A DNA stretch of 64,000 nt from Candidatus Micrarchaeia archaeon. GTDB taxonomy: Archaea > Micrarchaeota > Micrarchaeia > CABMEP01. The stretch lies in the NCBI GenBank assembly GCA_038880755.1, contig JAVZRC010000001.1:8791-72790 (forward strand). Direction: 5' to 3'. Shown here piece after piece: positions 1 through 64,000 of the stretch. The notes beneath the pieces are model-generated. The model ran no database searches, was not told the origin of the DNA, and saw only the letters and a list, made by a program, of their open reading frames with translations. How positions within the stretch are numbered: position 1 is the first letter of the stretch; each line of letters opens with the position of its first letter. A program made the position numbers and the translations under genes.

Positions 1-1
1 T

Positions 2-424
2 GCTGAATTTGAGGAATTAGACTCAAAGACAGATAAAATACAAAAAGATATTGAATATTATGACAAACTAGTAGATCAATATAAGAGTGCATCAAATGAA
101 ATAATAAAGGATGTAGGTTTATTATTCGAAGAAAAGCTAAATAAAGGTTCTGCAAATGAAAAGAAAAAGGTTATAGATCTACAGTCAGTTCTATCTTCTG
201 CAAAGGAATCATATTCTGCAGGCATGTATCTAAATTCAATGATGTTGACTCAATATGTAAGAGATGAGCTAATTTCAATTCCGTCAAGTGAAGCAACTAT
301 AGATTTAACATTATTGATATATTTTGGAATAGTAATAATTACAATAGTGATTATATTGAAGATAATATCAAAAAAAGAACCGCCAAAGATAGAGCGAAAG
401 ATAGAAAAAATTAAACTAGATTAA
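2..424 (+). CDS. partial CDS (5' end outside the window), hypothetical protein with a C-terminal transmembrane helix
   Basis: Open frame from the window edge, in frame with ORF 224..424. C-terminal hydrophobic stretch LTLLIYFGIVIITIVIILKII followed by basic residues. Confidence 0.35.
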   Translation, partial: AEFEELDSKTDKIQKDIEYYDKLVDQYKSASNEIIKDVGLLFEEKLNKGSANEKKKVIDLQSVLSSAKESYSAGMYLNSMMLTQYVRDELISIPSSEATIDLTLLIYFGIVIITIVIILKIISKKEPPKIERKIEKIKLD

Positions 425-466
425 ATTTAAATACAAAAATAAAAATAAGATTAAAAAATTAAAAGG

Positions 467-637
467 TTAGTAGTCTTCGTCTTCGTATTCTTCCTCTTCA
501 TCTACCCAATCATCTTCAAATTCTTCCTCTTCATCTAGTTCTTCTTCCTCTTCTTCATCTTCATCTTCAAATTCTTCCTCTTCATCTAGTTCTTCTTCCT
601 CTTCTTCCTCTAGTTTCTTAGGATTTCCTTTTGGCAT
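467..637 (-). CDS. small (56 aa) extremely acidic repeat protein (MPKGNPKKLEEEEEEELDEEEEFEDEDEEEEELDEEEEFEDDWVDEEEEYEDEDY)
   Basis: ATG..TAA frame read by hand. It contains a perfect 44-nt direct repeat (513-556 and 564-607) with a 51-nt period, i.e. an in-frame 17-codon duplication. Absent from the ORF track because it is shorter than 60 aa. Confidence 0.3.
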   Translation of the reverse strand: MPKGNPKKLEEEEEEELDEEEEFEDEDEEEEEELDEEEEFEDDWVDEEEEYEDEDY

Positions 638-746
638 ATTCTCACCTTATAAGGTAAAATATCTGTGGTATATACATAATTAAGTATTAAAAATCTTTTT
701 AATTTCACTAATTGATTATATGTGCTAACTATCGATTTTATATATT

Positions 747-1268
747 TTATAGTTTGATAGAATTTAATTTTATGTAGTCAACCTTTCTATTTTCTCTTAC
801 AATTGCAATAATAAGATTCTTTTTAGCAATTTGAGCAACTCTTAGTAATCTATATATATCCAATGTAGTAATCTTTTCTCTCTCGGAAATCACTTCTATC
901 AAGAAACTACTCTTTCCTTCTCCAGGTCTTATGCCTTTCTCATAAACCCTTAAAGGTGTTCCAAATCCATATCCAGACTTTAGTATATATCCTTTTTCTC
1001 TAAGATCTGAATAGACAGTATATTTAATATCAATATCCTTTTCTTTTTTTATAAATTCTTTCATTAATTCTTTAAATTCAATTTTTTTATTTTTAGATTC
1101 TACCATTATTCTTTTGTTTTCTAACAAATACAATGCTTCATATGGAGAAAGAATAAGTCTTTGTTCTTTGTCAAGAGTTCCATACCCTCTTTCCGTTAAT
1201 ACCTTAATTATTTTAGGATCTTCTTCAATAACAAAATTTTCCAGCAGATAAGCCATAAAATCACACAC
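747..1268 (-). CDS. endA: tRNA-splicing (intron) endonuclease, short homo-oligomeric type
   Basis: 173 aa. C-terminal catalytic-domain pattern YxVYSDLREKGYILKSGYGFGTPLRVYEKG is typical of archaeal EndA. The true start may be M5 (MAYLL). Confidence 0.7.
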   Translation of the reverse strand: MCDFMAYLLENFVIEEDPKIIKVLTERGYGTLDKEQRLILSPYEALYLLENKRIMVESKNKKIEFKELMKEFIKKEKDIDIKYTVYSDLREKGYILKSGYGFGTPLRVYEKGIRPGEGKSSFLIEVISEREKITTLDIYRLLRVAQIAKKNLIIAIVRENRKVDYIKLNSIKL

Positions 1269-1351
1269 CTTATCTGAAAGTCAGTGAACATTATAATCAT
1301 CGTATATTAAGCTTTATAAATTTCTCTGATAAAATATATTCGGTGATACTA

Positions 1352-1741
1352 ATGGCAGAAGAAGAAATGAAAGAGGAGATTAAAGAGTCAGTTGAAGGAG
1401 AGGCAGAAATTGCTCCAGAAGAAGACGAGAGACTTCCTTTCCCAACTGCGAGAGTTGTAAGAATATTAAAAGAAAATATGACAAAACCACATCAGATAAG
1501 AGCAGAAGTGAAAATAGCAGCGAATGAATTTCTCGGCGAAATCCTAAAAGATATTGCAAAAGAAATGGATAAGGAAGAAGTTTTCACGCTTTCAACCGAG
1601 CACTTTAACAAGGCAATAAAGAAGTATAAAATGATAGAGTACCAGCAAAAGAGGATTGAAAGAATAAAGAAGCTTCTTGAGAAACAGAAGGCAGAAGTAG
1701 AAGAAGTAATAATGGAGATTGATTTTTCAAGAGATCTCTAA
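1352..1741 (+). CDS. histone-fold protein (archaeal histone / NF-Y-CBF-like) with acidic N-terminus and coiled-coil C-terminal extension
   Basis: Histone-fold pattern LPFPTARVVRILKEN…AEVKIAANEFLGEILKDIAKEM…TLSTEHFNKAIK. Start moved to the ATG (MAEEE) sitting 5 nt downstream of an SD-like GGTGATA. Confidence 0.5.
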   Translation: MAEEEMKEEIKESVEGEAEIAPEEDERLPFPTARVVRILKENMTKPHQIRAEVKIAANEFLGEILKDIAKEMDKEEVFTLSTEHFNKAIKKYKMIEYQQKRIERIKKLLEKQKAEVEEVIMEIDFSRDL

Positions 1742-1774
1742 ATTTGTAACTTTTTTCTTTTATTTAGTGGTTAA

Positions 1775-3175
1775 ATGGCAGAAGAGAGAAAAAAAGACTA
1801 CAGCTTTGAATTATTAGGCGCGTTAGTTCTTTTTCTTCTCTTAGCTTTACTTTGTTATTTTCACGTTATCTGCCCTCTTCCTTCTTGTCCGGAGGGATTG
1901 GTTCAGTGCAATAACTGTCCTGGAAATTGTTGCTTGCCAGATGGTAGCTGTCCATGTCCAGCTGGTTCAGTCCCATGCAGCACCTATTGTCCTCAAACAC
2001 TAAACTGTCCAAGCGGATGCTGCAATATAGATACATGTGCATGTACTGCAACTCCACAATGCCCGACTAATACAGTTTGGAGCGAATCAAGGGGATGTTG
2101 TCTGTTCACTTCAGGTCCAAACGCAGGGAAGTGTGCAGAAATATGTAGTGTTGATCCAAAAAGAGTAACATGTCCTATAAAGGGACTAGACGCATGTGAT
2201 TCAAACAATTGCTGTCCCTTAGGCTCATTAGGATGGGATGATTCTCAAAAATGTTGTGTAGATGCGTTAGGGACATGCATTTTAAGTTGCCTGATTGACA
2301 ATACAAGAACTGGTTGTCCAACTCCAAGTCTAGGAGGATGTGATGCAACAGGCTGCTGTCCAAAGGATACATACTGGGACATCAAGAAAGAATGTTGCGT
2401 TTATGAAAATGGTTTTTGCTATGGAGATCCTTGTGCAAATGTTCAATGTCCACCAGACCAAGTTTGTATCGATGGAAGTTGCAAACTCCAAGTCAATCTA
2501 TGTGAAGGGGTTGTTTGCGATGAAGGCCAAATTTGCGATCCTTCAACTGGTTTGTGCTCAGATCCATGCAAGAATGTATTCTGTCCAGCAGGCCAAATAT
2601 GCATTAACGGAACTTGTGAAACTGACCAATGTTATAATGTTCAGTGTCCAGCAGGCCATATTTGCATAAATGGAAATTGTGTTGATTTATGCGAAGGAAA
2701 GATATGCCCAGCAGGCCAGGAGTGTGATCCAGAGACTGGAAACTGCAAAGATAAAAAGTGCAGTTCAACAACTCAATGCAAAATCTGTGATTTAGAACTT
2801 GGCGTTTGCGGAGGGATTCCAGGTTCAAGCCAATGCTCATCAGATGATGATTGCAAGAATGTTGAATGTCAAGCTTCAGGTACTTGTGGTATAAGCGGTG
2901 GGACAGGTGGAAATGGAGGGGAAGGCTCTAATTTAGTGAGTTGCAATTATAAAGGACCATTTACCCAGTGTCCTTCAGACATAATATGTTCAAATGGCTG
3001 TGCTGAAGAGATAAAATGTGCTGATCAGCGTCTTCCTGAAGGTCAGTGCAAAGGAGTAGGAGAAACATGCAGCAGCTCAATAGAATGCTGCTGTGGAAAC
3101 AGCTGTCAGATTGTAAACGGACAGGGATTCTGCTGTCCAGGTGGATTATGGCAATGCGGCTATCAATTTGACTAA
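1775..3175 (+). CDS. membrane-anchored cysteine-rich repeat protein (EGF/follistatin-like 'CPxGQxCxxGxC' repeats)
   Basis: N-terminal TM LLGALVLFLLLALLCYF followed by about 90 Cys. Repeated units NVQCPPDQVCIDGSC / NVFCPAGQICINGTC / NVQCPAGHICINGNC / GKICPAGQECDPETGNC. Confidence 0.6.
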   Translation: MAEERKKDYSFELLGALVLFLLLALLCYFHVICPLPSCPEGLVQCNNCPGNCCLPDGSCPCPAGSVPCSTYCPQTLNCPSGCCNIDTCACTATPQCPTNTVWSESRGCCLFTSGPNAGKCAEICSVDPKRVTCPIKGLDACDSNNCCPLGSLGWDDSQKCCVDALGTCILSCLIDNTRTGCPTPSLGGCDATGCCPKDTYWDIKKECCVYENGFCYGDPCANVQCPPDQVCIDGSCKLQVNLCEGVVCDEGQICDPSTGLCSDPCKNVFCPAGQICINGTCETDQCYNVQCPAGHICINGNCVDLCEGKICPAGQECDPETGNCKDKKCSSTTQCKICDLELGVCGGIPGSSQCSSDDDCKNVECQASGTCGISGGTGGNGGEGSNLVSCNYKGPFTQCPSDIICSNGCAEEIKCADQRLPEGQCKGVGETCSSSIECCCGNSCQIVNGQGFCCPGGLWQCGYQFD

Positions 3176-3181
3176 AAAGGT

Positions 3182-4492
3182 TTAGTTGTTTTCTGACATT
3201 ATTCTTTTAATTATATAGTCCTTGTCAAATGGAATTAAATCATCGTATTCTTGTCCTACACCTATAAATAATATCGGAACTCCAGTTGCTTTCTTTACAG
3301 ATATTATAGTTCCACCTTTTGCATCAACATCTAATTTTGTAAGTATAACTCCATCAATTTTTATTGCTTCATTAAACTCTGAAACCTGAATAAGCAATGC
3401 ATTTCCCGCTATTCCTTCCCCTACAAAAACTTTCATATTAGGAGAAACAACTCTTTCTATTTTTTTAAGTTGTTCAATTAAATTTCTATTAGTTTCTTGT
3501 CTCCCTGCGCTATCTATTAAAACAATATCCAGGCCCTTTGCCTCAGCATACTTAACTGCATCAAATGCAACTGCAGCAGGGTCAGAGCCATAGTCATGCT
3601 TTATATAAGGGATTTCAAGCCTTTTTGCATGCTCAATTGTCTGCTCTATGGCTGCGGCCCTGAATGTATCTGAAGCAGAGATAACACATTTTAGACCGTT
3701 TTTCTTAAAGTAATGTGCCACTTTCGCTATAGTTGTAGTTTTTCCTGCTCCATTTGGTCCTATGAATAGTATTTTATATGGTTTTCCAGTTGTTTCTCTA
3801 TACTTTTTTACCTCATTTATGAGATCAATTCTTTCTTGTTCTATTACTTTTTCTATTGATTCGTAAATAGAATCTAGTATATATGATTCGATACTGCTTG
3901 ATTTAACACTTTTTCCCACAAGCCTTCCCTTCAGATCAGTGATTATTTCTTCTGCAACAGGAAGGGCTACGTCTGCTGTCAAAAGCTGCATTTCAAAATC
4001 CTCAAGCGCTGTTTTCACATCACTCTCTTTTATTGTAACTTCTGGAGTTATTATTGATTTTACTTTCGTTAGAAGACTAGTCTTAACCTTTATTTCCGCT
4101 TCTTTTAGCTCTGACTGGAGAGGTTTTTCTTTTTTCATTTCTTCTTTAATTTCACCTTTCTCCAGACCAATACTTTCTTTCTGGAGTTTTTCCACCTTCT
4201 TTTCGCCTTCTTCTTTTTTTATTTGTTTTTCAGTATGTATTGCAATTGCATCTTCTTTTGATATATTTTTGTCTTCTATTCCAACACCTTGTTCTGGAAT
4301 AGGAACAGGTTTTTCCTGCTTAATTTCAATCGTCTTTTGAGTGATTTCAAAAGTAGAGACTTCTTCAGTTTTCTTTGATTCGCTTATTTCTTCTTTTATT
4401 TCTTCTGATTTTTTCTCTTCTTTTTCACCAGAAATAGATTTTGTAATAGTATTAACTAAACCAGTGATTTTCTTTTTTAAAATTCCAAACAT
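3182..4492 (-). CDS. ftsY: signal recognition particle receptor FtsY, with long K/E-rich N-terminal domain
   Basis: SRP-GTPase motifs ILFIGPNGAGKTTTIAK, DTFRAAAIEQ, DSAGRQ and TKLD. Confidence 0.85.
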   Translation of the reverse strand: MFGILKKKITGLVNTITKSISGEKEEKKSEEIKEEISESKKTEEVSTFEITQKTIEIKQEKPVPIPEQGVGIEDKNISKEDAIAIHTEKQIKKEEGEKKVEKLQKESIGLEKGEIKEEMKKEKPLQSELKEAEIKVKTSLLTKVKSIITPEVTIKESDVKTALEDFEMQLLTADVALPVAEEIITDLKGRLVGKSVKSSSIESYILDSIYESIEKVIEQERIDLINEVKKYRETTGKPYKILFIGPNGAGKTTTIAKVAHYFKKNGLKCVISASDTFRAAAIEQTIEHAKRLEIPYIKHDYGSDPAAVAFDAVKYAEAKGLDIVLIDSAGRQETNRNLIEQLKKIERVVSPNMKVFVGEGIAGNALLIQVSEFNEAIKIDGVILTKLDVDAKGGTIISVKKATGVPILFIGVGQEYDDLIPFDKDYIIKRIMSENN

Positions 4493-4538
4493 AAAATCAC
4501 TGACTTTGAAAATATCGATAATTAATTATAAATAGAGT

Positions 4539-4958
4539 TTATTCACTTTCCTTTTTTTCTGCCATTATTCTTCTTGCTTCTATGTCTATCTCTTTAAGTC
4601 TATTAGATATTGCTTCCATACTCTTTATCAGATCATTCTTTGCTTCATCTAATTCTTTTTTCTTCCCTTCTAGGAATTTGATAGCATCTTCAACACTTGT
4701 TTCTGTAAATATATTTGCACCTACATTCATAAGCAATTTATTCGTTTCTTTAAGCTCTCCTTTAATAAATATACCTGAACCTATGTTAAACAATGTAAGA
4801 TTATTCTCTCTAAGGGCTCTGAGCGCTTCTATTGTCTTATTTATTTCTGCTTCTACTTGCGCTATTGCCCTCATTTGATTTTCTATTTCACGGGCATAAT
4901 GCTGATGATATGAAGCTTCAGCAGCAAGCTGTTCAAATTGTTCTTCTAAACTTACCAT
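4539..4958 (-). CDS. pfdA: prefoldin alpha subunit
   Basis: 139 aa coiled-coil/beta-hairpin protein in the conserved archaeal position next to ftsY. Confidence 0.65.
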   Translation of the reverse strand: MVSLEEQFEQLAAEASYHQHYAREIENQMRAIAQVEAEINKTIEALRALRENNLTLFNIGSGIFIKGELKETNKLLMNVGANIFTETSVEDAIKFLEGKKKELDEAKNDLIKSMEAISNRLKEIDIEARRIMAEKKESE

Positions 4959-4970
4959 AAAATCACTAGT

Positions 4971-5153
4971 TCACATCTTTTCTACTTTTTCTATTGTAAT
5001 ATCCTTTCTTCTTAAGCCATGGGCATTTCCCATAATTGAATACAATTTATGTGTTGCAAATTTCTCGTTTTCAGCTTCGATTATCTTACTAAATTTTTGT
5101 TCTTTATTTTTTATTTTCATCTTTCCGATCATTCTGAACTTCATGTCATTCAC
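4971..5153 (-). CDS. ribosomal protein LX (L18Ae/L20A family)
   Basis: 60 aa protein with the FR..G…KQ.F…ITIE pattern in the conserved pfdA-LX-eIF6 neighbourhood. Confidence 0.45.
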   Translation of the reverse strand: MNDMKFRMIGKMKIKNKEQKFSKIIEAENEKFATHKLYSIMGNAHGLRRKDITIEKVEKM

Positions 5154-5178
5154 CTTTTTGCTACATTTGATAAATATG

Positions 5179-5523
5179 TTAATGAACTTTTAATCCATTT
5201 TCAGTTTTCTCACTCGTAGTGATAAGTATTATCTTTCCTTCTGAATTTTCAACAGCTAAAAGCATTCCATTAGATTCGACGCCCCTAATCTTTCTAGGTT
5301 CTAAATTTGCCACAATAATTATTTGTTTTCCTATTATTTCTTCTGGCTTATACATATGTGCTATTCCTGCAACGAGCTGTCTTTGTTCGTATCCTAAGTC
5401 TATTTTCAGTTTCAATAATTTGTCTGAGCCTTCTACTTTTTCAGCTTCTAATACTGTTGCAGTTCTTAGATCAATTTTTAAAAAAGTATTATAATCAATT
5501 TTTTCTGAAACATTTTGTTCCAA
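5179..5523 (-). CDS. tRNA-binding domain protein (Trbp111/CsaA/MetRS-C-terminal-like OB fold)
   Basis: Pattern LDLRVGKV-like: IDLRTATVLEAEKVEGSDKLLKLKIDLG…RQLVAGIA…GKQIIIVANLEPRKIRGVESNGMLLA. Confidence 0.7.
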   Translation of the reverse strand: MEQNVSEKIDYNTFLKIDLRTATVLEAEKVEGSDKLLKLKIDLGYEQRQLVAGIAHMYKPEEIIGKQIIIVANLEPRKIRGVESNGMLLAVENSEGKIILITTSEKTENGLKVH

Positions 5524-5540
5524 ACTATCACCATATAAGT

Positions 5541-6239
5541 TTACATGAACCCTAATGATTCAATGATTCTTTGTTGCTCAAATGCAGTAGTAGCTTCTCC
5601 AAAGATTACAGAATGATTATTTCCAACAAGACATAGAGATACAAATGGAACACCACTATTCGCTGTACTTACACCACCTTTTATCTCTAGAAAATTTTCT
5701 ATCATATCCAATTCATCACTATTAAGGTTAGGATGTGCTACAAATCCATTATCATTTGCAAAGACTACACTTCCAATAACATTAAATTTTTCTAATTGCA
5801 ATGCTTCAACTTCTACATCTAGTACATCTCTTATTGTTTTTACTAAATTCTTATCTTTCATTTTTGGATTGATTATGCATTTTTTATTATTTACAACTAA
5901 ATTGTTGGATATTGCTGTGAATTCAGTTTCTAGTATTTCAACATTTATATCAATTCCAATATCTTTAATTTTTCTTTTTACTAAATCTAATTCGTCTTCA
6001 AGAATAACTTTCGAAAATAATATCCCTTTATCATTCATTACTGAGTAAAGTCCAGTTAAAGGACTTCCAAATATATTCACACTAATATCTACAGTTCCAA
6101 GTATTTCACATACTCTTGAGAATTTTTCAGGTTTATTTATTGGCATCAGAGTGATTTTTGAATTGCTCTTCATGAATAGGCCAATATATGGGTTTCCATA
6201 GAAGCCTATTCTTTGTAGTTTACTTATCATTTTTCTCAC
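5541..6239 (-). CDS. translation initiation factor 6 (eIF6/aIF6)
   Basis: Pentein-repeat eIF6 signature FYGNPYIGLF… with repeated hydrophobic/Gly motifs. The start could be M4. Confidence 0.8.
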   Translation of the reverse strand: MRKMISKLQRIGFYGNPYIGLFMKSNSKITLMPINKPEKFSRVCEILGTVDISVNIFGSPLTGLYSVMNDKGILFSKVILEDELDLVKRKIKDIGIDINVEILETEFTAISNNLVVNNKKCIINPKMKDKNLVKTIRDVLDVEVEALQLEKFNVIGSVVFANDNGFVAHPNLNSDELDMIENFLEIKGGVSTANSGVPFVSLCLVGNNHSVIFGEATTAFEQQRIIESLGFM

Positions 6240-6242
6240 AAT

Positions 6243-6581
6243 TTATTCCTTCTTTCCTTCTTCCTTCTTTTGTTCATTTTTATCTTTCTTTTTTTCTTTT
6301 TTCTCGTTCTTTTCTTCCTTTACTTCATTTTGTGGAAGTGTTACTAAAACTATTCCTGTTTTTTCATCCTTTGTTATTTTTACTTTAATTCTTTTTAGTG
6401 GAAATCTACTTCCATTCTTATATATCTCTTTTGTGACTGCATTATCAATTTTAACATCAAAATAATTTGCCTTAGCATGTCTTGCTGCTAATTCCCTAAG
6501 TAGCTTAATTACAACTTGTCTTCTTTTTGTTCTTGGCTTTTCGTAAGCCTTTTTTAAATTTAAAATCATTAGTTTTTCCAT
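6243..6581 (-). CDS. ribosomal protein L31e with K/E-rich C-terminal tail
   Basis: Pattern KLLRELAARHAKANYFDVKIDNAVTKEIYKNG is a canonical L31e core. Confidence 0.8.
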   Translation of the reverse strand: MEKLMILNLKKAYEKPRTKRRQVVIKLLRELAARHAKANYFDVKIDNAVTKEIYKNGSRFPLKRIKVKITKDEKTGIVLVTLPQNEVKEEKNEKKEKKKDKNEQKKEEGKKE

Positions 6582-6589
6582 ACGATCAC

Positions 6590-6757
6590 CTATTCTTTCT
6601 CTCTTGCTCTAAGTTTTTGGCTTCTCCAATGTCTTCTTGACGGAGTGGTATTTACTCTTCTTCCAGTTTTCAACCTAACAAAGATTGGAACAGGTCTTGC
6701 CGATTTAGCTGCACTGACCAATCTCTTTTTCTTTTGAGCAGATTTTTTGCTTCCCAT
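6590..6757 (-). CDS. ribosomal protein L39e (55 aa)
   Basis: Hand-translated MGSKKSAQKKKRLVSAAKSARPVPIFVRLKTGRRVNTTPSRRHWRSQKLRAREKE, which has the L39e pattern KRL.KA.K.NR.VP.WV..KT.R.V...P.RRHWRR.KL. Absent from the ORF track because it is shorter than 60 aa. Confidence 0.75.
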   Translation of the reverse strand: MGSKKSAQKKKRLVSAAKSARPVPIFVRLKTGRRVNTTPSRRHWRSQKLRAREKE

Positions 6758-6758
6758 A

Positions 6759-7028
6759 TTATTTCCTCCTTATATGAATTTTAGTTTCTGGCTGTTTTGA
6801 AACAGCCAAATTCATGTTTAGTATCGTTAATAATTCTTTTTCAGTTACTCTTCTTCTTATTTTTTGGTAATAATGAATTAATGCATTAGCAACTTTTAGA
6901 TAAAGTTCTGGATTGGAAAGTCTCACATTCATGAGGCGAGTATAAGCATCATCTTCTAAAATAACGCTCAACGTCTTTTTTAGCTGGAGTTCAGCCTGCT
7001 GAGCAGCCAGAATTTTATCTTCCTCCAA
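6759..7028 (-). CDS. PDCD5/TFAR19-like dsDNA-binding protein (conserved archaeal neighbour of L39e/S19e)
   Basis: 89 aa. LAAQQAELQ…LSVILEDDAYTRLMNVRL.NPELY pattern, in the conserved position between rpl39e and rps19e. Confidence 0.55.
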   Translation of the reverse strand: MEEDKILAAQQAELQLKKTLSVILEDDAYTRLMNVRLSNPELYLKVANALIHYYQKIRRRVTEKELLTILNMNLAVSKQPETKIHIRRK

Positions 7029-7040
7029 GATCCCACCTTC

Positions 7041-7457
7041 TTACTTTCTTGAAATTTCTTTTGCTACGTTATTAAGAAGAGAGATCCCTTTCTTTGAAAT
7101 ATGTCTTCCTTTCTTATCTTTAATTATTAAATTTGATTTTTCAAGTTGTTGCAATGCTTTTCTGATGATAGAACCACCAGCTTTAGTAGCATGCATTCTT
7201 CCGCTTCTGCTTCCAGGTTTTCCTCCAAATCTTTCTCTAAGAGCGCTGACACCCATCGGACCTTCAATATAAAGAGCCCTCAATATAGCTGCACATCTTA
7301 TATACCAGAAGTCTTCATCTTGTGGGACTCTTTCTCTGTGTGATCCTGTTTTAACATATATTATCCATTCAGGTGGGGTAACCAATCCATCCTGTTTGAG
7401 CTTCTGAGCAACTCCTTTTATAAGTTTATTTGGCTCTACATCAAATACAGTAATCAT
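7041..7457 (-). CDS. ribosomal protein S19e
   Basis: VKTGSHRERVPQDEDFWYIRCAAILR…GGKPGSRSG…GGSIIR. Start trimmed to MITVFDVEP so that it abuts the upstream rpp21 stop. Confidence 0.8.
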   Translation of the reverse strand: MITVFDVEPNKLIKGVAQKLKQDGLVTPPEWIIYVKTGSHRERVPQDEDFWYIRCAAILRALYIEGPMGVSALRERFGGKPGSRSGRMHATKAGGSIIRKALQQLEKSNLIIKDKKGRHISKKGISLLNNVAKEISRK

Positions 7458-7458
7458 T

Positions 7459-7758
7459 TCAATCCCTCTTTTTAGCATACCCAAAGCGCCGCACTGATCC
7501 GCATGAGCACACATATTCAACGGATTTGCTTCGCTTGTTTAATTTTATTTTAACATTATATCCTGGAATCCATATTATATTACATATCTTGCATATTCTT
7601 TTTTTAAATCTTTTTGGAATAGCAACTCTATATCTTGAAGAGAGCTTCCTTGCAAGAGATACGTATCTTTTAGTTCTTTCTTCTTTCGTCTTTGCATATT
7701 TTTCTGCTAGTTCAAGAAGCCATTCTATTCTCTCAAGAACCAGCTCTCTCTTGTTCAT
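7459..7758 (-). CDS. RNase P protein component Rpp21/Rpr2 (zinc ribbon)
   Basis: 99 aa basic protein with the C-x2-C…C-x-C pattern (CKIC…CSCG) and N-terminal helices RIEWLLELAEKYA. Confidence 0.7.
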   Translation of the reverse strand: MNKRELVLERIEWLLELAEKYAKTKEERTKRYVSLARKLSSRYRVAIPKRFKKRICKICNIIWIPGYNVKIKLNKRSKSVEYVCSCGSVRRFGYAKKRD

Positions 7759-7773
7759 TTTGAAACCTTTAAG

Positions 7774-7884
7774 TGGGCCGGCGGAGATTTGAACTCCGGA
7801 CCTACAGTTATCCTAAACCAGTTCTGAATATATCAGAACGCGCCATATAAGACTGTCGCTCTGACCTGGCTGAGCTACCGGCCC
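7774..7884 (-). tRNA. intron-containing tRNA, anticodon UAU (tRNA-Ile reading AUA) if the 36-nt intron sits at the canonical 37/38 position
   Basis: Reverse complement folds as GGGCCGG-UA-GCUC/GAGC D-arm, anticodon stem ACAGU…ACUGU, loop CUUAUA[36-nt intron]A, and T-arm CGGAG-UUCAAAU-CUCCG. Acceptor pairs with CCGGCCC, discriminator A, no encoded CCA. Confidence 0.7.
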
Positions 7885-7994
7885 TTATTATCTAGATATG
7901 AAATACTGTAGAATAGCAGAATTAATATTATATTATAAAATATATAATTCTTTCTGTAACACCTAAAATTAGAGTAAATATAGAGGCTAGAATA

Positions 7995-8438
7995 TCATTC
8001 ACAGCCAATACAATGCTCACAACCATGGCATTGCATCGATGTATATAATTTGATAGCATCTTTAATTATTTCATTATGATCGAAACCAAGTTTTGGTACT
8101 TTATCTAAATCAAACCATTTTACTTCTTTAACTTCCTCATTTTTAATCAAATTAATAGTATTATCTTTTGGAAATGCAAGAAATGCTATGCTTATAGTAT
8201 GTCTTTTATCCCTTTTAGGGCTTGAATATACTCCAATTATACCTAATAATTCAATATCAACCCCAGTCTCTTCTTTTGTTTCTCTTATTGCTGCATGTTC
8301 AATATCTTCATTAATTTCTACGAACCCTCCAGGTAAACACCATTTTCCTATAAAAGGAGGGTTTTTTCTTTTTATAAGAAGTATTTCATTATTATGGATT
8401 ACTACAACATCAACAGCAGTAGGTCTGTATTCTTTCAT
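7995..8438 (-). CDS. NUDIX hydrolase with C-terminal Cys-rich tail (CHGCEHCIGCE)
   Basis: Nudix box GGFVEINEDIEHAAIRETKEETGV. Confidence 0.75.
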   Translation of the reverse strand: MKEYRPTAVDVVVIHNNEILLIKRKNPPFIGKWCLPGGFVEINEDIEHAAIRETKEETGVDIELLGIIGVYSSPKRDKRHTISIAFLAFPKDNTINLIKNEEVKEVKWFDLDKVPKLGFDHNEIIKDAIKLYTSMQCHGCEHCIGCE

Positions 8439-8457
8439 TTTATCACCATTTAAAATA

Positions 8458-9144
8458 TTATTGTTCTCCTTTTTCTATTCCATCACATTCTTGTCTATAA
8501 GAACAGAAATTACACATCCATCTTTTCTTTAAATCTAATTTAGCCTCTGGTTCTGGAATTTCATTGTTCTTAACAGAATGGTGTAATTTTTTGAATCTTG
8601 CAATTATCTTCTCTGCAATAGTGGGGTCGTATTCTAAGAAAAACGCCTTACTTTTTAATGTGTTCTTCTCTATATATAGTATTGCACCGTTTTTTACGCC
8701 AGTTACATGCATGTAGAATTGTAGTTGCATTACATATGATTCTGAAGGTTCTTTAAGTGTATCTAATGATTTTGTTGACTTAACCTCAACAAGGACCTTT
8801 TCCCCATTATGTTCCAATTGTATAAGATCATCAATTCTACCAATTACTTCGAATTCATCTATTTTATATTTCAAAGGCAATTCACTTTCTATAAGTTTTA
8901 CTTCAGGGTTTTTTTCACTCTTTAGAACTTCTACTATGAATGCATGAAATAGATTTCCTGCCTCAAATACTTTAGTAACTTCTGGCTCTACCGGTTTTGG
9001 TATTTTAATGTTAAACCAAGACTTTCTTAAACACTGCCCAATTTCAGAAGGGAAATATCTATTTTCTATTCTTTGTTTGACTTCCCTATGAAGATGTCTA
9101 TCTATAAGTTTGTCAAAATCTATGTATTCCACCATATATCTCAC
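8458..9144 (-). CDS. Cas4-like PD-(D/E)XK nuclease with 4-Cys cluster (stand-alone, no CRISPR nearby)
   Basis: N-terminal Cys (GQCLRK), nuclease motifs GRIDDL…VEVKS…YxxQLxxY, and a C-terminal CNFCSYRQEC cluster. Confidence 0.6.
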   Translation of the reverse strand: MRYMVEYIDFDKLIDRHLHREVKQRIENRYFPSEIGQCLRKSWFNIKIPKPVEPEVTKVFEAGNLFHAFIVEVLKSEKNPEVKLIESELPLKYKIDEFEVIGRIDDLIQLEHNGEKVLVEVKSTKSLDTLKEPSESYVMQLQFYMHVTGVKNGAILYIEKNTLKSKAFFLEYDPTIAEKIIARFKKLHHSVKNNEIPEPEAKLDLKKRWMCNFCSYRQECDGIEKGEQ

Positions 9145-9278
9145 TTATTATTTCTAACTCATCTTTATATTTGTTCCTAAAGTTAATTTCATGTGATTAT
9201 CTAAAGCTAAAAAGCGAATATTTTTATTTATTATTTCATATTATTTTATTACTATTTGATTTTCTACTCTTTTAAGTT

Positions 9279-9353
9279 GGGCCCGTAGCTCAGTTTGGCC
9301 AGAGCGTTCGGCTCTTAACCGAAAAGTCGTGGGTTCAAATCCCACCGGGCCCG
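9279..9353 (+). tRNA. tRNA-Lys (CUU)
   Basis: Cloverleaf: GGGCCCG acceptor, GCUC/GAGC D-stem, anticodon stem UUCGG/CCGAA with loop CUCUUAA, T-loop GGUUCAAAUCC. Confidence 0.85.
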
Positions 9354-9376
9354 CTTCTAAATTGAAGTTGAATTTT

Positions 9377-10303
9377 ATGAAGATTCTTGTGACAGGTGGA
9401 GCCGGATTTATAGGCTCAAATCTTGTTGATACTTTAATCAGAAAAAATCACGAAGTTATAGTTTTAGATAATCTCTCAACAGGAAAGATTGAAAATATAA
9501 ATGAAAAAGCGGTTTTTTATAATATCGATTTGAGAGACAGTTTAAAATTAAAGTCTCTTTTTGAAAAAGAAAGACCAGAGATAGTTTATCATTTAGCTGC
9601 ACAGATAAATGTAAGGAAGTCTATTAAAGATCCTTTTTATGATGAATCTGTAAACATAGCCGGTTCCTTGAATCTTTTGGAATGTTGCAAAGACTACGGT
9701 ATAAAGAGAATAATATACTCCTCATCTGGTGGGGCAGTTTATGGTGAGCCAAATAAACTACCAGCACCAGAAGAACACGAAATAAAACCACTCTCTCATT
9801 ATGGGGCATCAAAATTTGCAGTAGAGAGTTATCTTTCAGTTTATAATTCAATTTATGGGTTAGATTACATAACATTGAGATATGCAAACGTCTATGGTCC
9901 AAGGCAGGATTTTCTTGGCGAAGCAGGAGTTATCGCAATATTCATAAGAAATGCATTAATTGGAGAACCTTTAACAATATTCGGAGATGGAAACCAGACA
10001 AGGGATTTCATCTTTGTTAATGATGTAGTAAACGCAAACGTTCTTTCTCTAAATTACAGAGGAAATTTCAGAATATTCAATATAGGAACTGGAATTCCTA
10101 CCTCAATAAATCAAATAGCAAAAGAAATTGAAAAAACAATAGGAAAGAAGATCACGATAATAAGAGGAGAGGCAATAAAAGGAGAGGTCAGAGATACCTA
10201 TCTTGACATAAGTAGAGCTAAGAGAGAATTAGGTTTCTCACCTTTAGTCTCTATTTCAGAGGGAATAAGACTCACTTTTGAATGGGCAAAAAATGCGGTC
10301 TAA
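9377..10303 (+). CDS. NAD-dependent epimerase/dehydratase (UDP-glucose 4-epimerase GalE family)
   Basis: Rossmann GGAGFIGSNL, catalytic YGASKFAVE (YxxxK). Start trimmed to MKILVTGG because the ORF-track start overlaps tRNA-Lys. Confidence 0.8.
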   Translation: MKILVTGGAGFIGSNLVDTLIRKNHEVIVLDNLSTGKIENINEKAVFYNIDLRDSLKLKSLFEKERPEIVYHLAAQINVRKSIKDPFYDESVNIAGSLNLLECCKDYGIKRIIYSSSGGAVYGEPNKLPAPEEHEIKPLSHYGASKFAVESYLSVYNSIYGLDYITLRYANVYGPRQDFLGEAGVIAIFIRNALIGEPLTIFGDGNQTRDFIFVNDVVNANVLSLNYRGNFRIFNIGTGIPTSINQIAKEIEKTIGKKITIIRGEAIKGEVRDTYLDISRAKRELGFSPLVSISEGIRLTFEWAKNAV

Positions 10304-10346
10304 TAGAAACGTTAATAATAAAATACCTTTTTTTGATATCTATTTA

Positions 10347-11060
10347 ATGGCATCTTTGGCAGTTAAAGAAGAAGAGGAAAGAGAAAAGAAAAGAAGAGAG
10401 GAAGAGAAAAAGAAAAAAGAGCAGCAGTCAAAGGAAGAACTGCACCACAAGGCAGAGGCAAAGAAGGAAGCAATTGCTAAAGGAGAGATGAAAGAAATGT
10501 CTTTTGGAGAGGCAAAGCCTATCGTTGAAGTAGGATACATGAAAGTACATATAAAAGGAACACTTGCTTCTGAAAAATATGAGCCAGTTGTAAAGGAATC
10601 GCTCGCAGTAAAGCTAATAGAAGAAGAGAGGAAAAAAGAGATTGAAAAAGAGAAGGAGAGAATTACAGGGGAAATACAAAAGGCGGAAGAAAAGATCAGA
10701 CGCGAGGAAGAGGCAATAAAACAGAAAAGGGAAGAGATAAAGAAGATAGGAGAAAAAGAAATCAAAGAGAAAGAGGCAAAGATAAAAGAAAAGTTAGAGA
10801 AAGAAAAGGCGCAAGAAAGGATAAGAAAGGAAAAGGAGCAGATAAAGAAGCTTCTTGACGATGCAAGAAAGAAAGGAATGTTAGAGCCTGTAAAGGATAT
10901 TGCAAAAGAATTATTGGAAAGAGAGATAAGGAGAGGAACTCCTCCAAAGATGGCATTGCAAACAGTGATGGTAATACTGAAGAGATTGGATCTTGTTAAG
11001 ACAAAGAAAGAAAAAAAATCAATATTCGGTTTTCTTAAATCATTACTAAAGAAAAAATAA
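10347..11060 (+). CDS. K/E-rich coiled-coil protein (low complexity), hypothetical
   Basis: Long ORF dominated by the K/E/R coiled-coil heptad pattern. Start is uncertain because the track ORF overlaps the end of galE. Confidence 0.35.
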   Translation: MASLAVKEEEEREKKRREEEKKKKEQQSKEELHHKAEAKKEAIAKGEMKEMSFGEAKPIVEVGYMKVHIKGTLASEKYEPVVKESLAVKLIEEERKKEIEKEKERITGEIQKAEEKIRREEEAIKQKREEIKKIGEKEIKEKEAKIKEKLEKEKAQERIRKEKEQIKKLLDDARKKGMLEPVKDIAKELLEREIRRGTPPKMALQTVMVILKRLDLVKTKKEKKSIFGFLKSLLKKK

Positions 11061-11108
11061 TCTTTATATCCAAATCGTATTAGATGGCTATCCCCATCAA
11101 ATACGAAG

Positions 11109-11909
11109 TTGACTGGTGTTTTAATGTATTCTCAATCAAAGAAATTAAAGATCATAGAAATATATAATGAATTACTTTCAAATTATGGTAGACAAGGCTG
11201 GTGGCCTATAAAATCTTTAGCAGGAAAGAATGGCTTTGATAAAAAAGGATACCATAAGGGAATTTTCACTTACCCTAAATCAAGGGAACAAAGATTTGAG
11301 ATAGTCGTTGGAGCAATATTGACACAAAACACAAATTGGAAAAATGTTGAAAAAGCATTGGAAAACTTATTTTCTTTTAATTTAACATCTCCAGAAGCAA
11401 TATCAAGTGCGGATGAGAAAGAGCTAGCTGAAAAGATTCGCCCAGCAGGTTATTTCAATCAAAAGGCAAAAAGATTAAAGTATATATCTCTATGGTTTAT
11501 AGAAAATGATAATGAGCTCAAGAAGCTTAACAGCGAATTGATCAATTCAAAAAAAGATGCAGTCAAAATCCTTGAGGCAAGAAAGAATCTTCTTAATGTA
11601 CACGGAGTAGGTTTTGAAACTGCAGACTCTATTCTTTTATATGCTTATAATCTACCTATATTTGTGGTAGATACGTATACAAAAAGACTATTCAGAAAAG
11701 CAGGTTTGCTGAAAGCTGAGAATATGTCACATGAAAAAGAGTATCATATTATTCAAGATATGGTTCATTCAACATTTTCAGATTTATCAAACGCAGACAA
11801 ATTTAAAATTTTCAATGAGTTTCATGCTTTGATTGTAGAATGGGGTAAAAATAATTCGAAAAACAGTTTTAATTCAGATACAAAAAGAAACCTTTTTATA
11901 TATGCTTAA
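11109..11909 (+). CDS. HhH-GPD superfamily DNA glycosylase (endonuclease III / MagIII-like, no Fe-S cluster)
   Basis: Helix-hairpin-helix VHGVGFETADSILLYAYNLPIFVVDTYTKRLFRKAG. No C-terminal Cys-x6-C-x2-C-x5-C cluster. Confidence 0.65.
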   Translation: MTGVLMYSQSKKLKIIEIYNELLSNYGRQGWWPIKSLAGKNGFDKKGYHKGIFTYPKSREQRFEIVVGAILTQNTNWKNVEKALENLFSFNLTSPEAISSADEKELAEKIRPAGYFNQKAKRLKYISLWFIENDNELKKLNSELINSKKDAVKILEARKNLLNVHGVGFETADSILLYAYNLPIFVVDTYTKRLFRKAGLLKAENMSHEKEYHIIQDMVHSTFSDLSNADKFKIFNEFHALIVEWGKNNSKNSFNSDTKRNLFIYA

Positions 11910-11967
11910 AAATTTAGAAAAGAATTTAAATAACAAAACACATTATATATGAAGCATAACAAAACTA

Positions 11968-12885
11968 ATGATTAAAAATAAACACTATAAGATGTACACA
12001 GTGGGGCTAGATTGGATGGAAACCGATATTAAAGATATAAAAGAAGAGGCATTAAAAAGTCAAATCAAACTTGAGACAGAACTTCTTTATAATCCACTAG
12101 TTACTGATTATCTAAAAACTAATTTTGGTGAAAACTCAATAAAAGTAATTTCCGCTGCCATGGAAGAAATGACAGATGATGCAATCGCAGCAAGATGCAA
12201 GCTTAAAGTCGCAGAAGTAAGGGCAATACTAAATAAGCTTTACAACTATAAAATGGCAGAATATAAGCGAATAAAAGACAGAGATACCGGCTGGTTTTCA
12301 TACATATGGAAGATAGATGTATCTAATATTCTCAACATAATAAAAGAACAAACAATAAACAGAATAGAGGAGCTCGATAAAACAGTAGAAAAAATGAATA
12401 CAGAATTTGTATATTACTGTCCACAGTGTTCAAAAACAAATCTAATAAGTTTTGATCTTGCAGCTGATTTGATGTTTAGATGTCCAAATTGCGAAAATAA
12501 ACTCTTAGAGAAAGAAAGAGATTCAAAAGATAAGTATGAAAAAGAGCTTATTGAATTAAAGTCTAAACACATTTCTTTACTCGAAGATATAAGAAAGTTC
12601 GAAGAACGGAAACGCCAGGAAGAAATTAGAATAAAGGAGCTTCAGGAGAAGATGGCGGAGATGACAAAGATTGAAGAGGTATCTAGATCTAAAGCAAAGG
12701 CTAAAGGGTCAGTAAGTAAGGAGCTATCTAATAAGTCAAATAAGAAGTTAAACAAGAATTTAAACAAAAAGTCATCTATTAAAGTTAAACATCTAAAATC
12801 GAAGAAAGTACCAAAAGGCAAAAAAGTCAATATTAAAAAGAAATTAACCAAGCCTGCAAAACTGAAAGGTAAGAAAAAGAGATGA
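11968..12885 (+). CDS. tfe: transcription factor E (TFE-alpha / TFIIE-alpha homologue) with K-rich C-terminal extension
   Basis: Winged-helix N-terminus plus zinc ribbon YYCPQCSK…FRCPNCENKL. The start may be M9 (MYTVGL). Confidence 0.65.
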   Translation: MIKNKHYKMYTVGLDWMETDIKDIKEEALKSQIKLETELLYNPLVTDYLKTNFGENSIKVISAAMEEMTDDAIAARCKLKVAEVRAILNKLYNYKMAEYKRIKDRDTGWFSYIWKIDVSNILNIIKEQTINRIEELDKTVEKMNTEFVYYCPQCSKTNLISFDLAADLMFRCPNCENKLLEKERDSKDKYEKELIELKSKHISLLEDIRKFEERKRQEEIRIKELQEKMAEMTKIEEVSRSKAKAKGSVSKELSNKSNKKLNKNLNKKSSIKVKHLKSKKVPKGKKVNIKKKLTKPAKLKGKKKR

Positions 12886-13018
12886 CCTTAATGGTTTAAA
12901 TATTTTCTCATATGATATTCATTCAGTTAATATAACTCTAAAGTTTATTCAATTGTATATTTTATTTGATGATTTATTCTATTAAATTTAATTTATACTT
13001 CATATTACAGGTGAATAT

Positions 13019-13207
13019 ATGGATTATTCTGAATTTACTAAGTTTGAAATTGCAAGATTAATCGGTGCAAGAGCTCTTCAATTATCAATGGGCGCACCAC
13101 CAATGATAGAATTGCCAAATAATACATTTGAACCTTCTGCGATTGCAAAGCTGGAATTTGAAAAGGGCGTAATTCCGCTTACAGTTTATAGGCCAAATAA
13201 AAGCTAA
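13019..13207 (+). CDS. rpoK: DNA-directed RNA polymerase subunit K (Rpo6/RpoK)
   Basis: [26 protein letters not shown] is a canonical RpoK/Rpb6 motif. Confidence 0.8.
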
Positions 13208-13226
13208 AATTAGATATTATTTAAAG

Positions 13227-13781
13227 GTGATTAAAATGTTGGAATTGATATTTGGTTTAGTAGTGCTTATAGTAATTATTGCTGTTTTGATATACAATAA
13301 TCTGATTGTATTGAGAAACAATATTGAAAACGCATGGGCGCAGATAGATGTGCAGTTAAAGAGAAGAGCAGACCTTATTCCTAACTTAGTAAACACAGTG
13401 AAAGGATATATGAAACACGAGAAAGAAACCCTTGAAAATGTAACAAAGGCAAGAGCTGCATTAATGTCAGCAAAAACACCAAAAGAAGCAGCACAAGCAG
13501 ACAACATGCTTTCAAACGCACTCAAGTCATTATTTGCAGTCGCAGAGAATTATCCAAATCTAAGAGCAAGTGAAAACTTCCTTAGATTACAAGAGGATCT
13601 TTCAGACACAGAAAACAAAGTGGCATATGCTAGACAGTTATATAACGACAACGTTCTTTTATATAATAGAACAATTCAAACCATTCCAAACAACATTATA
13701 GCTGGAATATTCGGTTTCAAAGAAAAGGAATACTTCAAAGCTGAAGAAGAGGCAAAGAAAGCACCAGAAGTCAAATTCTAA
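13227..13781 (+). CDS. LemA family membrane protein
   Basis: N-terminal TM followed by the LemA pattern [33 protein letters not shown]…[10 protein letters not shown]. Confidence 0.75.
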
Positions 13782-13890
13782 TTTGAGTTAATTCTTTTTT
13801 TATTTTTAATTTTTTACTTTATTTTATATTTAATTTTTAAGAAAACTTTTTATCTATCCTTAAATTTATTTATTATTATATCTTTTATAA

Positions 13891-14820
13891 TTACATTGTT
13901 TCAGTAAGGATAAATATTCCACTGTTTCTTCCAACTAATTCTTCTACTTCATTAGATGCACTAAGTGATTCTGTAGGCGTTTTATAGATTCCAAAAACTG
14001 CACCACCAGAACCAGACAATAATGCACATTCAGCCCCAGCTTCCTTAAAACGTCTCTTTACTTTCTCAAGAATAGGATACATCTTGAATGCCACAAGTTC
14101 AAAATCGTTATATGCAAGATCTCCTATCACTTTCCAATTTCCTTTTTCCAGTTCTTTCTTCATTAAACACAATCTTGCCATTAATGCTTTGTCATAATTA
14201 GGACCTATTTTTTCTTTTTCTTCATCTATCATATTATAAAGAGTTCCAGTTTTAGAAGGGTATTCTATCATGTATCCATATGGTACATATATTGATACAT
14301 ATCTCTTAGGAAGAAGGTATTGCTCAACGATCTTGTCTCCATATCTTTCAGCATATGTTGCATTTCTATACATTCCCTGTGGAACATCCGCACCTATTTC
14401 TGCACCTATTTCTAACATTTCTTTTTCGCTAAGTCCTAACTTAAATCTTTCATTAATAAATTTGATTACAGGGGCCGCATCAACCGCGCTTCCACCCAAA
14501 CCGCTTGCTATAGGAATCTTTTTTTCTATATGTATTTGATATTTGATTTCATCTATCTTCAATTTTGTTCTTTCACAGATTTTAATTATAGCCTTATAAA
14601 CGCTGTTCTTTTCATTAAGTGGTATGTTTTCATTGCTTGTAAGTTGAATTCCTTTCTCTCTTGTTTCTTTCATTATCACTTCATCACATAAATCTAGAGG
14701 CTGGAAAACAGTTTTCAATAAATGATATCCTTTCTCATCTTTTCTCCCTACTTGTAAGAAAAGATTTATTTTTGCATGAGCTTTCAATGTAACAACATCT
14801 CTATCTAATTTCATTGCCAT
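13891..14820 (-). CDS. GHMP kinase, IspE-like (4-diphosphocytidyl-2-C-methyl-D-erythritol kinase family)
   Basis: N-terminal AKINLFLQVGRKDEKGYHLLKTVFQPLD matches the IspE hallmark AKLNLFL…GYH.L.T.F. ATP motif IPIASGLGGSA. Confidence 0.6.
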   Translation of the reverse strand: MAMKLDRDVVTLKAHAKINLFLQVGRKDEKGYHLLKTVFQPLDLCDEVIMKETREKGIQLTSNENIPLNEKNSVYKAIIKICERTKLKIDEIKYQIHIEKKIPIASGLGGSAVDAAPVIKFINERFKLGLSEKEMLEIGAEIGADVPQGMYRNATYAERYGDKIVEQYLLPKRYVSIYVPYGYMIEYPSKTGTLYNMIDEEKEKIGPNYDKALMARLCLMKKELEKGNWKVIGDLAYNDFELVAFKMYPILEKVKRRFKEAGAECALLSGSGGAVFGIYKTPTESLSASNEVEELVGRNSGIFILTETM

Positions 14821-14876
14821 TTTATCACTATTATAATCATTTTATTGATGTTCTTACTAATTTTTATTGATTATAA

Positions 14877-15551
14877 TTATTCCTCTATTTTCTCATCAAA
14901 TGGACCTAAAACAAATTTCTTTTTTGTAGGTTGTTTTCTTTCTTTCCCTTCCTTATCTCTTGATACTTTCTTTAGAGCTTCAAATGAATTTTTCAATTCG
15001 TTAATCTCATTTTTCAAGTTCTTTACTTCTTCTGTAAGTAGCGTTACAGGATCTACTTTCTTTTCTTTGTTAGCATCAATGTTTAGTTTTATTTCCTTTG
15101 TTATCTCTTCTGCATTTAATATGCCAGGTAAGTAAAATGTTTCATTCCCGTGTATTTTGATTATGCTTATCTTAAACAACTTATCTATTGCTGCTAAGTT
15201 ATCCTCATCACAATGCGCATCTTTTATTTCTGTATATGGGATGAATTTTTCCTTTAAAAATATCAATCCATCTGTTATTTTAATACCTTTATCTTCTATG
15301 AATAATCTTTTTCTTTTTACGATAAATGTATAAAATAGAAACGCACCCATTCCAGCTATTGCAAAAGTGATTATAAATAAAGTAAGGATAACTATCGAAT
15401 TATTTTGTCCTTTAGATAGCTCTATATTTATATTAATGGATTCAAGTAAAGAAAGTACTAAATACACTACCCCCCAAAAAACAATCAAAACAACAAGAAC
15501 TTTAGTCAAAAGTGAAAATAAATATTCTTTCGAAGCATTTATTTCTTTCAT
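14877..15551 (-). CDS. hypothetical membrane protein (two TM helices plus coiled-coil C-terminus)
   Basis: Hydrophobic segments LVVLIVFWGVVYLVLSLL and ILTLFIITFAIAGMGAFLFYTFIV. Confidence 0.4.
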   Translation of the reverse strand: MKEINASKEYLFSLLTKVLVVLIVFWGVVYLVLSLLESININIELSKGQNNSIVILTLFIITFAIAGMGAFLFYTFIVKRKRLFIEDKGIKITDGLIFLKEKFIPYTEIKDAHCDEDNLAAIDKLFKISIIKIHGNETFYLPGILNAEEITKEIKLNIDANKEKKVDPVTLLTEEVKNLKNEINELKNSFEALKKVSRDKEGKERKQPTKKKFVLGPFDEKIEE

Positions 15552-16183
15552 TCTCCCCCTTCTTTTATTTTATTATAATTAACATTATTAAATTCATAGA
15601 TGTCTTTTTCTTCAGACATCCATTTTTCTATCAACTCTTCCTTTTTTCCATTTATCATTTCACTTCCAGTTGGATCTATAAAATACCATTCATCTTTGAA
15701 TTTAAAAGATACAGCCACTTTTGTTCCATCATTTATTCCAACTACAACATAGCTATCATAATTGTCAAGTGCTATCAAGATAGAACAGAGGAAAACGGCC
15801 TTGTCCATTGGATCTCCGCCTCTTAGCTTAATAATGTCTTTTGGCATTAGCCAGAAGTCAATAGGGGTTCTAATCGTTCTTATTCTTCTTATGTATTCAT
15901 GGGCTTCTTTTGCTGCTGCAATGAAATCTCTTTCGTAGATATATGGTTTGAATTTAGATTTTATTTCCTCACTGATCCTTTTTACCTCTTCATCTTTTGT
16001 GTTTACCATTGCCTTTATATCTGCTATTGTCTTTGTTTCACTTTGTTCTATTGTAGATCTATATCTATCTATTATTAGTTCAAGAAGCTTTATCTTATCT
16101 TTAAGTATATTAATTTCGTTTCTTCTTTCTACGAACTCTTCCTGCTTCGAAATGGGTTTGAATTCATCAACCATATAACTCAA
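15548..16183 (-). CDS. hypothetical protein (possible transglutaminase-like/cysteine-protease fold)
   Basis: Pattern KAVFLCSILIAL…EWYFIDPTG. Weak. Confidence 0.35.
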   Translation of the reverse strand: MSYMVDEFKPISKQEEFVERRNEINILKDKIKLLELIIDRYRSTIEQSETKTIADIKAMVNTKDEEVKRISEEIKSKFKPYIYERDFIAAAKEAHEYIRRIRTIRTPIDFWLMPKDIIKLRGGDPMDKAVFLCSILIALDNYDSYVVVGINDGTKVAVSFKFKDEWYFIDPTGSEMINGKKEELIEKWMSEEKDIYEFNNVNYNKIKEGGE

Positions 16184-16293
16184 TTTATTCTATGATTGTG
16201 AATCTTAAAAATCTATCTTTTTAGACATTTCTAAAACTAATTTAGAATAGTTGCTTTATTAACTGCATTTTGCCCGTCTACATATGAAATCCA

Positions 16294-17169
16294 TTATACT
16301 CCAAGAGTTACTCTCAAAAGATTTCTTATTCCGGGTGCAAGACCAAATATGATTATGAGAAGATATAGAAAATATCTTTCGCTTTCATTTTCAGCCTCTC
16401 TTTCTATAATTAAAGAGGCGAAAATAGCAAAGAGCACCTTTATGAATAGATAAATTATTGTTCCATAAACAATGATTTCGCTAAAGAACCTTTCTACTAC
16501 ATGCTGGCCAAAATAACAGATTCCCTTTTCCGTGCAAAGAGGAGAAAATCTATTGAAGATCTCTATGGCCACAAAGCTTGAAACACCATCAATAGTATGT
16601 GCTGCAACTGCGATTCTTGGAAGTGTTTTATTTAATTTATATCTTTCCATTATAAGATGTGAAAAAACCATAATCATTCCTGAAAGAGCCAATATAGTTA
16701 TTAGATAAGTCGGGTCTTGAATCATACTTAATACAACAATTAAGTGAGGAAGACACAACAATATACCTATTGTAGGATAAATTTTAGGCTGTTTAAGTTT
16801 GATGCTTATATAAAGCGAAAATATCGTTATTAATCCTATAATTACATATATTCCAGGTGTGGCTGTAAGAAATCCATAGTTATATATTCCACTGTTAAGA
16901 AAGGGACCAAAAAGCCAATAGAATTGATATCCGCTCCAATCAATGCCCGCTTCTGTTGCATCTGTGATAACTCTAACAGTTGATCCCAATATTATGAATG
17001 GAATAGTATAGATAATAAGTTCTTTTGTAAAGTATTTTTTGAATTTCTTGTATACTAAAAAAGCTGCAACTATTGCAATAACTGCATAAACAAGAGTATT
17101 AATGATGTTATATCCAGTGTGTTCTATTATTGGATTAATGAAATAATCTTGGATAAAATTCTCTATCAT
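16294..17169 (-). CDS. polytopic integral membrane protein, hypothetical
   Basis: About 8 predicted hydrophobic helices across 291 aa. Confidence 0.45.
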   Translation of the reverse strand: MIENFIQDYFINPIIEHTGYNIINTLVYAVIAIVAAFLVYKKFKKYFTKELIIYTIPFIILGSTVRVITDATEAGIDWSGYQFYWLFGPFLNSGIYNYGFLTATPGIYVIIGLITIFSLYISIKLKQPKIYPTIGILLCLPHLIVVLSMIQDPTYLITILALSGMIMVFSHLIMERYKLNKTLPRIAVAAHTIDGVSSFVAIEIFNRFSPLCTEKGICYFGQHVVERFFSEIIVYGTIIYLFIKVLFAIFASLIIEREAENESERYFLYLLIIIFGLAPGIRNLLRVTLGV

Positions 17170-17208
17170 CGTATCACTAGCTTATTACTATCATTAACTA
17201 TCATTATT

Positions 17209-17997
17209 TTATATTCTTTTATACTCTACTCCATATTCGTTGCAGAATTCAATTATTTTTTTCCTTTGCTCTTGCTTTAACCCTTTCCAATCTATGTATA
17301 CATTTTCAACTTCTTCAGAACATCTTTCAAATGCCTGTGTGAATGTTGGATACTCAAGATTGTCTACTGCGTAATTTGGGATGATGTGTGCAAATGCAAT
17401 CTTTCCTTCTATCTCATGTTTGTTAAAAGCAGGGCAGTAATGCCCGCCACCGACACCTACAGAGATTTCTTTAACTTCTATTTTTTCCATGTATTCTTCA
17501 AATTCATTTATTATCTCAGCTATGAGCTCTGCATATTTGTGATTTTTCCATTCTTTTTCGCTGCTTCCGATTTCAACAAAAGCGCATGGCCTCATGCAAA
17601 ATGGACCATGATGATCAACTTCCATTGATATATTCATCTCAAGTTTCTTTTGCCTGTTTCTCTCATTAAGAAGAGTAATTATAGTTTTCATTCTTATAGG
17701 ATCGCTAAAAGAAATTTCTTTATCCTTTCCCCCCATATCAGCCTTTCCCCAATTTCCAGGAACATGAACTGTAAAAGAAGGCTTTCCGCTTTCGCTTTTA
17801 TGTTTGCTTGCAAATAAAATAAATTCATCCTCTATTTTTCTAACTAAATCATCTGAATAGAGTAAGGATTCCTTAACCTCAGTTAAATTCTTTTCAGAAA
17901 TATCTGAGTCTCCTTTTTCAATAATAGATTTTAGGCTTCTTGCTATATTAACTCCTGCTGGATCTGCTATTGAATATAAAATTTGCATTTTTCCCAT
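17209..17997 (-). CDS. dtdA: D-aminoacyl-tRNA deacylase, archaeal type (DtdA)
   Basis: N-terminal MQILYSIADPAGVNIA and the SVGVGGGHYCPAFN motif. Confidence 0.65.
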   Translation of the reverse strand: MGKMQILYSIADPAGVNIARSLKSIIEKGDSDISEKNLTEVKESLLYSDDLVRKIEDEFILFASKHKSESGKPSFTVHVPGNWGKADMGGKDKEISFSDPIRMKTIITLLNERNRQKKLEMNISMEVDHHGPFCMRPCAFVEIGSSEKEWKNHKYAELIAEIINEFEEYMEKIEVKEISVGVGGGHYCPAFNKHEIEGKIAFAHIIPNYAVDNLEYPTFTQAFERCSEEVENVYIDWKGLKQEQRKKIIEFCNEYGVEYKRI

Positions 17998-18004
17998 CTC
18001 ATTT

Positions 18005-18811
18005 TTATATAAGAGAAACGCCAGCCAATATATAAATAATCAGGCCGATTAATATGAATGGAAGAAACATAGGCATATCCAGGACAGGCCATTTCCTTCC
18101 TGTTTTGCTTAGCATCTTTGCCTGCTTCTCGTCACTTAGTCTTTTTATTTTGTATCTTTCTATAATTTTTTTGTCCAACATTTCTATTGCAATTACATCT
18201 TCAGGTTCTATCTTTTTCTTCATGACTACCATTTCTTGCATCAGCTGTTCTTTTGAAATTATAAAGAATATAGATTCAAAGAAAAGTATTCCTGAAACCA
18301 AAAGCAACCAAGCAGGCAGGAATGGGAATAACATAAACATATAAATTAATAGAGCAAATGAAAATAAGAGCAATATGATCTGGAGTGCTTGCCACAGATT
18401 TATTTTCATCTTTCCTTCATTAAATCTCTTGATAATTCTTGGGAAGTATTTTATCATAATCCATATGGAAGCAAGCACAGTAGCAATTGCAAGAACCATC
18501 AATGAAGAAGGAACGAATTGATTTTCATCCAGTGGAAATGCAGGCAATGCAGAATATATGGCTGCCAATACTATAACATCTGCACCACCAATCTGTCCAT
18601 TAAGATATAATATATAAAGCACAAGTACCAAGGGAATTGCAATCGGAAGGAATTTTAAAAACAACGAATAATCAAATATATTCAAAAGTAATGAAATTCC
18701 AAGGAATGAGTAAAGAAATAGCTCAGGTACATTCTTTTTATTGAAAATATCATAATAAGCAGCAATTCCAGTTCCTGCCAATGCAATCAATATTCTAATA
18801 ATCTCTATCAT
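18005..18811 (-). CDS. A24-family prepilin/preflagellin peptidase (PibD/FlaK-like)
   Basis: The two catalytic Asp contexts AAYYDIFNKK (TM1) and IGGADVIVLAAI, plus a multi-TM C-terminal extension. Confidence 0.65.
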   Translation of the reverse strand: MIEIIRILIALAGTGIAAYYDIFNKKNVPELFLYSFLGISLLLNIFDYSLFLKFLPIAIPLVLVLYILYLNGQIGGADVIVLAAIYSALPAFPLDENQFVPSSLMVLAIATVLASIWIMIKYFPRIIKRFNEGKMKINLWQALQIILLLFSFALLIYMFMLFPFLPAWLLLVSGILFFESIFFIISKEQLMQEMVVMKKKIEPEDVIAIEMLDKKIIERYKIKRLSDEKQAKMLSKTGRKWPVLDMPMFLPFILIGLIIYILAGVSLI

Positions 18812-18922
18812 TTTTGCACCCTCAATCGGTTAATATCACTCTTATTCAATTAATATCACTATTTTATATACAATCTTTAATAATTCTATCTTCTACTTCA
18901 AACTTATAGGAGAGAGAAGGTT

Positions 18923-20041
18923 TCACCAGAAATCATCCAGCCATTCGCTATGGATAGAAATCACGTTTAGCTGCTTGCATGTAGCATTTGTCTTAAGAAG
19001 CGAGGATATGCTAGGTTGCGTTCTTCCATCATCTCCACTTATGAATTCTTTAATATAAGTACCGGATTCAGATAGCATATGCAGTTTTATTGTATGGCTG
19101 TCAATCCATTCTGGTTTAAGCATCTTTATTCTTCTTTTCCTAATGAGATCAGACCGTCTTATAAGCACTCTTTTAGGGGTTCTTTGCATTAATAAAACAC
19201 TTTTAGGTAGTTTAGAAATTTCATTCTTGTCAATGGGTTTTTCTAGATTCACTATCGCTTCGTATTCCTTGTCAAATTTAGCTCTCTTTATTATCTCTAC
19301 GCATTCTTTATTGACTATTTTCTCAAACTTTACCTTTATCTTTCCTTCATTTATTTTATTTACAATATTATTTATTCTTTCTATTTCCTTTTCATCTAAT
19401 ACTCTTTTTCTTGGATTAGTTACTTCCATCACAAAAGGTCTTCCATCGCCCAACATTAATACATCTATATCCTCCCTACCACTACCATGCAAAATTGCCT
19501 TGCTTTTTTCAGTGCCAATCTCTTTTATCAAGGTTCTCTCTATCAGTCCTTCAACCGATTCCTCTTTTGCATCCTCCTTCTTTGTTTGTCTTATTCCTCT
19601 TTGAAGCTTATTATATTTTCCATATAGATAAACAGAGGATATGTGCTTTGATATTTTCTTATTTTTAATATCATATATAATTCTTACATCAGGATCTGGG
19701 CTGAATTTGTATTTCGTTTTCTTTTCTATTATCTTTCCTAATTCAGTGTTTAATTCAGGTTTTATGCTTTTCCATTTTCTAAAGTCAGCAAAATCCCAGA
19801 TTTTTTCCTCTATAACCTCTGATTCCTTTGGTATGCTTGTTCCTATGCTAAATGTCCGTATTCCTGGAATTGATTCTAATTCTTTTATTATTTTATCTGC
19901 TATTTCATTCAAGTTCAGGAAACAACCATTGCAAAGTTTGCATTCCTGTTCATTTTCTATGAATTCAGAGCTGACTTTAGAGAATCCATTCCTGTTCCAG
20001 CATCTTTTACATACTTTAGGCATTACAAATTTTATCATCAT
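18923..20041 (-). CDS. pus10: tRNA pseudouridine synthase Pus10
   Basis: N-terminal zinc ribbon CKRCWNRNG…CKLCNGC, THUMP-like middle region and catalytic core with DVLMLGDGRPFVMEV. Confidence 0.7.
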   Translation of the reverse strand: MMIKFVMPKVCKRCWNRNGFSKVSSEFIENEQECKLCNGCFLNLNEIADKIIKELESIPGIRTFSIGTSIPKESEVIEEKIWDFADFRKWKSIKPELNTELGKIIEKKTKYKFSPDPDVRIIYDIKNKKISKHISSVYLYGKYNKLQRGIRQTKKEDAKEESVEGLIERTLIKEIGTEKSKAILHGSGREDIDVLMLGDGRPFVMEVTNPRKRVLDEKEIERINNIVNKINEGKIKVKFEKIVNKECVEIIKRAKFDKEYEAIVNLEKPIDKNEISKLPKSVLLMQRTPKRVLIRRSDLIRKRRIKMLKPEWIDSHTIKLHMLSESGTYIKEFISGDDGRTQPSISSLLKTNATCKQLNVISIHSEWLDDFW

Positions 20042-20108
20042 TATAAATTATTGAGATAAGTTTAAATTTTATTACTTATATATTATATTCTAACTATCAA
20101 GTGATTTT

Positions 20109-21662
20109 ATGCAAGAAATAAAAGAAGATAAAATATCAGAACACTGGGTTTCAGTATTAGTAAAAGAGATATTATCATCCACTAAACCACCATTTGTAGT
20201 TGCATCAGGTATAACAACTAGCGGACCTACCCATATAGGAACAGCAAGCGAATTCATATACCCAAATGCAATTGTGACATACTTCAAAAATAATGGTTAT
20301 GATGTTCAGTTCATATTCATTGGAGACATAATGGATGCCTTTGACTCAATTCCTAAACCATTAGAACAGTTCAAGGATGTTTTAGAGCCACATTTAGGGA
20401 AGCCTCTTGTACATGTCCCAGATCCATTCGGATGCCATGCCTCTTACGGGGATCATTTTCTTTCTGAGGCAGCAGATCTAATGAAGAGATTTAAGGTCAA
20501 TCCTGAGATAGTGAGAAACAGCGATCTTTATGCAAAAGGACTCTATGATAAGTATGCAATAAAATATCTGAATGAGCGTGAGAAGGTTAGAGATGTTGTT
20601 TTTGAATCCTCTCTAAGAAAAAAAGAAGGCAAAGAATGGGAAAACTGGTCTCCAATAGCTCCGATATGTGAAAAATGCGGAAAGATATCTACCTGTACAG
20701 TTACTGGTTTTGATGGAGAATATTATTACTATAAGTGCAATAAGGATGTTGAGTATACAAAAGGATGCGGTCATGAAGGAAAGGCAAGGATAAGCGATCA
20801 CCAATACAAGCTAGTTTGGAGAGTAGAATGGCCTTCAAGACAGGATTTCCTTAATGTCACAATAGAAGGTTTTGGAAAGGATCATGCCACTAGGGGAGGG
20901 TCAGCAGATACTGCAAGGGAAATGCATGAAAAGATATTGGGTAGAAAGCCACCATTTTTCTACAGATTCGGATTTTTCCTTTTAGGAGGAAAGAAGTATT
21001 CTAAATCAAAAGGAATAGGTTTGGATGTTAATACAGTTTTAAAGCTAATGCCACCAGAAGTAATCAAATATTTCATATACAGGTCAGATTCACAGGAGGA
21101 TAAGAACTTTGATCCTACAGGTCAGAACATGCTTCTCATATTCGAGGATTATGAATATGCAAGCACTCTTTCACAGCCAAAAGAAACACTTAGCAGGGCG
21201 GATAGAAAGAAAAGAATTGCTTATGAGATAAGCGGTGAAAGAAAATGGAAGGCAAAATTCCTGGACATTCTTCTTTACTATCAGATTTACAGAGATTGGG
21301 AAAGGGTAAAGTCTCTTTTTGATGATCCAGAAGGAGTGGAATATCTAAAACCATATATTGTTTATTGGATAGATAATGGTTATGTCCCTGAGGATTATTC
21401 ATTCTCAATAAATCCGAAAAAACCATTGGATATAAGAGGAATAAAAGAGTTTGCAGAAAGGCTTGATGATAAAATGGATCAACTTGCAATACATAATCTT
21501 GTTTTTGATACAGCTAAATCATTAGGAATAGAGCCTAAAGATTTCTTTAAGACATTATATACTGCATTGATAGGCAAGGATAGAGGTCCTAAGTTAGGAA
21601 AGCTTATTCATGCCATAGGTCCAGGTAAAGTAAAGAAAATGCTAATAGAATTAGTAAGTTGA
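20109..21662 (+). CDS. lysK: lysyl-tRNA synthetase, class I (LysK)
   Basis: HIGH-like PTHIGTASE and KMSKS-like KYSKSKG. Zn-binding CEKCGK…YKC. Confidence 0.85.
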   Translation: MQEIKEDKISEHWVSVLVKEILSSTKPPFVVASGITTSGPTHIGTASEFIYPNAIVTYFKNNGYDVQFIFIGDIMDAFDSIPKPLEQFKDVLEPHLGKPLVHVPDPFGCHASYGDHFLSEAADLMKRFKVNPEIVRNSDLYAKGLYDKYAIKYLNEREKVRDVVFESSLRKKEGKEWENWSPIAPICEKCGKISTCTVTGFDGEYYYYKCNKDVEYTKGCGHEGKARISDHQYKLVWRVEWPSRQDFLNVTIEGFGKDHATRGGSADTAREMHEKILGRKPPFFYRFGFFLLGGKKYSKSKGIGLDVNTVLKLMPPEVIKYFIYRSDSQEDKNFDPTGQNMLLIFEDYEYASTLSQPKETLSRADRKKRIAYEISGERKWKAKFLDILLYYQIYRDWERVKSLFDDPEGVEYLKPYIVYWIDNGYVPEDYSFSINPKKPLDIRGIKEFAERLDDKMDQLAIHNLVFDTAKSLGIEPKDFFKTLYTALIGKDRGPKLGKLIHAIGPGKVKKMLIELVS

Positions 21663-21724
21663 TAGTGGGAATCCCGATTATCAAATGCCAATAGAATTAA
21701 TTGATAGAATTTATATTTTATTAT

Positions 21725-22504
21725 TTATTCTTTTAACATTGAATGGATTCTTTCCAATTCTTCTATAGTTAATGTGAATACTCTTCTTTTTTGCATACTA
21801 AGTTTTTCAGCTACTGAAATTAATTTTGGATATTCTTCCATTATCTCCTTTGCCTTTGCAGCTGCACCTAGAGTTTTTTTCCTATGTGAAAAGAGTCGCT
21901 CTATGAATTTATCGAATTCAGGGTTATCAGTTTTTTCTCTTTTGAACAGCATAACAATTGCAGAATCAACTTCAGGTACTGGTTTAAAGCTTCCTTTAGG
22001 AACTTTCTTTAGATATATCGGCTTGAAGTAATAATTAGTCATCACACTTAATCTTGACCAATCCTTTTCACCAGGCTTTGCAATCATTCTGTCTACAAAT
22101 TCCTTCTGCAGGCAGAGAACAGCCTTTTCAAAATTAAATTCCTTAAGCTTGAAAAGAAGCGGAGAGGATATAGAATATGGAACATTGCTTATTATCAGAT
22201 CTATCCTCTTTTGCTTTGATTCTTTTAGAATCTCGTTTTCACTCAAATCTAAGAAGTCAGCTTCTATGACTGTAACATTCTTTTTTTTCTTGAATAAAAA
22301 TTTAAGGGACTCTGCAAAGCTGAAATCTTTTTCAATAATAACAAGATGCTTTGCATTCTCTGCAACCAATCTGCTAAGGTTTCCAGTACCTCCACCAATC
22401 TCAAGTACCACTTTTCCTTTAGGTTGTAGCATTTCTACTTCGTATTTCAGTATCTCTTCATTTTCCAGCATATGCTGGCCAAAGTGTTTTCTTTTATTGT
22501 ACAT
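21725..22504 (-). CDS. ksgA: 16S rRNA (adenine1518/1519-N6)-dimethyltransferase KsgA/Dim1
   Basis: SAM motif VLEIGGGTGNLS and the NVPYSISSPLLFKL motif. Confidence 0.85.
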   Translation of the reverse strand: MYNKRKHFGQHMLENEEILKYEVEMLQPKGKVVLEIGGGTGNLSRLVAENAKHLVIIEKDFSFAESLKFLFKKKKNVTVIEADFLDLSENEILKESKQKRIDLIISNVPYSISSPLLFKLKEFNFEKAVLCLQKEFVDRMIAKPGEKDWSRLSVMTNYYFKPIYLKKVPKGSFKPVPEVDSAIVMLFKREKTDNPEFDKFIERLFSHRKKTLGAAAKAKEIMEEYPKLISVAEKLSMQKRRVFTLTIEELERIHSMLKE

Positions 22505-22516
22505 TTTATCTACATT

Positions 22517-23167
22517 TTATCGAAAAGAAACATCGTATGGCATTAGAGTTTTTGCAACTGAATAAAGAAAGATGTATGAAATTAAAAGTACTAAAAGTAC
22601 TAAGATTGGCCATCCAATAATAATTAATGCCTTTATCCATGAGATGTTGTTGCTGTTCTTGACTATTGAAATTATACCATATATCCCATAGATAAAGAGT
22701 AACAAACTAAATAAAATAAGGTCTCTAATGATAGAAGAAATTATTAATATAATTATTGTTAGAATAATTGTAACTGTAGAAAACATTAAAATAGAATTAG
22801 TTTGTCTTTCAAAGTCTGCTTTTACATCAAGAATTCTTGCAGATAACCATATGAATGAGCTGCTTGTTACGATAGCTAACAATATGAAAAACACATTAAA
22901 TAGAAATATTAAAGCACCTAGAATAATACCAAAGATGTTAAGGGAAGGCAATAAAAATAAAGTTAAAAAAACTAAAAAAGACAAATAAATGAATAAATAC
23001 GAATTTTTTATGGTTTGCTTTGTTTCATATGTGTATTCAGCAGACTTTGCAGGATTGAAAAATAAATTTACCATACTTTTGAAGGAATCAATAAAAGACT
23101 CCTGCGAATCTTTATTTTTAACCTCTTCTCTCTCGATCTCATTTCTTTTAATTCTCTTTTTTTCCAT
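22517..23167 (-). CDS. polytopic membrane protein, hypothetical (Yip1-like topology)
   Basis: Five or more hydrophobic helices after a charged N-terminus. Confidence 0.4.
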   Translation of the reverse strand: MEKKRIKRNEIEREEVKNKDSQESFIDSFKSMVNLFFNPAKSAEYTYETKQTIKNSYLFIYLSFLVFLTLFLLPSLNIFGIILGALIFLFNVFFILLAIVTSSSFIWLSARILDVKADFERQTNSILMFSTVTIILTIIILIISSIIRDLILFSLLLFIYGIYGIISIVKNSNNISWIKALIIIGWPILVLLVLLISYIFLYSVAKTLMPYDVSFR

Positions 23168-23194
23168 AAAATCACTTGATAATTTTTTATCTTC

Positions 23195-23767
23195 TTAGTG
23201 TCTTCTAAAACCACTTGTTGGCGGCATTGGTGGCTTAATGAATAAATAATACCTTTCTTTGCCACTCATTTCATTTATTATTCTTTCAGCTATCATTTCT
23301 ACTGGATTAAGTAGATGTGGCACTCTTTTTGTAAGATCATCAAAACTTTCAAAAGGTTTAATTTCTCTCTCTTTGAGTATATCTTCCAGATGTTTCTTTC
23401 CAATACCTGGAAGAAGTTCAAGCTGATGGAGTCTTATTGTTACTGGTCCGCATTTATTTATGAAATTTATAAAATCGCTTTCTCTGCTTTTAACTATTGT
23501 TTTTATTGCAGTTTTCAGTTCATTTTTAGCAGCACCTGTAAGTTCAGAGTACTCAACCCTTCCTTTTATTCTCTCTACTTCCTTTCTTTGATTCAATTCT
23601 TTTCCTACGTATAGCTTACTATGGAGTTGAATTGGAACATTTCTTTTCACTATAACTTCCAGAAGTGTAAAGAACCTTTCACCAACTAAGTAAGCAACCG
23701 GTTCTCGTTTAATGTCCGTTGGTTTACCTAGTGGTAAATAGTCGATTACAATTCCATAGTCTTCCAT
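23195..23767 (-). CDS. DUF655-family nucleic-acid-binding protein (conserved archaeal rpoF-ksgA neighbour)
   Basis: Pattern DYGIVIDYLPLGK…AYLVGERFFTLLEV…LELLPGIGKKHLEDIL (HhH). Confidence 0.55.
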   Translation of the reverse strand: MEDYGIVIDYLPLGKPTDIKREPVAYLVGERFFTLLEVIVKRNVPIQLHSKLYVGKELNQRKEVERIKGRVEYSELTGAAKNELKTAIKTIVKSRESDFINFINKCGPVTIRLHQLELLPGIGKKHLEDILKEREIKPFESFDDLTKRVPHLLNPVEMIAERIINEMSGKERYYLFIKPPMPPTSGFRRH

Positions 23768-23780
23768 AAAAAATCACCAG

Positions 23781-24131
23781 CTATTGTTTCTGGTATTTTG
23801 AAACTATTTCTAATATCTTATTAATTTCGTCTTCTGTTAAAGAATAAGTTTCCTTTGAGAATATCTGCTCTATTTCTTCCTTCTTCTTCGGCATTAAATC
23901 TACGATCTTAACCGTCTTTGCTCTGTTTAGTTTTGTAACTTCACTCATTAATTCATTTATCATTTCTTCTGCCTTTTCTTTGCTTAATTTGGTCATTTTT
24001 TTTGCATATTCTAAAGTCTTTGCCTGTTCGAATCCCATTTCTATTTCACTAGGCATTTCTAGTATCTCTTTTACTTCAGCAAGCGTTACTTCTTTAATAT
24101 CAAGGATTTTTTTACCTATCATTCCAATCAC
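23781..24131 (-). CDS. rpoF: RNA polymerase subunit F (Rpo4/RpoF, Rpb4 homologue)
   Basis: About 115 aa helical protein MIGKKILD.KEVTLAEVKEILE in the conserved L21e-RpoF-DUF655-KsgA cluster. Confidence 0.55.
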   Translation of the reverse strand: MIGMIGKKILDIKEVTLAEVKEILEMPSEIEMGFEQAKTLEYAKKMTKLSKEKAEEMINELMSEVTKLNRAKTVKIVDLMPKKKEEIEQIFSKETYSLTEDEINKILEIVSKYQKQ

Positions 24132-24141
24132 TTTTTACATA

Positions 24142-24426
24142 TCAATATTCTCTGAGGTGGACAGCTGAGACTATAAATTTCTTTTTCACTCCTCCATCCT
24201 CTACTTCTACAATGTAAGCGTTTCCTTGTTTTCCTTTGACTATACCAACACGACCAGCATATCTTGGATGAGGAAAGTCTTCGAACTTAACATTTGGAAC
24301 TAATTGTACCTTTTTTCCTATCTCGATAGTTTTCAATTGATCAACTACTGTAACTTTTCTTTTAGTTGATTTTCTTCCGAGCAATCTGCTTTTTCTGCTC
24401 ATTCTTCCTTTAGATGCTTTAACCAT
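24142..24426 (-). CDS. ribosomal protein L21e
   Basis: Pattern SKGRMSRKSRLLGRK…FDIGDKVQL.-like…GRVGIVKGKQGNAYIVEV. Confidence 0.8.
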   Translation of the reverse strand: MVKASKGRMSRKSRLLGRKSTKRKVTVVDQLKTIEIGKKVQLVPNVKFEDFPHPRYAGRVGIVKGKQGNAYIVEVEDGGVKKKFIVSAVHLREY

Positions 24427-24574
24427 ATTATCACTTCTATTAACTTAAAAATTGCTACAATTAACTCTACCAAAACAAAAGGGGCGAATTAATAGATATA
24501 ATATAGTAGGATAAGTTTAAAAATGTGCTATATCTCAAAAATTATGATTTATTTGATTATTATTACTTTTTAAA

Positions 24575-24600
24575 TAGGTTTAAATACCTTCCGAGGTATA
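24575..24600 (+). promoter_or_regulatory. candidate BRE/TATA promoter element upstream of the TBP-like gene
   Basis: 'aaataggtttaaatacc' is TATA-like with purine-rich upstream flank, 60-80 nt before the ATG. The genome is AT-rich, so specificity is low. Confidence 0.15.
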
Positions 24601-24657
24601 TATTTTTAAAGCATTTAAAAATGTTAAGCCCTATTTGGGTTCTAAAGGGTGTTTTTA

Positions 24658-24936
24658 ATGGTGAAAGATGTTAAATTTAAGATTGAAAATATTGTAGCAT
24701 CTGCAAATTTAGGAATAGAATTAGATCTTTATTCTCTCGGAAGGAAAGTTCCAAATATCGAATACGAGCCCGAACAATTTCCAGGAGCAATTCTTAAACT
24801 TAGAGAACCAAAATCATCATTGCTTCTCTTTAAGAATGGAAAGATAATTTGTACTGGTTGTAAAACAGAAAAGGAAGTAAAATTAGCAATCAGAAATGCA
24901 ATGGCAATTCTTCAAAAAGCACAGAAGAAGAGATAA
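24658..24936 (+). CDS. single-repeat TATA-binding-protein-like protein (half-TBP)
   Basis: One complete TBP repeat: IENIVASANLGIELDLYSLGRKVPNIEYEPEQFPGAILKLREPKSSLLLFKNGKIICTGCKTEKEVKLAI. The ORF stops after about 93 aa and no second repeat lies downstream in frame. Confidence 0.5.
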   Translation: MVKDVKFKIENIVASANLGIELDLYSLGRKVPNIEYEPEQFPGAILKLREPKSSLLLFKNGKIICTGCKTEKEVKLAIRNAMAILQKAQKKR

Positions 24937-24996
24937 TCATATTCTTTTCTAAATTTTTATTTATCTTCAACATACTTTTTTCTTTATCAATTTTAA

Positions 24997-25854
24997 TTAA
25001 GGAAATCCTCTTAATCCATTTAGTCTCTGCTCAAAAATTTTTACATTCGTATTAAGTAGTTTAATTTCCCATTCTAATTTTTCATTAATAGATTTTATTA
25101 TTTTCTTTTTCTCTTTATTCGTTAAATCAAAATAAGATGTTATCTTATCCTTATTTTTGCTAAAATTATCATTGAGATATACAAATAGATTATGTAGTTT
25201 TTTATATTCTTCTAACGTTTTGTAAAATTTTTCCTTTCTATCTTTAATTTTTAATGAGTCTTCATATCGAGCTTTCCGATAATCGTTGTTTATTTCTCCT
25301 TCGCCACTAAATGAATCTCCAGAATAAAGTTCAATTCTTAATATAACATTATCATGGTATAACTCTAATAAATTAACATTATAAGGATCGTCTTTTAGGA
25401 GTTCTTTTATTTCTTTATCACTTTCTGTTAATATCGATTCTTTTTCTTCAACATCATTAATTATTGTCAAAGCATCTGCTTTTTTCATTTTCAGTTTTTC
25501 TAAAACAAAAAACACAGCTTTATTTTTAGTCTCTTCATATATCCTTTCCAATTCAGCAATACTTTCATCAATCTCTACTATTATCTCTGCAGAATTCTTT
25601 ATAAATGAATTGCCATAACTATAGTAATAACTTTTTATTTTCTTTAAATCTTCTTTACTACACACATTCTCCAAGCTTTTTTCTATTTTTTCATAATTTG
25701 TAAATGGATAAATACTATAAAATGCATTTGCTTTGGTCGGTGTCATAGATAAACCTAAAGCCAAAATCCCTTCTGCTAATAGTTTTCCAATCCGTTTTTT
25801 GAAATCAAGCTTTTTTTCAGGTTTTATCTCCTTAATTTTCTTTTCATCAGACAC
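24997..25854 (-). CDS. hypothetical N-terminally anchored/secreted protein
   Basis: Basic N-terminus then hydrophobic LLAEGILALGLSM. Remainder is K/E/N-rich and helical. Confidence 0.4.
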   Translation of the reverse strand: MSDEKKIKEIKPEKKLDFKKRIGKLLAEGILALGLSMTPTKANAFYSIYPFTNYEKIEKSLENVCSKEDLKKIKSYYYSYGNSFIKNSAEIIVEIDESIAELERIYEETKNKAVFFVLEKLKMKKADALTIINDVEEKESILTESDKEIKELLKDDPYNVNLLELYHDNVILRIELYSGDSFSGEGEINNDYRKARYEDSLKIKDRKEKFYKTLEEYKKLHNLFVYLNDNFSKNKDKITSYFDLTNKEKKKIIKSINEKLEWEIKLLNTNVKIFEQRLNGLRGFP

Positions 25855-25929
25855 ACATCCACCTCAGCTTATATATAATCATATAGCATAATTTATTTAT
25901 TAATTTTATGGATGTGTGATTTCTATAAA

Positions 25930-28900
25930 TTATTTATTTTTGACTCCAATCTCAGTAACTTTGCCTTTTGATACTCCACTATAAAAAGCTTCAATCCACT
26001 CTCTTTTTTCTTCTTCCATGTTCTTCTCATATTCTTTTTTGCCGGAATAAATGTAGATTATAGTTCCAGTTCCAAAAATCTTATTTTCGTTGAGTTTTTT
26101 CTTTAATACTTCTGGCTTAATTCCATCTTCACTAAAGTGTTTATATTCAATTTCGTCTATTAAACTTACGAATGGGTTATATCTGTTAGTTTGTATGTGT
26201 TTCTTTATCTCTTCTTCTGTTCTCTCTTTACCTGCTGCTATATTTGTATTCACATTATTAAGATGATTTAGGAGTTCATTGTACTTAGTTCTTTCTTCAT
26301 GCGAATGTACTTCTTTAGATTTATAGGAAGTTTCTAGCTTTCGTATTTCTTCGTGAATCTGGTTACTTAATGAATCTAATTTCCCAACTGTTGTAAATGT
26401 TTGATTATTGTCTTTGGGAATGTAGATTTCAGAATTGTATTTTTCGAAATCTTCTTTTACTTTACTTAAACCTTCCCGTAACTTGATTTCACTTTCATTT
26501 AATGTATATGGTGGTGATAAGAGTTGAAGTGCTTTATTTAGCTCTTTTTGTGCTTCATCAAGCTTGTAACGAGTGTATCCATTTCCGGAATTTATACTAC
26601 TGGTGGTTTCTGCAGCAGATTTTATTTCTGCAGCCTCAAATGTTTTTTTCATTATCATTGCGGAATCTACAGTTAAAGAACTTACAGGAGATAATGAAGG
26701 AGCATTTTTAGCAACTTCATATATCTCTTTCATTAATATCAGATTATCTCTTTCTTTTCTAATGAATTCTGTTCCTTTTATTACTCTTTCTAATTCAATT
26801 TTTGCAGACTCAATCTGGTTTTCTTTAGATTTAACTTCGTCATAACCTGGGGTACCAATTGTTGGATTTCTATATTTTATATAGAGTTCCTCTAGTTCTT
26901 TTTGAAGGTTTTTTATTTTGTTATTTATTATTTCTTCACCCTTTAAAACAGTAAATAATACTGTTTCTGGTGTAACATCTGTTTTCTCTCCATTAACTAT
27001 CTTTACGGCTCTTTCTAATCCTTTTGAGTTAAGTTTCTTTTCAAGATCTAATGTATCTATTATGTTTTTAGTGAGTTTCTCTTTATTCTCTGGCAATTCA
27101 TAATTCATATTAGAAAATGCAATTATTTTTTCATTTGGATTCGTTATCTTTCTTCCTTTTTCATCAGTCAACTCTAATTGGTCTAAAAATCTATGGATAG
27201 TTCCTATCTGTATGTCTTTTATAATATAATTAAATGCAGCTATTTTATTAGAATCGTCTTTAATTAATTCTAGGTTTTCTTTTAGAACAGTATTAATCTT
27301 ACTTGGATCACCACTTTCATATGCTTCATAAATTCGTTGAACATTAATCCCATAAGCATCAGCCAATTCTTTCACGTCTCTCAATTTGGACTTAAATTCA
27401 TCAACTCCATAGTTACTATAGTAGTCTTTCGCATTCATTTTTCTTGCTATTATCAAAGATTCTTTGTCAAAACCTATTAATGCTCCATTGCTACTAATTC
27501 TATTAAGTAGTCTTTCAGTATCTTCTCTAAGAATCCTTTCTAAGTTTCTTATTAATTTATTTGTATCTTCTACACTTAAATCAGATTTTTGTTTTATAAG
27601 TCTAGATTTTTGTTCATCACTTAGGTAAACAGATTTTAGTTGTTCATTGATTCTTTGAATTCTACCATCTAGATACGTTCTAATATCTTGTAATTCTGTA
27701 GGTTTTGCTCCTTTCTTTAACCCCTCTATTACATTTCTTAACATTTCTAAATTTGCAACTTCATCTTTAGCGATCGCATTCAATATTTTCATCTTTCCCT
27801 TCTCAGTCAATCCATACACATCTATATCTTCTTTTTGTAAACTAAAACCATATGTTGCTTTCACTTTATTATTTATCTCTTCTTGTTCTTCTTTGGTATA
27901 CATCTCTTTTGATGGTCTTCTGATCTCAGGTATTGAAGCATAAGATAAACTCCAAGGTCTTACACCCATTCTACCTAATGAGAGAAAGAACGTTTGTCTG
28001 AATAAATCTAATAATGATGAACTTGATACTTTATCTGATGCAGTAACAACTCTTATTTCACCAAAAACTCCTTTAACAACTCTTCTATTTCCACCCAATA
28101 CATCTTCCATTTCTTGTGTAGTTAGTTTTCCTTTTGCAGCTTGTTCCGCTTTCTTCAATTTTTCTAATTCTTCTTTATTCAATCTTCTGGAAGTAGTACT
28201 CATTAATACTTTTCCAGGTATAGAGGATATCTTTTGCACTATTCCAAAGGTTCCTTTTGCCTTTTTTTCTTCTTCAATTGAGGGAGTGAGGAACTTTCCA
28301 AGTTTGTATGCACCGGTTGAAGTAGCAGATTTTAATGCACTCTGGGCTGCACCTACAGCAGTACCTAATAATGTAGTTCTTTGCCTTGTAGTGACTCTAC
28401 CTCCAGAGATTCCTGGTGCTTTAAATGCAACTCTTGAAAAGTCAAATAAACCAAACGGATTCTTTCCAGATGCAAACATCGCAGCAACAAGAAGTGCAAA
28501 TATTATGAAAAGAGGAGCACAAGCAGTCAAACTTATTAACGGAAATACTCCAGGTACATATCTTTCTGTTTTCGCACTTCCCATAAATGGTTCTTTCGGT
28601 TTCGGTGTAAATGTAGCGGTTATTGAATATGAGATCTTTCTAGGATCTGTCGAATTTTCTAATAAGGGTGGTTGAGTGTATAGTGTAAAAGAAACACTCC
28701 CGTTTTCATTTGTATTTACTACAAAAGGTGCTGATTCATCTGAAAGGACAAACTCACCTGCTGCATTTTTTGTTACAAATTTACTTCCTATTACTAATTC
28801 TATAGTTATATTTTTGTTTGCAAGAGGTATTCTATTTTGTGTTTTCCTATCAATTGCATTAAGCTGTATATTGACATCAATTGTATTATCAGTTATACCT

Positions 28901-29046
28901 ACAGGTATATTTATTGGATGCCTTGAATGCTGAATTATAATTTCAGTTGGATTTTTATCTACAGGACAGATATTAACTGTGAAAACTAGAGGGATTGCAA
29001 AGAGGACAAGTATGATAATTAATCCAGTTACTTTCATTTGTATCAA
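25930..29046 (-). CDS. large (1038 aa) bitopic coiled-coil protein, signal peptide plus internal TM
   Basis: Signal peptide LIIILVLFAIPLVFTV, about 150-aa N-terminal domain, TM LISLTACAPLFIIFALLVAAMF, then about 850 aa of heptad-rich coiled coil. Confidence 0.6.
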   Translation of the reverse strand: MIQMKVTGLIIILVLFAIPLVFTVNICPVDKNPTEIIIQHSRHPINIPVGITDNTIDVNIQLNAIDRKTQNRIPLANKNITIELVIGSKFVTKNAAGEFVLSDESAPFVVNTNENGSVSFTLYTQPPLLENSTDPRKISYSITATFTPKPKEPFMGSAKTERYVPGVFPLISLTACAPLFIIFALLVAAMFASGKNPFGLFDFSRVAFKAPGISGGRVTTRQRTTLLGTAVGAAQSALKSATSTGAYKLGKFLTPSIEEEKKAKGTFGIVQKISSIPGKVLMSTTSRRLNKEELEKLKKAEQAAKGKLTTQEMEDVLGGNRRVVKGVFGEIRVVTASDKVSSSSLLDLFRQTFFLSLGRMGVRPWSLSYASIPEIRRPSKEMYTKEEQEEINNKVKATYGFSLQKEDIDVYGLTEKGKMKILNAIAKDEVANLEMLRNVIEGLKKGAKPTELQDIRTYLDGRIQRINEQLKSVYLSDEQKSRLIKQKSDLSVEDTNKLIRNLERILREDTERLLNRISSNGALIGFDKESLIIARKMNAKDYYSNYGVDEFKSKLRDVKELADAYGINVQRIYEAYESGDPSKINTVLKENLELIKDDSNKIAAFNYIIKDIQIGTIHRFLDQLELTDEKGRKITNPNEKIIAFSNMNYELPENKEKLTKNIIDTLDLEKKLNSKGLERAVKIVNGEKTDVTPETVLFTVLKGEEIINNKIKNLQKELEELYIKYRNPTIGTPGYDEVKSKENQIESAKIELERVIKGTEFIRKERDNLILMKEIYEVAKNAPSLSPVSSLTVDSAMIMKKTFEAAEIKSAAETTSSINSGNGYTRYKLDEAQKELNKALQLLSPPYTLNESEIKLREGLSKVKEDFEKYNSEIYIPKDNNQTFTTVGKLDSLSNQIHEEIRKLETSYKSKEVHSHEERTKYNELLNHLNNVNTNIAAGKERTEEEIKKHIQTNRYNPFVSLIDEIEYKHFSEDGIKPEVLKKKLNENKIFGTGTIIYIYSGKKEYEKNMEEEKREWIEAFYSGVSKGKVTEIGVKNK

Positions 29047-29094
29047 TACATTATATAAGTTTGAATTTTAAATCTTTTTATTAATATAATATCA

Positions 29095-30723
29095 ATGAAG
29101 AAATCTAATAAAATAGATATAAAATTTAATTATTCATTATTCATTCTGTTTAGCTTAATTATTTTTGCTTACGCCCAAACGCAGACACAAAGCCAACAGA
29201 CATGGCAGCAGTATGTTCCTAATTGGTTTCCTTTGTTTGCAATTGCAATTGGAATAGGATTTGGAATAACTGGACTTGCATTCATGTTAGCAAGAACCTT
29301 TCAACTTACACAGATGGAAACATGGGCCAGAGCAGAATTGTTTGAGGTAACTGGAAGTGCATTCTTAGTTTTAATAATACTAATAACATTGGGAGTAATT
29401 GACAATCTATTCATTGCGGCTGTAGGAATGAAGCCAACAGATCTTTCACTTGATTTCACAAATAGGATTTCAGAAAGATTGATGGATAGGTATATTGATT
29501 CGGTTAAGCTAGGTGCAGCAGTAGGTATGCTTTCAGGTCCACCAGTCCAATATTTAGGAGCAACATCTTCCACATCAGACAAAAGCGGTCAGACAAATCA
29601 AGGAAGCGGAACTGAAGTTACAGGAGGTAATGATGGTAAACCAGTGCAGTCTCCAGAGACACCAAATAGAATCTGGATGGTAGCCATTAAATCTTTTAAA
29701 ATGAGTTACCTAACATTTTATGCTGCAGATGTTTTTAATGGTCATTTTAACTTAGTTCAATCTATAGCTTTAACTTCTTTAGGAGTTTCTATCTTTTCCC
29801 ATATCTTATTGAATTTTATAAATAGTATTGCAATTCCATTTTTAATTCCATTTGGATTGTTTTTGAGCATATTTGCATTCACAAGGAAAATGGGAAGAAC
29901 CATAATTGCGTTTGGGGTGGGGCTCTACCTTTTTGTTCCGCTTTCCATAATAATTGCTCAAACAATGTATGATTCTGCATTTAAGCCGAATTCTTCCATC
30001 CCAGCGATAAGTAGACCTTCAGGAAATTCAAATATAGATCGTTTTACAACAGAGGTTTTTGCTTATGAAGCTTTAGATCTGCTTTCGCAATTAGCAATTG
30101 CCCAATATGCAATTTTAACCAATGCAGATACCTCACTACTGCCAAGTTGTGTAACCGGAGCAATTTCCCTTTCTTCAATATGTGGGATAGCTGCTCCAGC
30201 TTGTGCTCCAGTATTTACAATGATATGTTCTATGCTTGGTGGCATGTCTGACGTGGGAAGCGGGTCAGATAATATAAATACAATACAAAACGTTTTTTCT
30301 GTTTTGAGAGTTGCTTCTTTAAGTACGATTCTTGATGTACCAATCCCTGAACAATTAGGTTCAGCAAGTGCAACTATTGTAAGTCTAGCTGTAGCAGGTG
30401 GTGCATCCACATTTATATTCCATTTAATTCCATCAAATGTGATAACTATAAATTACATTATGCCAGTTCTGCAGCAATTAATGAACTTTGGGCAGTACGA
30501 AGTATCAGTTTTGACAGCTTCTCTATATGCAAACATGAATCAATACCTAGCAATCAAGTTAACAAACATCACGCTTGCATACACTCCATATGTAATGCAA
30601 GATGCAGTTCCTGCATTGCTTATTCCATTTATAATCATATTTACAGTTATAACTGGCATAAGGTCAATTTCTCCAGCTATTGGAGGGGAAGTTCAAATAC
30701 TGGGAGTTTCGGAACTTATATGA
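29095..30723 (+). CDS. paralogue 1 of 6: polytopic membrane protein of novel family (C-terminal GGEVQILGVSELI)
   Basis: Signal peptide, TM1-(ETWARAELFE)-TM2 hairpin, conserved helix FTRKMGRTIIAFGVGLYLFVPL and conserved C-terminal tail. Confidence 0.65.
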   Translation: MKKSNKIDIKFNYSLFILFSLIIFAYAQTQTQSQQTWQQYVPNWFPLFAIAIGIGFGITGLAFMLARTFQLTQMETWARAELFEVTGSAFLVLIILITLGVIDNLFIAAVGMKPTDLSLDFTNRISERLMDRYIDSVKLGAAVGMLSGPPVQYLGATSSTSDKSGQTNQGSGTEVTGGNDGKPVQSPETPNRIWMVAIKSFKMSYLTFYAADVFNGHFNLVQSIALTSLGVSIFSHILLNFINSIAIPFLIPFGLFLSIFAFTRKMGRTIIAFGVGLYLFVPLSIIIAQTMYDSAFKPNSSIPAISRPSGNSNIDRFTTEVFAYEALDLLSQLAIAQYAILTNADTSLLPSCVTGAISLSSICGIAAPACAPVFTMICSMLGGMSDVGSGSDNINTIQNVFSVLRVASLSTILDVPIPEQLGSASATIVSLAVAGGASTFIFHLIPSNVITINYIMPVLQQLMNFGQYEVSVLTASLYANMNQYLAIKLTNITLAYTPYVMQDAVPALLIPFIIIFTVITGIRSISPAIGGEVQILGVSELI

Positions 30724-30746
30724 AATAATACAAGGAGTGTTAGACC

Positions 30747-31619
30747 ATGGGATTTAGCGATATACCGACATGTTTAAGTACATGCACATTATCATCAGAG
30801 TATTCAAACTGGCTTCCTTTAGCTGGTATGATAATATTCATAGTTCTGCTTGGAATATCTATAGGCTTTATGATATCTAGATTTCTAAATAGACGCGACT
30901 GGGAGGCAATGATAAGATTAGAATTATACCATCTGTCAGTTGCAGTTATTTGGATCGGATTAATCGCAATAGTTGCCAATATTACATGTTCATTGTCATG
31001 TTCAATAACTAAAGATGAGAGTCCATTCACATCTTCAATTAATTACCTTAACACAATTAATTCAAAATTAAGCAGTATTGTAAATTCCTTGTATGAGAAA
31101 GCAAAGAATATAAGGATAGAAACAGCATATTATGACGCATTTGCCAATTTCATGTATTCGCCAAAGGCAGGATGTGATAATGTTGCATCAGTATATGAGA
31201 ATTTTTCATTCATGTTATCTCCATTCGTGGCCAGTCTTTTGATTCAGCAGTATGCTTTAATTTTTATAAGCCAGATAGCATTTACTTATCTACTTCCTAT
31301 TGGAATAATTCTTCGCTTGATTCCAGGATTTAAAGACGCATCTTCATATGTTATTGCTATCGCATTTGCATTTTATATCATCTTGCCTTTAACCTATGTT
31401 TTCGCGCAAAAGGCAACGGAAGGAATTTCGCTATCTTTGATTGATACAGATGCAAGTGATTGTGTATCTGCTAATGAAATTCAAACTATATTAACTGATG
31501 TTGGATTGCTTTTGCCACAGGCAGTATTCTTCCCTGCTTTAAGTAGCATTATTACAATTGGAGCAGCAAGAGCGCTTGCAGAGATATTTAAGTATGATTT
31601 CATTGAACTAAGGGGATAA
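30747..31619 (+). CDS. paralogue 2 of 6: polytopic membrane protein of novel family
   Basis: TM1-(RRDWEAMIRLEL)-TM2 hairpin. Motif LPIGIILRLIPGFKDASSYVIAIAFAFYIILPL. Confidence 0.6.
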   Translation: MGFSDIPTCLSTCTLSSEYSNWLPLAGMIIFIVLLGISIGFMISRFLNRRDWEAMIRLELYHLSVAVIWIGLIAIVANITCSLSCSITKDESPFTSSINYLNTINSKLSSIVNSLYEKAKNIRIETAYYDAFANFMYSPKAGCDNVASVYENFSFMLSPFVASLLIQQYALIFISQIAFTYLLPIGIILRLIPGFKDASSYVIAIAFAFYIILPLTYVFAQKATEGISLSLIDTDASDCVSANEIQTILTDVGLLLPQAVFFPALSSIITIGAARALAEIFKYDFIELRG

Positions 31620-31620
31620 A

Positions 31621-32808
31621 TTGGTATTAGACAAAATAAATAATAAAGTTAAAGGATACACTGTAAAGATAGCTATGGTAGTGTTTGTTCTAATTTTATG
31701 TATCTCATTTTCATTTGCAGCTCAAGATGTTTTCGGTTTCCATACAGATGTTGATTGGATTCTAATTGCATATTTAGTTATACTTATTGTTGCACTACTA
31801 TTGGGAATCGCATTTATGATATCTAAAGTATTTGCAATGCATGAGTTAGAGGCATGGACAAGAGAAGAGGCAATGAATCTTATTATATCAATTGCAATTC
31901 TCGTTTTATTTACTGCATTTGTTGGTGTAGCTGAACAAATAGCAAATTCTTTATCTAAAGACGTTCTTTCTTCAAGTGTTTCTGCAAGTGCTTCAGGAAA
32001 CATAAGTTACTGGCAATACATACCAAATGAGGGCAGGTGGAAAACGATAGAAACTTCCAACCCATCCTGTGAATATCCATGTTACATATATATGGCAAGA
32101 GGCTTCCTAGGTTCTTTGTATGAAAAATATGGAGAATCTTTAAAGAGTATTGCCCAATATTATTTCGTTTCAGTGTTCTATTCCACTCAATCTATAGGGT
32201 CTGGCGTTGACTTTACCTGGGGCAAATTTAAATTTGAATTTGGAATTGGATTCCCGTTGAATGCAGGTTTAACTATATATAACAATATACTAGCAACTGT
32301 AGTAAGCGAGTATTTGAAAATAATTACAGCTATAAAAATGCAGGAAATTGCTTTAGTTTATCTTTCATCTCTTGCAGGCATGTTCTTCATACTTGGAATA
32401 ATCTCCCGTTCAGTTTGGTTTTTAAGAAAATTCGGCGGTCTGTTTGTAGCTGCAGGCATAGGTTTATATTTAATATTTCCAATGGTTTATGTTTTAAGTT
32501 GGTACACGATTGACAGATCTGCAATAATATTTGAAGTGGATCTTCCACAACCAGTATCTTCCGATGATCCACTTTCATTCTTTACTGGCGGGATTGGAGG
32601 TTTAGGAAATGTTGATTTGTTATTTACAAGATATAATGATAATGGATCTGTAATTTCAATTGGAATGTTAGATTCGTTAGGAAGATCATATATTCCAATA
32701 ATAGTAGTGCCAATCCTTGCAATTTTTACCACTCTTGGATTTATAAGGCATTTCTCACCAATGATAGGTGGAGATCCTGAAATAGCAGGTCTTACAAGAA
32801 TCATTTAA
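31621..32808 (+). CDS. paralogue 3 of 6: polytopic membrane protein of novel family (C-terminal IGGDPEIAGLTRII)
   Basis: Motif ISRSVWFLRKFGGLFVAAGIGLYLIFPMVYVL. The track start is a TTG. An ATG at 31675 gives a clean signal peptide. Confidence 0.6.
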   Translation: MVLDKINNKVKGYTVKIAMVVFVLILCISFSFAAQDVFGFHTDVDWILIAYLVILIVALLLGIAFMISKVFAMHELEAWTREEAMNLIISIAILVLFTAFVGVAEQIANSLSKDVLSSSVSASASGNISYWQYIPNEGRWKTIETSNPSCEYPCYIYMARGFLGSLYEKYGESLKSIAQYYFVSVFYSTQSIGSGVDFTWGKFKFEFGIGFPLNAGLTIYNNILATVVSEYLKIITAIKMQEIALVYLSSLAGMFFILGIISRSVWFLRKFGGLFVAAGIGLYLIFPMVYVLSWYTIDRSAIIFEVDLPQPVSSDDPLSFFTGGIGGLGNVDLLFTRYNDNGSVISIGMLDSLGRSYIPIIVVPILAIFTTLGFIRHFSPMIGGDPEIAGLTRII

Positions 32809-32822
32809 GCATATGAAAGTAA

Positions 32823-33971
32823 GTGGATATCATGATATTTAGTGTAAGTGAGTATATGAAAAATAATGAAACAAAGAAGAAAAACGCAAGTTCAATATTA
32901 GATCTATTTTCAAGAAGCTTAATCATGTTTTTCATATTAATTTCAATATCCTTTGCTGCAACAGAATGCGGTTACTTTGGAACATATCTTTACAACAATG
33001 TATGTGTTCCTGACTTATTAGTCAATTTGAGTACGATATTAATTTTAATTGGAATCATTATAGGCTCAATATTTTATGGACTGGGCATTGCATTAGAGCA
33101 TACAAGAATTAAAGAATGGTCTAAAGACTTCCTTTATCAACTACTTGGTACAGCAGTAATTCTTTCTGTTTATCTAGGTCTTGTAGCTTCTTTAAACAGT
33201 TTCGCACCTGCAATTTATAATTCAAATCTTGCATATCCTGCTGAAAGCACTGTTCGTTCACTTTCAGATACTAAATGGATAAATGTCCAGTCACATTCTG
33301 AAAAATATGTGGGCTGTCTTTTAAGTTACACTAAAGATGCAACATTGGAAATAGTAAGAGTATCCTCTTCATTGTCCTCTTTAGCGTCCATCTCTATTCA
33401 ATTAATTTCTGGTTCATTCAGCAACTTTTATCCATTATTTCCAACTGGAGGAGGTCTCACTTCTATAATGTCAGTTCTAATAGGAGCACTTGCAGCAACC
33501 ATTATCCAGCTTAAGCTTCAATTTGAAATACTAAAGCTAAATTCTGCATTGTTTAGTATTGTGCTTCCACTTGGATTGATATTGAGATCATTTCCATATA
33601 CTAGAGGGGCAGGAGCAGCGATGATAGCAATAACATTTGGATTTACAATTTTTCTGCCTATATTTTATTTGATCATAGAGGACATAGGTTATCATTTTTA
33701 CCAAAAAGATGTATGTTCAATACATCCGCCATCAATAGGATTTTTCCAGATGGTAGATATGGGAATAAAAATTGCGCAAAAGGGAGCGGTTTCAACTCTT
33801 CAAAAATATTTTGGAGTCGGGGGCGATTTTGAAAGTCTGACAACAGTTTTATTAATACAGGCTACCATTCTTCCATTTGTAGCTTATTTAGTAGTTCTTA
33901 ATATAATTAAGAGGCTTGCAGAGGTGCTAGGTGGAGAGATAGACTTCAGCACATTGGTGAGATTGATATGA
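32823..33971 (+). CDS. paralogue 4 of 6: polytopic membrane protein of novel family (C-terminal LGGEIDFSTLVRLI)
   Basis: Motif LPLGLILRSFPYTRGAGAAMIAITFGFTIFLPIFYL. The start may instead be the ATG at 32856. Confidence 0.65.
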   Translation: MDIMIFSVSEYMKNNETKKKNASSILDLFSRSLIMFFILISISFAATECGYFGTYLYNNVCVPDLLVNLSTILILIGIIIGSIFYGLGIALEHTRIKEWSKDFLYQLLGTAVILSVYLGLVASLNSFAPAIYNSNLAYPAESTVRSLSDTKWINVQSHSEKYVGCLLSYTKDATLEIVRVSSSLSSLASISIQLISGSFSNFYPLFPTGGGLTSIMSVLIGALAATIIQLKLQFEILKLNSALFSIVLPLGLILRSFPYTRGAGAAMIAITFGFTIFLPIFYLIIEDIGYHFYQKDVCSIHPPSIGFFQMVDMGIKIAQKGAVSTLQKYFGVGGDFESLTTVLLIQATILPFVAYLVVLNIIKRLAEVLGGEIDFSTLVRLI

Positions 33972-35104
33972 AAAAGGGATTCAAACATATATTGTATTTA
34001 GCTTTGCTGCTTCTCATTATTCTACTTAATCCTGTGCATGCTCAAACAAATACTAACCAAGATAATGTGCCGAATGGTTGTGAAGTTGCATTGCTTTTGG
34101 ATTTTGGAAATCAAAGCAACAGTGCTATAGGTGTAGAGCAGAATTGGAAATCTTTGTCCTTTATTGGATTATTGGTTTCTTTATTTCTGTTAATTTTTGC
34201 GTATTTAATAGGTAAATCTTTAGATTCCCCACAACTTATAGCTAGAGCTAAGACAGATATGATTCAGGTAGTTGTGACTGCAATAATGCTTGGAGTTCTT
34301 TATTCAATATTGCTCTTTATTTGTAGCATTGATGCATCTCAATTTGGATTTAATTTTACTTCATTTTTTGATGGAGCAAGAATGTATCTTGAATACTCAA
34401 GAGCATCGGCGCTTAACGCTTACCTTAAATGTACAAATGCAATGATGATCATAACTGGATTGTCTACATTCAATATAAACAATCCAAACTTTATAGATTT
34501 GGGTGCATTTCTACATATAGGGGTTTACTTTAAACCTTTTGCAGGTTATGGAATTACAATAGGCGCTCTTAACTGGTTCTCCAGTCTGGTACAACTTTCA
34601 TATTCATTAATTACGGGATATATTGTGGTTCTAGATGCAATTCAGCTGTATTTCCTTAATCTACTTCTTCCAGCAGGAGTAGTATTGAGATGTTTTTCGC
34701 CAACAAGAGATTTAGGCGGTGTGCTAATTGCAATAAGTGTAGGCTTATTCTTTTTCTATCCATTACTGTTTTCATTTTCATATATGATTATTGGTCAGCC
34801 AGATCCAAATGTAAGATTGCCAGATATGGATTGGGAAAGTGAGATAAATAGTGCTGTAGCTAAATCTGTAGCACTATCATCAGTTCCTTTAGGCAGTCTT
34901 GTAACTATCTTCAATTCATTGTTCGGCAAAGGCGGAGAAGCAATAGATAGACTGAACGAGGCATATATTGCGACAGGCAGTGTGATTTTATATGTTTTTA
35001 TATTACCTGCAATTAATTGGATTATCTTAGTAGCGATCATCAGAGAATTAAGCAAGGCATTAGGCCAGGAAGTAGATATATCTGGTTTGGCAAGAATGAT
35101 CTGA
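33968..35104 (+). CDS. paralogue 5 of 6: polytopic membrane protein of novel family (C-terminal LGQEVDISGLARMI)
   Basis: Motif LLPAGVVLRCFSPTRDLGGVLIAISVGLFFFYPL. A 4-bp ATGA overlap with paralogue 4 suggests translational coupling. Confidence 0.65.
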   Translation: MKKGFKHILYLALLLLIILLNPVHAQTNTNQDNVPNGCEVALLLDFGNQSNSAIGVEQNWKSLSFIGLLVSLFLLIFAYLIGKSLDSPQLIARAKTDMIQVVVTAIMLGVLYSILLFICSIDASQFGFNFTSFFDGARMYLEYSRASALNAYLKCTNAMMIITGLSTFNINNPNFIDLGAFLHIGVYFKPFAGYGITIGALNWFSSLVQLSYSLITGYIVVLDAIQLYFLNLLLPAGVVLRCFSPTRDLGGVLIAISVGLFFFYPLLFSFSYMIIGQPDPNVRLPDMDWESEINSAVAKSVALSSVPLGSLVTIFNSLFGKGGEAIDRLNEAYIATGSVILYVFILPAINWIILVAIIRELSKALGQEVDISGLARMI

Positions 35105-35118
35105 GATACGGTGAAATT

Positions 35119-36366
35119 ATGTTTGTAAATCCGCAAAAAAGTAAAATAAAATCAATTCACTCATTATTTCTACAGATAATACTATTTTTACTTATTTTAA
35201 ATCAGGTGAGTGCACTTTCATGCAGCATTACAGATCAAAATTGCCCAAGCGGACAGATATGTGATAAGGGAGAATGCAGGGAATGTCTCACAAGTGCAGA
35301 ATGCTGGAGCAAAACTCTAATTAGATCTACTCCAATTGGAGGAATCTCACCTTGGGTTAGCATATCTATCATAGTTTTGCTTATATCGCTTTTAGGTGTT
35401 GCAATATTTTATATGGTAGCTTATGCATTCCAATCTGATCAGTACAAGAGAATCGCATTTGCTGAATTAATGCAGGTGTTAGCTTCATTTCTGTTGGTTG
35501 CATTTCTATTTGGATTTGAAATATTTGAAACAGATATGCTTACAAGATTAGAAAATACTTCAGGAGCAATCACAGCTGCATTAGTTCTTCAATCTCAAGG
35601 TACCTCACCCACTGCTGCACTTTCTGGAGATGTACAGATCAATCCATTTGATGTTTCATATGCATTTCTTAGGAATATGATAAATTGCGTTCAAAACAAA
35701 TTAAAAACAACATATGAGAACTCAAAAGCAATACAAACAATAATTAATTTGAATATAGATGTACAAGTGATTACACCTGGAAAGGTGAAATTTTCAGTTC
35801 CAAACCCTCTTGCATTCACATCTCTATCAGAAACTGCAGCAAAGTATGAATTCCAAGCAAATGAACTTACTTGGCTTATGATATTTCTTTACGCCCAGAT
35901 AGCAGTTCTGAAATTTATAGAAACATCGATGTTCACGGTCTTTTTGCCAATAGGGTTAATACTTAGAGCATTTCCACCTACTAGAGGGGCAGGAGCTGTG
36001 CTGGTTGCGATAGCAATAGGATTTTATCTTATCTATCCTTTGACATTCACTTTATTATATACTGGAACACCTAAGCAGATAGAAGGATGCAATCTTCAAG
36101 TTGCATTTGATTACTCTCAATTGGAAAAGACATGCCCATTAAACATTGGTGCGACCACTCAGATACTTTCTTCTGCATCTGATCTTGCTGCAACATTAGA
36201 TGCAGCTGTACCTCAATTACAAGCAGGGACATCTTCTATTAGATTCACCACATTCTTGTATATGCTTATTTCATTAGGTGTCACATTTATATTTGTCCGT
36301 TCATTGTCAAGCATATTAGGTGCAGACATTTCAGAGATAGGAAGAACAATGTTAAGATTATTATAA
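35119..36366 (+). CDS. paralogue 6 of 6: polytopic membrane protein of novel family with N-terminal Cys-rich EGF-like module
   Basis: Motif LPIGLILRAFPPTRGAGAVLVAIAIGFYLIYPL. N-terminal CSITDQNCPSGQICDKGECRECLTSAEC. Start set to the ATG at 35119, because the track start overlaps paralogue 5. Confidence 0.65.
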   Translation: MFVNPQKSKIKSIHSLFLQIILFLLILNQVSALSCSITDQNCPSGQICDKGECRECLTSAECWSKTLIRSTPIGGISPWVSISIIVLLISLLGVAIFYMVAYAFQSDQYKRIAFAELMQVLASFLLVAFLFGFEIFETDMLTRLENTSGAITAALVLQSQGTSPTAALSGDVQINPFDVSYAFLRNMINCVQNKLKTTYENSKAIQTIINLNIDVQVITPGKVKFSVPNPLAFTSLSETAAKYEFQANELTWLMIFLYAQIAVLKFIETSMFTVFLPIGLILRAFPPTRGAGAVLVAIAIGFYLIYPLTFTLLYTGTPKQIEGCNLQVAFDYSQLEKTCPLNIGATTQILSSASDLAATLDAAVPQLQAGTSSIRFTTFLYMLISLGVTFIFVRSLSSILGADISEIGRTMLRLL

Positions 36367-36388
36367 ACTGCGATGTTGGAGTGATAAT

Positions 36389-37165
36389 ATGAATAAGAAA
36401 AAGAAATTCGAATCTGACGTTTCATCAGTTCAAAACAATGCTAAAAAAGATTTCATTAAGCAGTTTACTTTTTATTTTGCAATTATATTTGGACTAATGA
36501 TAATAGCCTACGTTCTTGCAATTCTTCCCTCTTTGTTGGCAAAAAATTCTCCAAAAGTTGGACAAACAGAATTGTCTGCAGAAGACTATTCTTGCAATTC
36601 AAGCGTCACAAAAGATTCCATTGAGTACAATATTAAATATCTAATTATAAAAAACGGAACGCAAATTGGAACTCTAGAATATAATTTTTCTAAAACTGAT
36701 TCTGGATTCATTAAAAAAGAAATAGGCATGATAGATTTCACAAAGTTAGAAGATTATTCTCAAGCTATTAAAAATTCAAACATTTCACTTTTATCATCTG
36801 CTATTACAATAATAGAGACTATTTATGATTCAGATTATAATTGTAAAAACTCTTCCTATATATTGATTTTAGGAAACTCAACTTATAATTATTCTGGAGA
36901 GTGCAGCCCCCCAGACATTCCTTTCAAAATATGCAAGCAAAATATGAAAGAACTATTAAATGAAAAGATAGAGGCAGGAGCGTTTACATTCAATACAATA
37001 AAATATGAATATACACACTCACAAACTATCGAAGGTCTAAAAGAAACGCAAATTTTATATCTTTGGTTTTCAGATCTTCCATTCCCAATAAAAGTAGGTG
37101 ATTCAGAGTTTTATTTGATCCTTTCAAACTATTCAAAAAACAATATCAGCCATGAAAATAAATAG
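36389..37165 (+). CDS. hypothetical single-pass membrane protein with Cys pairs, part of the surface cluster
   Basis: TM FTFYFAIIFGLMIIAYVLAILPSLL, then a soluble Cys-containing domain. Confidence 0.45.
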   Translation: MNKKKKFESDVSSVQNNAKKDFIKQFTFYFAIIFGLMIIAYVLAILPSLLAKNSPKVGQTELSAEDYSCNSSVTKDSIEYNIKYLIIKNGTQIGTLEYNFSKTDSGFIKKEIGMIDFTKLEDYSQAIKNSNISLLSSAITIIETIYDSDYNCKNSSYILILGNSTYNYSGECSPPDIPFKICKQNMKELLNEKIEAGAFTFNTIKYEYTHSQTIEGLKETQILYLWFSDLPFPIKVGDSEFYLILSNYSKNNISHENK

Positions 37166-37250
37166 AATCTTGTTTCAATAAATAATAAATTAAACTTAAA
37201 TTCTTTATGTATAAATTAAATCAAGAAGAAAAGATGAAGAAGGTGAATAG

Positions 37251-40200
37251 ATGAATAAATCTGAAATGAAGAAAGAAAGTAAAATCAAGTCTTCATCTTT
37301 TTCAAATATGATGGTTTTTCTGATCATCTTTTCTTTGATATTTATTCTTGTCTCTGGTTGTATTGAATTAAAGCCAAGAGAAGGGATAAGTACTACAGTT
37401 CCAATTACGGTAACGAAAGGAAGCGATGTATGTGCCGGTTATAATGAATCCACATGCGGCGCTTTCTTGAAGGAAAAGAGAACTGCAATTTCTGATTATA
37501 TTTGTAAAGGACCAATCGGCCCTTCTTATTCAAAGGTGGACGAAGTAACTTATTCTCTTTCAGCTGAAAAAGGTTGGAGTTGTGAGGAAACAAAAACATA
37601 TCTAGTTTTAGCAGGAAATAACTATACAATGTCAGGTTCAGGCCATATGGGGAATCCACATGGTGGTAGCATAACATTACAAGATTCAAGAAATGTAGTA
37701 TCACCAATATCTTATGGAATGAATAATCTAACTTTGAAATGTGATGTAGGCGTATTTGTTAGTGTTTCAAAAGGTAAATATCAGGGGGGTTCATTTACCT
37801 TGAGATTTGATGGTTCATCTGACATCTTATCTCCAGGAGACCGTTTTGACGGACAATACTCATTTTTCGTACTACCATTAACTTTAACTCCAGAAAATAA
37901 CAAATTAATTGGTAATCTTAGTTTTTCAGGTACGTGGGTAGTTACCGGAAAAGAATACGGTAGTTGGCCAAACAAAAAACACAAATCAAGCATGGATGTT
38001 TCTTACTCTATTTCTTGTACTCCCTTTGCAAGCTACAATGTTAATTGGAGATGTAAAAATGCATATACCTCAGAATCATATGATTTTGTAAATTGCAGCT
38101 ATGATGAATTTTCTACATTCCAGGGTGGAAGGACATTCCTTGATAACAATACTCCATTCAGCAAGCTTAGCAACTATATTCAATCATATTATGGAACTTA
38201 CTCGTACAATCCAATTACTGAAGAAACAAAGCCAGCTGGAAAAATTCAAGTTCCATTCTTTATGTTAGGCCAAGGTCCATCCTTCCAGGATTATGAAGAG
38301 GCAAAGAAACTATGTGTACCATGGAAAGAAACCGTAGTGAACATCTCACTTGGAAATACGACATTTGATCCTCCATTTATGACAATCCTCTCAGGTTTAG
38401 AGCTCTGTATCGATAATAAAGACAATAAGAGACATGATATAACGATAATCAATCTTCAGGATCAAAGTATAGTAAGACAATACATTCTTCAGCCAACGCA
38501 ATCTGCATGTTATATACCATACGAAGGCTTTTATCACATAAAAGATTCAAATGGAGACTATGCTTATTTATCAGTACTAAGCGCAAAAGATACTACTCAG
38601 ATTTATATAGGAAATAACATAGTTCCGAATTATACAGTGGTTAATGCAGATGGATTTGTTAATTTTAGCCTAATTGAAAGAAAAGAGCATAACTTGAGTA
38701 TGACAAGTGTGAATAGATTTGATGATTATAGCTATGATAATAATTTTACTCTCAATCTTTCAAATCCGGTTGAAACAATAAGAGCGCCACAAACAGGAGA
38801 GTATAGGATTAATGATATCACAACAGATAAAACTGGTTATTTATTCGTTCAGTCTCCGCTTCAGAGATTCTTGTTTAAGAGAGATGGAACAATTGATCCA
38901 GGATATGAAATATACAGACCGCTTGGAGATTTGATTTGTTTTAGAAGCGAAACTGAAGGTTTAAGCATTTCAATTTCAAGATACACAGAAACTGAAAATG
39001 GATATGAATGGATATGGCTGACTAATGAAACATTGTCTACAAATTCATATTGCTGTATTCAAGGTGCGTTACCTGGCAAGTATCAAGGAATTACCTCAGA
39101 TGGAAGAGTTGCAAATTGGACGATAGGAAATGGAAAGCCTTCCGCAACAGTTTCTATTCAGCCGATTGGTTTTGAACCTGAAGAAGTAGAAAGTCCGCCA
39201 GGAACAAAGATATGTTGGATTAATCCATCAGCAATCTCAAGAAATGTTATAACAAAATCATCATCAGGAAAGACATTCTTCTCAGGCCAAATTCCACCAT
39301 TCTCAGATAATGTTTGTTGGCCAACTATGAACAAGACAGATTCATATGTAACTACATTTGTACCTAATTTAGATGTGAGGAACATTGTGAATATTAAAGA
39401 GGTTGATTCAAGAAACATCCAAATACTCTCAGGTGGCGCAGGCTTTGATACTATCTCATTAGTTGTAAAGCCTGGCTCTCAAATATGTTGGATTAATAAT
39501 GATAATAAGAATCATACATTAAAAGATGAGAGTGGAAACTACATACTCTTAGCTCCATCGCAAACAAACTGTATAGATAAGTCTACTATGCAGGAAGGAA
39601 ATATTTATACGCGCCAGCTGGATGGAAAGGAGATTTATTCAGATGTTGGAGTTATAGATGGTAAAGGTGCAATCCTGTCTTCAAGAGGTCCTATTCCATT
39701 TTCACTATTTGTAAATCCACCAAATGTTAATATGACTCAATCAGGAGAATTGTATATCACCTCTCCTTCGTATTTCAAGATTATAAATAAACAGAGTGTT
39801 CCATCTGAGTTGTATGAGATTTCCTATATTACTTTATTAGCTAATTCAACTGGATTGGCAGATATAGTGAAAACCGAAAGTGAAACTATTATAATTAATT
39901 CTCCGGTTAAGAGCTATACAAAGCTATTGCTTTATGTGGAAAATACTGATGATAAAAACCACACTATAAGAGTGGAATCAAACGGAGATGAAATCAATAT
40001 TCTACCTAATTCATTTTATTTATTTGAAATTAGTCAAAGTACAGTATTAACTGATTTAACTGTTAAAGAAAATTTGACTAGAAGTGGAACTACAAATCAA
40101 ACTATAATAGATGCATTGTCACAGATCCCAATAAAGATATTGGGTCCTCCAGAGATAAAATTAAGTAAATCAGGTTCTAATGGAGATTCATTAACATTGT

Positions 40201-43200
40201 CTGCTCCTATTGAACCTTATACTTCAATACTTTATGAAAATAATACAAACAAGACAATTGTAATCACTTTTGCAGATACAAAGGAATTCATACTAGAGAA
40301 CCCATTGAACAATCAAACATTAGACCTTCCAACTCAGGTTATTCATGGAGATTTATCCTCTCAAATTCTTTATGATATGAGAAAGTATGCGGATGAGGGA
40401 GCAATGTCATTGCTTATTCCTTCATTCCATAATGTAACAGTAAAGATACATTCCTCTGTTTTCTCTCCATCTGAAGCATTAATACCTGCAGGAAGCACAA
40501 TTACATTTACTAATAAGGATGTAATAGACCATACAATTGATTTAATTAAAAATGAAAGCGATATCATCTCTTCAAGATCGTTTACCCTTCTACCATTACA
40601 ATCAAATTCAACTTCAGATACACCAAAGAATACAACATTCACGTTCTATGATCAGCTTTCCAATATGAAAGGAAACATTACAACAGTTGCTTATGATGCA
40701 AATATTGGAATAATATCAACACCGATTTATCCAGAATCTGGAATGGTTGCAGTTGGTGGACCTGTTAAATTCAATAACTATGATCCTGATTCAGATTATA
40801 AGATTGAGATTAAACTTACAGATGAACTAAACGCTGATTACACATATATCTTAAATCTTCCTAAATATACAAATGGGATTCCAGGAGTTGCAACATGGAT
40901 TCCAGATAAGGCTGGAAATGCCACTTATATAGTTAGAAATAATACAATTGTTGTTGGCACTGGTGAAATAGTTGTCAAGAATTCAATAATTAATATTTCT
41001 ATTAGAAATGGGGAGTTTGAAACAAAATCAATTGCGGTTGATCATGATAGCAAGGTGTGCTTTAATCCAGACTCACCAAGAAACATCTCAATTACTAATT
41101 TAGATACCGGTGAAAAGATAGCTGAAAGAACTATCTATCCATTAGGTGTTCAAGCAACAGATTCAGGTAGTGTTTGTAAAAGAATTTATAACTGTTCTGT
41201 AAAGCAACAGACTGGAGATTATGGATGCATAGGAATAGTGAATGAATCAGATCCTTCTACATATTGTTCTTATTATTTAATTAATCCATCAATAGCATGT
41301 AAATTAGATAATAATATTTCATGTGTTGTTAAAGACCAGTATTCAAATGATTTAGAGTGTACAACTGACTATTCAAAAGATACGCAACCCGCAGTGCCAG
41401 GCATTCAACCACAGTGTTTATTCCAAGCAAGATTAGATGGTGGTGCATGCAACGGTGGTTCAGTAATAAAGAATTCTTCCTTAGCTTCAATAATTAATTG
41501 CTCAGTTTCAACTACAGGTCTTCTCCAGTTTAACTATTTTTCAGGTAAGGAAAAGACAGATGTATCAAATTTATTATGTAACGTCCAAAAATCAGGTAAT
41601 ATTATAACATGTAGCCCAACAGGTTTATATCCAGATATAGGTTGTATTAATAATTCAATCAATGATCTATATTGCTATTATACACCTTCACCATTAACAT
41701 CCGCAGAAAAGTCTAATCCGTATACATTAACTGATAATCGTTTCTGTGCAGTAACAACTGCTCAAAGAACTGAAAGATATTATACAACATATGCATGTGA
41801 TATAGGGTACGATGGTAAGTGTACATGTCCAACTAATAAAATGTGTGGTGCCTTGCCATGTGATGGAAGCAATGTTCTTGCAAGTATGTATTATGATCGT
41901 TATCAAAGCAGTTCTATGTTTGGAAGGAAAAGTTATAATTGTTCGAATGGAAAGTTAGTTAATGTTCTCTTGAAAGAAGGGACATATACATTTAATTTCT
42001 CAGGATTAGATAATCCATATTTTTCAATATATCTTAAACCTAATTTTGGATTTAAGGCATGCAAATGCTATGCTGCCAACCAAAGGACAGTCACATACGC
42101 TAATTCGTGTAGTGTTAAAACTGGGGGAAGTTCAATCACTCCATTTCCAAGCAATTGTACTTTACAGTCTGAGAAATGTGTGTTCTCTTCTCCATCAGTA
42201 TTTTTATGCAGCAATGAAGAAAACTGTCCATGTAAATTCGGATGCGGAAAGAAGATCAACTATTCAACACTAGGAAACATAAATTGTGTTTCAACCCCAG
42301 GGGGTTGTAATGTAATATCAAATTATAATGCTGATAATGGTGATTACTGTAAATATGCGTATGCTCAAACATGCACACCTAAACAAGGATATGAAGATAA
42401 AGTATCATGCAAACTTGATGGAATATCATGTTTGATATCAGAAGGAAAGAAAATAAAAGACGACGGTTCGTATTGCAGTTTGAATTTATTTTCATGTGAA
42501 CCAGCTTACTCGGGCGTTGATTGCAGTTTTGATGCATCAACACAATCATGTAAGGTTGGTTCTATCGAGCAATTCTGTTTCACACCAGCTTCAACTTATG
42601 TTGTTGAGGATGTAGATACTGGAAATATTATGATAGTTGAAGGTTATGACAGATATACGCCATTAGAGATAGATATTCAAAAATCTGTGTTCACTCCTTC
42701 CTTTGTTGCATCATCTCCACTGAGCGAAGTATGTTTCCAAAGCCTCGATGGAAAAATGCACAGAGTTTCAGTTCCAGAGGCAGTAAAGAGTGATGGTTTT
42801 ATTGATGTTTATTCAGATAGGCAAACATGTCTTAATTTCCCATACAATACAGAGCCATGGACTGTAAGGTTGCAGGACAAGCCAGATGTTGCAGCAGGCA
42901 TTAAATCAATAAAGCAGGATATTGAAGTAGTTGTCAAGTCACAGATGTTTGATCCTTCTGATCTGGTTCTCAGACCTAATACATCTATTACATTTATTAA
43001 TACAGATGCAGAATCACATCAACTTAACAAAGCAATACCATCTACAAATTTTGTTAAACTTATTTTACAAAATAGCATTTTAACAAGCGATTCATTCTTT
43101 TACAATATATTAAAAACAGAGTGGATAGATACAATCGAATGTAAGAATGATTCAGACTGTCCAGAAGGTTCATTCTGCGATGTAGAAAAAAGATGCCACG

Positions 43201-45626
43201 CTATTAAATTCTGCATACGAGATGATGAGTGTCCATCTCCATCAATTTGCCATAACTATAAATGTATTCTTACAAAACAGTGTCAAACTGATTTAGAATG
43301 TGGAGTTAATAGTAAATGTATTGATGATGGAACTGGAATCAAGAAATGTATTGCATTAGATATTCAATGTTCAAATTCATTCGATTGCTACTCTTCAGAT
43401 CCAAATTCGATTTGTATTAACAACAAATGCACACGTTTAGTAAATTGTACTAATTCCTCAGATTGTCCATCTGGCTTTGTCTGTTCATCTCAGTCATGCA
43501 CCATGATTGAAAGTTGTACAAATAATAGCGAGTGCCCACTGAATTCAGTATGTCATCAAGGTAAATGTGCTACGCCAATAGTCAATAATTGTAGCTTAGA
43601 CAGTGATTGCCCGATTGGAATGTACTGTACTATTGTAGATGAAACAGAAGATGGCGAAAAAATAAGGGCATGTATTTCAAGCCCATGCATTTCAAATTCG
43701 GATTGCAGCGAAGAGAGCAATACAGCATGCATGACCAACTTCATTACCGATGAAAATAATTGTACGCTTTATAATCCATCTTATGCAGAACTGTTGTGTA
43801 CAAGCGATGTAGACTGTCTTGAGGGCGGTTGTCTCAATGGAAGATGTGTTATTTCAAAGAATTGTTCACGAGATTTTGATTGTGGCGTGATAAATGGTAT
43901 TCAATCAGTATGTGAATCTTCTGTTTGTAAGATCCCAGTTAAATGTTCTGTTTTAGCAGATTGTAGATCTGGAGAAATATGTCAGGATGGATTCTGCAGA
44001 ATACTCCGTGATAAGATTTGCACTACAGATTCAGAATGTAATGCTGATGAAATTTGTCAAGAAATGAAGTGTATAAAGAAGCAGAATTGTTCTTCCACTA
44101 TCAGTTGTAATTCACTGCAAAGCGGTGCAGCATGCACAAATGCTTCTTCATCTTACCCTGCATTCTGTCAATCATCTACAAATTGTACAAGCGATGCATA
44201 CTGCGGATCGAACCAGTATTGTGATTTAGGAATCAAGCAGTGTATTACCTATCCAAAGACAACTTGTGATTCGCCACTATATGGATCAGATGTTAGTCAG
44301 GTTAATGTTTCATTCAAGCTTCCGTCATCTACCTATAAAGCATATTTGATTTATTCTTTCAATGATAATGGGAATATATTCTTAAATGGACAAACTTTAT
44401 TACCAACAACTAAATTTAGATGCCAGTATTCGACTGGGTCTGGTGTTAATTATATTGATAACTATTCTCAAACTCAGCAATGGAAGATACCTTTAGGTTT
44501 GCTTAAGTTAGGGAATGAAGAAAATAATATGTCAATTACAACATGCAGTTGTTCTGGTCAAAAAGGATTCAACATTTCAATACTTTATTATTATGTTTCT
44601 CCAGAAGGAATCAAACAAGAGTCAATTATAATAGATCCAAATTCAAAAATTCAGATCTTTTCACCTCAACAATCTGAAGAACTAATATATATTGATAACA
44701 AGACAAAGAACGTGCTTCCAATCTCTGTGAAGTCCATAATAAATTCAACAGGAGGTATAGACTGTTCAGCAGACCTCTCTTCAATGGCTCTGGCAGTTGC
44801 AAGCTATGAGAGATTAGATTATGCAACTCAGGCTTGTGACTCAGGAAAGCAGATTGAATGTGCTTCATATAATCCATATGGTCCCGCTACGGTTACATTC
44901 TTTGCCTCAGAATCTGGATTGAATCTTTCAAATGAATCTGAAAGACTGTGTGCATTCCAGCAGCTTGCATCTGTCAAGAATATATGTCCAAATTGTACAA
45001 CTGTTCTAAATGTCGGGGATGTAAATATCACACAGCTCAAGGATATTTTAAATTCAGCAAATTCAACCCAAATACTTGGCAAAAATGCAATTGAATTTGT
45101 AGATGTAATAGGTTATGACGAATTCCTTAACAATTATCCATCCTGTAGCTTCGAGGACATAATGAATTCAATAGTAAACAAATCAAAACTTGGTTTATAC
45201 AATTACACAAAACCATCAATAATAATGAGGTTTGGATTAAAGGATGGTGCATCTAATACAAATTCAGCATGCAACTGGACAGATGAATCTATTGTAACAG
45301 CATATCAAGATTTCTATGGAATATGGATTCCAATTCTTGCAGGTTCAGGCGTGCTTGGAACAGCCCAATACTGCTTGACAGACCCATGCCCGTCATTTGA
45401 TTTCTATGGTCTTCTTACCTCAGGAAAGACAAACAAGCCATGGACAGATGTATGGTTCAGGGAAGGATGCGGAAGATATTATTACGCAGCTGAAGGGTTA
45501 TCATTTACAACATTCTCAATGAAGGAAACAAACTATTCAATGTGCGATCCATCAAAGATGCTTGCCCTGCTTCAGACTGCTCAATGTGCAGTAGGCAAAT
45601 ATACATTAAAATCAGGAGCAAGTTAA
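37251..45626 (+). CDS. giant (2791 aa) cysteine-rich surface protein, putative lipoprotein, with about 15 tandem EGF-like CxxDSDCPxGxxC modules
   Basis: An uninterrupted 8.4-kb ORF. N-terminal TM ending in the lipobox-like LVSGC. Tandem Cys modules at nt 43138-44270 (e.g. ECKNDSDCPEGSFCDVEKRC). No C-terminal TM. Confidence 0.7.
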   Translation: MNKSEMKKESKIKSSSFSNMMVFLIIFSLIFILVSGCIELKPREGISTTVPITVTKGSDVCAGYNESTCGAFLKEKRTAISDYICKGPIGPSYSKVDEVTYSLSAEKGWSCEETKTYLVLAGNNYTMSGSGHMGNPHGGSITLQDSRNVVSPISYGMNNLTLKCDVGVFVSVSKGKYQGGSFTLRFDGSSDILSPGDRFDGQYSFFVLPLTLTPENNKLIGNLSFSGTWVVTGKEYGSWPNKKHKSSMDVSYSISCTPFASYNVNWRCKNAYTSESYDFVNCSYDEFSTFQGGRTFLDNNTPFSKLSNYIQSYYGTYSYNPITEETKPAGKIQVPFFMLGQGPSFQDYEEAKKLCVPWKETVVNISLGNTTFDPPFMTILSGLELCIDNKDNKRHDITIINLQDQSIVRQYILQPTQSACYIPYEGFYHIKDSNGDYAYLSVLSAKDTTQIYIGNNIVPNYTVVNADGFVNFSLIERKEHNLSMTSVNRFDDYSYDNNFTLNLSNPVETIRAPQTGEYRINDITTDKTGYLFVQSPLQRFLFKRDGTIDPGYEIYRPLGDLICFRSETEGLSISISRYTETENGYEWIWLTNETLSTNSYCCIQGALPGKYQGITSDGRVANWTIGNGKPSATVSIQPIGFEPEEVESPPGTKICWINPSAISRNVITKSSSGKTFFSGQIPPFSDNVCWPTMNKTDSYVTTFVPNLDVRNIVNIKEVDSRNIQILSGGAGFDTISLVVKPGSQICWINNDNKNHTLKDESGNYILLAPSQTNCIDKSTMQEGNIYTRQLDGKEIYSDVGVIDGKGAILSSRGPIPFSLFVNPPNVNMTQSGELYITSPSYFKIINKQSVPSELYEISYITLLANSTGLADIVKTESETIIINSPVKSYTKLLLYVENTDDKNHTIRVESNGDEINILPNSFYLFEISQSTVLTDLTVKENLTRSGTTNQTIIDALSQIPIKILGPPEIKLSKSGSNGDSLTLSAPIEPYTSILYENNTNKTIVITFADTKEFILENPLNNQTLDLPTQVIHGDLSSQILYDMRKYADEGAMSLLIPSFHNVTVKIHSSVFSPSEALIPAGSTITFTNKDVIDHTIDLIKNESDIISSRSFTLLPLQSNSTSDTPKNTTFTFYDQLSNMKGNITTVAYDANIGIISTPIYPESGMVAVGGPVKFNNYDPDSDYKIEIKLTDELNADYTYILNLPKYTNGIPGVATWIPDKAGNATYIVRNNTIVVGTGEIVVKNSIINISIRNGEFETKSIAVDHDSKVCFNPDSPRNISITNLDTGEKIAERTIYPLGVQATDSGSVCKRIYNCSVKQQTGDYGCIGIVNESDPSTYCSYYLINPSIACKLDNNISCVVKDQYSNDLECTTDYSKDTQPAVPGIQPQCLFQARLDGGACNGGSVIKNSSLASIINCSVSTTGLLQFNYFSGKEKTDVSNLLCNVQKSGNIITCSPTGLYPDIGCINNSINDLYCYYTPSPLTSAEKSNPYTLTDNRFCAVTTAQRTERYYTTYACDIGYDGKCTCPTNKMCGALPCDGSNVLASMYYDRYQSSSMFGRKSYNCSNGKLVNVLLKEGTYTFNFSGLDNPYFSIYLKPNFGFKACKCYAANQRTVTYANSCSVKTGGSSITPFPSNCTLQSEKCVFSSPSVFLCSNEENCPCKFGCGKKINYSTLGNINCVSTPGGCNVISNYNADNGDYCKYAYAQTCTPKQGYEDKVSCKLDGISCLISEGKKIKDDGSYCSLNLFSCEPAYSGVDCSFDASTQSCKVGSIEQFCFTPASTYVVEDVDTGNIMIVEGYDRYTPLEIDIQKSVFTPSFVASSPLSEVCFQSLDGKMHRVSVPEAVKSDGFIDVYSDRQTCLNFPYNTEPWTVRLQDKPDVAAGIKSIKQDIEVVVKSQMFDPSDLVLRPNTSITFINTDAESHQLNKAIPSTNFVKLILQNSILTSDSFFYNILKTEWIDTIECKNDSDCPEGSFCDVEKRCHAIKFCIRDDECPSPSICHNYKCILTKQCQTDLECGVNSKCIDDGTGIKKCIALDIQCSNSFDCYSSDPNSICINNKCTRLVNCTNSSDCPSGFVCSSQSCTMIESCTNNSECPLNSVCHQGKCATPIVNNCSLDSDCPIGMYCTIVDETEDGEKIRACISSPCISNSDCSEESNTACMTNFITDENNCTLYNPSYAELLCTSDVDCLEGGCLNGRCVISKNCSRDFDCGVINGIQSVCESSVCKIPVKCSVLADCRSGEICQDGFCRILRDKICTTDSECNADEICQEMKCIKKQNCSSTISCNSLQSGAACTNASSSYPAFCQSSTNCTSDAYCGSNQYCDLGIKQCITYPKTTCDSPLYGSDVSQVNVSFKLPSSTYKAYLIYSFNDNGNIFLNGQTLLPTTKFRCQYSTGSGVNYIDNYSQTQQWKIPLGLLKLGNEENNMSITTCSCSGQKGFNISILYYYVSPEGIKQESIIIDPNSKIQIFSPQQSEELIYIDNKTKNVLPISVKSIINSTGGIDCSADLSSMALAVASYERLDYATQACDSGKQIECASYNPYGPATVTFFASESGLNLSNESERLCAFQQLASVKNICPNCTTVLNVGDVNITQLKDILNSANSTQILGKNAIEFVDVIGYDEFLNNYPSCSFEDIMNSIVNKSKLGLYNYTKPSIIMRFGLKDGASNTNSACNWTDESIVTAYQDFYGIWIPILAGSGVLGTAQYCLTDPCPSFDFYGLLTSGKTNKPWTDVWFREGCGRYYYAAEGLSFTTFSMKETNYSMCDPSKMLALLQTAQCAVGKYTLKSGAS

Positions 45627-45670
45627 AGAATAGCATCCATATAATAGTATTCTTGTAACTCCTATACTTA

Positions 45671-47053
45671 TTATTGTTTTCTTATCTGATAAATTCTGAA
45701 TCTAGAATTATTGGAACTTTTTATTTCTTTTATCTCATAGCCAGATAAGCTTCCAAATTGGTTTGGGTAAAGAACCTTAAAGATATTCTTGTTGGAATCA
45801 GACATAGGATGTATGTATCTGAAGTAAGAAGAGTCTGAAGAATTCAGGATAAGAAGCTTGAAGTATGAATCTTCAGCTCCGTTTATAATTATCCTGTTAC
45901 TTAGAATGTTACCTGCAGAGTCTGTTGGTATTAAAAGATAATCGTGTTTGTAAGTCAAATAGGTTTGATAATATGTATCTCCTTGCTTTTGGATTCCAGC
46001 AAATGCAAAGGTTTCAAAAGTAACTGTAGCATTAACTAGTTTTGCATATTCCTTTGGAGAATCAAGTATAAACGTGTCTATTATAAGATAATCAAAGCTT
46101 GGTGTTCTGTTTGTGAACAAGAAAAGAAACGCCTCATTAGTTAAGACGTTCTTTCCAGTTTCAACTGCGGATATTTTACTTATATTATCTCCATACACTG
46201 AAGCAAACGCAATTCTTCCATCCATGCCATTTATCCATGACAATGTATTAACAGTATCTAGATCAACAGTTTGTCTGTTCAACATGCTTGCAATTGCATA
46301 TTCTATTGAGACCATTATGAGTGTCACGGTCAATAAATAAAGTAAGGTATGCTTATTCTCAAACGCAAGCATTACAACTGCTATCACAAGACCTATCAAA
46401 ACAGATAAGCCAATCGCACCCACTCCTGAACCAAGTATTATCAAAGATATATCTGCAGCAATCACACCACCAGCTATGGTGCTTAATATTCCTCTGTCTT
46501 TTATTTTATTTATTCTGCTGAATCCATCCGCATTAAGTATAAATAAAACAGGAAGCGAGATAAGTGGCATGAAGAACGATGCAACTAATGCTATAATTCC
46601 AGTAAATACATATTTCATTTTTTTATTTGAATATAATACATAGATAGAAAGCAGAGACAAAGGAAGCAATGGAAGTATTTGATATATCTTTTCAAATCCG
46701 AATGAAGGTGTTGCAATCCCTCCAAGTAGTAGGAAAGTTAAATCTGATATTCCAAATGAGAAATTGTTTATGAATGCATAGGAAGAAACCATTAGCAATG
46801 AAGATATGAAAACCGGAAGTTCGGATTGTTTGAAAACAACTCTTGATACAATATATATAATAAATGCAAAAGCAATACCTATGAAAAGAGAGAGATTAGA
46901 TACCTCCATCATCTTTTCCTTTCCCATGTTTAGACTTGAAGCTCGCTCATAGGTTAAAACACTGGGATTAGAAACCAACCCTAATAAGAAATAGGCATAT
47001 AATAATATTATAACGAGATTCAAAACATCTTTCTTTGTGAATATGTTCTGCAT
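45671..47053 (-). CDS. polytopic membrane protein with C-terminal soluble domain, hypothetical (possibly glycosyltransferase/ArnT-like topology)
   Basis: About 8-10 hydrophobic helices in the N-terminal 260 aa, then a globular domain of about 200 aa. Confidence 0.4.
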   Translation of the reverse strand: MQNIFTKKDVLNLVIILLYAYFLLGLVSNPSVLTYERASSLNMGKEKMMEVSNLSLFIGIAFAFIIYIVSRVVFKQSELPVFISSLLMVSSYAFINNFSFGISDLTFLLLGGIATPSFGFEKIYQILPLLPLSLLSIYVLYSNKKMKYVFTGIIALVASFFMPLISLPVLFILNADGFSRINKIKDRGILSTIAGGVIAADISLIILGSGVGAIGLSVLIGLVIAVVMLAFENKHTLLYLLTVTLIMVSIEYAIASMLNRQTVDLDTVNTLSWINGMDGRIAFASVYGDNISKISAVETGKNVLTNEAFLFLFTNRTPSFDYLIIDTFILDSPKEYAKLVNATVTFETFAFAGIQKQGDTYYQTYLTYKHDYLLIPTDSAGNILSNRIIINGAEDSYFKLLILNSSDSSYFRYIHPMSDSNKNIFKVLYPNQFGSLSGYEIKEIKSSNNSRFRIYQIRKQ

Positions 47054-47082
47054 TCAATCATCATTGTTTTTTTCAATAGAAT

Positions 47083-47201
47083 AAGAATGATAAAGTCAGC
47101 AGCAATGCATCTTCCCCTCCAACAGGAGAGTACCAATAACATCGTGAACCGGCTTAGCTTCCGAGTTCGGAATGGGATCGGGCGTTTCCCGGTTCCTATG
47201 G
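47083..47201 (-). rRNA. rrf: 5S ribosomal RNA (stand-alone)
   Basis: Reverse complement reads GUCAGCGGCCAUAGGAACCGGGAAACGCCCGAUCCCAUUCCGAACUCGGAAGCUAAGCCGGUUCACGAUGUU…GCUGCUGAC. This has the canonical 5S helix I pairing and the loop C 'CCGAAC' and 'GGAAGUUAAGC'-type motifs. Confidence 0.8.
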
Positions 47202-47467
47202 CCGCTGACAATATAATATAGTGTGTAATATATTTAAATGTTTCTGAAATATTATAGCTATAAAACAAGCTGTTTTTATTTGAAGGTGAGGTTATTTCAA
47301 AAATAATAAGGTATGGAAAGGATCTTGCTATAATCATACCAGAAGAATTAGTAAAAAAGCTTGATCTAAGACCAGACACACCAATTAGAATATATGAGAT
47401 AACTGCGGGAACTATAGCAATTGAGAAAGTAAAACTTCTTCCTTTATCCGAATCAGACATCAACATT

Positions 47468-48130
47468 TTGAACAAGCTTCTTCAGATTAAATTCGAAGAA
47501 AGAACTCCTGAAGTTGTAAGAAAAACATTCTCTCAAGAAGAATTGAAACTACTTGACGAACTTGTGAAGAAACACCTTGTGAATATTTACTACGGTGGGA
47601 AATATCTAAAGACAGGTGTTTATCAGGTTCCTAACCTTGTTTACAGACAGCTTCTTGAAAAGAGGCAGGAGGCAGCAAAGCCAAAGGAAGGTGTCGAAGA
47701 GAAAGAGCAGGCTGCCCAACCAAAGGAGCAAGAAAAACAGAAGAAGGAATCAAAAGAAAAGAAAGAACAGAAAGAGATCAAAAGAGAGGAGACGGATCCA
47801 ATAAAAAGACTGAATAAGAATGGCTATCTTGTTCTTCAGTCCGAAGCAGATGCAAGAGAGATGTCAAAGCTTCTTGAGGATAAGATTCAGAAAAATCAGG
47901 TTACAGGAATAAGAGGATTCGATAAAAAATATTATCTTGTTAAGAATTCTTTCGTTCTTAAATTTCAATCCAAGATAAAATCAGTATTGAAATCTGGTCC
48001 TAAACAGGCGGACAAAATAGCTGACGCATTAGGCATTGAAGAAGAGGCAGCAATCGCACTTCTCACAGTTTTAAGAGAAGAAGGAGAAATAATAGAAAAA
48101 AGAAAGGGAACTTTTTCTTTGATAGATTGA
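47468..48130 (+). CDS. hypothetical protein. An in-frame upstream extension encodes an AbrB/SpoVT/MazE-like swapped-hairpin domain with no canonical start codon.
   Basis: Frame is open from 47264. Upstream peptide ISKIIRYGKDLAIIIPEELVKKLDLRPDTPIRIYEITAGTIAIEKV resembles the AbrB-type motif VVIPKELRKKLGL. No in-frame ATG/GTG/TTG before 47468. Confidence 0.45.
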   Translation: MNKLLQIKFEERTPEVVRKTFSQEELKLLDELVKKHLVNIYYGGKYLKTGVYQVPNLVYRQLLEKRQEAAKPKEGVEEKEQAAQPKEQEKQKKESKEKKEQKEIKREETDPIKRLNKNGYLVLQSEADAREMSKLLEDKIQKNQVTGIRGFDKKYYLVKNSFVLKFQSKIKSVLKSGPKQADKIADALGIEEEAAIALLTVLREEGEIIEKRKGTFSLID

Positions 48131-48298
48131 TTATATCTTGCCAGTAGTTATGTATCTTAGAACAAGAATAGCCACTATAAAGATAGCAGTTATAGCTATT
48201 ACTATTCCGGGTTTAAGTTTTATTCCTCCACCTTCTGCTTCATAGAATCTAAATATACCTGCAGAACCTGCCGGGGTGGATACTGTTTGTTTTGCCAT
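48131..48298 (-). CDS. preprotein translocase subunit Sec61-beta (SecG, archaeal)
   Basis: Hand-translated MAKQTVSTPAGSAGIFRFYEAEGGGIKLKPGIVIAITAIFIVAILVLRYITTGKI. It has the …P.SAG..RYYE.E…I.P..V…, then-single-TM architecture. Absent from the ORF track because it is shorter than 60 aa. Confidence 0.6.
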   Translation of the reverse strand: MAKQTVSTPAGSAGIFRFYEAEGGGIKLKPGIVIAITAIFIVAILVLRYITTGKI

Positions 48299-48397
48299 AA
48301 TAATCACTATATTATCTATAAAATCACATATTGTCTAAAAATTTGTAATTATATTATACATCGTCAAGTTTATTAATTATTACGTTCATTTAATTTT

Positions 48398-49471
48398 ATG
48401 AAGCTTTTTTATGAGAGTGATTCCTCCATATTCAAGAATGAGAATGCATTAAGCCTTGAGTATTTGCCGCCAGAGATGCCTGAAAGAGAGACGCAGTTAA
48501 AAGAGTTGGCATCCGCGGTTGCAGCAGCTTCAAAAGGAAAGAGGGGAAGAAATATATTGATAACTGGTCCAACAGGAAGCGGAAAAACAAGTTGTACAAA
48601 ATACGTTCTAAATCAACTAACAGAATTCAGTCAAACACCAATAGCAATATATATAAACTGCTGGAATTTTACAACTTCAAATGCAGTGCTTTCTGAGATT
48701 GCAGAGAGACTTAAGCTACCTCTTCCAAGAAGAGGAATAGCATTTGATGAAATATTCAAGAGAATAAAAGAATATCTAGTTCTAAATAACAAGATTCTAA
48801 TCGTAGTTCTTGATGAGGTTGATAGGCTGATAGCAAACAATTCAACTGAAATATTATATTATTTAAGCAGAGGAGACGAGCTTGCAAACGGCAGGGTTTC
48901 TGTAATTGTTATAAGCAATGACGACGAAATTGCTGCAAAGCTTGATGATAGAATAAGATCCTCTTTATTGGAGTCCAGGATTAAGTTTGAGAAATACAAT
49001 GCATTCCAGCTCAAAAAGATTTTGATGGAAAGGGCAAAGCTGGCATTTTTCTCTTCTGCAATAAGCGAAGAGGCAGTCGCACTCTGCGCAGCAAATGCAG
49101 CAAAGCAAGGCGGAGATGCAAGGGTTGGCATTTCACTTCTTTATCAGGCAGGATTGAATGCAGAAAGAGAAGGATCAAAGAAAGTTTTATTGAAGCATGT
49201 CAAGCTTGCATTAGAAGAGGTAAAGCAAGAAACAGACTTTATATCAAGGCATTTCGATTCTCTTTCAGATCCAGAGAAAAGGATTGTAAATCTTCTTTTA
49301 TCAGGTCCACTCACAAGCGGACAGATATATGAAAAGCTTTCAGATCTAGGTTTGAGCAACAGAATGCTTCAATTCTACATAACAAAGCTAGAGGAATCAG
49401 GCATACTAACTTCAGAGGAGATAGATGTCAAACCCAAAGGAAGAACCAAATTGATATCTATAAGAAAATGA
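48398..49471 (+). CDS. cdc6: Orc1/Cdc6 replication initiator
   Basis: LPPEMPERE…, Walker A ILITGPTGSGKT, Walker B VVLDEVD, and a C-terminal winged helix. Confidence 0.85.
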   Translation: MKLFYESDSSIFKNENALSLEYLPPEMPERETQLKELASAVAAASKGKRGRNILITGPTGSGKTSCTKYVLNQLTEFSQTPIAIYINCWNFTTSNAVLSEIAERLKLPLPRRGIAFDEIFKRIKEYLVLNNKILIVVLDEVDRLIANNSTEILYYLSRGDELANGRVSVIVISNDDEIAAKLDDRIRSSLLESRIKFEKYNAFQLKKILMERAKLAFFSSAISEEAVALCAANAAKQGGDARVGISLLYQAGLNAEREGSKKVLLKHVKLALEEVKQETDFISRHFDSLSDPEKRIVNLLLSGPLTSGQIYEKLSDLGLSNRMLQFYITKLEESGILTSEEIDVKPKGRTKLISIRK

Positions 49472-49903
49472 AATTAAGACTAGAAATTCTTAAGAGACAA
49501 AATTTCTGAAATTTAGACGTAATTTTGTTAGATGTCTTTTTCTTTCGAATTGTAATAAATGTCCAGATCACCGGAAATTTACCCTTCCAATTAGTATTTA
49601 AATAGCCTTTGAGATTCTGTTTCGGTGATGAAATATGATAATGGACATAACAAATATAAGATTGGATGAAGTGAGTGCCATAATGTCAAAGATGGACAAG
49701 TTAGGCATGTCTTCAAAAATAGAGAGAAAGGATGACAAATTCCTCCTTGTTCTGAATGAAAGAAAACAGAGGGATGCGGTTAGAGTTCCAACTCTTTTAG
49801 ATTGGTAATTAATAATAGTTTTTAATCCGCATTCCCGCAGTCGCCTCATCCATTTTTTATATTTTATATATAATCGATGTTAATTAGTTGATAATAGATA
49901 TTT

Positions 49904-51004
49904 ATGAAAACAGGCTATACAGACCTTCCATTGCATTACGGAAATGCACCAAAATGGCTTTTTTCTAGGATGGTTGAGTTAAGCAGAATTGTTTATGTTG
50001 CGATTGAAAGAGAATATGGAAAAGATGAGTTCTTGAAAAGAATATCAGACCCATTCTGGTTTCAATGTCTTGCATGTGTTCTTGGTTTTGATTTTCATAG
50101 TTCAGGAACCACTACTGTAACATGTGGTGCTTTGAAGGAAGCATTGTCTATAGAAGAATACGGAATAGAATTTTTGGGTGGGAAGGGAAAGTCTGCAATA
50201 AATATAAAAGAAGAAATCAATCTTTTATCAGATAGAATAAATATTTCGCAAAGCAAGTTGGATTCACTTTTTTATGCAAGCAAGATCTCTGCAAAGGTTG
50301 ATAACTCATTAATTCAGGATGGATATCAGCTATATCATCATTCCTTTATAGTTACAGAAGAGGGAAGATGGGCAGTTATACAGCAGGGTTTGAATAGCGA
50401 TACTAGATATGCAAGAAGATATCATTGGCTTGACGAAAAAGTATCTGATTTTGTCGTAGAACCACATGCAGCAATATGCTGCGATGAAAGCAAAGAGTGC
50501 CTGAATCTGACTGCCTTTGAAAGCGAAGGATCTAGAAGATCAATAGTTGATCTTGTAAAAGAAGCACCAGGAAGATTGATTGCAAAGACAAAAGATCTAA
50601 AACAGACCACTCTTTTAGAATATGGATTTACAATGCAGTCTAGGCATGAAATTGATTTGCATTTGTATCAAAGGCTTATGGATTTGAATGAATTCAATCC
50701 ATCCAAATTCGAAGAGATTATAAATTATCCTGGAGTGGGTCCAAAAACAATCAGAGCCTTGGCATTGCTAAGCGAACTAATATACGGTTCAAAGCCATCT
50801 TGGAAAGACCCAGTAAAATATTCATTTGCACTAGGCGGAAAGGACGGTTATCCCTATCCTGTGGACAGAAAAACTTACGACAATACAATAGAATTCCTAA
50901 ATGATGCAATATTCAATTCGAACCTAAGCGAAAAAGAAAAATTGAATGCTGTGAAAAGATTAAATAATTTATATGCCAATCTATTAGGTCCGGCAATATT
51001 GTAA
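49904..51004 (+). CDS. DUF763-family protein (conserved archaeal hypothetical)
   Basis: N-terminal TGYTDLPLHYGNAPKWLFSRMVELSRIV…CVLGFDFHSSGTTTVTCG pattern. Confidence 0.55.
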   Translation: MKTGYTDLPLHYGNAPKWLFSRMVELSRIVYVAIEREYGKDEFLKRISDPFWFQCLACVLGFDFHSSGTTTVTCGALKEALSIEEYGIEFLGGKGKSAINIKEEINLLSDRINISQSKLDSLFYASKISAKVDNSLIQDGYQLYHHSFIVTEEGRWAVIQQGLNSDTRYARRYHWLDEKVSDFVVEPHAAICCDESKECLNLTAFESEGSRRSIVDLVKEAPGRLIAKTKDLKQTTLLEYGFTMQSRHEIDLHLYQRLMDLNEFNPSKFEEIINYPGVGPKTIRALALLSELIYGSKPSWKDPVKYSFALGGKDGYPYPVDRKTYDNTIEFLNDAIFNSNLSEKEKLNAVKRLNNLYANLLGPAIL

Positions 51005-51042
51005 ATAAGTAATTAAAATTAAATTAGTTATCAGGTGTATTA

Positions 51043-51315
51043 ATGCTTGAATTGGCAGGTATAATCGGAATGATATTAATAGTTTTAGCTTGGATACCCC
51101 AGACATTAAGAACGATCAGGACAAAGAGAGTTGGGGTCGAGCCAAGGTTTCTTTGGTTTTATTTATTTGGCTGTATCGGTCTGATTATATATTCAATTTA
51201 CATTAACGATCCGATCTTTATAGGTTTGAATTCGATATCCTTCTTACTCAATTTAATTAATGTCTATTATTATAGACGTGGTCAATTTCAAAGCAGTTTA
51301 AAAATAAAAGATTGA
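51043..51315 (+). CDS. PQ-loop / SemiSWEET-like 3-TM mini-transporter
   Basis: 90 aa with 3 TM helices and the PQ motif LAWIPQTLRTIRTK after TM1. Confidence 0.5.
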   Translation: MLELAGIIGMILIVLAWIPQTLRTIRTKRVGVEPRFLWFYLFGCIGLIIYSIYINDPIFIGLNSISFLLNLINVYYYRRGQFQSSLKIKD

Positions 51316-51432
51316 AACCTAGATAATATAATAATGACTTATAGCAAGATATTTTCATCAAGCATAGGTATTTTTATATCTTTATGATGAATATATAATG
51401 TCGTTTTTTAAACTAAAAAGGACGTTGATTTT

Positions 51433-51825
51433 ATGAAGATTGTTATATCCTATAAAGAAAACTCATATCAAACAGAGATTCCAAAGGAGAAGGAAGCACA
51501 TCTTTACGGAATAAAGATTGGAGACCAGATAGACGGTTCTCTGATAGGTGCTGCAGGTTACACCCTAAAACTTAGGGGAGGTTCAGACAAAGATGGATTC
51601 CCTATGAAAGCTGATTTATTGGGTGGCGGAAGAAAAAGTATTCTTCTGTCTCCAGGAGTAGGTTTTCCAAAAGGCAAGAAAGGAGAAAGAACAAGAAGAT
51701 TAATGAGGGGAAACACAGTAACTGAATCAATAGCACAATTGAATTTCATTGTAGTGAAAGAGGGACCGACTCCTTTAGACCAACTATTCCCAAGAAAAGA
51801 AAAGAAAGAGGAAAAGAAGGAATAG
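51433..51825 (+). CDS. ribosomal protein S6e
   Basis: GDQIDGSLIGAAGYTLKLRGGSDKDGFPM…GERTRRLMRGN. Confidence 0.8.
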   Translation: MKIVISYKENSYQTEIPKEKEAHLYGIKIGDQIDGSLIGAAGYTLKLRGGSDKDGFPMKADLLGGGRKSILLSPGVGFPKGKKGERTRRLMRGNTVTESIAQLNFIVVKEGPTPLDQLFPRKEKKEEKKE

Positions 51826-51874
51826 TTGTTAATTTTTTATTTACATTTGTTTTTATTACATTTATGGTGTAGAA

Positions 51875-53068
51875 ATGCAGGCAGAGCTTAACATAGGACT
51901 TCTCGGACATGTAGACCACGGAAAGACAAGCATTACAAAGATGCTTACTGGTACATGGACAGATGTCCATAGTATGGAAGTAAAGAGAGGAATCACCATA
52001 AAATTAGGTTATGCTGAAATGACAACTAAGAAATGCGAAAAATGTGATTTTTATACTACTTCTGATAAATGTCCAAAATGCGAAGGAAAAACAATCCCAC
52101 TGAGGAAAATATCATTTGTGGATGCTCCAGGCCATGAAACTTTAATGGCCACAGTAATTTCAGCGTCATCCATACTCGATGGCGCATTACTGATAATTGC
52201 TGCAAATGAGCCCTGCCCGCAACCACAGACAAAAGAGCACAAAATGGTGCTTGAAATATTGGGTGTGAAAAATCTTGTAGTGGTGCAGAACAAGATAGAT
52301 CTTGTTTCAAAGGAAAAGGCAAAGGAACACTATAAGCAAATAAAGGAATTTCTTAAGGGTTCAATTTACGAGAATGCGCCAGTCATTCCCGTAGCAGCAA
52401 ATTATAATGCAAATTTAGATGTTCTTCTTAGAGCAATAGAGGAATACATCCCAACTCCAAAAAGAGACAAATCAGAGAAACCTCTTTTCTTTGTTGCCCG
52501 TTCATTTGATGTTAATAAGCCAGGTACCCCTATCGATAAGCTTGTCGGAGGAGTTGTAGGGGGATCAATAGTTTCCGGAACACTGAAAGTTGGGGATGAG
52601 ATAGAATTAGCACCTGGAATAGTTAGGATTTCAAAGACAAATCCAGAAATAATAAAGACAAAGATAGTGGCAATGTTTGCAGGTTCATCAAAATTGAGCG
52701 AGGCAGGCCCTGGAGGACTTGTTGCTATCCAGACAGATCTTGATCCTTCTTTAGCAAAGGCAGATGGGTTAATAGGTAATGTTATAAGTACTGTCGGGAA
52801 TCTGCCACCATTGCATAATTCACTGAAAATTGAATATTCATTACTAAGTCGTGTAGATTATGAAAATTCAAGCATTAAAGAAGGTGAAATGATTGTAATT
52901 TCAGCAGGAACTGCTACTACATTAGGCGTTGCGCAAAAGGTAAAGAAAAATAAAATGGAAGTTGTACTTAAAAGACCAATAGCAGCTCCAATCGGATCAA
53001 AAATAGCAATATCGAGAAGGGTTAATCAAAGGTGGCGACTTGCAGGTGCAGGTAAAATTCTAGAATGA
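51875..53068 (+). CDS. translation initiation factor 2 subunit gamma (aIF2-gamma)
   Basis: GTPase motifs GHVDHGKTS, DAPGHE and NKID. Zinc knuckle CEKCDF…CPKC. Confidence 0.85.
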   Translation: MQAELNIGLLGHVDHGKTSITKMLTGTWTDVHSMEVKRGITIKLGYAEMTTKKCEKCDFYTTSDKCPKCEGKTIPLRKISFVDAPGHETLMATVISASSILDGALLIIAANEPCPQPQTKEHKMVLEILGVKNLVVVQNKIDLVSKEKAKEHYKQIKEFLKGSIYENAPVIPVAANYNANLDVLLRAIEEYIPTPKRDKSEKPLFFVARSFDVNKPGTPIDKLVGGVVGGSIVSGTLKVGDEIELAPGIVRISKTNPEIIKTKIVAMFAGSSKLSEAGPGGLVAIQTDLDPSLAKADGLIGNVISTVGNLPPLHNSLKIEYSLLSRVDYENSSIKEGEMIVISAGTATTLGVAQKVKKNKMEVVLKRPIAAPIGSKIAISRRVNQRWRLAGAGKILE

Positions 53069-53127
53069 GATAATTTTTATTAATAAAAAAGTGAAATTAA
53101 AAAAAAACAAGAAAAAATTAATTCTAA

Positions 53128-53310
53128 CTAATTCTTATTTTCAGTTTGGATCTTTGTTCTAGTCCACTTAAGTTTGGCAGGTTTTCTTTTAAGTTTGAGC
53201 ATATTCTTCATGCATTTTCCTGAATCAAAATAAAACATAGTGCCGTCAGTTTTTACATACACTAATCCAGATCCTTTCTTTATCTCTTTATTACAGAATG
53301 AACACTTCAT
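53128..53310 (-). CDS. ribosomal protein L24e
   Basis: MKCSFCNKEIKKGSGLVYVKTDGTMFYFDSGKC, the TRASH-type zinc motif of L24e. Confidence 0.75.
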   Translation of the reverse strand: MKCSFCNKEIKKGSGLVYVKTDGTMFYFDSGKCMKNMLKLKRKPAKLKWTRTKIQTENKN

Positions 53311-53341
53311 AATAACACCTATAATTTAATCGATCTGATTT

Positions 53342-53650
53342 TTACTTGCTTTTGATTTGCTTTGCCTCTCTTTCAGTATCAACAAGAAGTAATATGTCTC
53401 CTACTTTAACCTGGCCCTTAACATTTCTTCTTATAACTCTTCCTTTGTCTCTACCATCTAATATTCTGCACATCACTTGTCTAACTTCTCCACAAGTTCC
53501 AGTCTTCCCTATTAGTTCTATAACTTCTCCCCTATATCCATTAAGCTGTTGTTGTTCAGTTTGGCTTTGTTGTATCTCTTGCTTTGTGGATGGTGACGTT
53601 TCTTTCTTTTTCGTTTCTTTCTTACCTTCAGCTTTCTTTTCCTCTGCCAT
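53342..53650 (-). CDS. ribosomal protein S28e with N-terminal K/E/Q-rich extension
   Basis: Core [49 protein letters not shown]. Start set to the ATG following an SD-like GGTGATA. Confidence 0.8.
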
Positions 53651-53672
53651 TAATATCACCTTAATACATCAA

Positions 53673-54122
53673 TCATTCTTTTTTCTTTCCTTTCTTTTCT
53701 TTAGCAAGTTTTGTAGGTTTCTGTTCTTTTTCTTCCTTCTTTTCTTCTTTTCCAGAAGCTGGCATTTTCTGACCGAGCTTTACTACAATATCTTCAATTT
53801 CTCCTTTTGCTCCACCAAGATCCTCTATTGCTATTGCTGCACAACTTACATTTATTCCAATAGCCTTTCCAAGTTCTGCTTTTGTTGGAACATATACGAA
53901 TGGAACTCCTTTTTCTTCGCAAAGAATTGGAAGGTGCATTACAATTTCTTCTGGATTAACATCGGCTGCTATTACAACTATCTTTGCCTTTCCAGATTCT
54001 ATCGACTTTGTTGTCTCATTAGCACCTTTTCTTATCTTTCCAGTATCTTTTGCAACGCTCACAGCGTTGATGACTCTGTCTGATATTTCCTTTGGTACTT
54101 CAAATTTAATATAGCTTGCCAT
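53673..54122 (-). CDS. ribosomal protein L7Ae (K-turn binding) with K/E-rich C-terminal tail
   Basis: KIRKGANETTKSIESGKAKIVVIAADVNPEEIVMHLPILCEEKGVPFVYVPTKAELG. Confidence 0.85.
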   Translation of the reverse strand: MASYIKFEVPKEISDRVINAVSVAKDTGKIRKGANETTKSIESGKAKIVVIAADVNPEEIVMHLPILCEEKGVPFVYVPTKAELGKAIGINVSCAAIAIEDLGGAKGEIEDIVVKLGQKMPASGKEEKKEEKEQKPTKLAKEKKGKKKE

Positions 54123-54271
54123 ACTCTCACACCTCTTAGTTCATAGAGTATGCATAATGCATACTTGCATCAAAATGCAATAGAACAAATAGATAAATAT
54201 ATTATGTGTTAATCATTTATAATCTTTGCTGTTTTATACTTTCCTGCTTAATTTAAAGATAGCTAGAAATG

Positions 54272-56230
54272 CTAAACAACAAGAAATGCTTCTTTGATAC
54301 CAGGTATCTTTTTAACTTCATCCTTTATTTTTTCAATTTGTTCATTGGAATTATATGCAAGAACTAAATTTATCATTATTCTTTCATCTTTTGTTTCATT
54401 TATATTTATTTTTTTAATTTCAACATGCTGACCCATAATAAGCTTTATTAAATCAGATAACAGTTTAGGTCTATCCTCGCTGACTACATTTATCTTTTGT
54501 AGATATATATTAGTCTGTATTTCCCATCTAGCATTTATTTTTCTTTTAAATTCTGCTGTTTTTTCAAATGTTTTACAGTCTGCTCTATGAATCGTATATC
54601 TACCGTCTTTTGGCGGATAAGTAACAATTTTATCATTGATAGTTGGATTACAACATTTCGCAATATTTATATTAGGTGAATTTATTTGTGCAATTAATTC
54701 TCCATTTTCCATTCTTGCTTTCTTTCCACGTTCAGTTATCGCAACTTCTGGTTCTTTAGTAATATTTTTCTTAGGTCCAATAAGATTTAAAGCTGCTCTA
54801 ATCTTAGCCTTAGCCTTTGAAGTTTTAACTATCCCAAGCCAGTTTACATTAACTTTTTTCTGAGGAGAAGTTAATACTTCAACAATATCCCCATCATTTA
54901 GAACCTGATTAAACGGTACAATTTTTCCGTTTACTTTTATTTTATCCGCATTCAATCCTATAGATGTGTGTAATGCAAATGCAAAATCAAGTGCGGTGGA
55001 TCCATTAGGTAATTCAATCATATCCCCTTTCGGTGTAAAAACTACAACACCTCTTTCAAATAATTCTATCTTTATTCCTTCAATATACTCATTTTCTTCA
55101 GTTATTTGTTTCTGCCATTCTAATAAATTCTTCATCCATTCTATTTTTTTATCGAATTCTTCTTCACTATGACCTTTGTATTTCCAATGCGCAGCTATAC
55201 CCATCTCAGCTATTCTATCCATTTCTTCTGTTCTTATCTGTGCCTCAATGTTATGTCCATTTTCAGTTAAGAAATTTATATGAATTGATTGATACATATT
55301 TGATTTTGGTGATGCAATATAATCATCAAGACTTTCTGGAATTATTTTATAATTTTCACTAATTATCTCTAATATTCTATAGCAGTCACTTATTCTCTTA
55401 GTTATTATTCTTATAGCAAATAAATCCATCAATTGGTCAAAGGTAAGTTCTTTTCTTTTCATTTTCCTATATATTGAATATATGTGCTTTTCTCTGCTCT
55501 TTACTATTACATCTATACCTCTAACTTTGAGCAATTTTTCTATTTCATCTCTTATCCTTTCTGTTTCTTTTTCTTTTCCCTTTCTTTTTTCTTCTAATGC
55601 ATTTTTTATTTGCAAATAAGCCTCCGGTTCCATCACGGAAAGATAAAGATCTTCAAGTTCATTTTTTATTTTTGTTATATTGAGTTTATGCGCGATAGGT
55701 ATATAGATTTCAAATGTTTCTTCTGCCATTCTTTTTTGTTTATGTTCCGGTAAGAATGAAATAGTTCGCATATTATGAAGCCTATCAGCGAGTTTTATTA
55801 TTATAATTCTTACATCTTTACTAAGTACTAAAAGCATTTTTCTTATGTTCTCAGCTTCTGCCTGTTCAAGCTTTAGGAAAGGTATTTTACCTATTTTTGT
55901 TAATCCATCAACTATTTTGGCAACTTGTTCTCCGAACTCTTTTTCAATAGTACTAATAGGTATTCCAACCTCTCTACAAACATCATGAAGAATAGCTGCT
56001 TGAATTGAAATCGTATCATTAAGATAATCTGAAACTATTTCTGCTACAGCTATACAATGCATAACATATGGTTCTCCAGATAGTCTATATTGATTTTTAT
56101 GTGCTATAGATGCAAATTCGACAGCTTTTCTTAATGCATTTATATCTATTTTTTCATTTTCTTTTTTTACTTTTTCAACAAGTTTGTTAAATGCAGTTTC
56201 TATTTCTTCTTCTAATTGCATTTCTATCAC
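54272..56230 (-). CDS. long RelA/SpoT homologue (RSH): HD hydrolase, (p)ppGpp synthetase, TGS and ACT domains
   Basis: HD region (HKNQYRLSGEPYVMH…AAILHDV), synthetase motif KSREKHIYSIYRKMKRK…DLFAIRIIT, TGS VFTPKGDMIELPNGSTALDFAFALHTSIG, and a C-terminal ACT-like domain. Confidence 0.75.
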   Translation of the reverse strand: MIEMQLEEEIETAFNKLVEKVKKENEKIDINALRKAVEFASIAHKNQYRLSGEPYVMHCIAVAEIVSDYLNDTISIQAAILHDVCREVGIPISTIEKEFGEQVAKIVDGLTKIGKIPFLKLEQAEAENIRKMLLVLSKDVRIIIIKLADRLHNMRTISFLPEHKQKRMAEETFEIYIPIAHKLNITKIKNELEDLYLSVMEPEAYLQIKNALEEKRKGKEKETERIRDEIEKLLKVRGIDVIVKSREKHIYSIYRKMKRKELTFDQLMDLFAIRIITKRISDCYRILEIISENYKIIPESLDDYIASPKSNMYQSIHINFLTENGHNIEAQIRTEEMDRIAEMGIAAHWKYKGHSEEEFDKKIEWMKNLLEWQKQITEENEYIEGIKIELFERGVVVFTPKGDMIELPNGSTALDFAFALHTSIGLNADKIKVNGKIVPFNQVLNDGDIVEVLTSPQKKVNVNWLGIVKTSKAKAKIRAALNLIGPKKNITKEPEVAITERGKKARMENGELIAQINSPNINIAKCCNPTINDKIVTYPPKDGRYTIHRADCKTFEKTAEFKRKINARWEIQTNIYLQKINVVSEDRPKLLSDLIKLIMGQHVEIKKININETKDERIMINLVLAYNSNEQIEKIKDEVKKIPGIKEAFLVV

Positions 56231-56739
56231 TCAGTATTTAGTAATTTTATTATTTCTTCTCCGAATTTCTTTGCGAATTTCGGTCCGCTTGCAGTTATAA
56301 TTTTTCCATCGACTACAACTCCCTCATTTATGAAGTTTGCACCTTTTTGTATCAGATTGCCTTTTTCAGATGGAAAAGCTGTAGCTTTTTTACCGTTTAA
56401 TATTCCTGCGTTAGCAAGGATAGATGGAGCAATGCATATTGCAGCAACAATCATTTTCTTTGCATAAGCATCTCTTGCCAATTTCAATGCACTACTGTCA
56501 TTGAAATAAACAGACGCCCCGATTCCACCAACAAATACTATTGCATTATATTCATCAACTTTCACATTTTCTATATTCTCAGTTGCCTCCGCTGTTCCAC
56601 CAAGCATCCCTTTCAAAATTCCAGCTTTCTTTGATGCCACTGTAACTTCGAATCCTTTCCTTTCAAAGACATCTTTTGGCTCAAGCAACTCTTCGTCTCT
56701 GAAGTTTTCAGGTGCTATTACCATTAATACTCTTTTCAT
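56227..56739 (-). CDS. DJ-1/PfpI family protein (intracellular protease/glyoxalase-like)
   Basis: MKRVLMVIAPENFRDEEL…, nucleophile elbow AAICIAPSILA, and GKKATAFP. Confidence 0.8.
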   Translation of the reverse strand: MKRVLMVIAPENFRDEELLEPKDVFERKGFEVTVASKKAGILKGMLGGTAEATENIENVKVDEYNAIVFVGGIGASVYFNDSSALKLARDAYAKKMIVAAICIAPSILANAGILNGKKATAFPSEKGNLIQKGANFINEGVVVDGKIITASGPKFAKKFGEEIIKLLNTE

Positions 56740-56840
56740 ACAATCACAAATATATTTGAAAATGAAAAATTAAAAATAGACATGTCTCCTTTTATACACA
56801 GTCTAATCTTGATTAATGTGTCAGTAAAAGAAAAACAAAG

Positions 56841-56914
56841 TGCGGCGGCCGGGATTTGAACCCGGGTTGCAGCCTTGGCAAGGCCGCGTCCTAACCAGAC
56901 TAGACTACCGCCGC
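56841..56914 (-). tRNA. tRNA-Gly (GCC)
   Basis: Reverse complement reads GCGGCGG-UA-GUCU…, anticodon stem CGGCC/GGCUG with loop UUGCCAA, T-arm CCGGGUUCAAAUCCCGG, acceptor CCGCCGC-A. Confidence 0.85.
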
Positions 56915-56982
56915 TTGTAATATTTAGTTAAAGGATGTATAAATATACATCTGAGATTTTAAAAACTTATTGAATCGATTAA

Positions 56983-58296
56983 TTATAATCCAAGAAGAAT
57001 TGCAATTGCAACTATAGCAACGGCTGCTACAACAAATAAACCTACAAATATCTGGAATTCATTAGGGAGACTTTCTATACTGGTATACTTCTCAGAAAAA
57101 CTTTGTTCTATATGTACTCTTTCAAATGAAATTTCGGTTTTATTGTACTCTGTTAAAAATGTATTTGGAAATGTATATTTAATATTAGGACTAAGAGGTG
57201 GGAGTCTTAGATTGAATTCCATTTGATATATTTTTTTAGGTCCTAATATGATCTGTCTTGAACAATCAGAACATTCTACAGATAAAGGCGGAATAAAAAC
57301 AGCATTTACAAAGATAGGGGATTCTTCTTTATTCATAATTTTAATTAATGTTGGTTGATTTTGATCTAATGGGGGTTGCGGTGAAAATATTATATCTATA
57401 CTAAGAGGGTCTTCTTCAGTATAATTAATTATATCTATATTTACGGTCTCTTCTAAAGATATATGTTTTCCTTCTTTTGAGAAGGCACTTATAGAGTCAT
57501 GCAAGACAGATATATCTTCTCCAGTTCCAGTTCTTACTCTTAATGCATTTAGATTCATGAATTGATTATGCGTCGGATCAATTTCAATCCATCCATAATC
57601 AGGTACATATGTTTCAGTCCATGCATGTGGTATCCATTTTCTGTCAACATATACATAACCGATTATTATGCGTGTCGAATAATTTTTAGCCCTTGCCATC
57701 GCAGCAAAAAGATTTGAAAGTTCATCACATACACCAGTTCTTTTTTCAAAAACCCAATCAGAAGGCATATTTGCAGTAGTTATATCATCTATAGTAACAT
57801 CAGTGTAAGAAGCATTATATTTTATATTTTTGAAAACCCAATTTTGCATATCATATAAGTCATAAGGTTTTTCTGAAACGAATATAGAAGTAAAATTTCT
57901 TATTTTCTCATTTATAACAATATTTTCCGTTTCATCTATATATTTTTTCTTTAGATTATTAATCTCATTTCTTTTGATATAATCAGTTTGAATTATAAAA
58001 TTAGCAGTTATTCTTTTAGACCTTACACCATTGAATTCAAACCTTATTTTTGATTCTGTTCCCTCAACAATTTTATATGGGTCAGAAAAAGTTGCATTTA
58101 GTATTTTTTGATTAGGTGAGTTTGTTGGGATAGTGACATCAAGAATTCCATTTTCAAGCACTCCATCTCCAATAATGTCCCAAATCATAGTTACATTAAG
58201 TAGTGCTTTTGTTGGCTTTGCGTGTATTAGCGTTAATAGTGAAAGCAAGAAAATAGTAAGTAATGCATATTTGTTACATTGCCTAGAAATGTGCAT
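56983..58296 (-). CDS. transglutaminase-like cysteine protease domain protein, secreted with C-terminal TM anchor
   Basis: Signal peptide. Cys-His-Asp triad contexts GVCDELSNLFAAMARA, IPHAWTETYV and IEIDPTHN. C-terminal TM IFVGLFVVAAVAIVAIAILLGL. Confidence 0.65.
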   Translation of the reverse strand: MHISRQCNKYALLTIFLLSLLTLIHAKPTKALLNVTMIWDIIGDGVLENGILDVTIPTNSPNQKILNATFSDPYKIVEGTESKIRFEFNGVRSKRITANFIIQTDYIKRNEINNLKKKYIDETENIVINEKIRNFTSIFVSEKPYDLYDMQNWVFKNIKYNASYTDVTIDDITTANMPSDWVFEKRTGVCDELSNLFAAMARAKNYSTRIIIGYVYVDRKWIPHAWTETYVPDYGWIEIDPTHNQFMNLNALRVRTGTGEDISVLHDSISAFSKEGKHISLEETVNIDIINYTEEDPLSIDIIFSPQPPLDQNQPTLIKIMNKEESPIFVNAVFIPPLSVECSDCSRQIILGPKKIYQMEFNLRLPPLSPNIKYTFPNTFLTEYNKTEISFERVHIEQSFSEKYTSIESLPNEFQIFVGLFVVAAVAIVAIAILLGL

Positions 58297-58355
58297 AAAA
58301 TAATTATATAGAAAATTAATTAAATTTGTTTTATTTTAAAAATGATTAGATTATA

Positions 58356-58428
58356 TGCCGCGGGGCGGATTTGAACCACCAACCTTTCGGTCTTCAGCCG
58401 AATGCTCTCCCAATTGAGCTACCGCGGC
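58356..58428 (-). tRNA. tRNA-Phe (GAA)
   Basis: Reverse complement reads GCCGCGG-UA-GCUC-AAUUGGG-AGAGC, anticodon stem UUCGG/CCGAA with loop CUGAAGA, T-arm GGUGGUUCAAAUCCGCC, acceptor CCGCGGC-A. Confidence 0.85.
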
Positions 58429-58522
58429 GATTCCAATGAATATGTATTTATGTTGTTTAATCTTTAAATTATTTGCTATTTTAATTTCCACTACATTATT
58501 GAGATTAGTAAAAGCAAAGATG

Positions 58523-58903
58523 CTAAATAATATCTTCAATTCTTCGATTTATTTCTGTCATCCTTTTCTTTGTTATAGAATAAGATCTTTCATTTTTCTC
58601 AAGTTCAGCAAGATATGCAAAATACCATCCTTCATAAGGCATTTTCCAAGCGATTAAAGTTGTTATACCAGTATTTTCTTCCCATTTAGATAATGCTTCG
58701 AATTTTTCGTGATCTATTGCTATTCTATCGCTATTCCAAGCCTTGCATTCCATAGCATATTGTTTTCCACGTTTGAACAAAAGTATGTCTGGACTTATAG
58801 AGTTAACTCCACTTCCTGCAGATCTTATAACGCTATATCCTTTTTCTTCAAATATATGAATGAGTTCTCTTTCGTTTCTCGCTCCTTTTTTATATCTATA
58901 CAT
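58523..58903 (-). CDS. hjc: Holliday junction resolvase Hjc
   Basis: GARNERELIHIFEEKGYSVIRSAGSG…AMECKA pattern of archaeal Hjc (PD-(D/E)XK). Confidence 0.75.
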   Translation of the reverse strand: MYRYKKGARNERELIHIFEEKGYSVIRSAGSGVNSISPDILLFKRGKQYAMECKAWNSDRIAIDHEKFEALSKWEENTGITTLIAWKMPYEGWYFAYLAELEKNERSYSITKKRMTEINRRIEDII

Positions 58904-58997
58904 TTGACCATCTTCTTGATCGTAAATTATAGTATATTATCTTATAAGAGAGATTTATAAATTGTTATCTTAAATATAGATATTAGAATTGATTTAG

Positions 58998-59612
58998 GTG
59001 AGTGATTTTATGGCTGAGAATCAGGGACCAATAAAGAGATTGATAAAGATGTTAAAGGGAGAGAGACCCTCTATTCCTTTAGAAGCTGTCATGCAGAAAG
59101 GAGTAGTTGTTTTGGAATCGTCAAAGAGTGCATTAGATGCAGCAAAGGCTATGGAAAAAAATAAGATCGGTTCAGTAATTGTTGTAGAAAAGGGAAAGGC
59201 AATTGGAATTGTGACAGAAAGAGACCTTGTTAGGAGAGTATTGGCAGTAAAGAAAAAACCAACAATCAAGCTTAAACAGATTCTTTCTTCTCCATTAAGA
59301 GTTGCAAGACCAGAGCAGGATATACAAGAAGCAGTTTTGGCAATGAAGAAATATAAGATAAAGAAACTTGCTGTTGTGGACGGAGAAGGAAGGCTTGTAG
59401 GAATAGTAACAGATACTGACATCACGAGAACACTTCCAGGAATGATAGACATACTTCAGGAGATAGGCAATTACAATAGATTGGCTGAAGAGTCACAATC
59501 AGTAGGGATATGCCAAAAGTGTGGCCTCTATTCCGATTCTCTACAATATGTAAACGGAGAACTCATATGCGAAGAGTGTAGGGAACAGGAAGCAGAGGAA
59601 TATGAACAGTGA
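58998..59612 (+). CDS. CBS-pair domain protein with C-terminal zinc-ribbon (CxxC…CxxC)
   Basis: Two CBS motifs (GSVIVVEKGKAIGIVTERDL and KLAVVDGEGRLVGIVTDTDI). C-terminal CQKCG…CEEC. Confidence 0.7.
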   Translation: MSDFMAENQGPIKRLIKMLKGERPSIPLEAVMQKGVVVLESSKSALDAAKAMEKNKIGSVIVVEKGKAIGIVTERDLVRRVLAVKKKPTIKLKQILSSPLRVARPEQDIQEAVLAMKKYKIKKLAVVDGEGRLVGIVTDTDITRTLPGMIDILQEIGNYNRLAEESQSVGICQKCGLYSDSLQYVNGELICEECREQEAEEYEQ

Positions 59613-59777
59613 ATATAATATGTTAGTATCTCATATTCTTCTCTATTTTGACAAAAGTATGGATAAATTCTGTTATTGAGTTCATTGCAGATAAACTGAT
59701 TAAGATCAGGGCAGGAAGAAGAGAGGAAAGAGTGACATGTCCGTTATCTTTAAATACCTAAACTGAGAAGGATAATC

Positions 59778-60584
59778 ATGGCAGAAAGAGAGGAGAAGAT
59801 AATAAAGAAAGGAGAAAATAAGGAAGAAAAGAAACCTTCCTTATGGCAGAGAATGAAAAAACCATTAGCTGCAGGCCTATTAGGTGCTTCTTTACTTTTG
59901 CACCCTATGAAGAGGGTAGATGCAGTTGGATTTGCAAAGACAAGACAACCACCATTTTATGCATCTGAGGTAATAGAAAAGAAATACAATACAGGTTGGA
60001 AGCTTTTACTAAAAGTAGATAAAGATCAAAAAGGAGAAATTAATATAGATGATTCATTAGGGATAAAATTAACTGAATCCGCTATCAATTATTTTAAGAA
60101 AAAATATGAAGAAACAAAAGATCCAGATGCTCTTTACTTACAGTTATATGGTATTTATTCCTTAGCCATGTATCATCAAACATTTGAAGAAACAGAAAAA
60201 ACCTGCCTGGAAGCAATAAAAATAATAGATGAAAGACTAAAAGAAAAACCAGACTTTCACTTTATAGATCTCAAATTAATGATATATTACAATTTGGCAG
60301 TTGCATATTATAAGGGGTATATTAAGGATCCACGTGCTGTAGCTTGGGGACATGTTGATTTCTCCAAAATAGATTTCTATAAACAAAAATCAATCGAATA
60401 TTGTAATAAATACAACGAATATCTTGAAGAAGTAAAGAAAATCTGGGATAAAGTAGATTTATTTATTTTTAAAGACTTAGGGTATAATCAAAATGATGTA
60501 GAAGACACAAAAAATGTATTTATGAAACTTTATGAAGAAAAATATAAAGAAATTCAAACAATTTTAGATAAACTAAAAGAGTAA
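59778..60584 (+). CDS. hypothetical secreted/anchored protein
   Basis: Basic N-terminus, then hydrophobic PLAAGLLGASLLL, then a helical soluble domain. Confidence 0.4.
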   Translation: MAEREEKIIKKGENKEEKKPSLWQRMKKPLAAGLLGASLLLHPMKRVDAVGFAKTRQPPFYASEVIEKKYNTGWKLLLKVDKDQKGEINIDDSLGIKLTESAINYFKKKYEETKDPDALYLQLYGIYSLAMYHQTFEETEKTCLEAIKIIDERLKEKPDFHFIDLKLMIYYNLAVAYYKGYIKDPRAVAWGHVDFSKIDFYKQKSIEYCNKYNEYLEEVKKIWDKVDLFIFKDLGYNQNDVEDTKNVFMKLYEEKYKEIQTILDKLKE

Positions 60585-60614
60585 TTTTATAAATGTAAAT
60601 TATTAAATAAGTAC

Positions 60615-62606
60615 ATGAGTTTATTTTTGTTTCATGCAATTCCAAATGTTGAAGAACCAGGCAAACAATTCGAACAGACTTCTTCCCTTCCTCAACCCAA
60701 ATCCCTACAACAATCTCTTTCTTTCCAATTCCTTTCCTCAGTCACTTCTTCTCAACAAACTACAGAGCTAACTGAACTTCAGCATCTTATGCAACAGCAA
60801 CTCGAAGATCTTAAGCAATACCTTCAGATCATAGAGAAAAAAGATAAAGAAGAGATTGATACTAATTTATTATTGAACATACTGGAAAGAATAGAAGATG
60901 AATATGAAGAAATAAAGAAAAGAGAACAGGAAAGAGAAAAAGAATATGAAGAGCTTATTGAAAGAATCTATGAAAGAGAACAAAAAATAGAAGAGAAATT
61001 AGAACAAATACTGATTCCAGTTGAAGAAATAAAAGATCAAATTGAGAACGAGACAATCGTTGCTGAAAGCTTAAAACTTTATGAGATTGCAGAATTAGTC
61101 AAAGAAGAAAAGAAAGAAGAAATAAGAGAATTAGAAACAGAAGAAAGACTAAAAAAAGAAATCGAAGCAATGCAGAAGGAAATTGAAGAAATAAAAGCAA
61201 TAGGAAAGAGTGAAGAAGGAGTTGAGAATTCACTTCAAAAACTTAACAAATTCATCAAAGAAAAGCATTCTTTTGAGGAAAGAATCAACAAGATAAGTGA
61301 AATGCTTAATAAACTAAAAAGAGCTGGAATCTTTAACAAGGAAATATATGAATCATTCATAGATGAATTAAAAAGAATGCAGGAATTAGAAGAGCAAATA
61401 GTTAAAACAATCGAATCCATAATAAAAGAGACGGAAGTTACAAAAGAGAAAAAACCATCAACTGAAACAATTAGAGAAAAATTGTCTAAATTGGCAGACA
61501 AAATAAGAAAAGAAATATCTCTCCTACAGAGTCTTGCAAGCAGGATTGAAAAGATTAGAATAGAATTAGAAAAACAAACAGAAAAACAGATCTTAAAAGA
61601 GGTTAGGGAATCAAAACCAAAACTGATTTCTATTCAGAATCTTGAAACTATTTTGACAAAAGTATGGATAAATTCTGTTATTGAGTTCATTGCAGATAAA
61701 CTGATTAAGATCAGGGCAGGAAGAAGAGAGGAAAGAGAGGAAAGAGAAAGAGCAGGGAGAAAAGAAGTAAAAGAAGAGAGATACTGGGAAGAGAGACTGA
61801 AAGAGGTGGAAAAAGAAAGAAATGCTGATTTTGAAAGATTCAATAGAAAATTAAGAACTATGTTCAAACCAGAAGAATATAAAGAAATAATAAAGCATGC
61901 AAAGAAAAGTATTGTTGCATTTCTCAGGGGAATTGCAAATAACTGGTCTGAACGATGGTTAGAGCCGTTAGAATCAATAGAAGATATAAAAGGAATTAAG
62001 ATCGAAGAAAAAGGACTAAATATAATAATAGAAACTTTAAAGAGGAGGATCTCTTTCATTTCTATTTCTTCTTATGATATTCAAACAATGGAAAGAATAA
62101 TAAAAGAGAATTCTGATGCAGTGAATACACTAAATGCACTTATTGATTACATGGATGAAATAAGGATAAACGGAGTATTTAGAAAGATCCTTGTGAAAAA
62201 CATAAGAAAGTATAAAAATGGGGCAAAGCCATTGCTGTTTAAGAATTTATTGAATGAGTTGAATACAGTTAACGTTCCCACTCAAATAAGCAACACCTTC
62301 ATTCAGGCAGTGACGAGGAATAAGGAAAATATGATTGAGAAAGATAAGGAAGAAGAAAAAGTAAGAGGGAGTGAAACCAAAGAGAGGAACGAAATAGATA
62401 ATATAGTGAAGTTCATACTCTTTTATGTCTCGCTTCTTAATATGAGAAAAACAAGAGTCAGGAGCATTCTTTCTCAAATCAGTGATGAAAAAGACCAAAG
62501 AAAAGAGATCGCAACATTATATGCTAAACAGTGTGCTTTGATGAGACTTTATTCTTCAATCACTCTTTCAGAACTTAGACAAAGTACATTAGATTTGCAG
62601 TTTTAG
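60615..62606 (+). CDS. large K/E-rich coiled-coil protein, hypothetical
   Basis: 663 aa, mostly heptad-like E/K/I/L composition. Confidence 0.45.
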   Translation: MSLFLFHAIPNVEEPGKQFEQTSSLPQPKSLQQSLSFQFLSSVTSSQQTTELTELQHLMQQQLEDLKQYLQIIEKKDKEEIDTNLLLNILERIEDEYEEIKKREQEREKEYEELIERIYEREQKIEEKLEQILIPVEEIKDQIENETIVAESLKLYEIAELVKEEKKEEIRELETEERLKKEIEAMQKEIEEIKAIGKSEEGVENSLQKLNKFIKEKHSFEERINKISEMLNKLKRAGIFNKEIYESFIDELKRMQELEEQIVKTIESIIKETEVTKEKKPSTETIREKLSKLADKIRKEISLLQSLASRIEKIRIELEKQTEKQILKEVRESKPKLISIQNLETILTKVWINSVIEFIADKLIKIRAGRREEREERERAGRKEVKEERYWEERLKEVEKERNADFERFNRKLRTMFKPEEYKEIIKHAKKSIVAFLRGIANNWSERWLEPLESIEDIKGIKIEEKGLNIIIETLKRRISFISISSYDIQTMERIIKENSDAVNTLNALIDYMDEIRINGVFRKILVKNIRKYKNGAKPLLFKNLLNELNTVNVPTQISNTFIQAVTRNKENMIEKDKEEEKVRGSETKERNEIDNIVKFILFYVSLLNMRKTRVRSILSQISDEKDQRKEIATLYAKQCALMRLYSSITLSELRQSTLDLQF

Positions 62607-62653
62607 CCATTATTTGCTTTGTTCCAGATAAAGCTATTAAATCCGGTGTAAAG

Positions 62654-64000
62654 ATGAGTAAAAAGAGACTCAGTAAACAGCAAAATACAAATGAACAAAA
62701 CAGGAACGAAAAGATATATACGGATAGAAATGAAAATATAGATAAGAACAGCGAGATAAATACAGATAGAAATAAAGAAAGAGATAAAGTTAGGTATGGC
62801 TTTCTGAATAAGTTTTTGATTAAGTTTCTGAAGAAATACAATATCCCCTTTCACTCATTTTATATAGAACCTTCTGAATCTGAGAGTAAATTCAAGACTG
62901 ATTTGAAAGGAGTAGATCAAGAAAAGTTAGAGAAGATCGTACAAGAGAACAACGCATATCTCTCAATTTTAGAAACACTGATAGAAGATATAATATCCAA
63001 TGATGATGCAGAGACAATAAAATATGCTTTTGACTATGGAATTCTTGACGTTGATGCAAGATTTAAAGACGGAACCACCCCTCTTTTTAAGGCTTGCGTA
63101 TTGGGCAAATATAAAGTTGCAAAACAGCTAATTAAATTAGGTGCGGACGTTAATCTCACATCTGAAGGTTACACTCCATTATCTATTGCTTGCGGCGCTA
63201 ATCGTATAGACATAGTCAAACTTCTTCTTGAAAATGGAGCTAAGGTCAATTTCACTGAGCAGAAAATTACCCCGCTTGAAGTGGCAATAGCACAAAATAA
63301 TGTACAAATAGTTAAAATTCTGCTTGATAAAGGTGCAGATCCAAACCTTTTTTGCCTGCGACCGCCTTTATTTGCAGCTTGTGAAAGTGGAAACAAGGAA
63401 ATTATCAACCTACTTATAAGTCATGGTGCAAACATGAATATTCTTTATGCTCCATTCAGACCTATCACCGTAGACAATACAATCTCTCTTTTGTCATATA
63501 TGGTATACCTAGCAAAAGAAGATGTGATCAAATTACTTATTGATCATGGAATAGATCTCAATATTAAAAATGGAAACGGAATGACAGCCTTATCATATCT
63601 CTCTGTTCAATCTTACAGATATCTTAATGATAACACTATAAAAACATTGATTAAAAATAGGACAACTCCACCATCAAAAGAAGAATATAAAATCATGTTA
63701 TTTAGGATCGCAAAAGAATTGATTAAGGCAGGGGCAGACATCAATAGCGAAGATAACGATGGTTGGACGCCGCTAATGTTTGCTTGTAAATATGGTGAAG
63801 AACAACTTGTAAAATTATTTTTGAAAGCAGGTGCAGACCCTAATCATCGTTCAAAAGCAGGAACAACTCCACTATCTATAGCTGCAGTTAATAATCAGAT
63901 AGGTGTAATAAGGTTTTTAATCGAAGCAGGTGCAGATCCGAATATAACAAGTTCAACCGGAAAGACACCATTAATAAAAGCAACCGAAAAAGGTTATTTA
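62654..64000 (+). CDS. ankyrin-repeat protein (3' end beyond window)
   Basis: Open frame from the ATG at 62654 to the window end. At least 8 ankyrin repeats from about 63070, e.g. DGTTPLFKACVLGKYKVAKQLIKLGADVN, EGYTPLSIACGANRIDIVKLLLENGAKVN, DGWTPLMFACKYGEEQLVKLFLKAGADPN. Confidence 0.65.
   Translation, partial: MSKKRLSKQQNTNEQNRNEKIYTDRNENIDKNSEINTDRNKERDKVRYGFLNKFLIKFLKKYNIPFHSFYIEPSESESKFKTDLKGVDQEKLEKIVQENNAYLSILETLIEDIISNDDAETIKYAFDYGILDVDARFKDGTTPLFKACVLGKYKVAKQLIKLGADVNLTSEGYTPLSIACGANRIDIVKLLLENGAKVNFTEQKITPLEVAIAQNNVQIVKILLDKGADPNLFCLRPPLFAACESGNKEIINLLISHGANMNILYAPFRPITVDNTISLLSYMVYLAKEDVIKLLIDHGIDLNIKNGNGMTALSYLSVQSYRYLNDNTIKTLIKNRTTPPSKEEYKIMLFRIAKELIKAGADINSEDNDGWTPLMFACKYGEEQLVKLFLKAGADPNHRSKAGTTPLSIAAVNNQIGVIRFLIEAGADPNITSSTGKTPLIKATEKGYL

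What the first reader, a model, noticed from the sequence alone, without database searches (positions are those of the whole stretch)
24658..24936. Single-repeat TBP-like protein (half of a TATA-binding protein)
The 93-aa product is one complete TBP repeat with the canonical …NIVAS.NLG..LDL………EYEPE.FPG…K……LLLF.NGKI.CTG… pattern. The ORF ends after one repeat, and no second repeat follows in frame or nearby. Canonical archaeal TBP is a two-repeat pseudo-dimer. A one-repeat protein would have to homodimerise (an ancestral-like state), or is a paralogue with another role in addition to a full TBP elsewhere.
Basis: seen in the sequence. Interest (0 to 1): 0.55.

Follow-up and report, generated by a model that had tools for sequence, protein, structure and literature searches.

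The report
One-repeat (half-size) TATA-binding protein
This small archaeon (Micrarchaeota) encodes, at the chromosomal spot where its relatives keep their normal two-repeat TATA-binding protein, a strongly conserved half-size version that probably has to pair with itself to work, so nature offers a test of the old idea that this transcription factor began as a homodimer.

Summary
Window 24658-24936 (+) encodes a 92-aa protein that is exactly one TBP repeat (Pfam PF00352, 103.8 bits). It is 40-46% identical to solved TBPs, and its predicted fold overlays them at 0.8-1.0 Å. No second repeat follows in any frame, in the 64-kb window, or in 183 kb of related DNA.

It is not an artefact. At least 105 protein clusters have the same one-repeat architecture, almost all from Micrarchaeota. 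dN/dS is about 0.02, and 36 core residues are invariant, including both DNA-kinking Phe and the EYEPEQFPG stirrup.

The gene sits divergently next to rpl21e-rpoF-DUF655-ksgA. Two-repeat tbp genes of Iainarchaeota and other Micrarchaeota occupy the same position, so it is the positional orthologue of tbp.

The repeat is N-repeat-like, which points to loss of the C-terminal repeat rather than a surviving ancestral state. Close relatives carry young two-repeat versions (73% identity between repeats).

Best explanation: a homodimeric, perfectly symmetric TBP, with promoter polarity set by TFB-BRE. Two things are not shown: that it dimerises, and that the genome has no other TBP. I found no published report of this.

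The parts
24658..24936 (+). CDS of the 92-aa one-repeat TBP. Predicted topology is S1-H1-S2-S3-S4-S5-H2, followed by a short basic tail (KAQKKR).
   Evidence: PF00352 at 103.8 bits; AF2 monomer pLDDT 89.9; Foldseek TM (query-normalised) 0.81-0.84 and rmsd 0.8-1.0 Å to solved TBPs.
24647..24651 (+). GGGTG, a Shine-Dalgarno-like element 6 nt upstream of the ATG (inferred).
   Evidence: Read from the sequence. GG is invariant across four orthologous upstream regions.
24579..24587 (+). TTTAAATAC, a candidate TATA box for the tbp gene. It is invariant in four orthologous upstream regions. Its function is inferred.
   Evidence: invariant columns 153-161. TTTAAATA occurs 7 times in 7.5 kb of intergenic DNA and 0 times in 56 kb of coding DNA.
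24515..24524 (-). GTTTAAAAAT (reads ATTTTTAAAC on the minus strand), a conserved candidate TATA element for the divergent rpl21e-rpoF-DUF655 operon (inferred).
   Evidence: invariant columns 89-98.
24937..24996 (.). 60-nt T-rich spacer shared with the convergent downstream gene. It is a likely oligo-T termination zone and leaves no room for a second repeat.
24142..24426 (-). Ribosomal protein L21e. It is the first gene of the divergent operon and serves as a synteny anchor.
   Evidence: PF01157.
23781..24131 (-). RNA polymerase subunit Rpo4/RpoF (Rpb4 family), a synteny anchor.
   Evidence: PF03874.
23195..23767 (-). DUF655/HhH protein, a synteny anchor.
   Evidence: PF04919, 202.8 bits.
21725..22504 (-). 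KsgA/Dim1 rRNA adenine dimethylase, a synteny anchor.
   Evidence: PF00398.

Best explanation
The gene encodes this organism's general TATA-binding protein in a half-size form.

Shown:
- The product is one complete TBP-proper repeat.
- It is under strong purifying selection.
- It occupies the chromosomal position of tbp.

Inferred:
- Two identical chains pair through the interface that joins the N and C repeats of ordinary TBP. This would give a perfectly two-fold-symmetric saddle.
- Each chain contributes a Phe pair (F41, F58) to kink the TATA box.
- Each chain also contributes an acidic stirrup (E35-Y-E-P-E-Q-F-P-G43) able to bind TFB.
- The two stirrups are identical, so TBP itself cannot give the promoter a direction. 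Polarity must come entirely from the TFB-BRE contact, which is already the rule in archaea.

In evolutionary terms it most likely arose by loss of the C-terminal repeat from a two-repeat DPANN TBP. In some relatives it was later re-duplicated in tandem.
For: - Identity as TBP proper: PF00352 at 103.8 bits. It is 40-46% identical to solved TBPs and aligns about equally well to both of their repeats. The AF2 model (pLDDT 89.9) superposes on TBPs at 0.8-1.0 Å.
- Functional residues: 36 core positions are invariant across 32 family members that go down to 60% identity. They include N11, V13, F41, F58, T66 and the EYEPEQFPG stirrup. Mapping these to DNA and TFB contacts rests on established knowledge of TBP structures.
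- Selection: dN/dS is 0.02 against L001 and L002, with dS 0.45-0.52.
- Breadth: 105 of the top 120 database hits are one-domain proteins of 135 aa or less, mostly from Micrarchaeota. Open frames in eight GTDB species genomes are 102-127 aa with one repeat.
- Positional orthology: ksgA<-DUF655<-rpoF<-rpl21e | ->TBP is shared by one-repeat loci and by two-repeat loci of Iainarchaeota and other Micrarchaeota.
- Rosetta-stone argument: L081 (two repeats) and L082 (one repeat) are collinear. The second repeat of L081 is closest to the one-repeat family, and repeat-repeat identity is 73% in P0001, P0008 and P0022, against 38-44% in ordinary TBPs.
- No other TBP repeat in 183 kb of one-repeat genomes. 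Among the 120 best two-repeat Micrarchaeota/Iainarchaeota TBPs, none shares a locus-tag prefix or contig length with carriers of the one-repeat gene.
- Polarity set by TFB-BRE is established archaeal biology (PMC7289017, read).
Against: - Dimerisation is not demonstrated. The only dimer proxy I could run, a head-to-tail tandem folded without an alignment, gave pLDDT 40 and is uninformative.
- Only 64 kb of this genome, plus about 20 kb from each relative, could be inspected. A canonical tbp, or a divergent partner half, elsewhere in the genome is therefore not excluded.
- Cross-checks by locus tag and contig length cover only the top 120 hits of each search.
- Monopartite TBP-domain proteins that coexist with a full TBP are known in Halobacteria and Thermococcales (PMC3597702).
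- Support for the repeat phylogeny is weak for some nodes: 29% for the one-repeat clade and 61% for the DPANN clade.
Confidence: 0.65

Rival explanations
1. It is an accessory one-repeat paralogue, for example a regulator or competitor of TBP, TFB or TATA sites. On this reading it coexists with a canonical two-repeat TBP encoded elsewhere in the genome, as halobacterial TbpA and the Thermococcales monopartite proteins do.
For: Monopartite TBP-domain proteins beside a full TBP are documented (PMC3597702). Only part of the genome was visible. Two-repeat TBPs do occur in other Micrarchaeota.
Against: The gene sits at the tbp locus itself, and relatives carry their two-repeat tbp there. It is far more conserved than the Thermococcales proteins and retains every DNA and TFB contact residue. 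No second TBP repeat was found in 183 kb. There is no shared locus-tag prefix or contig length between one-repeat and two-repeat lists. Reduced DPANN genomes rarely keep paralogues of basal factors (general knowledge).
Confidence: 0.18
2. It is one half of a split TBP. A second, divergent (C-like) half would be encoded elsewhere, and the two halves would form a heterodimer.
For: Split genes are common in DPANN (general knowledge). L005 carries two one-repeat genes 1.2 kb apart.
Against: All 105 one-repeat proteins retrieved are N-like, and none is C-like. The two L005 copies are near-identical duplicates rather than N and C partners. No partner was found in 183 kb.
Confidence: 0.08
3. It is a truncated pseudogene, or an assembly or sequencing artefact in which a frameshift hides the second repeat.
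For: None beyond the unusual length. NCBI annotation calls several members 'hypothetical protein' because they score below the full-length TBP cutoffs.
Against: The identical protein occurs on 8 contigs, and the architecture recurs in more than 100 clusters from independent assemblies. dN/dS is 0.02. No relic of a repeat appears in any frame. The downstream space is occupied by other genes.
Confidence: 0.02

Closest known systems
Canonical archaeal TBP (two-repeat; e.g. Pyrococcus woesei 1PCZ/1AIS, Methanocaldococcus jannaschii 2Z8U, Sulfolobus acidocaldarius 1MP9)
   Same: It has the same Pfam repeat and 42-46% sequence identity. The predicted repeat fold is near-identical (rmsd 0.8-1.6 Å). 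It keeps the Phe pair and the EYEPEQFPG stirrup. In DPANN relatives the tbp gene has the same genomic neighbourhood.
   Different: It has one repeat instead of two in a single chain, at 92 aa against about 180-190 aa. It falls below every NCBIfam TBP cutoff (91 bits against 181-347). It ends in a short basic tail.
Halobacterial TbpA-type monopartite TBP (Brindefalk et al. 2013, PMC3597702)
   Same: It is a one-repeat protein that still looks like TBP proper.
   Different: TbpA is described as very similar to full-length TBPs of the same species and as non-essential, so it is an extra copy. The protein here is conserved across a broad Micrarchaeota clade at the tbp locus, and no full-length copy was seen.
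Thermococcales monopartite TBP-domain proteins (e.g. P. furiosus NP_578195; PMC3597702)
   Same: They are stand-alone proteins of about 90-97 aa with a single TBP-domain fold.
   Different: Those are only distantly related to TBP, form a separate sequence cluster, and coexist with a normal TBP. The protein here is a near-consensus TBP repeat.
RNase HIII N-terminal and DNA-glycosylase TBP-like domains
   Same: They belong to the same fold superfamily.
   Different: There is no sequence match, and Foldseek gives E of 0.29 or worse (ranks 46-50). No catalytic domain is attached.

Membership tests
TBP proper (Pfam PF00352; archaeal/eukaryotic TATA-binding protein) | TBP repeat sequence and fold (S1-H1-S2-S3-S4-S5-H2) | tested here: met
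   103.8 bits, profile 1-84 of 85; predicted secondary-structure order matches; TMq 0.81-0.84 to TBPs.
TBP proper (Pfam PF00352; archaeal/eukaryotic TATA-binding protein) | Two tandem repeats in one polypeptide forming the pseudo-symmetric saddle | tested here: not met
   One repeat only. NCBIfam full-length TBP cutoffs are not reached.
TBP proper (Pfam PF00352; archaeal/eukaryotic TATA-binding protein) | DNA-kinking Phe pair and conserved DNA-contact residues on the concave sheet | tested here: met
   N11, V13, F41, F58 and T66 align to the corresponding residues of solved TBPs and are invariant in the family. The assignment of these residues as contacts rests on established TBP structures.
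TBP proper (Pfam PF00352; archaeal/eukaryotic TATA-binding protein) | Acidic stirrup loop that binds TFB/TFIIB | tested here: met
   EYEPEQFPG is invariant and identical to the stirrup motif in 2Z8U and 1AIS. Binding itself was not tested.
TBP proper (Pfam PF00352; archaeal/eukaryotic TATA-binding protein) | Orthology with tbp (same locus as tbp in related genomes) | tested here: met
   The ksgA-DUF655-rpoF-rpl21e | tbp arrangement is shared with two-repeat loci.
TBP proper (Pfam PF00352; archaeal/eukaryotic TATA-binding protein) | Binds and bends TATA DNA and nucleates TFB/RNAP recruitment | not testable with these tools
   This needs EMSA, in vitro transcription or structural work.
Accessory monopartite TBP-domain proteins (Halobacteria TbpA; Thermococcales group, PMC3597702) | Coexists with a full-length TBP in the same genome | tested here: inconclusive
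   None was found in 183 kb or by locus-tag and contig-length cross-checks. Complete genomes could not be scanned.
Accessory monopartite TBP-domain proteins (Halobacteria TbpA; Thermococcales group, PMC3597702) | Thermococcales type: only distantly related to TBP repeats | tested here: not met
   It is 40-46% identical to canonical TBPs over about 80 aa, against the weak local similarities tabulated in PMC3597702. No direct alignment to those proteins was made.
RNase HIII N-terminal TBP-like domain | Best sequence or structure match to RNase HIII, fused to an RNase H domain | tested here: not met
   One search has no RNase HIII hit. In one search RNase HIII ranks 46th at E=0.29. The ORF has no further domain.

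The most novel reading that the evidence does not exclude
A large Micrarchaeota clade may have no two-repeat TBP at all and may run all transcription with a perfectly symmetric homodimeric TBP. In addition, the one-repeat and two-repeat states may have interconverted repeatedly in DPANN, through loss of the C repeat, tandem re-duplication and gene conversion. If so, the founding duplication of TBP is being replayed in living lineages. It could then be tested directly for dimer stability, TATA orientation and TFB choice.
Probability: 0.5. Interest if true: 0.8.

Novelty: new variant of a known kind. Interest (0 to 1): 0.62.

Why it matters
TBP is the textbook case of a pseudo-symmetric protein thought to have arisen from a homodimer by duplication and fusion. 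No natural homodimeric TBP serving as a cell's basal factor has been characterised, to my knowledge and in the literature I could search.

A conserved one-repeat protein sitting at the tbp locus across a whole clade would be such a case. It would allow direct tests of three questions:
- whether symmetry in TBP is tolerated;
- how promoter direction is set when TBP carries no asymmetry;
- what the fused form gains.

It also has a practical consequence. Genome annotation (PGAP) labels these proteins 'hypothetical', and full-length TBP models miss them. Comparative surveys may therefore wrongly score TBP as absent or present in DPANN.

Tried and rejected
1. Homodimer modelling. The concatenated window protein folded without an alignment gave pLDDT 40 and pTM 0.30, which is uninformative.
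2. Whole-genome test for a second TBP. The tools give at most 10 kb either side of a hit, and the genome scan matched only a few exact peptide patterns. I could only do indirect checks.
3. Representative-library search. It was dominated by two-repeat TBPs, which score double, so it was of little use for finding more one-repeat proteins or C-like ones.
4. Literature searches for a one-repeat, half or homodimeric TBP in Micrarchaeota or DPANN. They returned only Brindefalk 2013, which covers Halobacteria and Thermococcales, not this family.
5. Frameshift or relic of a second repeat: rejected.
6. RNase HIII or glycosylase TBP-like domain: rejected.
7. 'Ancestral single repeat': not favoured, given the N-like signature and the two-repeat outgroups. 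It is not strictly excluded, because DPANN N and C repeats cluster together in the NJ tree.

Full report
**1. The observation**

The ORF at 24658-24936 (+) exists as described. It runs from an ATG to a TAA and encodes 92 aa.
- An upstream in-frame GTG at 24649 is unlikely to be the start. Homologues begin at the ATG position, and a GGGTG element lies 6 nt upstream of it.
- The product matches Pfam TBP (PF00352) over profile positions 1-84 of 85, with E=4.2e-30 and 103.8 bits against a cutoff of 22.9.
- NCBIfam full-length TBP models hit it at about 60-91 bits, well below their cutoffs of 181-347. The matches fall on either the first or the second half of those models.
- Against PDB sequences the only significant hits are TBPs, and the protein aligns about equally well to both repeats of the archaeal ones (2Z8U, 1MP9, 1AIS/1PCZ).

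**2. Nothing follows the repeat**

- tblastn of the repeat against the 64-kb window finds only itself, and all frames on either side are full of stops.
- A convergent gene ends at 24997, leaving a 60-nt T-rich spacer.
- A permissive six-frame search used three repeat profiles over 183 kb: the window plus ten one-repeat loci from relatives. It found only the one-repeat genes themselves.

**3. Structure**

- AlphaFold2, run with a 32-sequence family alignment, gives pLDDT 89.9 and the S1-H1-S2-S3-S4-S5-H2 order of a TBP repeat.
- In Foldseek against the PDB, the first 44 hits are all TBPs, with query-normalised TM 0.76-0.84. The close hits have rmsd 0.8-1.0 Å over about 80 residues.
- RNase HIII and OGG1-type glycosylases appear only at E of 0.29 or worse.

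**4. It is a family, not an accident**

- The identical protein is in NCBI as a 'hypothetical protein' of a Candidatus Micrarchaeia MAG and was seen on 8 contigs.
- 105 of the 120 best database clusters are one-domain proteins of 135 aa or less. Where they are named, almost all come from Micrarchaeota, including Ca. Burarchaeum.
- In GTDB species genomes, eight Micrarchaeota loci (L001-L008) have open frames of 102-127 aa with a single repeat. One short 'Diapherotrites' contig (L039) does too.
- Across 32 members that go down to 60% identity, 36 core positions are invariant. These are E10 N11 I12 V13 S15 A16 L22 D23 L24 Y25, the whole E35-Y-E-P-E-Q-F-P-G-A-I45 stretch, K47, P51, and S54-L-L-L-F-K-N-G-K62, I64 C65 T66 G67.
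- By alignment to solved TBPs and established structural knowledge, these positions include the two DNA-kinking phenylalanines (F41, F58), sheet residues that contact DNA (N11, V13, T66), and the acidic stirrup used by TFB/TFIIB.
- dN/dS against the two closest orthologues is 0.02, at dS 0.45-0.52.
- A pseudogene or a sequencing artefact is therefore excluded.

**5. Genomic context**

- Upstream and divergent lie rpl21e, rpoF (Rpb4 family), a DUF655/HhH protein, a Yip1-like membrane protein and ksgA.
- The ksgA<-DUF655<-rpoF<-rpl21e | ->TBP arrangement is conserved in one-repeat loci (L001-L003, L006-L008, L082).
- The same arrangement holds in two-repeat loci of Iainarchaeota (L009-L038) and of other Micrarchaeota (L040-L047, L081).
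- The one-repeat gene is therefore the positional orthologue of tbp. This is the main reason to read it as the lineage's basal factor rather than a side paralogue.
- The upstream region contains a TTTAAATAC element (24579-24587) that is invariant in four orthologous regions.
- TTTAAATA occurs 7 times in 7.5 kb of intergenic DNA and never in 56 kb of coding DNA. This fits ordinary archaeal TATA-type promoters in this organism.

**6. Derived or ancestral?**

I trained N-repeat and C-repeat profiles on 36 non-DPANN archaeal TBPs.
- They separate held-out TBP repeats well: N repeats average +11.0 bits (95% positive), and C repeats average -8.8 bits (12% positive).
- The one-repeat family scores +11.7 (105 of 105 positive), and the window protein scores +7.3. 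It is an N-type repeat.
- A marker tree built from the neighbouring DUF655 and KsgA proteins puts two-repeat Iainarchaeota outside Micrarchaeota. It groups most one-repeat loci in one Micrarchaeota clade.
- The simplest history is loss of the C-terminal repeat, for which a stop after helix 2 would suffice.

The picture is not clean, however.
- In a neighbour-joining tree of individual repeats (84 columns), N, C and single repeats of Micrarchaeota and Iainarchaeota cluster together (61% bootstrap). They do not join the N and C clades of other archaea.
- Iainarchaeota N and C repeats are sister groups at 96% bootstrap.
- Identity between the two repeats of one protein is 52% in Iainarchaeota and 48% in two-repeat Micrarchaeota, against 38-44% in other TBPs.
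- Either the repeats evolve in concert in these lineages, or two-repeat forms were regenerated from a single repeat.

**7. Direct evidence for recent switching between one and two repeats**

- L082 (one repeat, 96 aa, with the next gene starting 2 nt after the stop) and L081 (two repeats) are collinear over ten or more genes.
- Their first repeats are 86% identical at the DNA level.
- The second repeat of L081 ends at the contig end. Its last 69 nt are identical to the first repeat, which suggests a gene-conversion tract or the cause of the assembly break.
- The unique part of that second repeat is closest to the one-repeat family: 59% mean and 75% maximum identity, against 40% to the C repeats of two-repeat Micrarchaeota. 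It is also N-like.
- Three such proteins (P0001, P0008, P0022) have 73% repeat-repeat identity.
- A tandem fusion of the single repeat that yields a normal-looking TBP argues, in Rosetta-stone fashion, that the single repeat works as a TBP-like dimer.

**8. Mechanism**

- Shown: one TBP repeat, conserved contact residues, purifying selection, and the tbp locus.
- Inferred: a homodimer forms a symmetric saddle with two Phe pairs and two identical TFB-competent stirrups.
- A symmetric TBP cannot orient the complex, so direction must come from the TFB-BRE contact. That is already how archaeal pre-initiation complexes are oriented (review PMC7289017, which cites Bell et al. 1999). Archaeal biology therefore tolerates such a protein in principle.

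**9. What remains open**

- I could not scan a whole genome of a carrier.
- Indirect checks found no second TBP. There was none in 183 kb. Among the 120 best two-repeat Micrarchaeota/Iainarchaeota TBPs, none shares an NCBI locus-tag prefix or contig length with carriers of the one-repeat gene. Those carriers include contigs of 1.08 Mb, 692 kb and 359 kb.
- These checks have limited power. Dimerisation is untested, and my only proxy failed.

**10. Comparison with what is known**

- Brindefalk et al. 2013 (PMC3597702) describe monopartite TBP-domain proteins in Halobacteria. These TbpA proteins are close copies of the host's TBP and are non-essential.
- The same paper describes a second group in Thermococcales, which is only distantly related to TBP. 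Both groups sit beside a full-length TBP.
- The present family differs. It is a near-consensus TBP repeat, it is conserved across a clade, and it sits at the tbp locus.
- Eight literature searches and look-ups found no description of it. A 2021 DPANN survey simply scores TBP as conserved.
- I therefore rate it a new variant of a known kind. Interest is moderate to high, and it depends on the whole-genome check.

Noticed in passing
L081:6001-6450 versus L082:6001-6291: Two collinear loci from close relatives (Anstonellaceae-like) differ at tbp. L082 has a 96-aa one-repeat gene and L081 has a two-repeat gene. The L081 contig ends inside repeat 2, and its last 69 nt are identical to repeat 1. This may be a gene-conversion tract or the cause of the assembly break.
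   Followed up: partly
L005:5157-5465 and L005:6426-6740: Two near-identical one-repeat TBP genes lie 1.2 kb apart on one Micrarchaeota contig. This is a roughly 370-bp local duplication. Whether it is real or an assembly effect is unknown.
   Followed up: partly
L009-L038 (Iainarchaeota tbp loci): The N and C repeats of Iainarchaeota TBPs are each other's closest relatives (96% NJ bootstrap) and are 52% identical within a protein, against 38-44% elsewhere. The C repeats lack the usual C-repeat signature (+1.4 bits). This suggests concerted evolution or an independent duplication.
   Followed up: partly
window 24997-48130: A block of about 23 kb contains ORFs with no Pfam match. It includes a 1038-aa coiled-coil-like protein (25930-29046) and a 2791-aa giant ORF (37251-45626) with only sub-threshold cupredoxin-like stretches. 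The first two ORFs are only 32-64% identical to their counterparts in L001 and L002, while most flanking housekeeping genes are about 82-99% identical. This looks like a hypervariable, possibly surface or host-interaction, island right next to tbp.
   Followed up: partly
window 54272-56230 (-): A full-length bacterial-type long RelA/SpoT homologue (HD_4 + RelA_SpoT + TGS + ACT, 652 aa). This is unusual for an archaeon and may reflect horizontal acquisition.
   Followed up: no
window 11968-12885 (+): A TFE-alpha homologue (PF02002 plus a Zn ribbon) of 305 aa. That is about 125 aa longer at the C terminus than typical archaeal TFE-alpha proteins.
   Followed up: no
P0111, P0083, P0094, P0107 (family members): Some one-repeat TBPs carry long Lys/Ala/Pro-rich basic C-terminal tails (for example ...KAKPAKVKHAKKAKKVKKTAKPAKKAKKKKRR), and others have basic N-terminal tails. 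These may add non-specific DNA affinity.
   Followed up: no
P0007, P0009, L017: Archaeal TBP genes sit on contigs labelled Brevinematia bacterium, Omnitrophica bacterium and Chloroflexota bacterium. These are almost certainly mis-binned contigs in public MAGs.
   Followed up: no
window 9279-9354 (+): A tRNA-Lys(CTT) overlaps the 5' end of the mechanically called ORF 9329-10303 (an NAD-dependent epimerase). The real start of that gene must therefore lie further downstream. tRNA-Gly(GCC) at 56840-56914 and tRNA-Phe(GAA) at 58356-58428 are also present.
   Followed up: no
window, all intergenic regions: TTTAAATA occurs 7 times in 7.5 kb of intergenic DNA and 0 times in 56 kb of coding DNA. TTTAAA is 5-fold enriched in intergenic DNA. 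This fits canonical, partly palindromic archaeal TATA boxes.
   Followed up: partly

Follow-up and report, generated by a model that had tools for sequence, protein, structure and literature searches.

A class-wide gene cluster of Micrarchaeia with six polytopic paralogues and a giant putative lipoprotein, a candidate for a cell-surface or host-contact apparatus

DPANN archaea depend on physical contact with a host. Which proteins build their cytoplasmic bridges, docking barrels and attachment organelles is explicitly unknown, as for the 21-nm barrel seen in ARM-1 envelopes (PMC11329633) and the YN1 attachment organelle (PMC11420986), and the same is stated for the anchoring of the micrarchaeal S-layers, which are six-fold symmetric (PMC11329633, PMC8975820). 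Does a 20-kb block of genes for secreted and membrane proteins in a micrarchaeon encode part of such a structure, and do its genes belong together at all? The block lies in the window, the whole 64-kb stretch of DNA that was analysed, and a sequence-only reading had proposed it as a novel surface apparatus for host attachment or a cell-cell conduit. No description of this cluster was found in a literature search.

Layout of the locus and conservation of its gene order

The ten ORFs of the block and their features were found where that reading had placed them, and the source is indeed a DPANN archaeon (Candidatus Micrarchaeia MAGs). Two genes run on the minus strand, g2 (25930-29046, 1038 aa) and g1 (24997-25854, 285 aa). 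A 48-nt intergenic region (29047-29094), A/T-rich and with TATA-like boxes on reading the sequence, separates them from eight genes on the plus strand; it is probably a bidirectional promoter, serving g2-g1 one way and p1-p6-g9-g10 the other. The six paralogues are p1 (29095-30723, 542 aa), p2 (30747-31619, 290 aa), p3 (31621-32808, 395 aa), p4 (32823-33971, 382 aa from the GTG at 32823; 371 aa in public annotations), p5 (33968-35104, 378 aa, overlapping p4 by 4 nt) and p6 (35119-36366, 415 aa). Taking the ATG at 35119 as the start of p6, the gaps between them are 23, 1, 14, -4 and 14 nt, as claimed. The genes g9 (36389-37165, 258 aa) and g10 (37251-45626, 2791 aa) follow on the same strand. 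Beyond the block as first delimited lies g11 (45671-47053, minus strand), which encodes a 460-aa polytopic protein.

The predicted flanks were also present: L21e and a single-repeat TBP upstream, and 5S rRNA (47094-47209, minus strand) followed by cdc6 downstream. The cluster is a single-copy, chromosomal locus with housekeeping genes around it. Some genes look split in sister MAGs, and phase variation or pseudogenes were considered; in p1 of L002, the single junction examined, the gap consists of ~98 N of scaffold filler, and the idea was rejected.

No ATPase, pilin, S-layer protein or glycosyltransferase gave a Pfam or NCBIfam match in the block, in agreement with the first reading. When every protein of the block was scanned against Pfam, NCBIfam and PHROG, only noise came up, besides weak cupredoxin and Cys-repeat matches in g10. 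A Walker A motif was found neither in the 11 cluster proteins of the window nor in three ~1,300-aa lipoproteins, and the only ATPase Pfam matches in the 64-kb window were housekeeping P-loop proteins (FtsY/SRP54, cdc6). Likewise, no Pfam-annotated ATPase lies around the cluster in loci L007, L009, L010, L027 and L028.

The order of p1 to p6 is identical in seven distant loci. One-to-one orthology was checked by BLAST in L007, L009 and L010; the p1 orthologue stands first in L007 and L009, the p2 orthologue second in L007, L009 and L010, and in L027 the first of six genes matches p1 in length. A Cys-rich lipoprotein of 1,300-3,200 aa is encoded downstream of p6 wherever the contig extends that far. 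Five of the seven loci carry a g2 homologue, recognized by sequence in L007, L010, L013 and L014 and by position and architecture in L027. The cluster proteins of distant loci are only 25-45% identical, yet they occur in the same order. A GTDB genome scan returned only four loci because its search patterns were narrow.

Genes for unrelated membrane and secreted proteins could have come to lie together by chance. Nothing but the missing functional annotation speaks for this account, and a lack of synteny in related genomes had been set in advance as the outcome that would support it. The synteny refutes it: gene content and order are kept between loci with proteins so diverged, and the gaps are -4 to 23 nt. 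Its probability is negligible, and the module that the block forms is real and deeply conserved.

These comparisons indicate that (i) the cluster is deeply conserved across the class and looks like a core gene set; and (ii) the ten-gene block holds as a module but not in its limits, the conserved core leaving out g1 and taking in g11. About eight envelope proteins, inherited together and conserved class-wide, are thereby defined as a concrete set that is open to direct testing.

Proteins encoded by the cluster

The six polytopic proteins are true paralogues, as had been supposed, with mutual identities of 19-24% and common motifs, LLPxGxxLRxFxxTRxxGG...P and the C-terminal tail LGxExDxxxLxRxI. 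Their family comprises 3,132 representatives at 50% clustering, to which a word-index search with a 105-sequence family alignment added few. Named members all belong to Micrarchaeia, from at least two orders, and a scan of viral contigs for p6 found none. Neither Pfam, NCBIfam and PHROG nor the PDB sequences contained a match to the family: no Pfam entry recurred among 105 members scanned, a PDB sequence search with the family profile gave no match, and neither did Foldseek against the PDB. Whatever its function, the cluster defines a large protein family, with >3,000 clusters at 50% identity, and an architecture of a machine, six fixed paralogues with a giant lipoprotein and a bitopic coiled-coil protein and no motor, which are absent from Pfam, NCBIfam and the PDB.

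Predicted topology and AF2 models (p2, pLDDT 82 and pTM 0.74; p5, pLDDT 79.6 and pTM 0.71) suggest that each paralogue has a leader and then five membrane helices in an N-out/C-in orientation. In a conservation map with p5, the reference sequence for the family analyses, the cytoplasmic loop (2.7 bits) and the C-tail (2.3 bits) scored highest and the ecto-loops (0.5-1.0 bits) lowest. The paralogues differ in their elaborations. The largest, p1, has extra hydrophobic insertions in its second ecto-loop, and p2 is minimal, lacking the N-terminal signal segment. Orthologues of p3 elsewhere carry large extra regions, reaching 1494-1683 aa in total; in the 1494-aa orthologue the extra part is N-terminal and contains Ig-like domains, and ecto-side fusions to Ig-like/CARDB domains are seen among family members. 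The best conserved is p6, with 40-45% identity to distant orthologues and a Cys-rich N-terminal ecto-segment.

The 2791-aa g10 product answers to its first description as a Cys-rich lipoprotein. It has 136 Cys (4.9%) and 71 N-X-S/T sequons, and after a hydrophobic leader a lipobox-like LVSGC at residues 33-37, as expected of an archaeal lipoprotein, so that we regard it as a putative lipoprotein. The lipobox is followed by a conserved motif, CIxLKP, also present in the giants; the lipobox equivalents in orthologues and ~1,300-aa variants are FSAC, FGC, FAC, MSGC, LSGC and LAGC. Further along, a regex search picked out at least five cupredoxin-like repeats, and two of these gave weak Pfam matches as well. 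Knot-like Cys repeats lie at ~1960-2340, and the C-terminal domain, which is conserved, spans ~2331-2791. The protein is 29-35% identical to the giants in L007, L009, L027 and L028; in further look-ups for orthologues of the C-terminal domain the contigs ended before it. Pfam and NCBIfam gave weak cupredoxin-like, DUF7107 and Dickkopf-like Cys motifs only, with no protease, nuclease or murein hydrolase domain in Pfam, and neither the full sequence nor the profile of the C-terminal domain matched the PDB. There is no C-terminal TM and no PGF-CTERM.

As had been read, g9 encodes a single-pass membrane protein. The TM (28-46) is N-terminal, and the ectodomain carries 4 Cys and 9 sequons. A search with g9 returned three close relatives only. 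The sequence is fast-evolving, but the architecture is conserved: the genes in this position in L007, L009, L027 and L028 each encode one N-terminal TM and exactly 4 Cys.

The 1038-aa g2 protein had been described as a bitopic coiled-coil protein forming an extended stalk. The first part stands: a signal/TM segment (9-27) is followed by a glycosylatable ectodomain of ~140 aa, a TM (170-188) and a conserved juxtamembrane motif, GKNPFGLFDFS. An external stalk is not supported, since the C-terminal ~810 aa, a coiled coil that is K/E-rich, Cys-free and sequon-poor and that follows a positively charged juxtamembrane segment, is on these grounds predicted to be most likely cytoplasmic. Residues 1-258 are conserved in L007, the TM and juxtamembrane motif in L010 too, and jackhmmer also detected homologues in L013 and L014; no match was found among PDB sequences. 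In strain L012, residues 1-225 are ~96% identical and the sequence from 226 to the end ~30%, with a sharp breakpoint.

Downstream of g2 and in the same transcription direction, g1 encodes a K/E-rich helical protein with 1 Cys and no TM called by hydropathy. It had been considered anchored; the supposed anchor is no more than a weak N-terminal segment resembling a signal peptide, and it is conserved only within the species. No g1 homologue was found in distant clusters, and g1 is just 35% identical in strain L012, though the p-genes of that strain are 91-98% identical. Strain comparison indicates that g1 is species-specific and hypervariable, and that it forms with the g2 coiled coil a strain-hypervariable cassette.

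The g11 protein has at least six N-terminal TMs, no Cys and a C-terminal soluble domain of ~200 aa. Neither it nor its profile matched Pfam or the PDB. Its homologue in L007 is 30% identical over the full length and adjoins the g2 homologue, and a 460-aa gene occupies the g11 position in L027 (a match by position and length only). Synteny indicates that g11 belongs to the cluster.

A proposed assembly and its alternatives

We consider that the locus as a whole is best explained as a lineage-specific cell-envelope module of Micrarchaeia, an ATPase-less hetero-oligomeric platform that holds a giant surface lipoprotein (probability ~0.4). In the cytoplasmic membrane, one copy each of p1 to p6 would come together as a hetero-oligomeric platform, probably a ring, which we infer only from the conserved copy number and order. 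The conserved face of the platform, made of the loop LRxFxxTRxxGG and the tail LGxExDxxxLxRxI, would be cytoplasmic. The variable ecto-loops, predicted to be short helical bundles with a Gly/Pro-marked hairpin at the tip, would touch the membrane-proximal part of the g10 protein, which would be lipid-anchored, disulfide-rich and heavily N-glycosylated. Bitopic g2 may link the platform to a cytoplasmic scaffold, a long coiled coil that the C-terminus of g2 would form with g1 and that diversifies rapidly. Having no motor, the whole would serve as a surface structure, static or gated, and most likely as the base of the host-facing attachment or docking apparatus of the symbiont, possibly a passive conduit, and not an active secretion system.

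The cluster is a good candidate for a cell-surface or host-contact apparatus. Lifestyle, surface location and variability point to host attachment or a conduit, and general envelope or S-layer anchoring fits about equally. Three observations count against a host-contact platform: the housekeeping neighbours and core-like gene set suit a general envelope role equally well, the ecto-side helical bundles, at ~5 nm, are too short to span to the host alone, and the hypervariable part of g2 is the one predicted to be cytoplasmic.

The Cys-rich lipoprotein might instead be the Micrarchaeia S-layer or sheath protein, or a major part of it, with p1-p6 and g2 as anchors or organisers that have no specific host-contact role. 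A single-copy chromosomal cluster found class-wide among housekeeping genes is in keeping with such a general scaffold, the lipoprotein is large, glycosylation-rich and disulfide-rich as archaeal surface proteins are, and six paralogues would suit a pseudo-sixfold anchor of the six-fold micrarchaeal S-layer (PMC11329633, PMC8975820). However, the block has no S-layer signature in Pfam or NCBIfam, S-layer subunits rarely reach 2,800-3,200 aa, six extra polytopic anchors would be superfluous for a giant with its own putative lipid anchor, and L009 has at least two giant paralogues around one cluster. We hold this general role to be possible, though somewhat unlikely.

A bolder form of the host-contact platform makes a pseudo-sixfold p1-p6 ring the base of a Micrarchaeia host-contact structure, for example the ARM-1 21-nm barrel docking host nanotubes, with g10 as outer collar or adhesin, the variable g2/g1 coiled coils as cytoplasmic receiver and the whole as an ATPase-independent intercellular conduit. 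This is an unlikely proposal; if true, it would be an intercellular conduit of a kind undescribed in any domain.

In every variant, p1-p6 are strictly coupled to a lipoprotein that is very large and rich in Cys and sequons. This could also reflect biogenesis, the paralogues being a translocon, insertase or quality-control complex that exports, lipidates, folds (through disulfides) or glycosylates the giant, with g11 as an accessory membrane enzyme. A polytopic N-terminus with a soluble domain, as in g11, is also seen in membrane glycosyltransferases (GT-C enzymes). We judge this explanation distinctly unlikely: no homology to Sec, YidC, Oxa1, DsbB, OST or GT-C families was found, no energy source is encoded in the cluster, and a chaperone role hardly justifies six non-redundant paralogues. 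Moreover, folding, disulfide formation and glycosylation all take place outside, and it is the cytoplasmic face that is conserved.

Comparison with known systems

The paralogues had no confident match to any characterised transporter or secretion family by Pfam, HMM, hhalign or Foldseek searches, as the proposal of a novel apparatus had anticipated. VirB6 has five helices, N-out/C-in, and a large ecto-loop, and the topology predicted for the paralogues matches this. They could be VirB6/CedA-type channel subunits of a degenerate T4SS or Ced/Ted-like translocon, in tandem as in Rickettsiales. The ATPase that powers it, of VirB4/HerA type, would be encoded elsewhere, and its role would be to exchange DNA or protein with the host. 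Some obligate symbionts have VirB6 paralogues in tandem, with giant extensions (PMC7648143), CedA and TedA are archaeal VirB6-like proteins (PMC9905601), and the sole hhalign match, to a 10-sequence VirB6 alignment, superposes the most conserved motif of each family. That match has a probability of 0.8% (E 0.067, 21 columns), and against TrwI the value is 0.1%. TrbL (PF04610) was matched neither by the six paralogues at E<=1 nor by 105 family members, the family HMM found no VirB6 among PDB sequences, and a VirB6 fold match of one paralogue model (7o3v chain F) was not reproduced with a second paralogue. One TrwI relative was found in a metagenome scan.

The partners of a T4SS were also sought. 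No VirB4/CedB/TedB-type, VirD4 or HerA ATPase is encoded in the window or Pfam-annotated in the five related loci named above, nor did the window or the related loci inspected give a match to VirB2-like pilins or the VirB8 family. No small hydrophobic hairpin ORF of VirB2/CedA1/TedC type was seen in a non-exhaustive look at the gaps (-4 to 85 nt), and there was no pilin family match. Compared with the VirB6/TrbL T4SS (TrwI of R388, PDB 7o3v), the cluster lacks a VirB4 ATPase, pilin, VirB8 and coupling protein nearby and, unlike a mobile element, belongs to the chromosomal core. A T4SS-like translocon is very improbable.

Type IV pili and archaella are no closer, T2SSE and T2SSF (PilC/FlaJ) having no match in the block; a sub-threshold Peptidase_A24 match at 18005-18811, 6 kb upstream, is the only pilus-related signal in the window. 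A permease domain with a cognate ABC ATPase, as in ABC-type permeases (FtsX/MacB, ABC-2), was not found, nor were other characterised transporters. The matches to generic helical membrane bundles and components of ClyA-type alpha-pore-forming toxins (MAPEG enzymes, XaxA, AhlC, YaxB, Hbl-B, MakE) extend over less than half of the protein and are such as any long helical bundle gives; there is no sequence similarity, and the toxins are soluble before insertion.

In mycobacterial Mce systems, six paralogues, MceA-F, form a heterohexameric envelope-spanning assembly, and the ATPase MceG is encoded elsewhere. The cluster is alike in its six tandem paralogues in fixed order, presumably one subunit each per assembly, in the accessory membrane proteins alongside, in the lack of an ATPase in the operon and in belonging to a lipid-scavenging organism. 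The likeness is in logic only: MlaD and MlaE had no match in the block, so that it has no MCE domain and no YrbE/MlaE permease, and its paralogues are five-helix polytopic proteins, unlike the single-pass Mce proteins with their beta-barrel and needle.

The SlaA/SlaB S-layer of Sulfolobales likewise combines a large glycosylated surface protein with membrane-anchored coiled-coil partners, in a six-fold lattice context (PMC11329633). In contrast, the cluster has no sequence relationship to it, no S-layer domain (SlaA/SlaB, S_layer_N/C, PGF-CTERM) being found in the block proteins; its coiled coil is predicted on the cytoplasmic side, its giant has its own putative lipid anchor, and its six polytopic paralogues are without counterpart. 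Giant surface proteins occur in other DPANN/CPR symbionts, such as SPEARE of Nanohaloarchaeota and the large lytic-transglycosylase proteins of Woesearchaeota (PMC8204110). Like these, g10 would be a very large extracellular multidomain protein of an ultrasmall episymbiont with a presumed part in host contact; unlike them, it is conserved class-wide rather than strain-specific and is genetically locked to a six-paralogue module.

Gene order and conservation of the cluster

The block at positions 24997–45626 is bordered on both sides by housekeeping genes: Pus10, LysRS, KsgA, Yip1, DUF655, Rpb4, L21e and a single-repeat TBP upstream, and 5S rRNA (47094–47209, minus strand), cdc6, DUF763, S6e and eIF2-gamma downstream. 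Its ORF map was identical to that of the sequence-only reading, which had proposed a novel membrane or cell-surface apparatus of DPANN origin; the origin was right, the exact matches being Candidatus Micrarchaeia MAGs (GCA_038873695.1 and sister assemblies). The minus strand carries g1 (24997–25854, a 285-aa helical protein) and g2 (25930–29046, a 1038-aa bitopic coiled-coil protein). After a 48-nt A/T-rich divergent spacer, the plus strand carries six paralogous polytopic membrane protein genes, p1–p6 (29095–36366), spaced as first read (23, 1, 14, −4 and 14 nt), then g9 (36389–37165, a 258-aa single-TM protein) and g10 (37251–45626, a 2791-aa Cys-rich putative lipoprotein, the giant). A gene for a 460-aa polytopic protein, g11 (45671–47053, minus), starts 41 nt downstream of the 5S rRNA gene on the same strand. 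The 151-aa ORF overlapping that rRNA gene (47020–47475, minus) is almost certainly spurious.

The layout was retained in distant relatives at 25–45% identity, which refutes a random juxtaposition and bears out the block as a real unit. On a 565-kb contig (L007), a g11-like gene and an opposite-strand g2-like gene accompany p1–p6, a ~246-aa single-TM gene and a 2,925-aa giant; L027 matches this layout as judged by position and length. In L028, whose contig begins within the array, five tandem paralogue-size genes precede a 224-aa gene, after which a giant begins. A second architecture (L010, L013, L014) has p6 followed directly by a ~1,300-aa Cys-rich lipoprotein and then a g2 homologue. In L009, a 616-aa Cys-rich gene (at least 71 Cys) occupies the g2 position, followed by p1–p6, a 235-aa gene and a giant, and a second giant (3,234 aa) lies upstream (L009:1–7125); thus, the module can expand its set of surface proteins.

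BLAST revealed strict one-to-one orthology to p1–p6, in unchanged order, in L007, L009 and L010; the duplications therefore predate the split of these lineages, and every copy was retained. The genes at the g9 position are beyond BLAST recognition, yet all encode one N-terminal TM and exactly four Cys. In every giant orthologue the N-terminus is a hydrophobic leader, followed by a Cys-terminated lipobox and the motif CIxLKP. The synteny defines the module core as p1–p6, a Cys-rich lipoprotein and g2, with g9 and g11 as frequent accessories and g1 as a species-specific gene.

In sister MAG annotations (L002–L004, L034, L035), p1, g2, p6 and g10 look split. At the one junction inspected, the p1 split (L002:6271–6368), ∼98 N of scaffold filler were found instead of a frameshift or phase variation.

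The paralogues and the other cluster proteins

The six paralogues are alignable across the whole core (19–24% identity) and share the motifs LLPxGxxLRxFxxTRxxGG...P and, in the C-terminal tail, LGxExDxxxLxRxI. Hydropathy and AlphaFold2 models of p5 (pLDDT 79.6, pTM 0.71) and p2 (pLDDT 82.0, pTM 0.74) predict a cleavable or anchoring leader (missing in p2) and then a short N-tail that lies outside and bears Cys. The chain is predicted to cross the membrane in five long helices, to have two external loops and to end in a cytoplasmic C-tail; a small hairpin with conserved Gly/Pro caps the first loop, which is a helical bundle. Among 105 diverse members, conservation peaked in the helix 3–4 cytoplasmic loop (2.7 bits per column), helix 4 (2.3) and the C-tail (2.3), and was lowest in the external segments (0.5–1.0 bits). 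In some relatives Ig-like or CARDB domains are fused to the core, N-terminally where mapped, and the largest such proteins reach about 1,700 aa.

When 1.84 billion cluster representatives were searched with a profile, 3,132 family proteins passed a cut-off of E ≤ 1e-3, of which 2,540 also passed E ≤ 1e-10. All members with a source name are labelled "hypothetical", and all named source organisms are Micrarchaeia/Micrarchaeota, including Ca. Burarchaeum (order Burarchaeales). The paralogues matched no Pfam, NCBIfam or PHROG model, no Pfam family recurred among the 105 members scanned, and the family HMM found nothing among PDB sequences.

The g2 protein begins with a signal/TM segment, a ∼140-aa ectodomain (three sequons), a TM (170–188) and the conserved juxtamembrane motif GKNPFGLFDFS; the segment following the TM is strongly positive, and the last ∼810 residues contain 24% Lys+Glu, zero Cys and just two sequons. 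The positive-inside rule, together with the contrast to the exported proteins of the cluster, which are rich in Cys and sequons, leads us to infer a cytoplasmic location for the long coiled coil. The external coiled-coil stalk originally envisaged is therefore unlikely.

When compared with the sister strain L012, identity was 91–98% for the p-genes, 90% for g10 and 96% for g11. In g2 it was ∼96% to residue ∼225 and then only ∼30% to the end, and g1 was 35% identical. The g2 C-terminus and g1 thus make up a sharply bounded cassette, hypervariable or recombined and located in the predicted cytoplasmic part; it spans 25930–28370 (g2 residues ∼226–1038) and g1 (24997–25854), with its counterpart at L012:38–3260.

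The giant contains 136 Cys and 71 N-X-S/T sequons, at least five cupredoxin-like repeats (xFxNxDxxxH, by regex; two also weak Pfam matches), a block of knot-like Cys repeats (residues ∼1960–2340) and a C-terminal domain (∼2331–2791). This domain has no relative in PDB or Pfam; its identity to the C-terminus of the second L009 giant is 39%, and a weak relationship links it to part of the ∼1,300-aa lipoproteins. That the cluster is a dedicated biogenesis system for the giant lipoprotein is improbable in our estimate.

Other genes of the window

A full-length bacterial-type RelA/SpoT homologue (54272–56230, minus; 652 aa; HD_4, RelA_SpoT, TGS and ACT domains) may be a lateral acquisition, because long RSH enzymes are unusual in archaea. 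The TBP gene (24658–24936, plus) encodes just 92 aa with one TBP repeat, a product also called in at least six sister contigs; canonical archaeal TBP has two repeats and about 180 aa. A 111-nt tRNA (7774–7884, minus) was detected by Rfam (59 bits) and absent from the ARAGORN output, which makes an intron in it probable; 6.5 kb away lies a gene for a tRNA-splicing endonuclease (747–1268, minus). The sole pilus-related signal in the window was a sub-threshold Peptidase_A24 (prepilin peptidase) match (23.4 bits vs. a cut-off of 26.5) in a 268-aa membrane protein (18005–18811, minus). Outside the block, the plus-strand ORFs 1775–3175, 53346–54083, 59778–60584, 60615–62606 and 47468–48130 (220–663 aa) had no significant Pfam match.

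Proposed assembly and comparison with known systems

Six non-redundant paralogues in fixed order suggest that p1–p6 would contribute one subunit each to the same hetero-oligomer. Conservation of the cytoplasmic loop and tail suggests intracellular contacts that are conserved as well, either among the subunits or to the juxtamembrane region of g2. The outer face would consist of the ecto-loops, which are variable and prone to insertions, and of the giant, which would be lipid-anchored, rich in disulfides and glycosylated. We propose, with a probability of roughly 40%, that the cluster builds the base of an apparatus that faces the host and serves attachment or docking. A general S-layer or envelope anchor is a less likely reading, which we still take seriously. 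The components of DPANN contact structures, and the way in which the micrarchaeal S-layer is anchored, are stated as unknown in the field (PMC11329633, PMC11420986, PMC8975820). It has also been noted there that a membrane-bound or extracellular location without predicted function is common among lineage-specific families of DPANN (PMC8204110).

For VirB6/TrbL, the homology singled out for checking by the sequence-only reading, no confident relationship was found: when a VirB6 alignment built from R388 TrwI plus nine plasmid homologues was compared with the family profile, hhalign reported a probability of 0.8% (E 0.067) over 21 columns. These columns are the most conserved motif of both VirB6 and the paralogue family; the match is suggestive, yet expected by chance between information-rich columns. 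Neither VirB4, VirD4, HerA or FtsK ATPases nor T2SSE/T2SSF, pilin, VirB8, MCE, FtsX/ABC or S-layer families were detected anywhere in the 64-kb window, the block included, or in the related loci, and P-loop matches in the window were solely to housekeeping proteins (e.g., FtsY/SRP54, cdc6). These comparisons therefore give no support for membership in T4SS/Ced/Ted, T4P/archaellum, ABC/MacB or Mce systems, and a degenerate T4SS-like translocon seems very improbable. Since no NTPase was found in the same regions, the proposed attachment base would most simply be a static or gated envelope structure.

The resemblance of the cluster to the VirB6 arrays of obligate symbionts (PMC7648143) and to archaeal CedA/TedA (PMC9905601) is a low-probability lead. 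No description of the cluster was found in the literature, and we regard it as a categorically new kind of module with a proposed function.

Follow-up and report, generated by a model that had tools for sequence, protein, structure and literature searches.

A 1038-residue protein encoded on the minus strand of an archaeal DNA stretch of 64,000 nucleotides (the window) seems fairly likely to be the transmembrane anchor or scaffold subunit, and the signature, of a nine-gene envelope module that occurs across Micrarchaeota, a group of tiny symbiotic archaea. Its architecture, its conservation pattern, its narrow taxonomic range and its linkage in two operon layouts can be read directly from the genomes, and from these we infer the complex and its function. 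By gene content, the module is the target gene together with six paralogues in fixed order, a small bitopic protein and a giant, Cys-rich, predicted surface protein bearing a lipobox.

Architecture of the target protein

The 1038-aa open reading frame described in an earlier, sequence-only reading of this DNA was confirmed, with a TTG start. In the NCBI model of the target (QXW80_01680; P0001), translation begins three codons in, at an ATG at 29037, giving 1035 aa. The gene has the following parts.

25930 to 29046, minus strand: whole target open reading frame, 1038 aa with the TTG at 29046 as start
25930 to 25932, minus strand: stop codon
28978 to 29046, minus strand: signal peptide, residues 1 to 23, hydrophobic and A/S-ending in orthologues
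28543 to 28977, minus strand: ectodomain, residues 24 to 168, beta-rich in the AF2 model
28378 to 28542, minus strand: transmembrane helix and juxtamembrane signature C-A-P-LFIIFALLVAAMFASGKNPFGLFDFSRVAFKAP..RVTTR
25933 to 28377, minus strand: cytoplasmic tail, residues 224 to 1038, all-alpha and multi-helix
26188 to 26970, minus strand: part of the tail with long AF2 helices, residues 690 to 950 in P0001 numbering

The target is a type-I membrane protein, with a cleaved signal peptide, a beta-rich ectodomain, one transmembrane segment and a large cytoplasmic tail of ∼840 aa. The anatomy given in the sequence-only reading (signal peptide, N-terminal domain, single transmembrane segment and long tail) was thereby upheld, with an N-terminal domain of about 145 aa that is beta-rich. 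There are two hydrophobic segments, at residues ∼1 to 23 and ∼166 to 198. In orthologues the last residue of the signal peptide is A or S, followed by the mature N terminus VNICP.DK.PTE, and the wider family has an almost invariant Cys at mature position 4. The ectodomain (∼145 aa) has six strands in the AF2 model, where pLDDT is low, and is probably an Ig-like sandwich. Three N-glycosylation sequons, at N76, N112 and N128, are found in the 142-aa ectodomain versus two in the 841-aa tail, and the charge just after the transmembrane segment is positive-inside (+6/−1, read from the sequence). AF2 pLDDT is 80 to 95 over residues 380 to 1020 and below 50 for residues 1 to 380; the residues proposed below for docking fall in this low-confidence part.

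The tail is segmented rather than a continuous coiled coil

The ∼850 residues after the transmembrane segment had been read as one continuous coiled coil, forming a membrane-anchored rod or tether of ∼100 nm. K, E, L and I are abundant in the tail, helices make up ∼70% of it in the AF2 model (582 of 836 residues), and it carries the run NKEELEKLKKAEQ at about residue 290, as had been pointed out. SMC6 arms, chemoreceptors and the myosin rod also gave weak PDB profile matches (E values, 4e-4 to 1e-2), in favor of a rod. However, helix breakers are frequent after residue 200 (17 Pro and ∼45 Gly), and the longest run free of both is 59 aa. In the AF2 model the tail is divided into 33 helices, only 5 of which have at least 28 aa; the longest, at a pLDDT of ∼90, has 50 aa (7.5 nm).

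Heptads were scored with a crude, home-made measure (28-residue window), in place of a published predictor, with tropomyosin and family members as positive controls. By this measure 0% of the tail reached the 10th percentile of tropomyosin, and only 34% lay above the 95th percentile of shuffled versions of the tail, split into eight separate segments of 28 to 69 aa each. Heptads are not conserved, with 0 to 12% of the tail in 19 of the 21 family members tested; the score did flag stretches of 100 to 142 aa in the tropomyosin range in two other members, P0026 and P0027. The K/E/L/I richness of the tail (K+E, 23.7%; L+I, 17.8%) is present as claimed but equals the proteome background of this ∼32% GC genome, represented by the pooled housekeeping proteins of the window (K+E, 20.1%; L+I, 18.7%).

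The tail thus has neither the unbroken heptads over hundreds of residues nor the near absence of Pro and Gly and the single helices longer than 100 residues of a canonical coiled-coil rod. The Pro/Gly distribution, the heptad score and AF2 helices of no more than 50 aa reject the continuous coiled coil, and coiled-coil probability is, in substance, low. Furthermore, because the tail is probably cytoplasmic, it could not serve as an extracellular stalk. The picture of a ∼100-nm stalk or tether is best abandoned, and we give the rod next to no credence. A spectrin-like or tandem-repeat tail was also dropped, self-BLAST having found no internal repeats in the target.

Residues 380 to 1020 are ∼77% helical and consist of many short helices and ∼260 aa of 30- to 50-residue helices. 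The latter lie in residues 690 to 950 (33, 46, 50, 23, 30 and 38 aa), the only part of the tail with coiled-coil or helical-bundle character. Pairing of this region between subunits into a dimeric or trimeric bundle of coiled coils or helical hairpins, as in a chemoreceptor or an SMC arm, would give a homo-oligomeric signaling or tethering stalk of ∼10 to 20 nm under the membrane. Such a stalk is consistent with the five helices of 30 to 50 aa, with segments above the shuffle 95th percentile at 694 to 727, 736 to 770, 847 to 876 and 885 to 914, and with the tropomyosin-range stretches of P0026 and P0027; moreover, intermolecular coiled coils would be invisible to monomer AF2. Profile matches to SMC6 arms (E value, 4e-4) and to the methyl-accepting chemotaxis protein (MCP) hairpin (E value, 2e-3), in a range extending to 3e-3, fall exactly on this region. 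However, PDB searches with the target returned only marginal coiled-coil and helical-bundle matches, with E values typical of compositional matches, and the SMC6 and chemoreceptor matches were treated as compositional. Pfam finds no HAMP, MCPsignal or SMC domain in the target, the heptad content of most family members is as low as stated above, and nowhere in the protein is conservation lower than in residues 690 to 950 (20% identity). Thus, a short stalk of this kind seems unlikely.

The membrane-proximal part is conserved in a rare family

Identity across homologues is 75 to 82% over residues 21 to 220 and 20 to 27% over most of the tail, which is fast-evolving and indel-rich; the ectodomain is 75% identical in homologues whose tails share 20 to 27%. 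Conserved islands in the tail include residues 356 to 420 (47% identity) and the motifs G.RPWSL.YA, YTKEEQEE, D.YGLTE.GK, NGALIGFDK and YGI.

The transmembrane and juxtamembrane motif of the family is C-x-P..L..AAM[YF]A[ST]G[RK]NPF..DFS, in which C, P, L, A, G and P do not vary among 26 diverse members. The target carries every invariant residue, as well as the signal peptide and the near-N-terminal Cys, and by this motif it is a member of an undescribed Micrarchaeota family of bitopic proteins. In the same 26 members, transmembrane residues 181 to 201 are conserved on all faces of the helix, as expected for a helix that is buried in protein and does not face lipid. The target helix also has small-xxx-small residues (G181, A185, A186, A189 and G191).

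Relatives of the target are rare, with only 76 at an E value of ≤0.001 among 1.84 billion representative proteins, and all 29 GTDB loci found belong to Micrarchaeota-type MAGs. What distant members have in common with the rest is just the N-terminal part or just the transmembrane motif, and their tails, of up to ∼1,650 aa, are unrelated. No recurrent tail domain was found with Pfam in 36 distant members; matches were single ones in single members.

The family is linked to an array of six membrane protein paralogues

The target gene is divergently transcribed from an array of paralogues, as the sequence-only reading had stated, and the array is followed by two further module genes.

29047 to 29094, no strand: divergent intergenic spacer, 48 nt from the TTG and 57 nt from the ATG
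29095 to 36366, plus strand: six paralogous polytopic all-alpha membrane proteins with shared motifs
29095 to 30723, 30747 to 31619 and 31621 to 32808, plus strand: array genes 1 to 3
32823 to 33971, 33968 to 35104 and 35017 to 36366, plus strand: array genes 4 to 6
36389 to 37165, plus strand: seventh module gene, small bitopic protein of 258 aa with the conserved C-terminal motif ..LPFPI.V....L.SY
37251 to 45626, plus strand: giant Cys-rich surface protein of 2791 aa, with a signal peptide and then a lipobox-like LVSGC

The six array genes are true paralogues, as had been supposed: they share motifs, and identity to the first array protein is 19 to 24%. They occur in a fixed order, with an orthologous C-terminal signature particular to each position. 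Some helices of the array proteins extend from the membrane and are very long, at up to 81 aa. The spacer has the length given before, with the first array gene starting at 29095 on the plus strand. An AT-rich, TATA-like block within it, TTATATT..AAAAGATTTAAAATTCAA..TATA, is conserved in six loci; its center and the ATG of the first array gene lie ∼25 nt apart.

The array adjoins the target gene in 22 of the 25 informative GTDB loci and also in five metagenome loci (L001 to L003, L006 and L007). Two operon layouts were found: either the target is divergent from the six paralogues, or the paralogues, the giant protein gene and the target gene follow one another in the same direction (type 2). 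In type 2 loci the downstream genes presumably encode, by sequence resemblance, a PadR-like regulator and Pelota.

One explanation is that the target has no functional connection to the array and is its neighbor by descent only, gene order having been conserved in a compact genome. Closer relatives also share synteny over the whole neighborhood of TBP, L21e, Rpo4, KsgA, LysRS and Pus10, with flanking housekeeping genes syntenic in L001 to L003 and L005; part of the linkage signal is therefore shared ancestry. Three distant motif-bearing proteins (L017, L018 and L023) have no array nearby, which fits the same explanation. However, the linkage holds where the flanks differ (L006 and L007), it outlasts the complete rearrangement of order and strand in the type 2 layout, and in one MAG with two copies of the target each copy has its own array (L011 and L038). 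Linkage by descent alone is therefore very improbable. The rarity of the family and its linkage to the array in two gene orders argue for a functional tie between the two, which is well supported by this comparative evidence, and the target is retained as a partner of the array that is anchored in the membrane. The possibility that homologues would be ubiquitous and unlinked to the cluster, which would have spoken against the sequence-only reading, was not borne out.

The partners match no characterized family

The 258-aa bitopic protein is also present in L001, L002, L006 and L007, and counterparts of the giant protein, of 1,400 to 3,700 aa, are found in most linked loci whose flank reaches far enough. 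The lipobox of the giant protein was assigned with the definition given in PMC12462473. Its segments include cupredoxin-like ones and DUF7107. These segments aside, no component of the module matches Pfam, NCBIfam, PHROGs, PDB or BFVD. Scans of the target, the array proteins (including distant ones) and the seventh gene product with Pfam, NCBIfam and PHROGs gave nothing above noise, and the downstream 285-aa (Pfam, NCBIfam) and 460-aa (NCBIfam) open reading frames had no match. PDB sequence and profile searches with the array proteins also found no match, and when a set of 5.8 billion proteins was searched with a profile of the six paralogues, only unnamed Micrarchaeota proteins were returned.

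With Foldseek, the target model had nothing at an E value of <0.04 in PDB and BFVD, and the model of the first paralogue had no fold match in PDB better than 0.2; matches to tape-measure proteins, SMC, TTYH and AhlB were insignificant. A domain shared by the ectodomain and the giant protein was considered and dropped, as the comparison showed no similarity; nor did the ectodomain resemble anything in PDB. That the giant protein is the Micrarchaeota S-layer protein was also rejected, because it matched no S-layer Pfam family, including PF05123.

The conserved transmembrane helix and the polytopic array suggest a comparison with 5:2 stators (MotAB, ExbBD, TolQR and GldLM): the invariant helix could sit inside a ring of the six paralogues as MotB, ExbD and GldM sit in MotA, ExbB and GldL. 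We consider this quite unlikely, and equally so that the helix would transmit ion-driven or conformational work between ectodomain and tail. The conservation of the helix on every face, its small-xxx-small residues and the all-alpha partners with helices of up to 81 aa are as such a machine would have them. No ATPase or other energizing gene was found in or next to the module in either operon layout, and a device driven by membrane potential is compatible with this. However, an acidic residue in the transmembrane helix is the hallmark of those stators, and residues 173 to 191 of the target lack D and E in 26 of 26 members; the array proteins have no MotA_ExbB or other Pfam match and no significant fold match.

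Proposed role and significance

In the anchor or scaffold model that we favor, the ectodomain, the transmembrane helix and the juxtamembrane motif would dock the target into a hetero-oligomeric membrane complex of the paralogues. The fast-evolving helical tail would be a cytoplasmic platform or scaffold beneath the complex, not a 100-nm rod. At the cell envelope the complex may hold or position the giant surface protein, and cell-cell contact is a plausible purpose in these host-dependent archaea. A more specific version, which we put forward only tentatively and think unlikely in its full form, is that the paralogues form a hetero-hexameric ring around the target helix and, with the bitopic and giant proteins, make up a Micrarchaeota-specific machine that spans the envelope and serves for contact with the host or for uptake of material from it, with the variable tail as its internal platform.

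Micrarchaeota and other DPANN archaea rely on physical contact with host cells. To our knowledge, hardly any genes for their envelopes and contact structures have been identified. Cryo-ET papers on cocultures of Micrarchaeota and Nanobdellota describe nanotubes and attachment organelles, and searching these papers by term turned up no such gene cluster and no symbiont-side genes. The module is not mentioned in the literature searched. Chromosomal and comprising only predicted membrane and surface proteins, it is undescribed, with no detectable relative in curated families or solved structures. Its conservation extends across the Micrarchaeota-type genomes found, and its fixed set of six paralogues is unusual. 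The module is thus a concrete candidate for a DPANN envelope or contact structure. The target is the easiest handle on it: the invariant transmembrane motif finds the module in genomes, and the conserved ectodomain lends itself as an antigen for immuno-EM in cultivated Micrarchaeota. Even if the module is only a mundane envelope scaffold, the result corrects a tempting misreading, for in AT-rich archaeal genomes K/E/L/I-rich helical proteins can mimic coiled coils by eye and yet not be coiled coils.

Comparison with known systems

Homology to SMC, EzrA or tape-measure proteins, a check proposed along with the rod, was found with none of Pfam, NCBIfam, PHROGs and BFVD. In layout the target resembles EzrA of the Bacillus divisome, which has one N-proximal transmembrane segment and a long all-alpha cytoplasmic part of spectrin-like repeats, made of helices of tens of residues rather than one rod. 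However, EzrA lacks the signal peptide and the ectodomain that the target has, and the target lacks an EzrA match in Pfam or NCBIfam, has no internal repeats, and belongs to another phylum and another context. MCPs share the order of ectodomain, transmembrane segment and long helical cytoplasmic part, with a weak hairpin match over residues ∼690 to 950, but the target has no HAMP or MCPsignal domain (Pfam), a single transmembrane segment after the signal peptide and no che genes nearby.

SMC arms, the myosin rod and tropomyosin have similar helical, K/E-rich segments, the SMC6 arm match (E value, 4e-4) being marginal. Unlike them, the target has no continuous heptad register and its helix breakers are frequent; SMC_N, hinge and P-loop matches, and hence an ATPase head, were not found in it (Pfam, NCBIfam). 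Tape-measure proteins are no closer, as the target has no such match in PHROGs or Pfam, the best tape-measure match in BFVD has an E value of 0.34, and the locus is flanked by TBP, L21e, Rpo4, 5S rRNA and Cdc6 rather than by tail genes.

The SlaA/SlaB pair of Sulfolobales, a giant S-layer protein and its membrane stalk, is similar in that the gene for a single-pass candidate anchor accompanies that for a very large surface protein. In Micrarchaeum harzensis, whose S-layer protein is marked by PF05123, the S-layer has been postulated to have a second anchoring protein (10.1101/2021.04.28.441871). However, the transmembrane segment of SlaB is C-terminal and its coiled coil is outside the cell, whereas the long part of the target is probably cytoplasmic; SlaAB has no array of six paralogues, and the giant protein has no S-layer match in Pfam.

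The attachment organelle of Mycoplasma pneumoniae combines the P1 adhesin complex with the cytoskeletal proteins HMW1 to HMW3. There is no homology between this organelle and the module, which is archaeal and known from genes, and the resemblance is one of logic only. By that analogy, a giant surface adhesin and small membrane proteins would act together with a long, helical protein of the cytoplasm in a minimal, host-dependent cell in both.

Anatomy and conservation of the target protein

The gene of interest (the target) is transcribed divergently from an array of six paralogous genes for polytopic membrane proteins, which is followed by genes for a small bitopic protein and a giant protein. 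These genes are referred to collectively as the module.

25930-29046, minus strand: target, QXW80_01680
29038-29094: interval with the AT-rich block between target and array
29095-36366, plus strand: array, paralogues 1 to 6 in gene order
downstream of the array: small bitopic protein, 258 aa
37251-45626, plus strand: giant protein, 2791 aa

The target open reading frame is real. It encodes 1038 aa from a TTG, and the start chosen by NCBI is an ATG three codons later (1035 aa). The product is 100% identical to QXW80_01680 of the 'Candidatus Micrarchaeia archaeon' metagenome-assembled genome (MAG), and a contig from isolate JZ-3_201705_bins_117 (JAVZXS010000004.1, locus L010) is identical to the region, which places the organism in the Micrarchaeota (DPANN).

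The anatomy is as the sequence-only reading had described, with a small N-terminal domain, one transmembrane (TM) helix, and a long C-terminal part (the tail). There are two hydrophobic segments, at residues ~1-23 and ~166-198. In orthologues the first closes with A or S, and the mature N terminus after it is conserved (VNICP.DK.PTE), an arrangement that has the look of a cleaved Sec signal peptide. Positive residues prevail strongly after the TM helix (K, R, K, R, R, and R versus one D), and the density of N-glycosylation sequons is tenfold higher in the ectodomain (three in 142 aa) than in the tail (two in 841 aa). On these grounds, the target is a type I membrane protein. Its outside domain is small and modeled as beta-rich at low confidence by AlphaFold2 (residues 24-165), and its cytoplasmic tail has ~840 residues.

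The outside domain and TM motif are strongly constrained, and the inside tail is fast-evolving. Six divergent homologues of full length were 75% identical to the window protein in the ectodomain and 82% identical in the TM/juxtamembrane segment; most of the tail was indel-rich and 20 to 27% identical, with an island of 47% at residues 356-420. Only 76 matches at an E value of ≤0.001 came from 1.84 billion representative proteins searched exhaustively with HMMER. Eight were full length, about a dozen were limited to the first 220 to 390 profile positions, and most of the remainder covered positions of about 170 to 320, the TM helix and the part that follows. Distant members (250 to 2143 aa) share the TM region; their tails are unrelated, and often their ectodomains as well, so that the family hallmark is the motif C-x-P-L..(I/V)F(G/A)LL.AAM(Y/F)A(S/T)G(R/K)NPF(G).FDFS. 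In 26 diverse members, no substitution occurs at its C, P, L, A, G, and P; an additional cysteine close to the mature N terminus is nearly invariant.

Nearly every position of residues 181-201 is conserved, without helical periodicity, which suggests that the TM helix may be enclosed by protein rather than lipid. A stator-like arrangement, in which this helix sits inside a ring of paralogues, appears improbable, because the helix carries no acidic residue and no similarity to MotA/ExbB was found.

Helical content of the tail

The tail had been read as an ~850-residue continuous coiled coil, but proline and glycine content, heptad scoring, and predicted helix lengths contradict this. Prolines (17) and glycines (about 45) punctuate it, leaving no run longer than 59 residues without either. 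Heptads were scored crudely over 28 residues (hydrophobic a/d, polar elsewhere, Pro/Gly penalized), with tropomyosin and 30 shuffles of the tail for calibration. Nowhere did the tail reach the tropomyosin 10th percentile; 34% of it exceeded the shuffle 95th percentile, split into eight segments of 28 to 69 residues. The same score picks out stretches of 100 to 142 residues in P0026 and P0027, both distant members of the family, and is therefore able to detect coiled coils in this family.

In the AlphaFold2 model (12-sequence alignment; residues 380-1020 at pLDDT 80 to 95), the tail forms 33 separate helices, only five of which have at least 28 residues. The longest has 50 residues, about 7.5 nm. 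We regard the proposed ~100-nm rod as extremely improbable. The abundance of E, K, L, and I cited as a coiled-coil sign is proteome background: K+E, L+I, and P+G make up 23.7, 17.8, and 7.8% of the tail versus 20.1, 18.7, and 9.4% of eleven other window proteins. No internal repeats were found in the target.

Some coiled-coil or helical-bundle character appears only in residues of about 690-950, with helices of 33, 46, 50, 23, 30, and 38 aa. Marginal profile matches of this region to SMC6 arms, chemoreceptor hairpins, and the myosin rod (E values of 4e-4 to 1e-2) are read as compositional. A homo-oligomeric helical stalk limited to this region is compatible with the membrane-complex role proposed below, although we regard it as rather unlikely. 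A check for SMC/EzrA-like or tape-measure-like homologues had been suggested; the SMC, EzrA, MCP, and tape-measure families gave no match to the target in Pfam, NCBIfam, or PHROGs, and the best Foldseek hits of the model had E values of 0.28 in PDB and 0.047 in BFVD.

Linkage of the target to the array

The six array genes are true paralogues, 19 to 24% identical to the first array protein. They have in common the TM pattern, a central hairpin (LLP.GLILR.FP.TR.AG...IAI..G.YL..PL), and a C-terminal tail (...R.LS..LGGE.D...L.R.I). Array order is fixed, and position-specific C-terminal signatures are kept in the window and in compared loci L001, L002, L006, and L007.

Position-specific C-terminal signatures of the array proteins
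Paralogue 1: GGEVQILGVSELI
Paralogue 2: KYDFIELRG
Paralogue 3: GGD.EIAGLTRII
Paralogue 4: GGEIDFSTLVRLI
Paralogue 5: GQEVDISGLARMI
Paralogue 6: GADISEIGR.M.RLL

The array is followed by the small bitopic protein, which ends in ...LPFPI.V...SY, and then, where the contig or locus reaches (window, L001, and L006), by the giant protein. The mechanically called open reading frames of paralogues 5 (33968-35104) and 6 (35017-36366) overlap by 88 nt, so paralogue 6 probably begins at a later Met, and its listed N terminus may be too long.

Close homologues of the target have the same divergent layout, but their housekeeping flanks are also syntenic. The more distant loci of P0027 (E value, 2e-17) and P0029 (TM motif only) are decisive: both genes are divergent from such an array, with different flanks. 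A motif scan of one genome per GTDB species yielded 29 loci, all in Micrarchaeota-type MAGs (Micrarchaeia, Anstonellales, Burarchaeum, and one labeled 'ainarchaeum'). By open reading frame calling and hmmsearch with a paralogue profile, the array adjoins the motif protein in 22 of the 29. Four loci were too short or truncated to judge, including one with a giant gene upstream (L020), and no array was found within 6 to 9 kb of the motif gene in three (L017, L018, and L023). In type 1 loci the target gene is divergent from the six paralogues, as in the window; type 2 loci are co-directional, with paralogues, a giant protein (1400 to 1700 aa), and the motif protein in that order. L011 and L038 are two copies in one MAG, each with its own array.

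Since the linkage survives rearrangement of the layout, there is good evidence from these gene orders that target and array would form a functional module, not merely an inherited gene order; mere neighborhood seems very improbable. Of the earlier interpretation, the link to the array stands and the coiled-coil rod does not.

L017 (9374-14824) and L018 (6013-11472) encode distant motif carriers of 1816 to 1819 aa with a Cys4 zinc-ribbon-like C terminus. L018 comes from a Burarchaeum MAG and L017 from an unclassified uncultured archaeon. It is possible that these proteins, with no paralogue array nearby, are a free-standing branch of the family.

The divergent spacer is as described, with 48 nt between the TTG and the start of the first array gene on the opposite strand (29095), or 57 nt if the ATG is used. 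An AT-rich block of ~45 nt, TTATATT..AAAAGATTTAAAATTCAA..TATA, is kept in the window, L001, L002, L003, L011, and L012, even though the tails are only 20 to 27% identical; the spacers otherwise differ in length (28 to 130 nt). The center of the block lies ~25 nt upstream of the array ATG and, in the window, also ~24 nt from the target TTG. This conservation and spacing suggest a compact, putative TATA-type promoter that would serve both directions and give mRNAs with no or almost no leader.

Array and giant proteins

Array proteins from the window and distant loci matched no Pfam, NCBIfam, or PHROGs family or PDB sequence. AlphaFold2 models paralogue 1 (17-sequence alignment; pLDDT 64) as an all-alpha protein whose helices are unusually long; at 30 to 81 residues they must reach well past the membrane. 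A fold search gave no significant match (best, TTYH and AhlB; E values of 0.2 to 0.4).

The signal peptide of the giant protein closes with a lipobox-like LVSGC, in agreement with the lipobox definition in PMC12462473; type 2 giants have LMGC, FAGC, MFGC, or LAGC. Weak cupredoxin-like segments and dozens of Cys-rich, DUF7107-like repeats follow. Counterparts of 1400 to 3700 aa occur in most loci whose flank extends to that position. No S-layer Pfam family matched, among them PF05123, the marker family of the Micrarchaeum harzensis S-layer protein (10.1101/2021.04.28.441871). No ATPase or other recognizable enzyme was found in the module in either layout.

Genomic setting

The window comes from an archaeal genome of low GC content (28 to 39% in 2-kb bins). 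Archaeal housekeeping genes lie shortly downstream of the target (L21e, Rpo4/RpoF, and a TBP-like protein), and class I LysRS, Pus10, KsgA, Cdc6, aIF2-gamma, and a lone 5S rRNA are encoded elsewhere.

7774-7884, minus strand: tRNA by Rfam (59 bits, 111 nt)
24997-25854, minus strand: 285-aa open reading frame
47094-47209, minus strand: 5S rRNA gene
54272-56230, minus strand: full-length RelA/SpoT-type protein

The 285-aa open reading frame follows the target on its strand after a gap of 75 nt and has an N-terminal signal/TM segment and a K/E-rich body. It is probably outside the conserved module, because L001 and L002 have no counterpart at that position; L002 has a TPR protein there and L003 a 459-aa gene that was not compared with it. 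The tRNA is absent from ARAGORN output and is probably an intron-containing archaeal tRNA. The 5S gene is ~1.2 kb from the Cdc6/Orc1 gene (48398-49471), and no other rRNA matches occur in the window. Mechanical open reading frames at 45671-47053 and 47020-47475 adjoin or overlap it, the latter probably spurious. The RelA/SpoT-type protein has HD_4, RelA_SpoT, TGS, and ACT domains (E values down to 1e-42). To our knowledge, long RSH enzymes are unusual in archaea, and the gene may therefore be a bacterial acquisition.

Proposed role and comparison with known systems

Alongside the target, the module encodes a fixed set of six paralogues, the small bitopic protein, and the lipobox-bearing giant surface protein; the genomes that carry it are all Micrarchaeota-type. 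The constrained part of the target would dock into a hetero-oligomeric membrane complex built by the paralogues, its tail would serve as a cytoplasmic platform, and the complex would anchor or position the giant protein. We consider this overall picture, from anatomy and linkage to docking, platform, and anchoring, fairly probable, with much more confidence in the anatomy and linkage and much less in the role. The sequence-only reading was correct on the open reading frame, the anatomy, and the divergent array, and mistaken on the continuous coiled coil.

A search of the literature available without subscription found no paper describing the module. The Micrarchaeum harzensis S-layer and cultivation papers do not mention it, nor did term searches of cryo-ET studies of Micrarchaeota/Nanobdellota co-cultures turn up a similar gene cluster or symbiont-side structure genes. 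The module is apparently undescribed, a set of membrane and surface proteins without detectable relatives, here only in Micrarchaeota-type genomes. The locus is more interesting than the original observation as written. In every membership test run for known systems, the target fell outside the system. Its layout, a TM helix with a long helical cytoplasmic part, is similar to that of EzrA and chemoreceptors, and the module is similar in genomic logic to SlaA/SlaB and to Mycoplasma attachment-organelle proteins.
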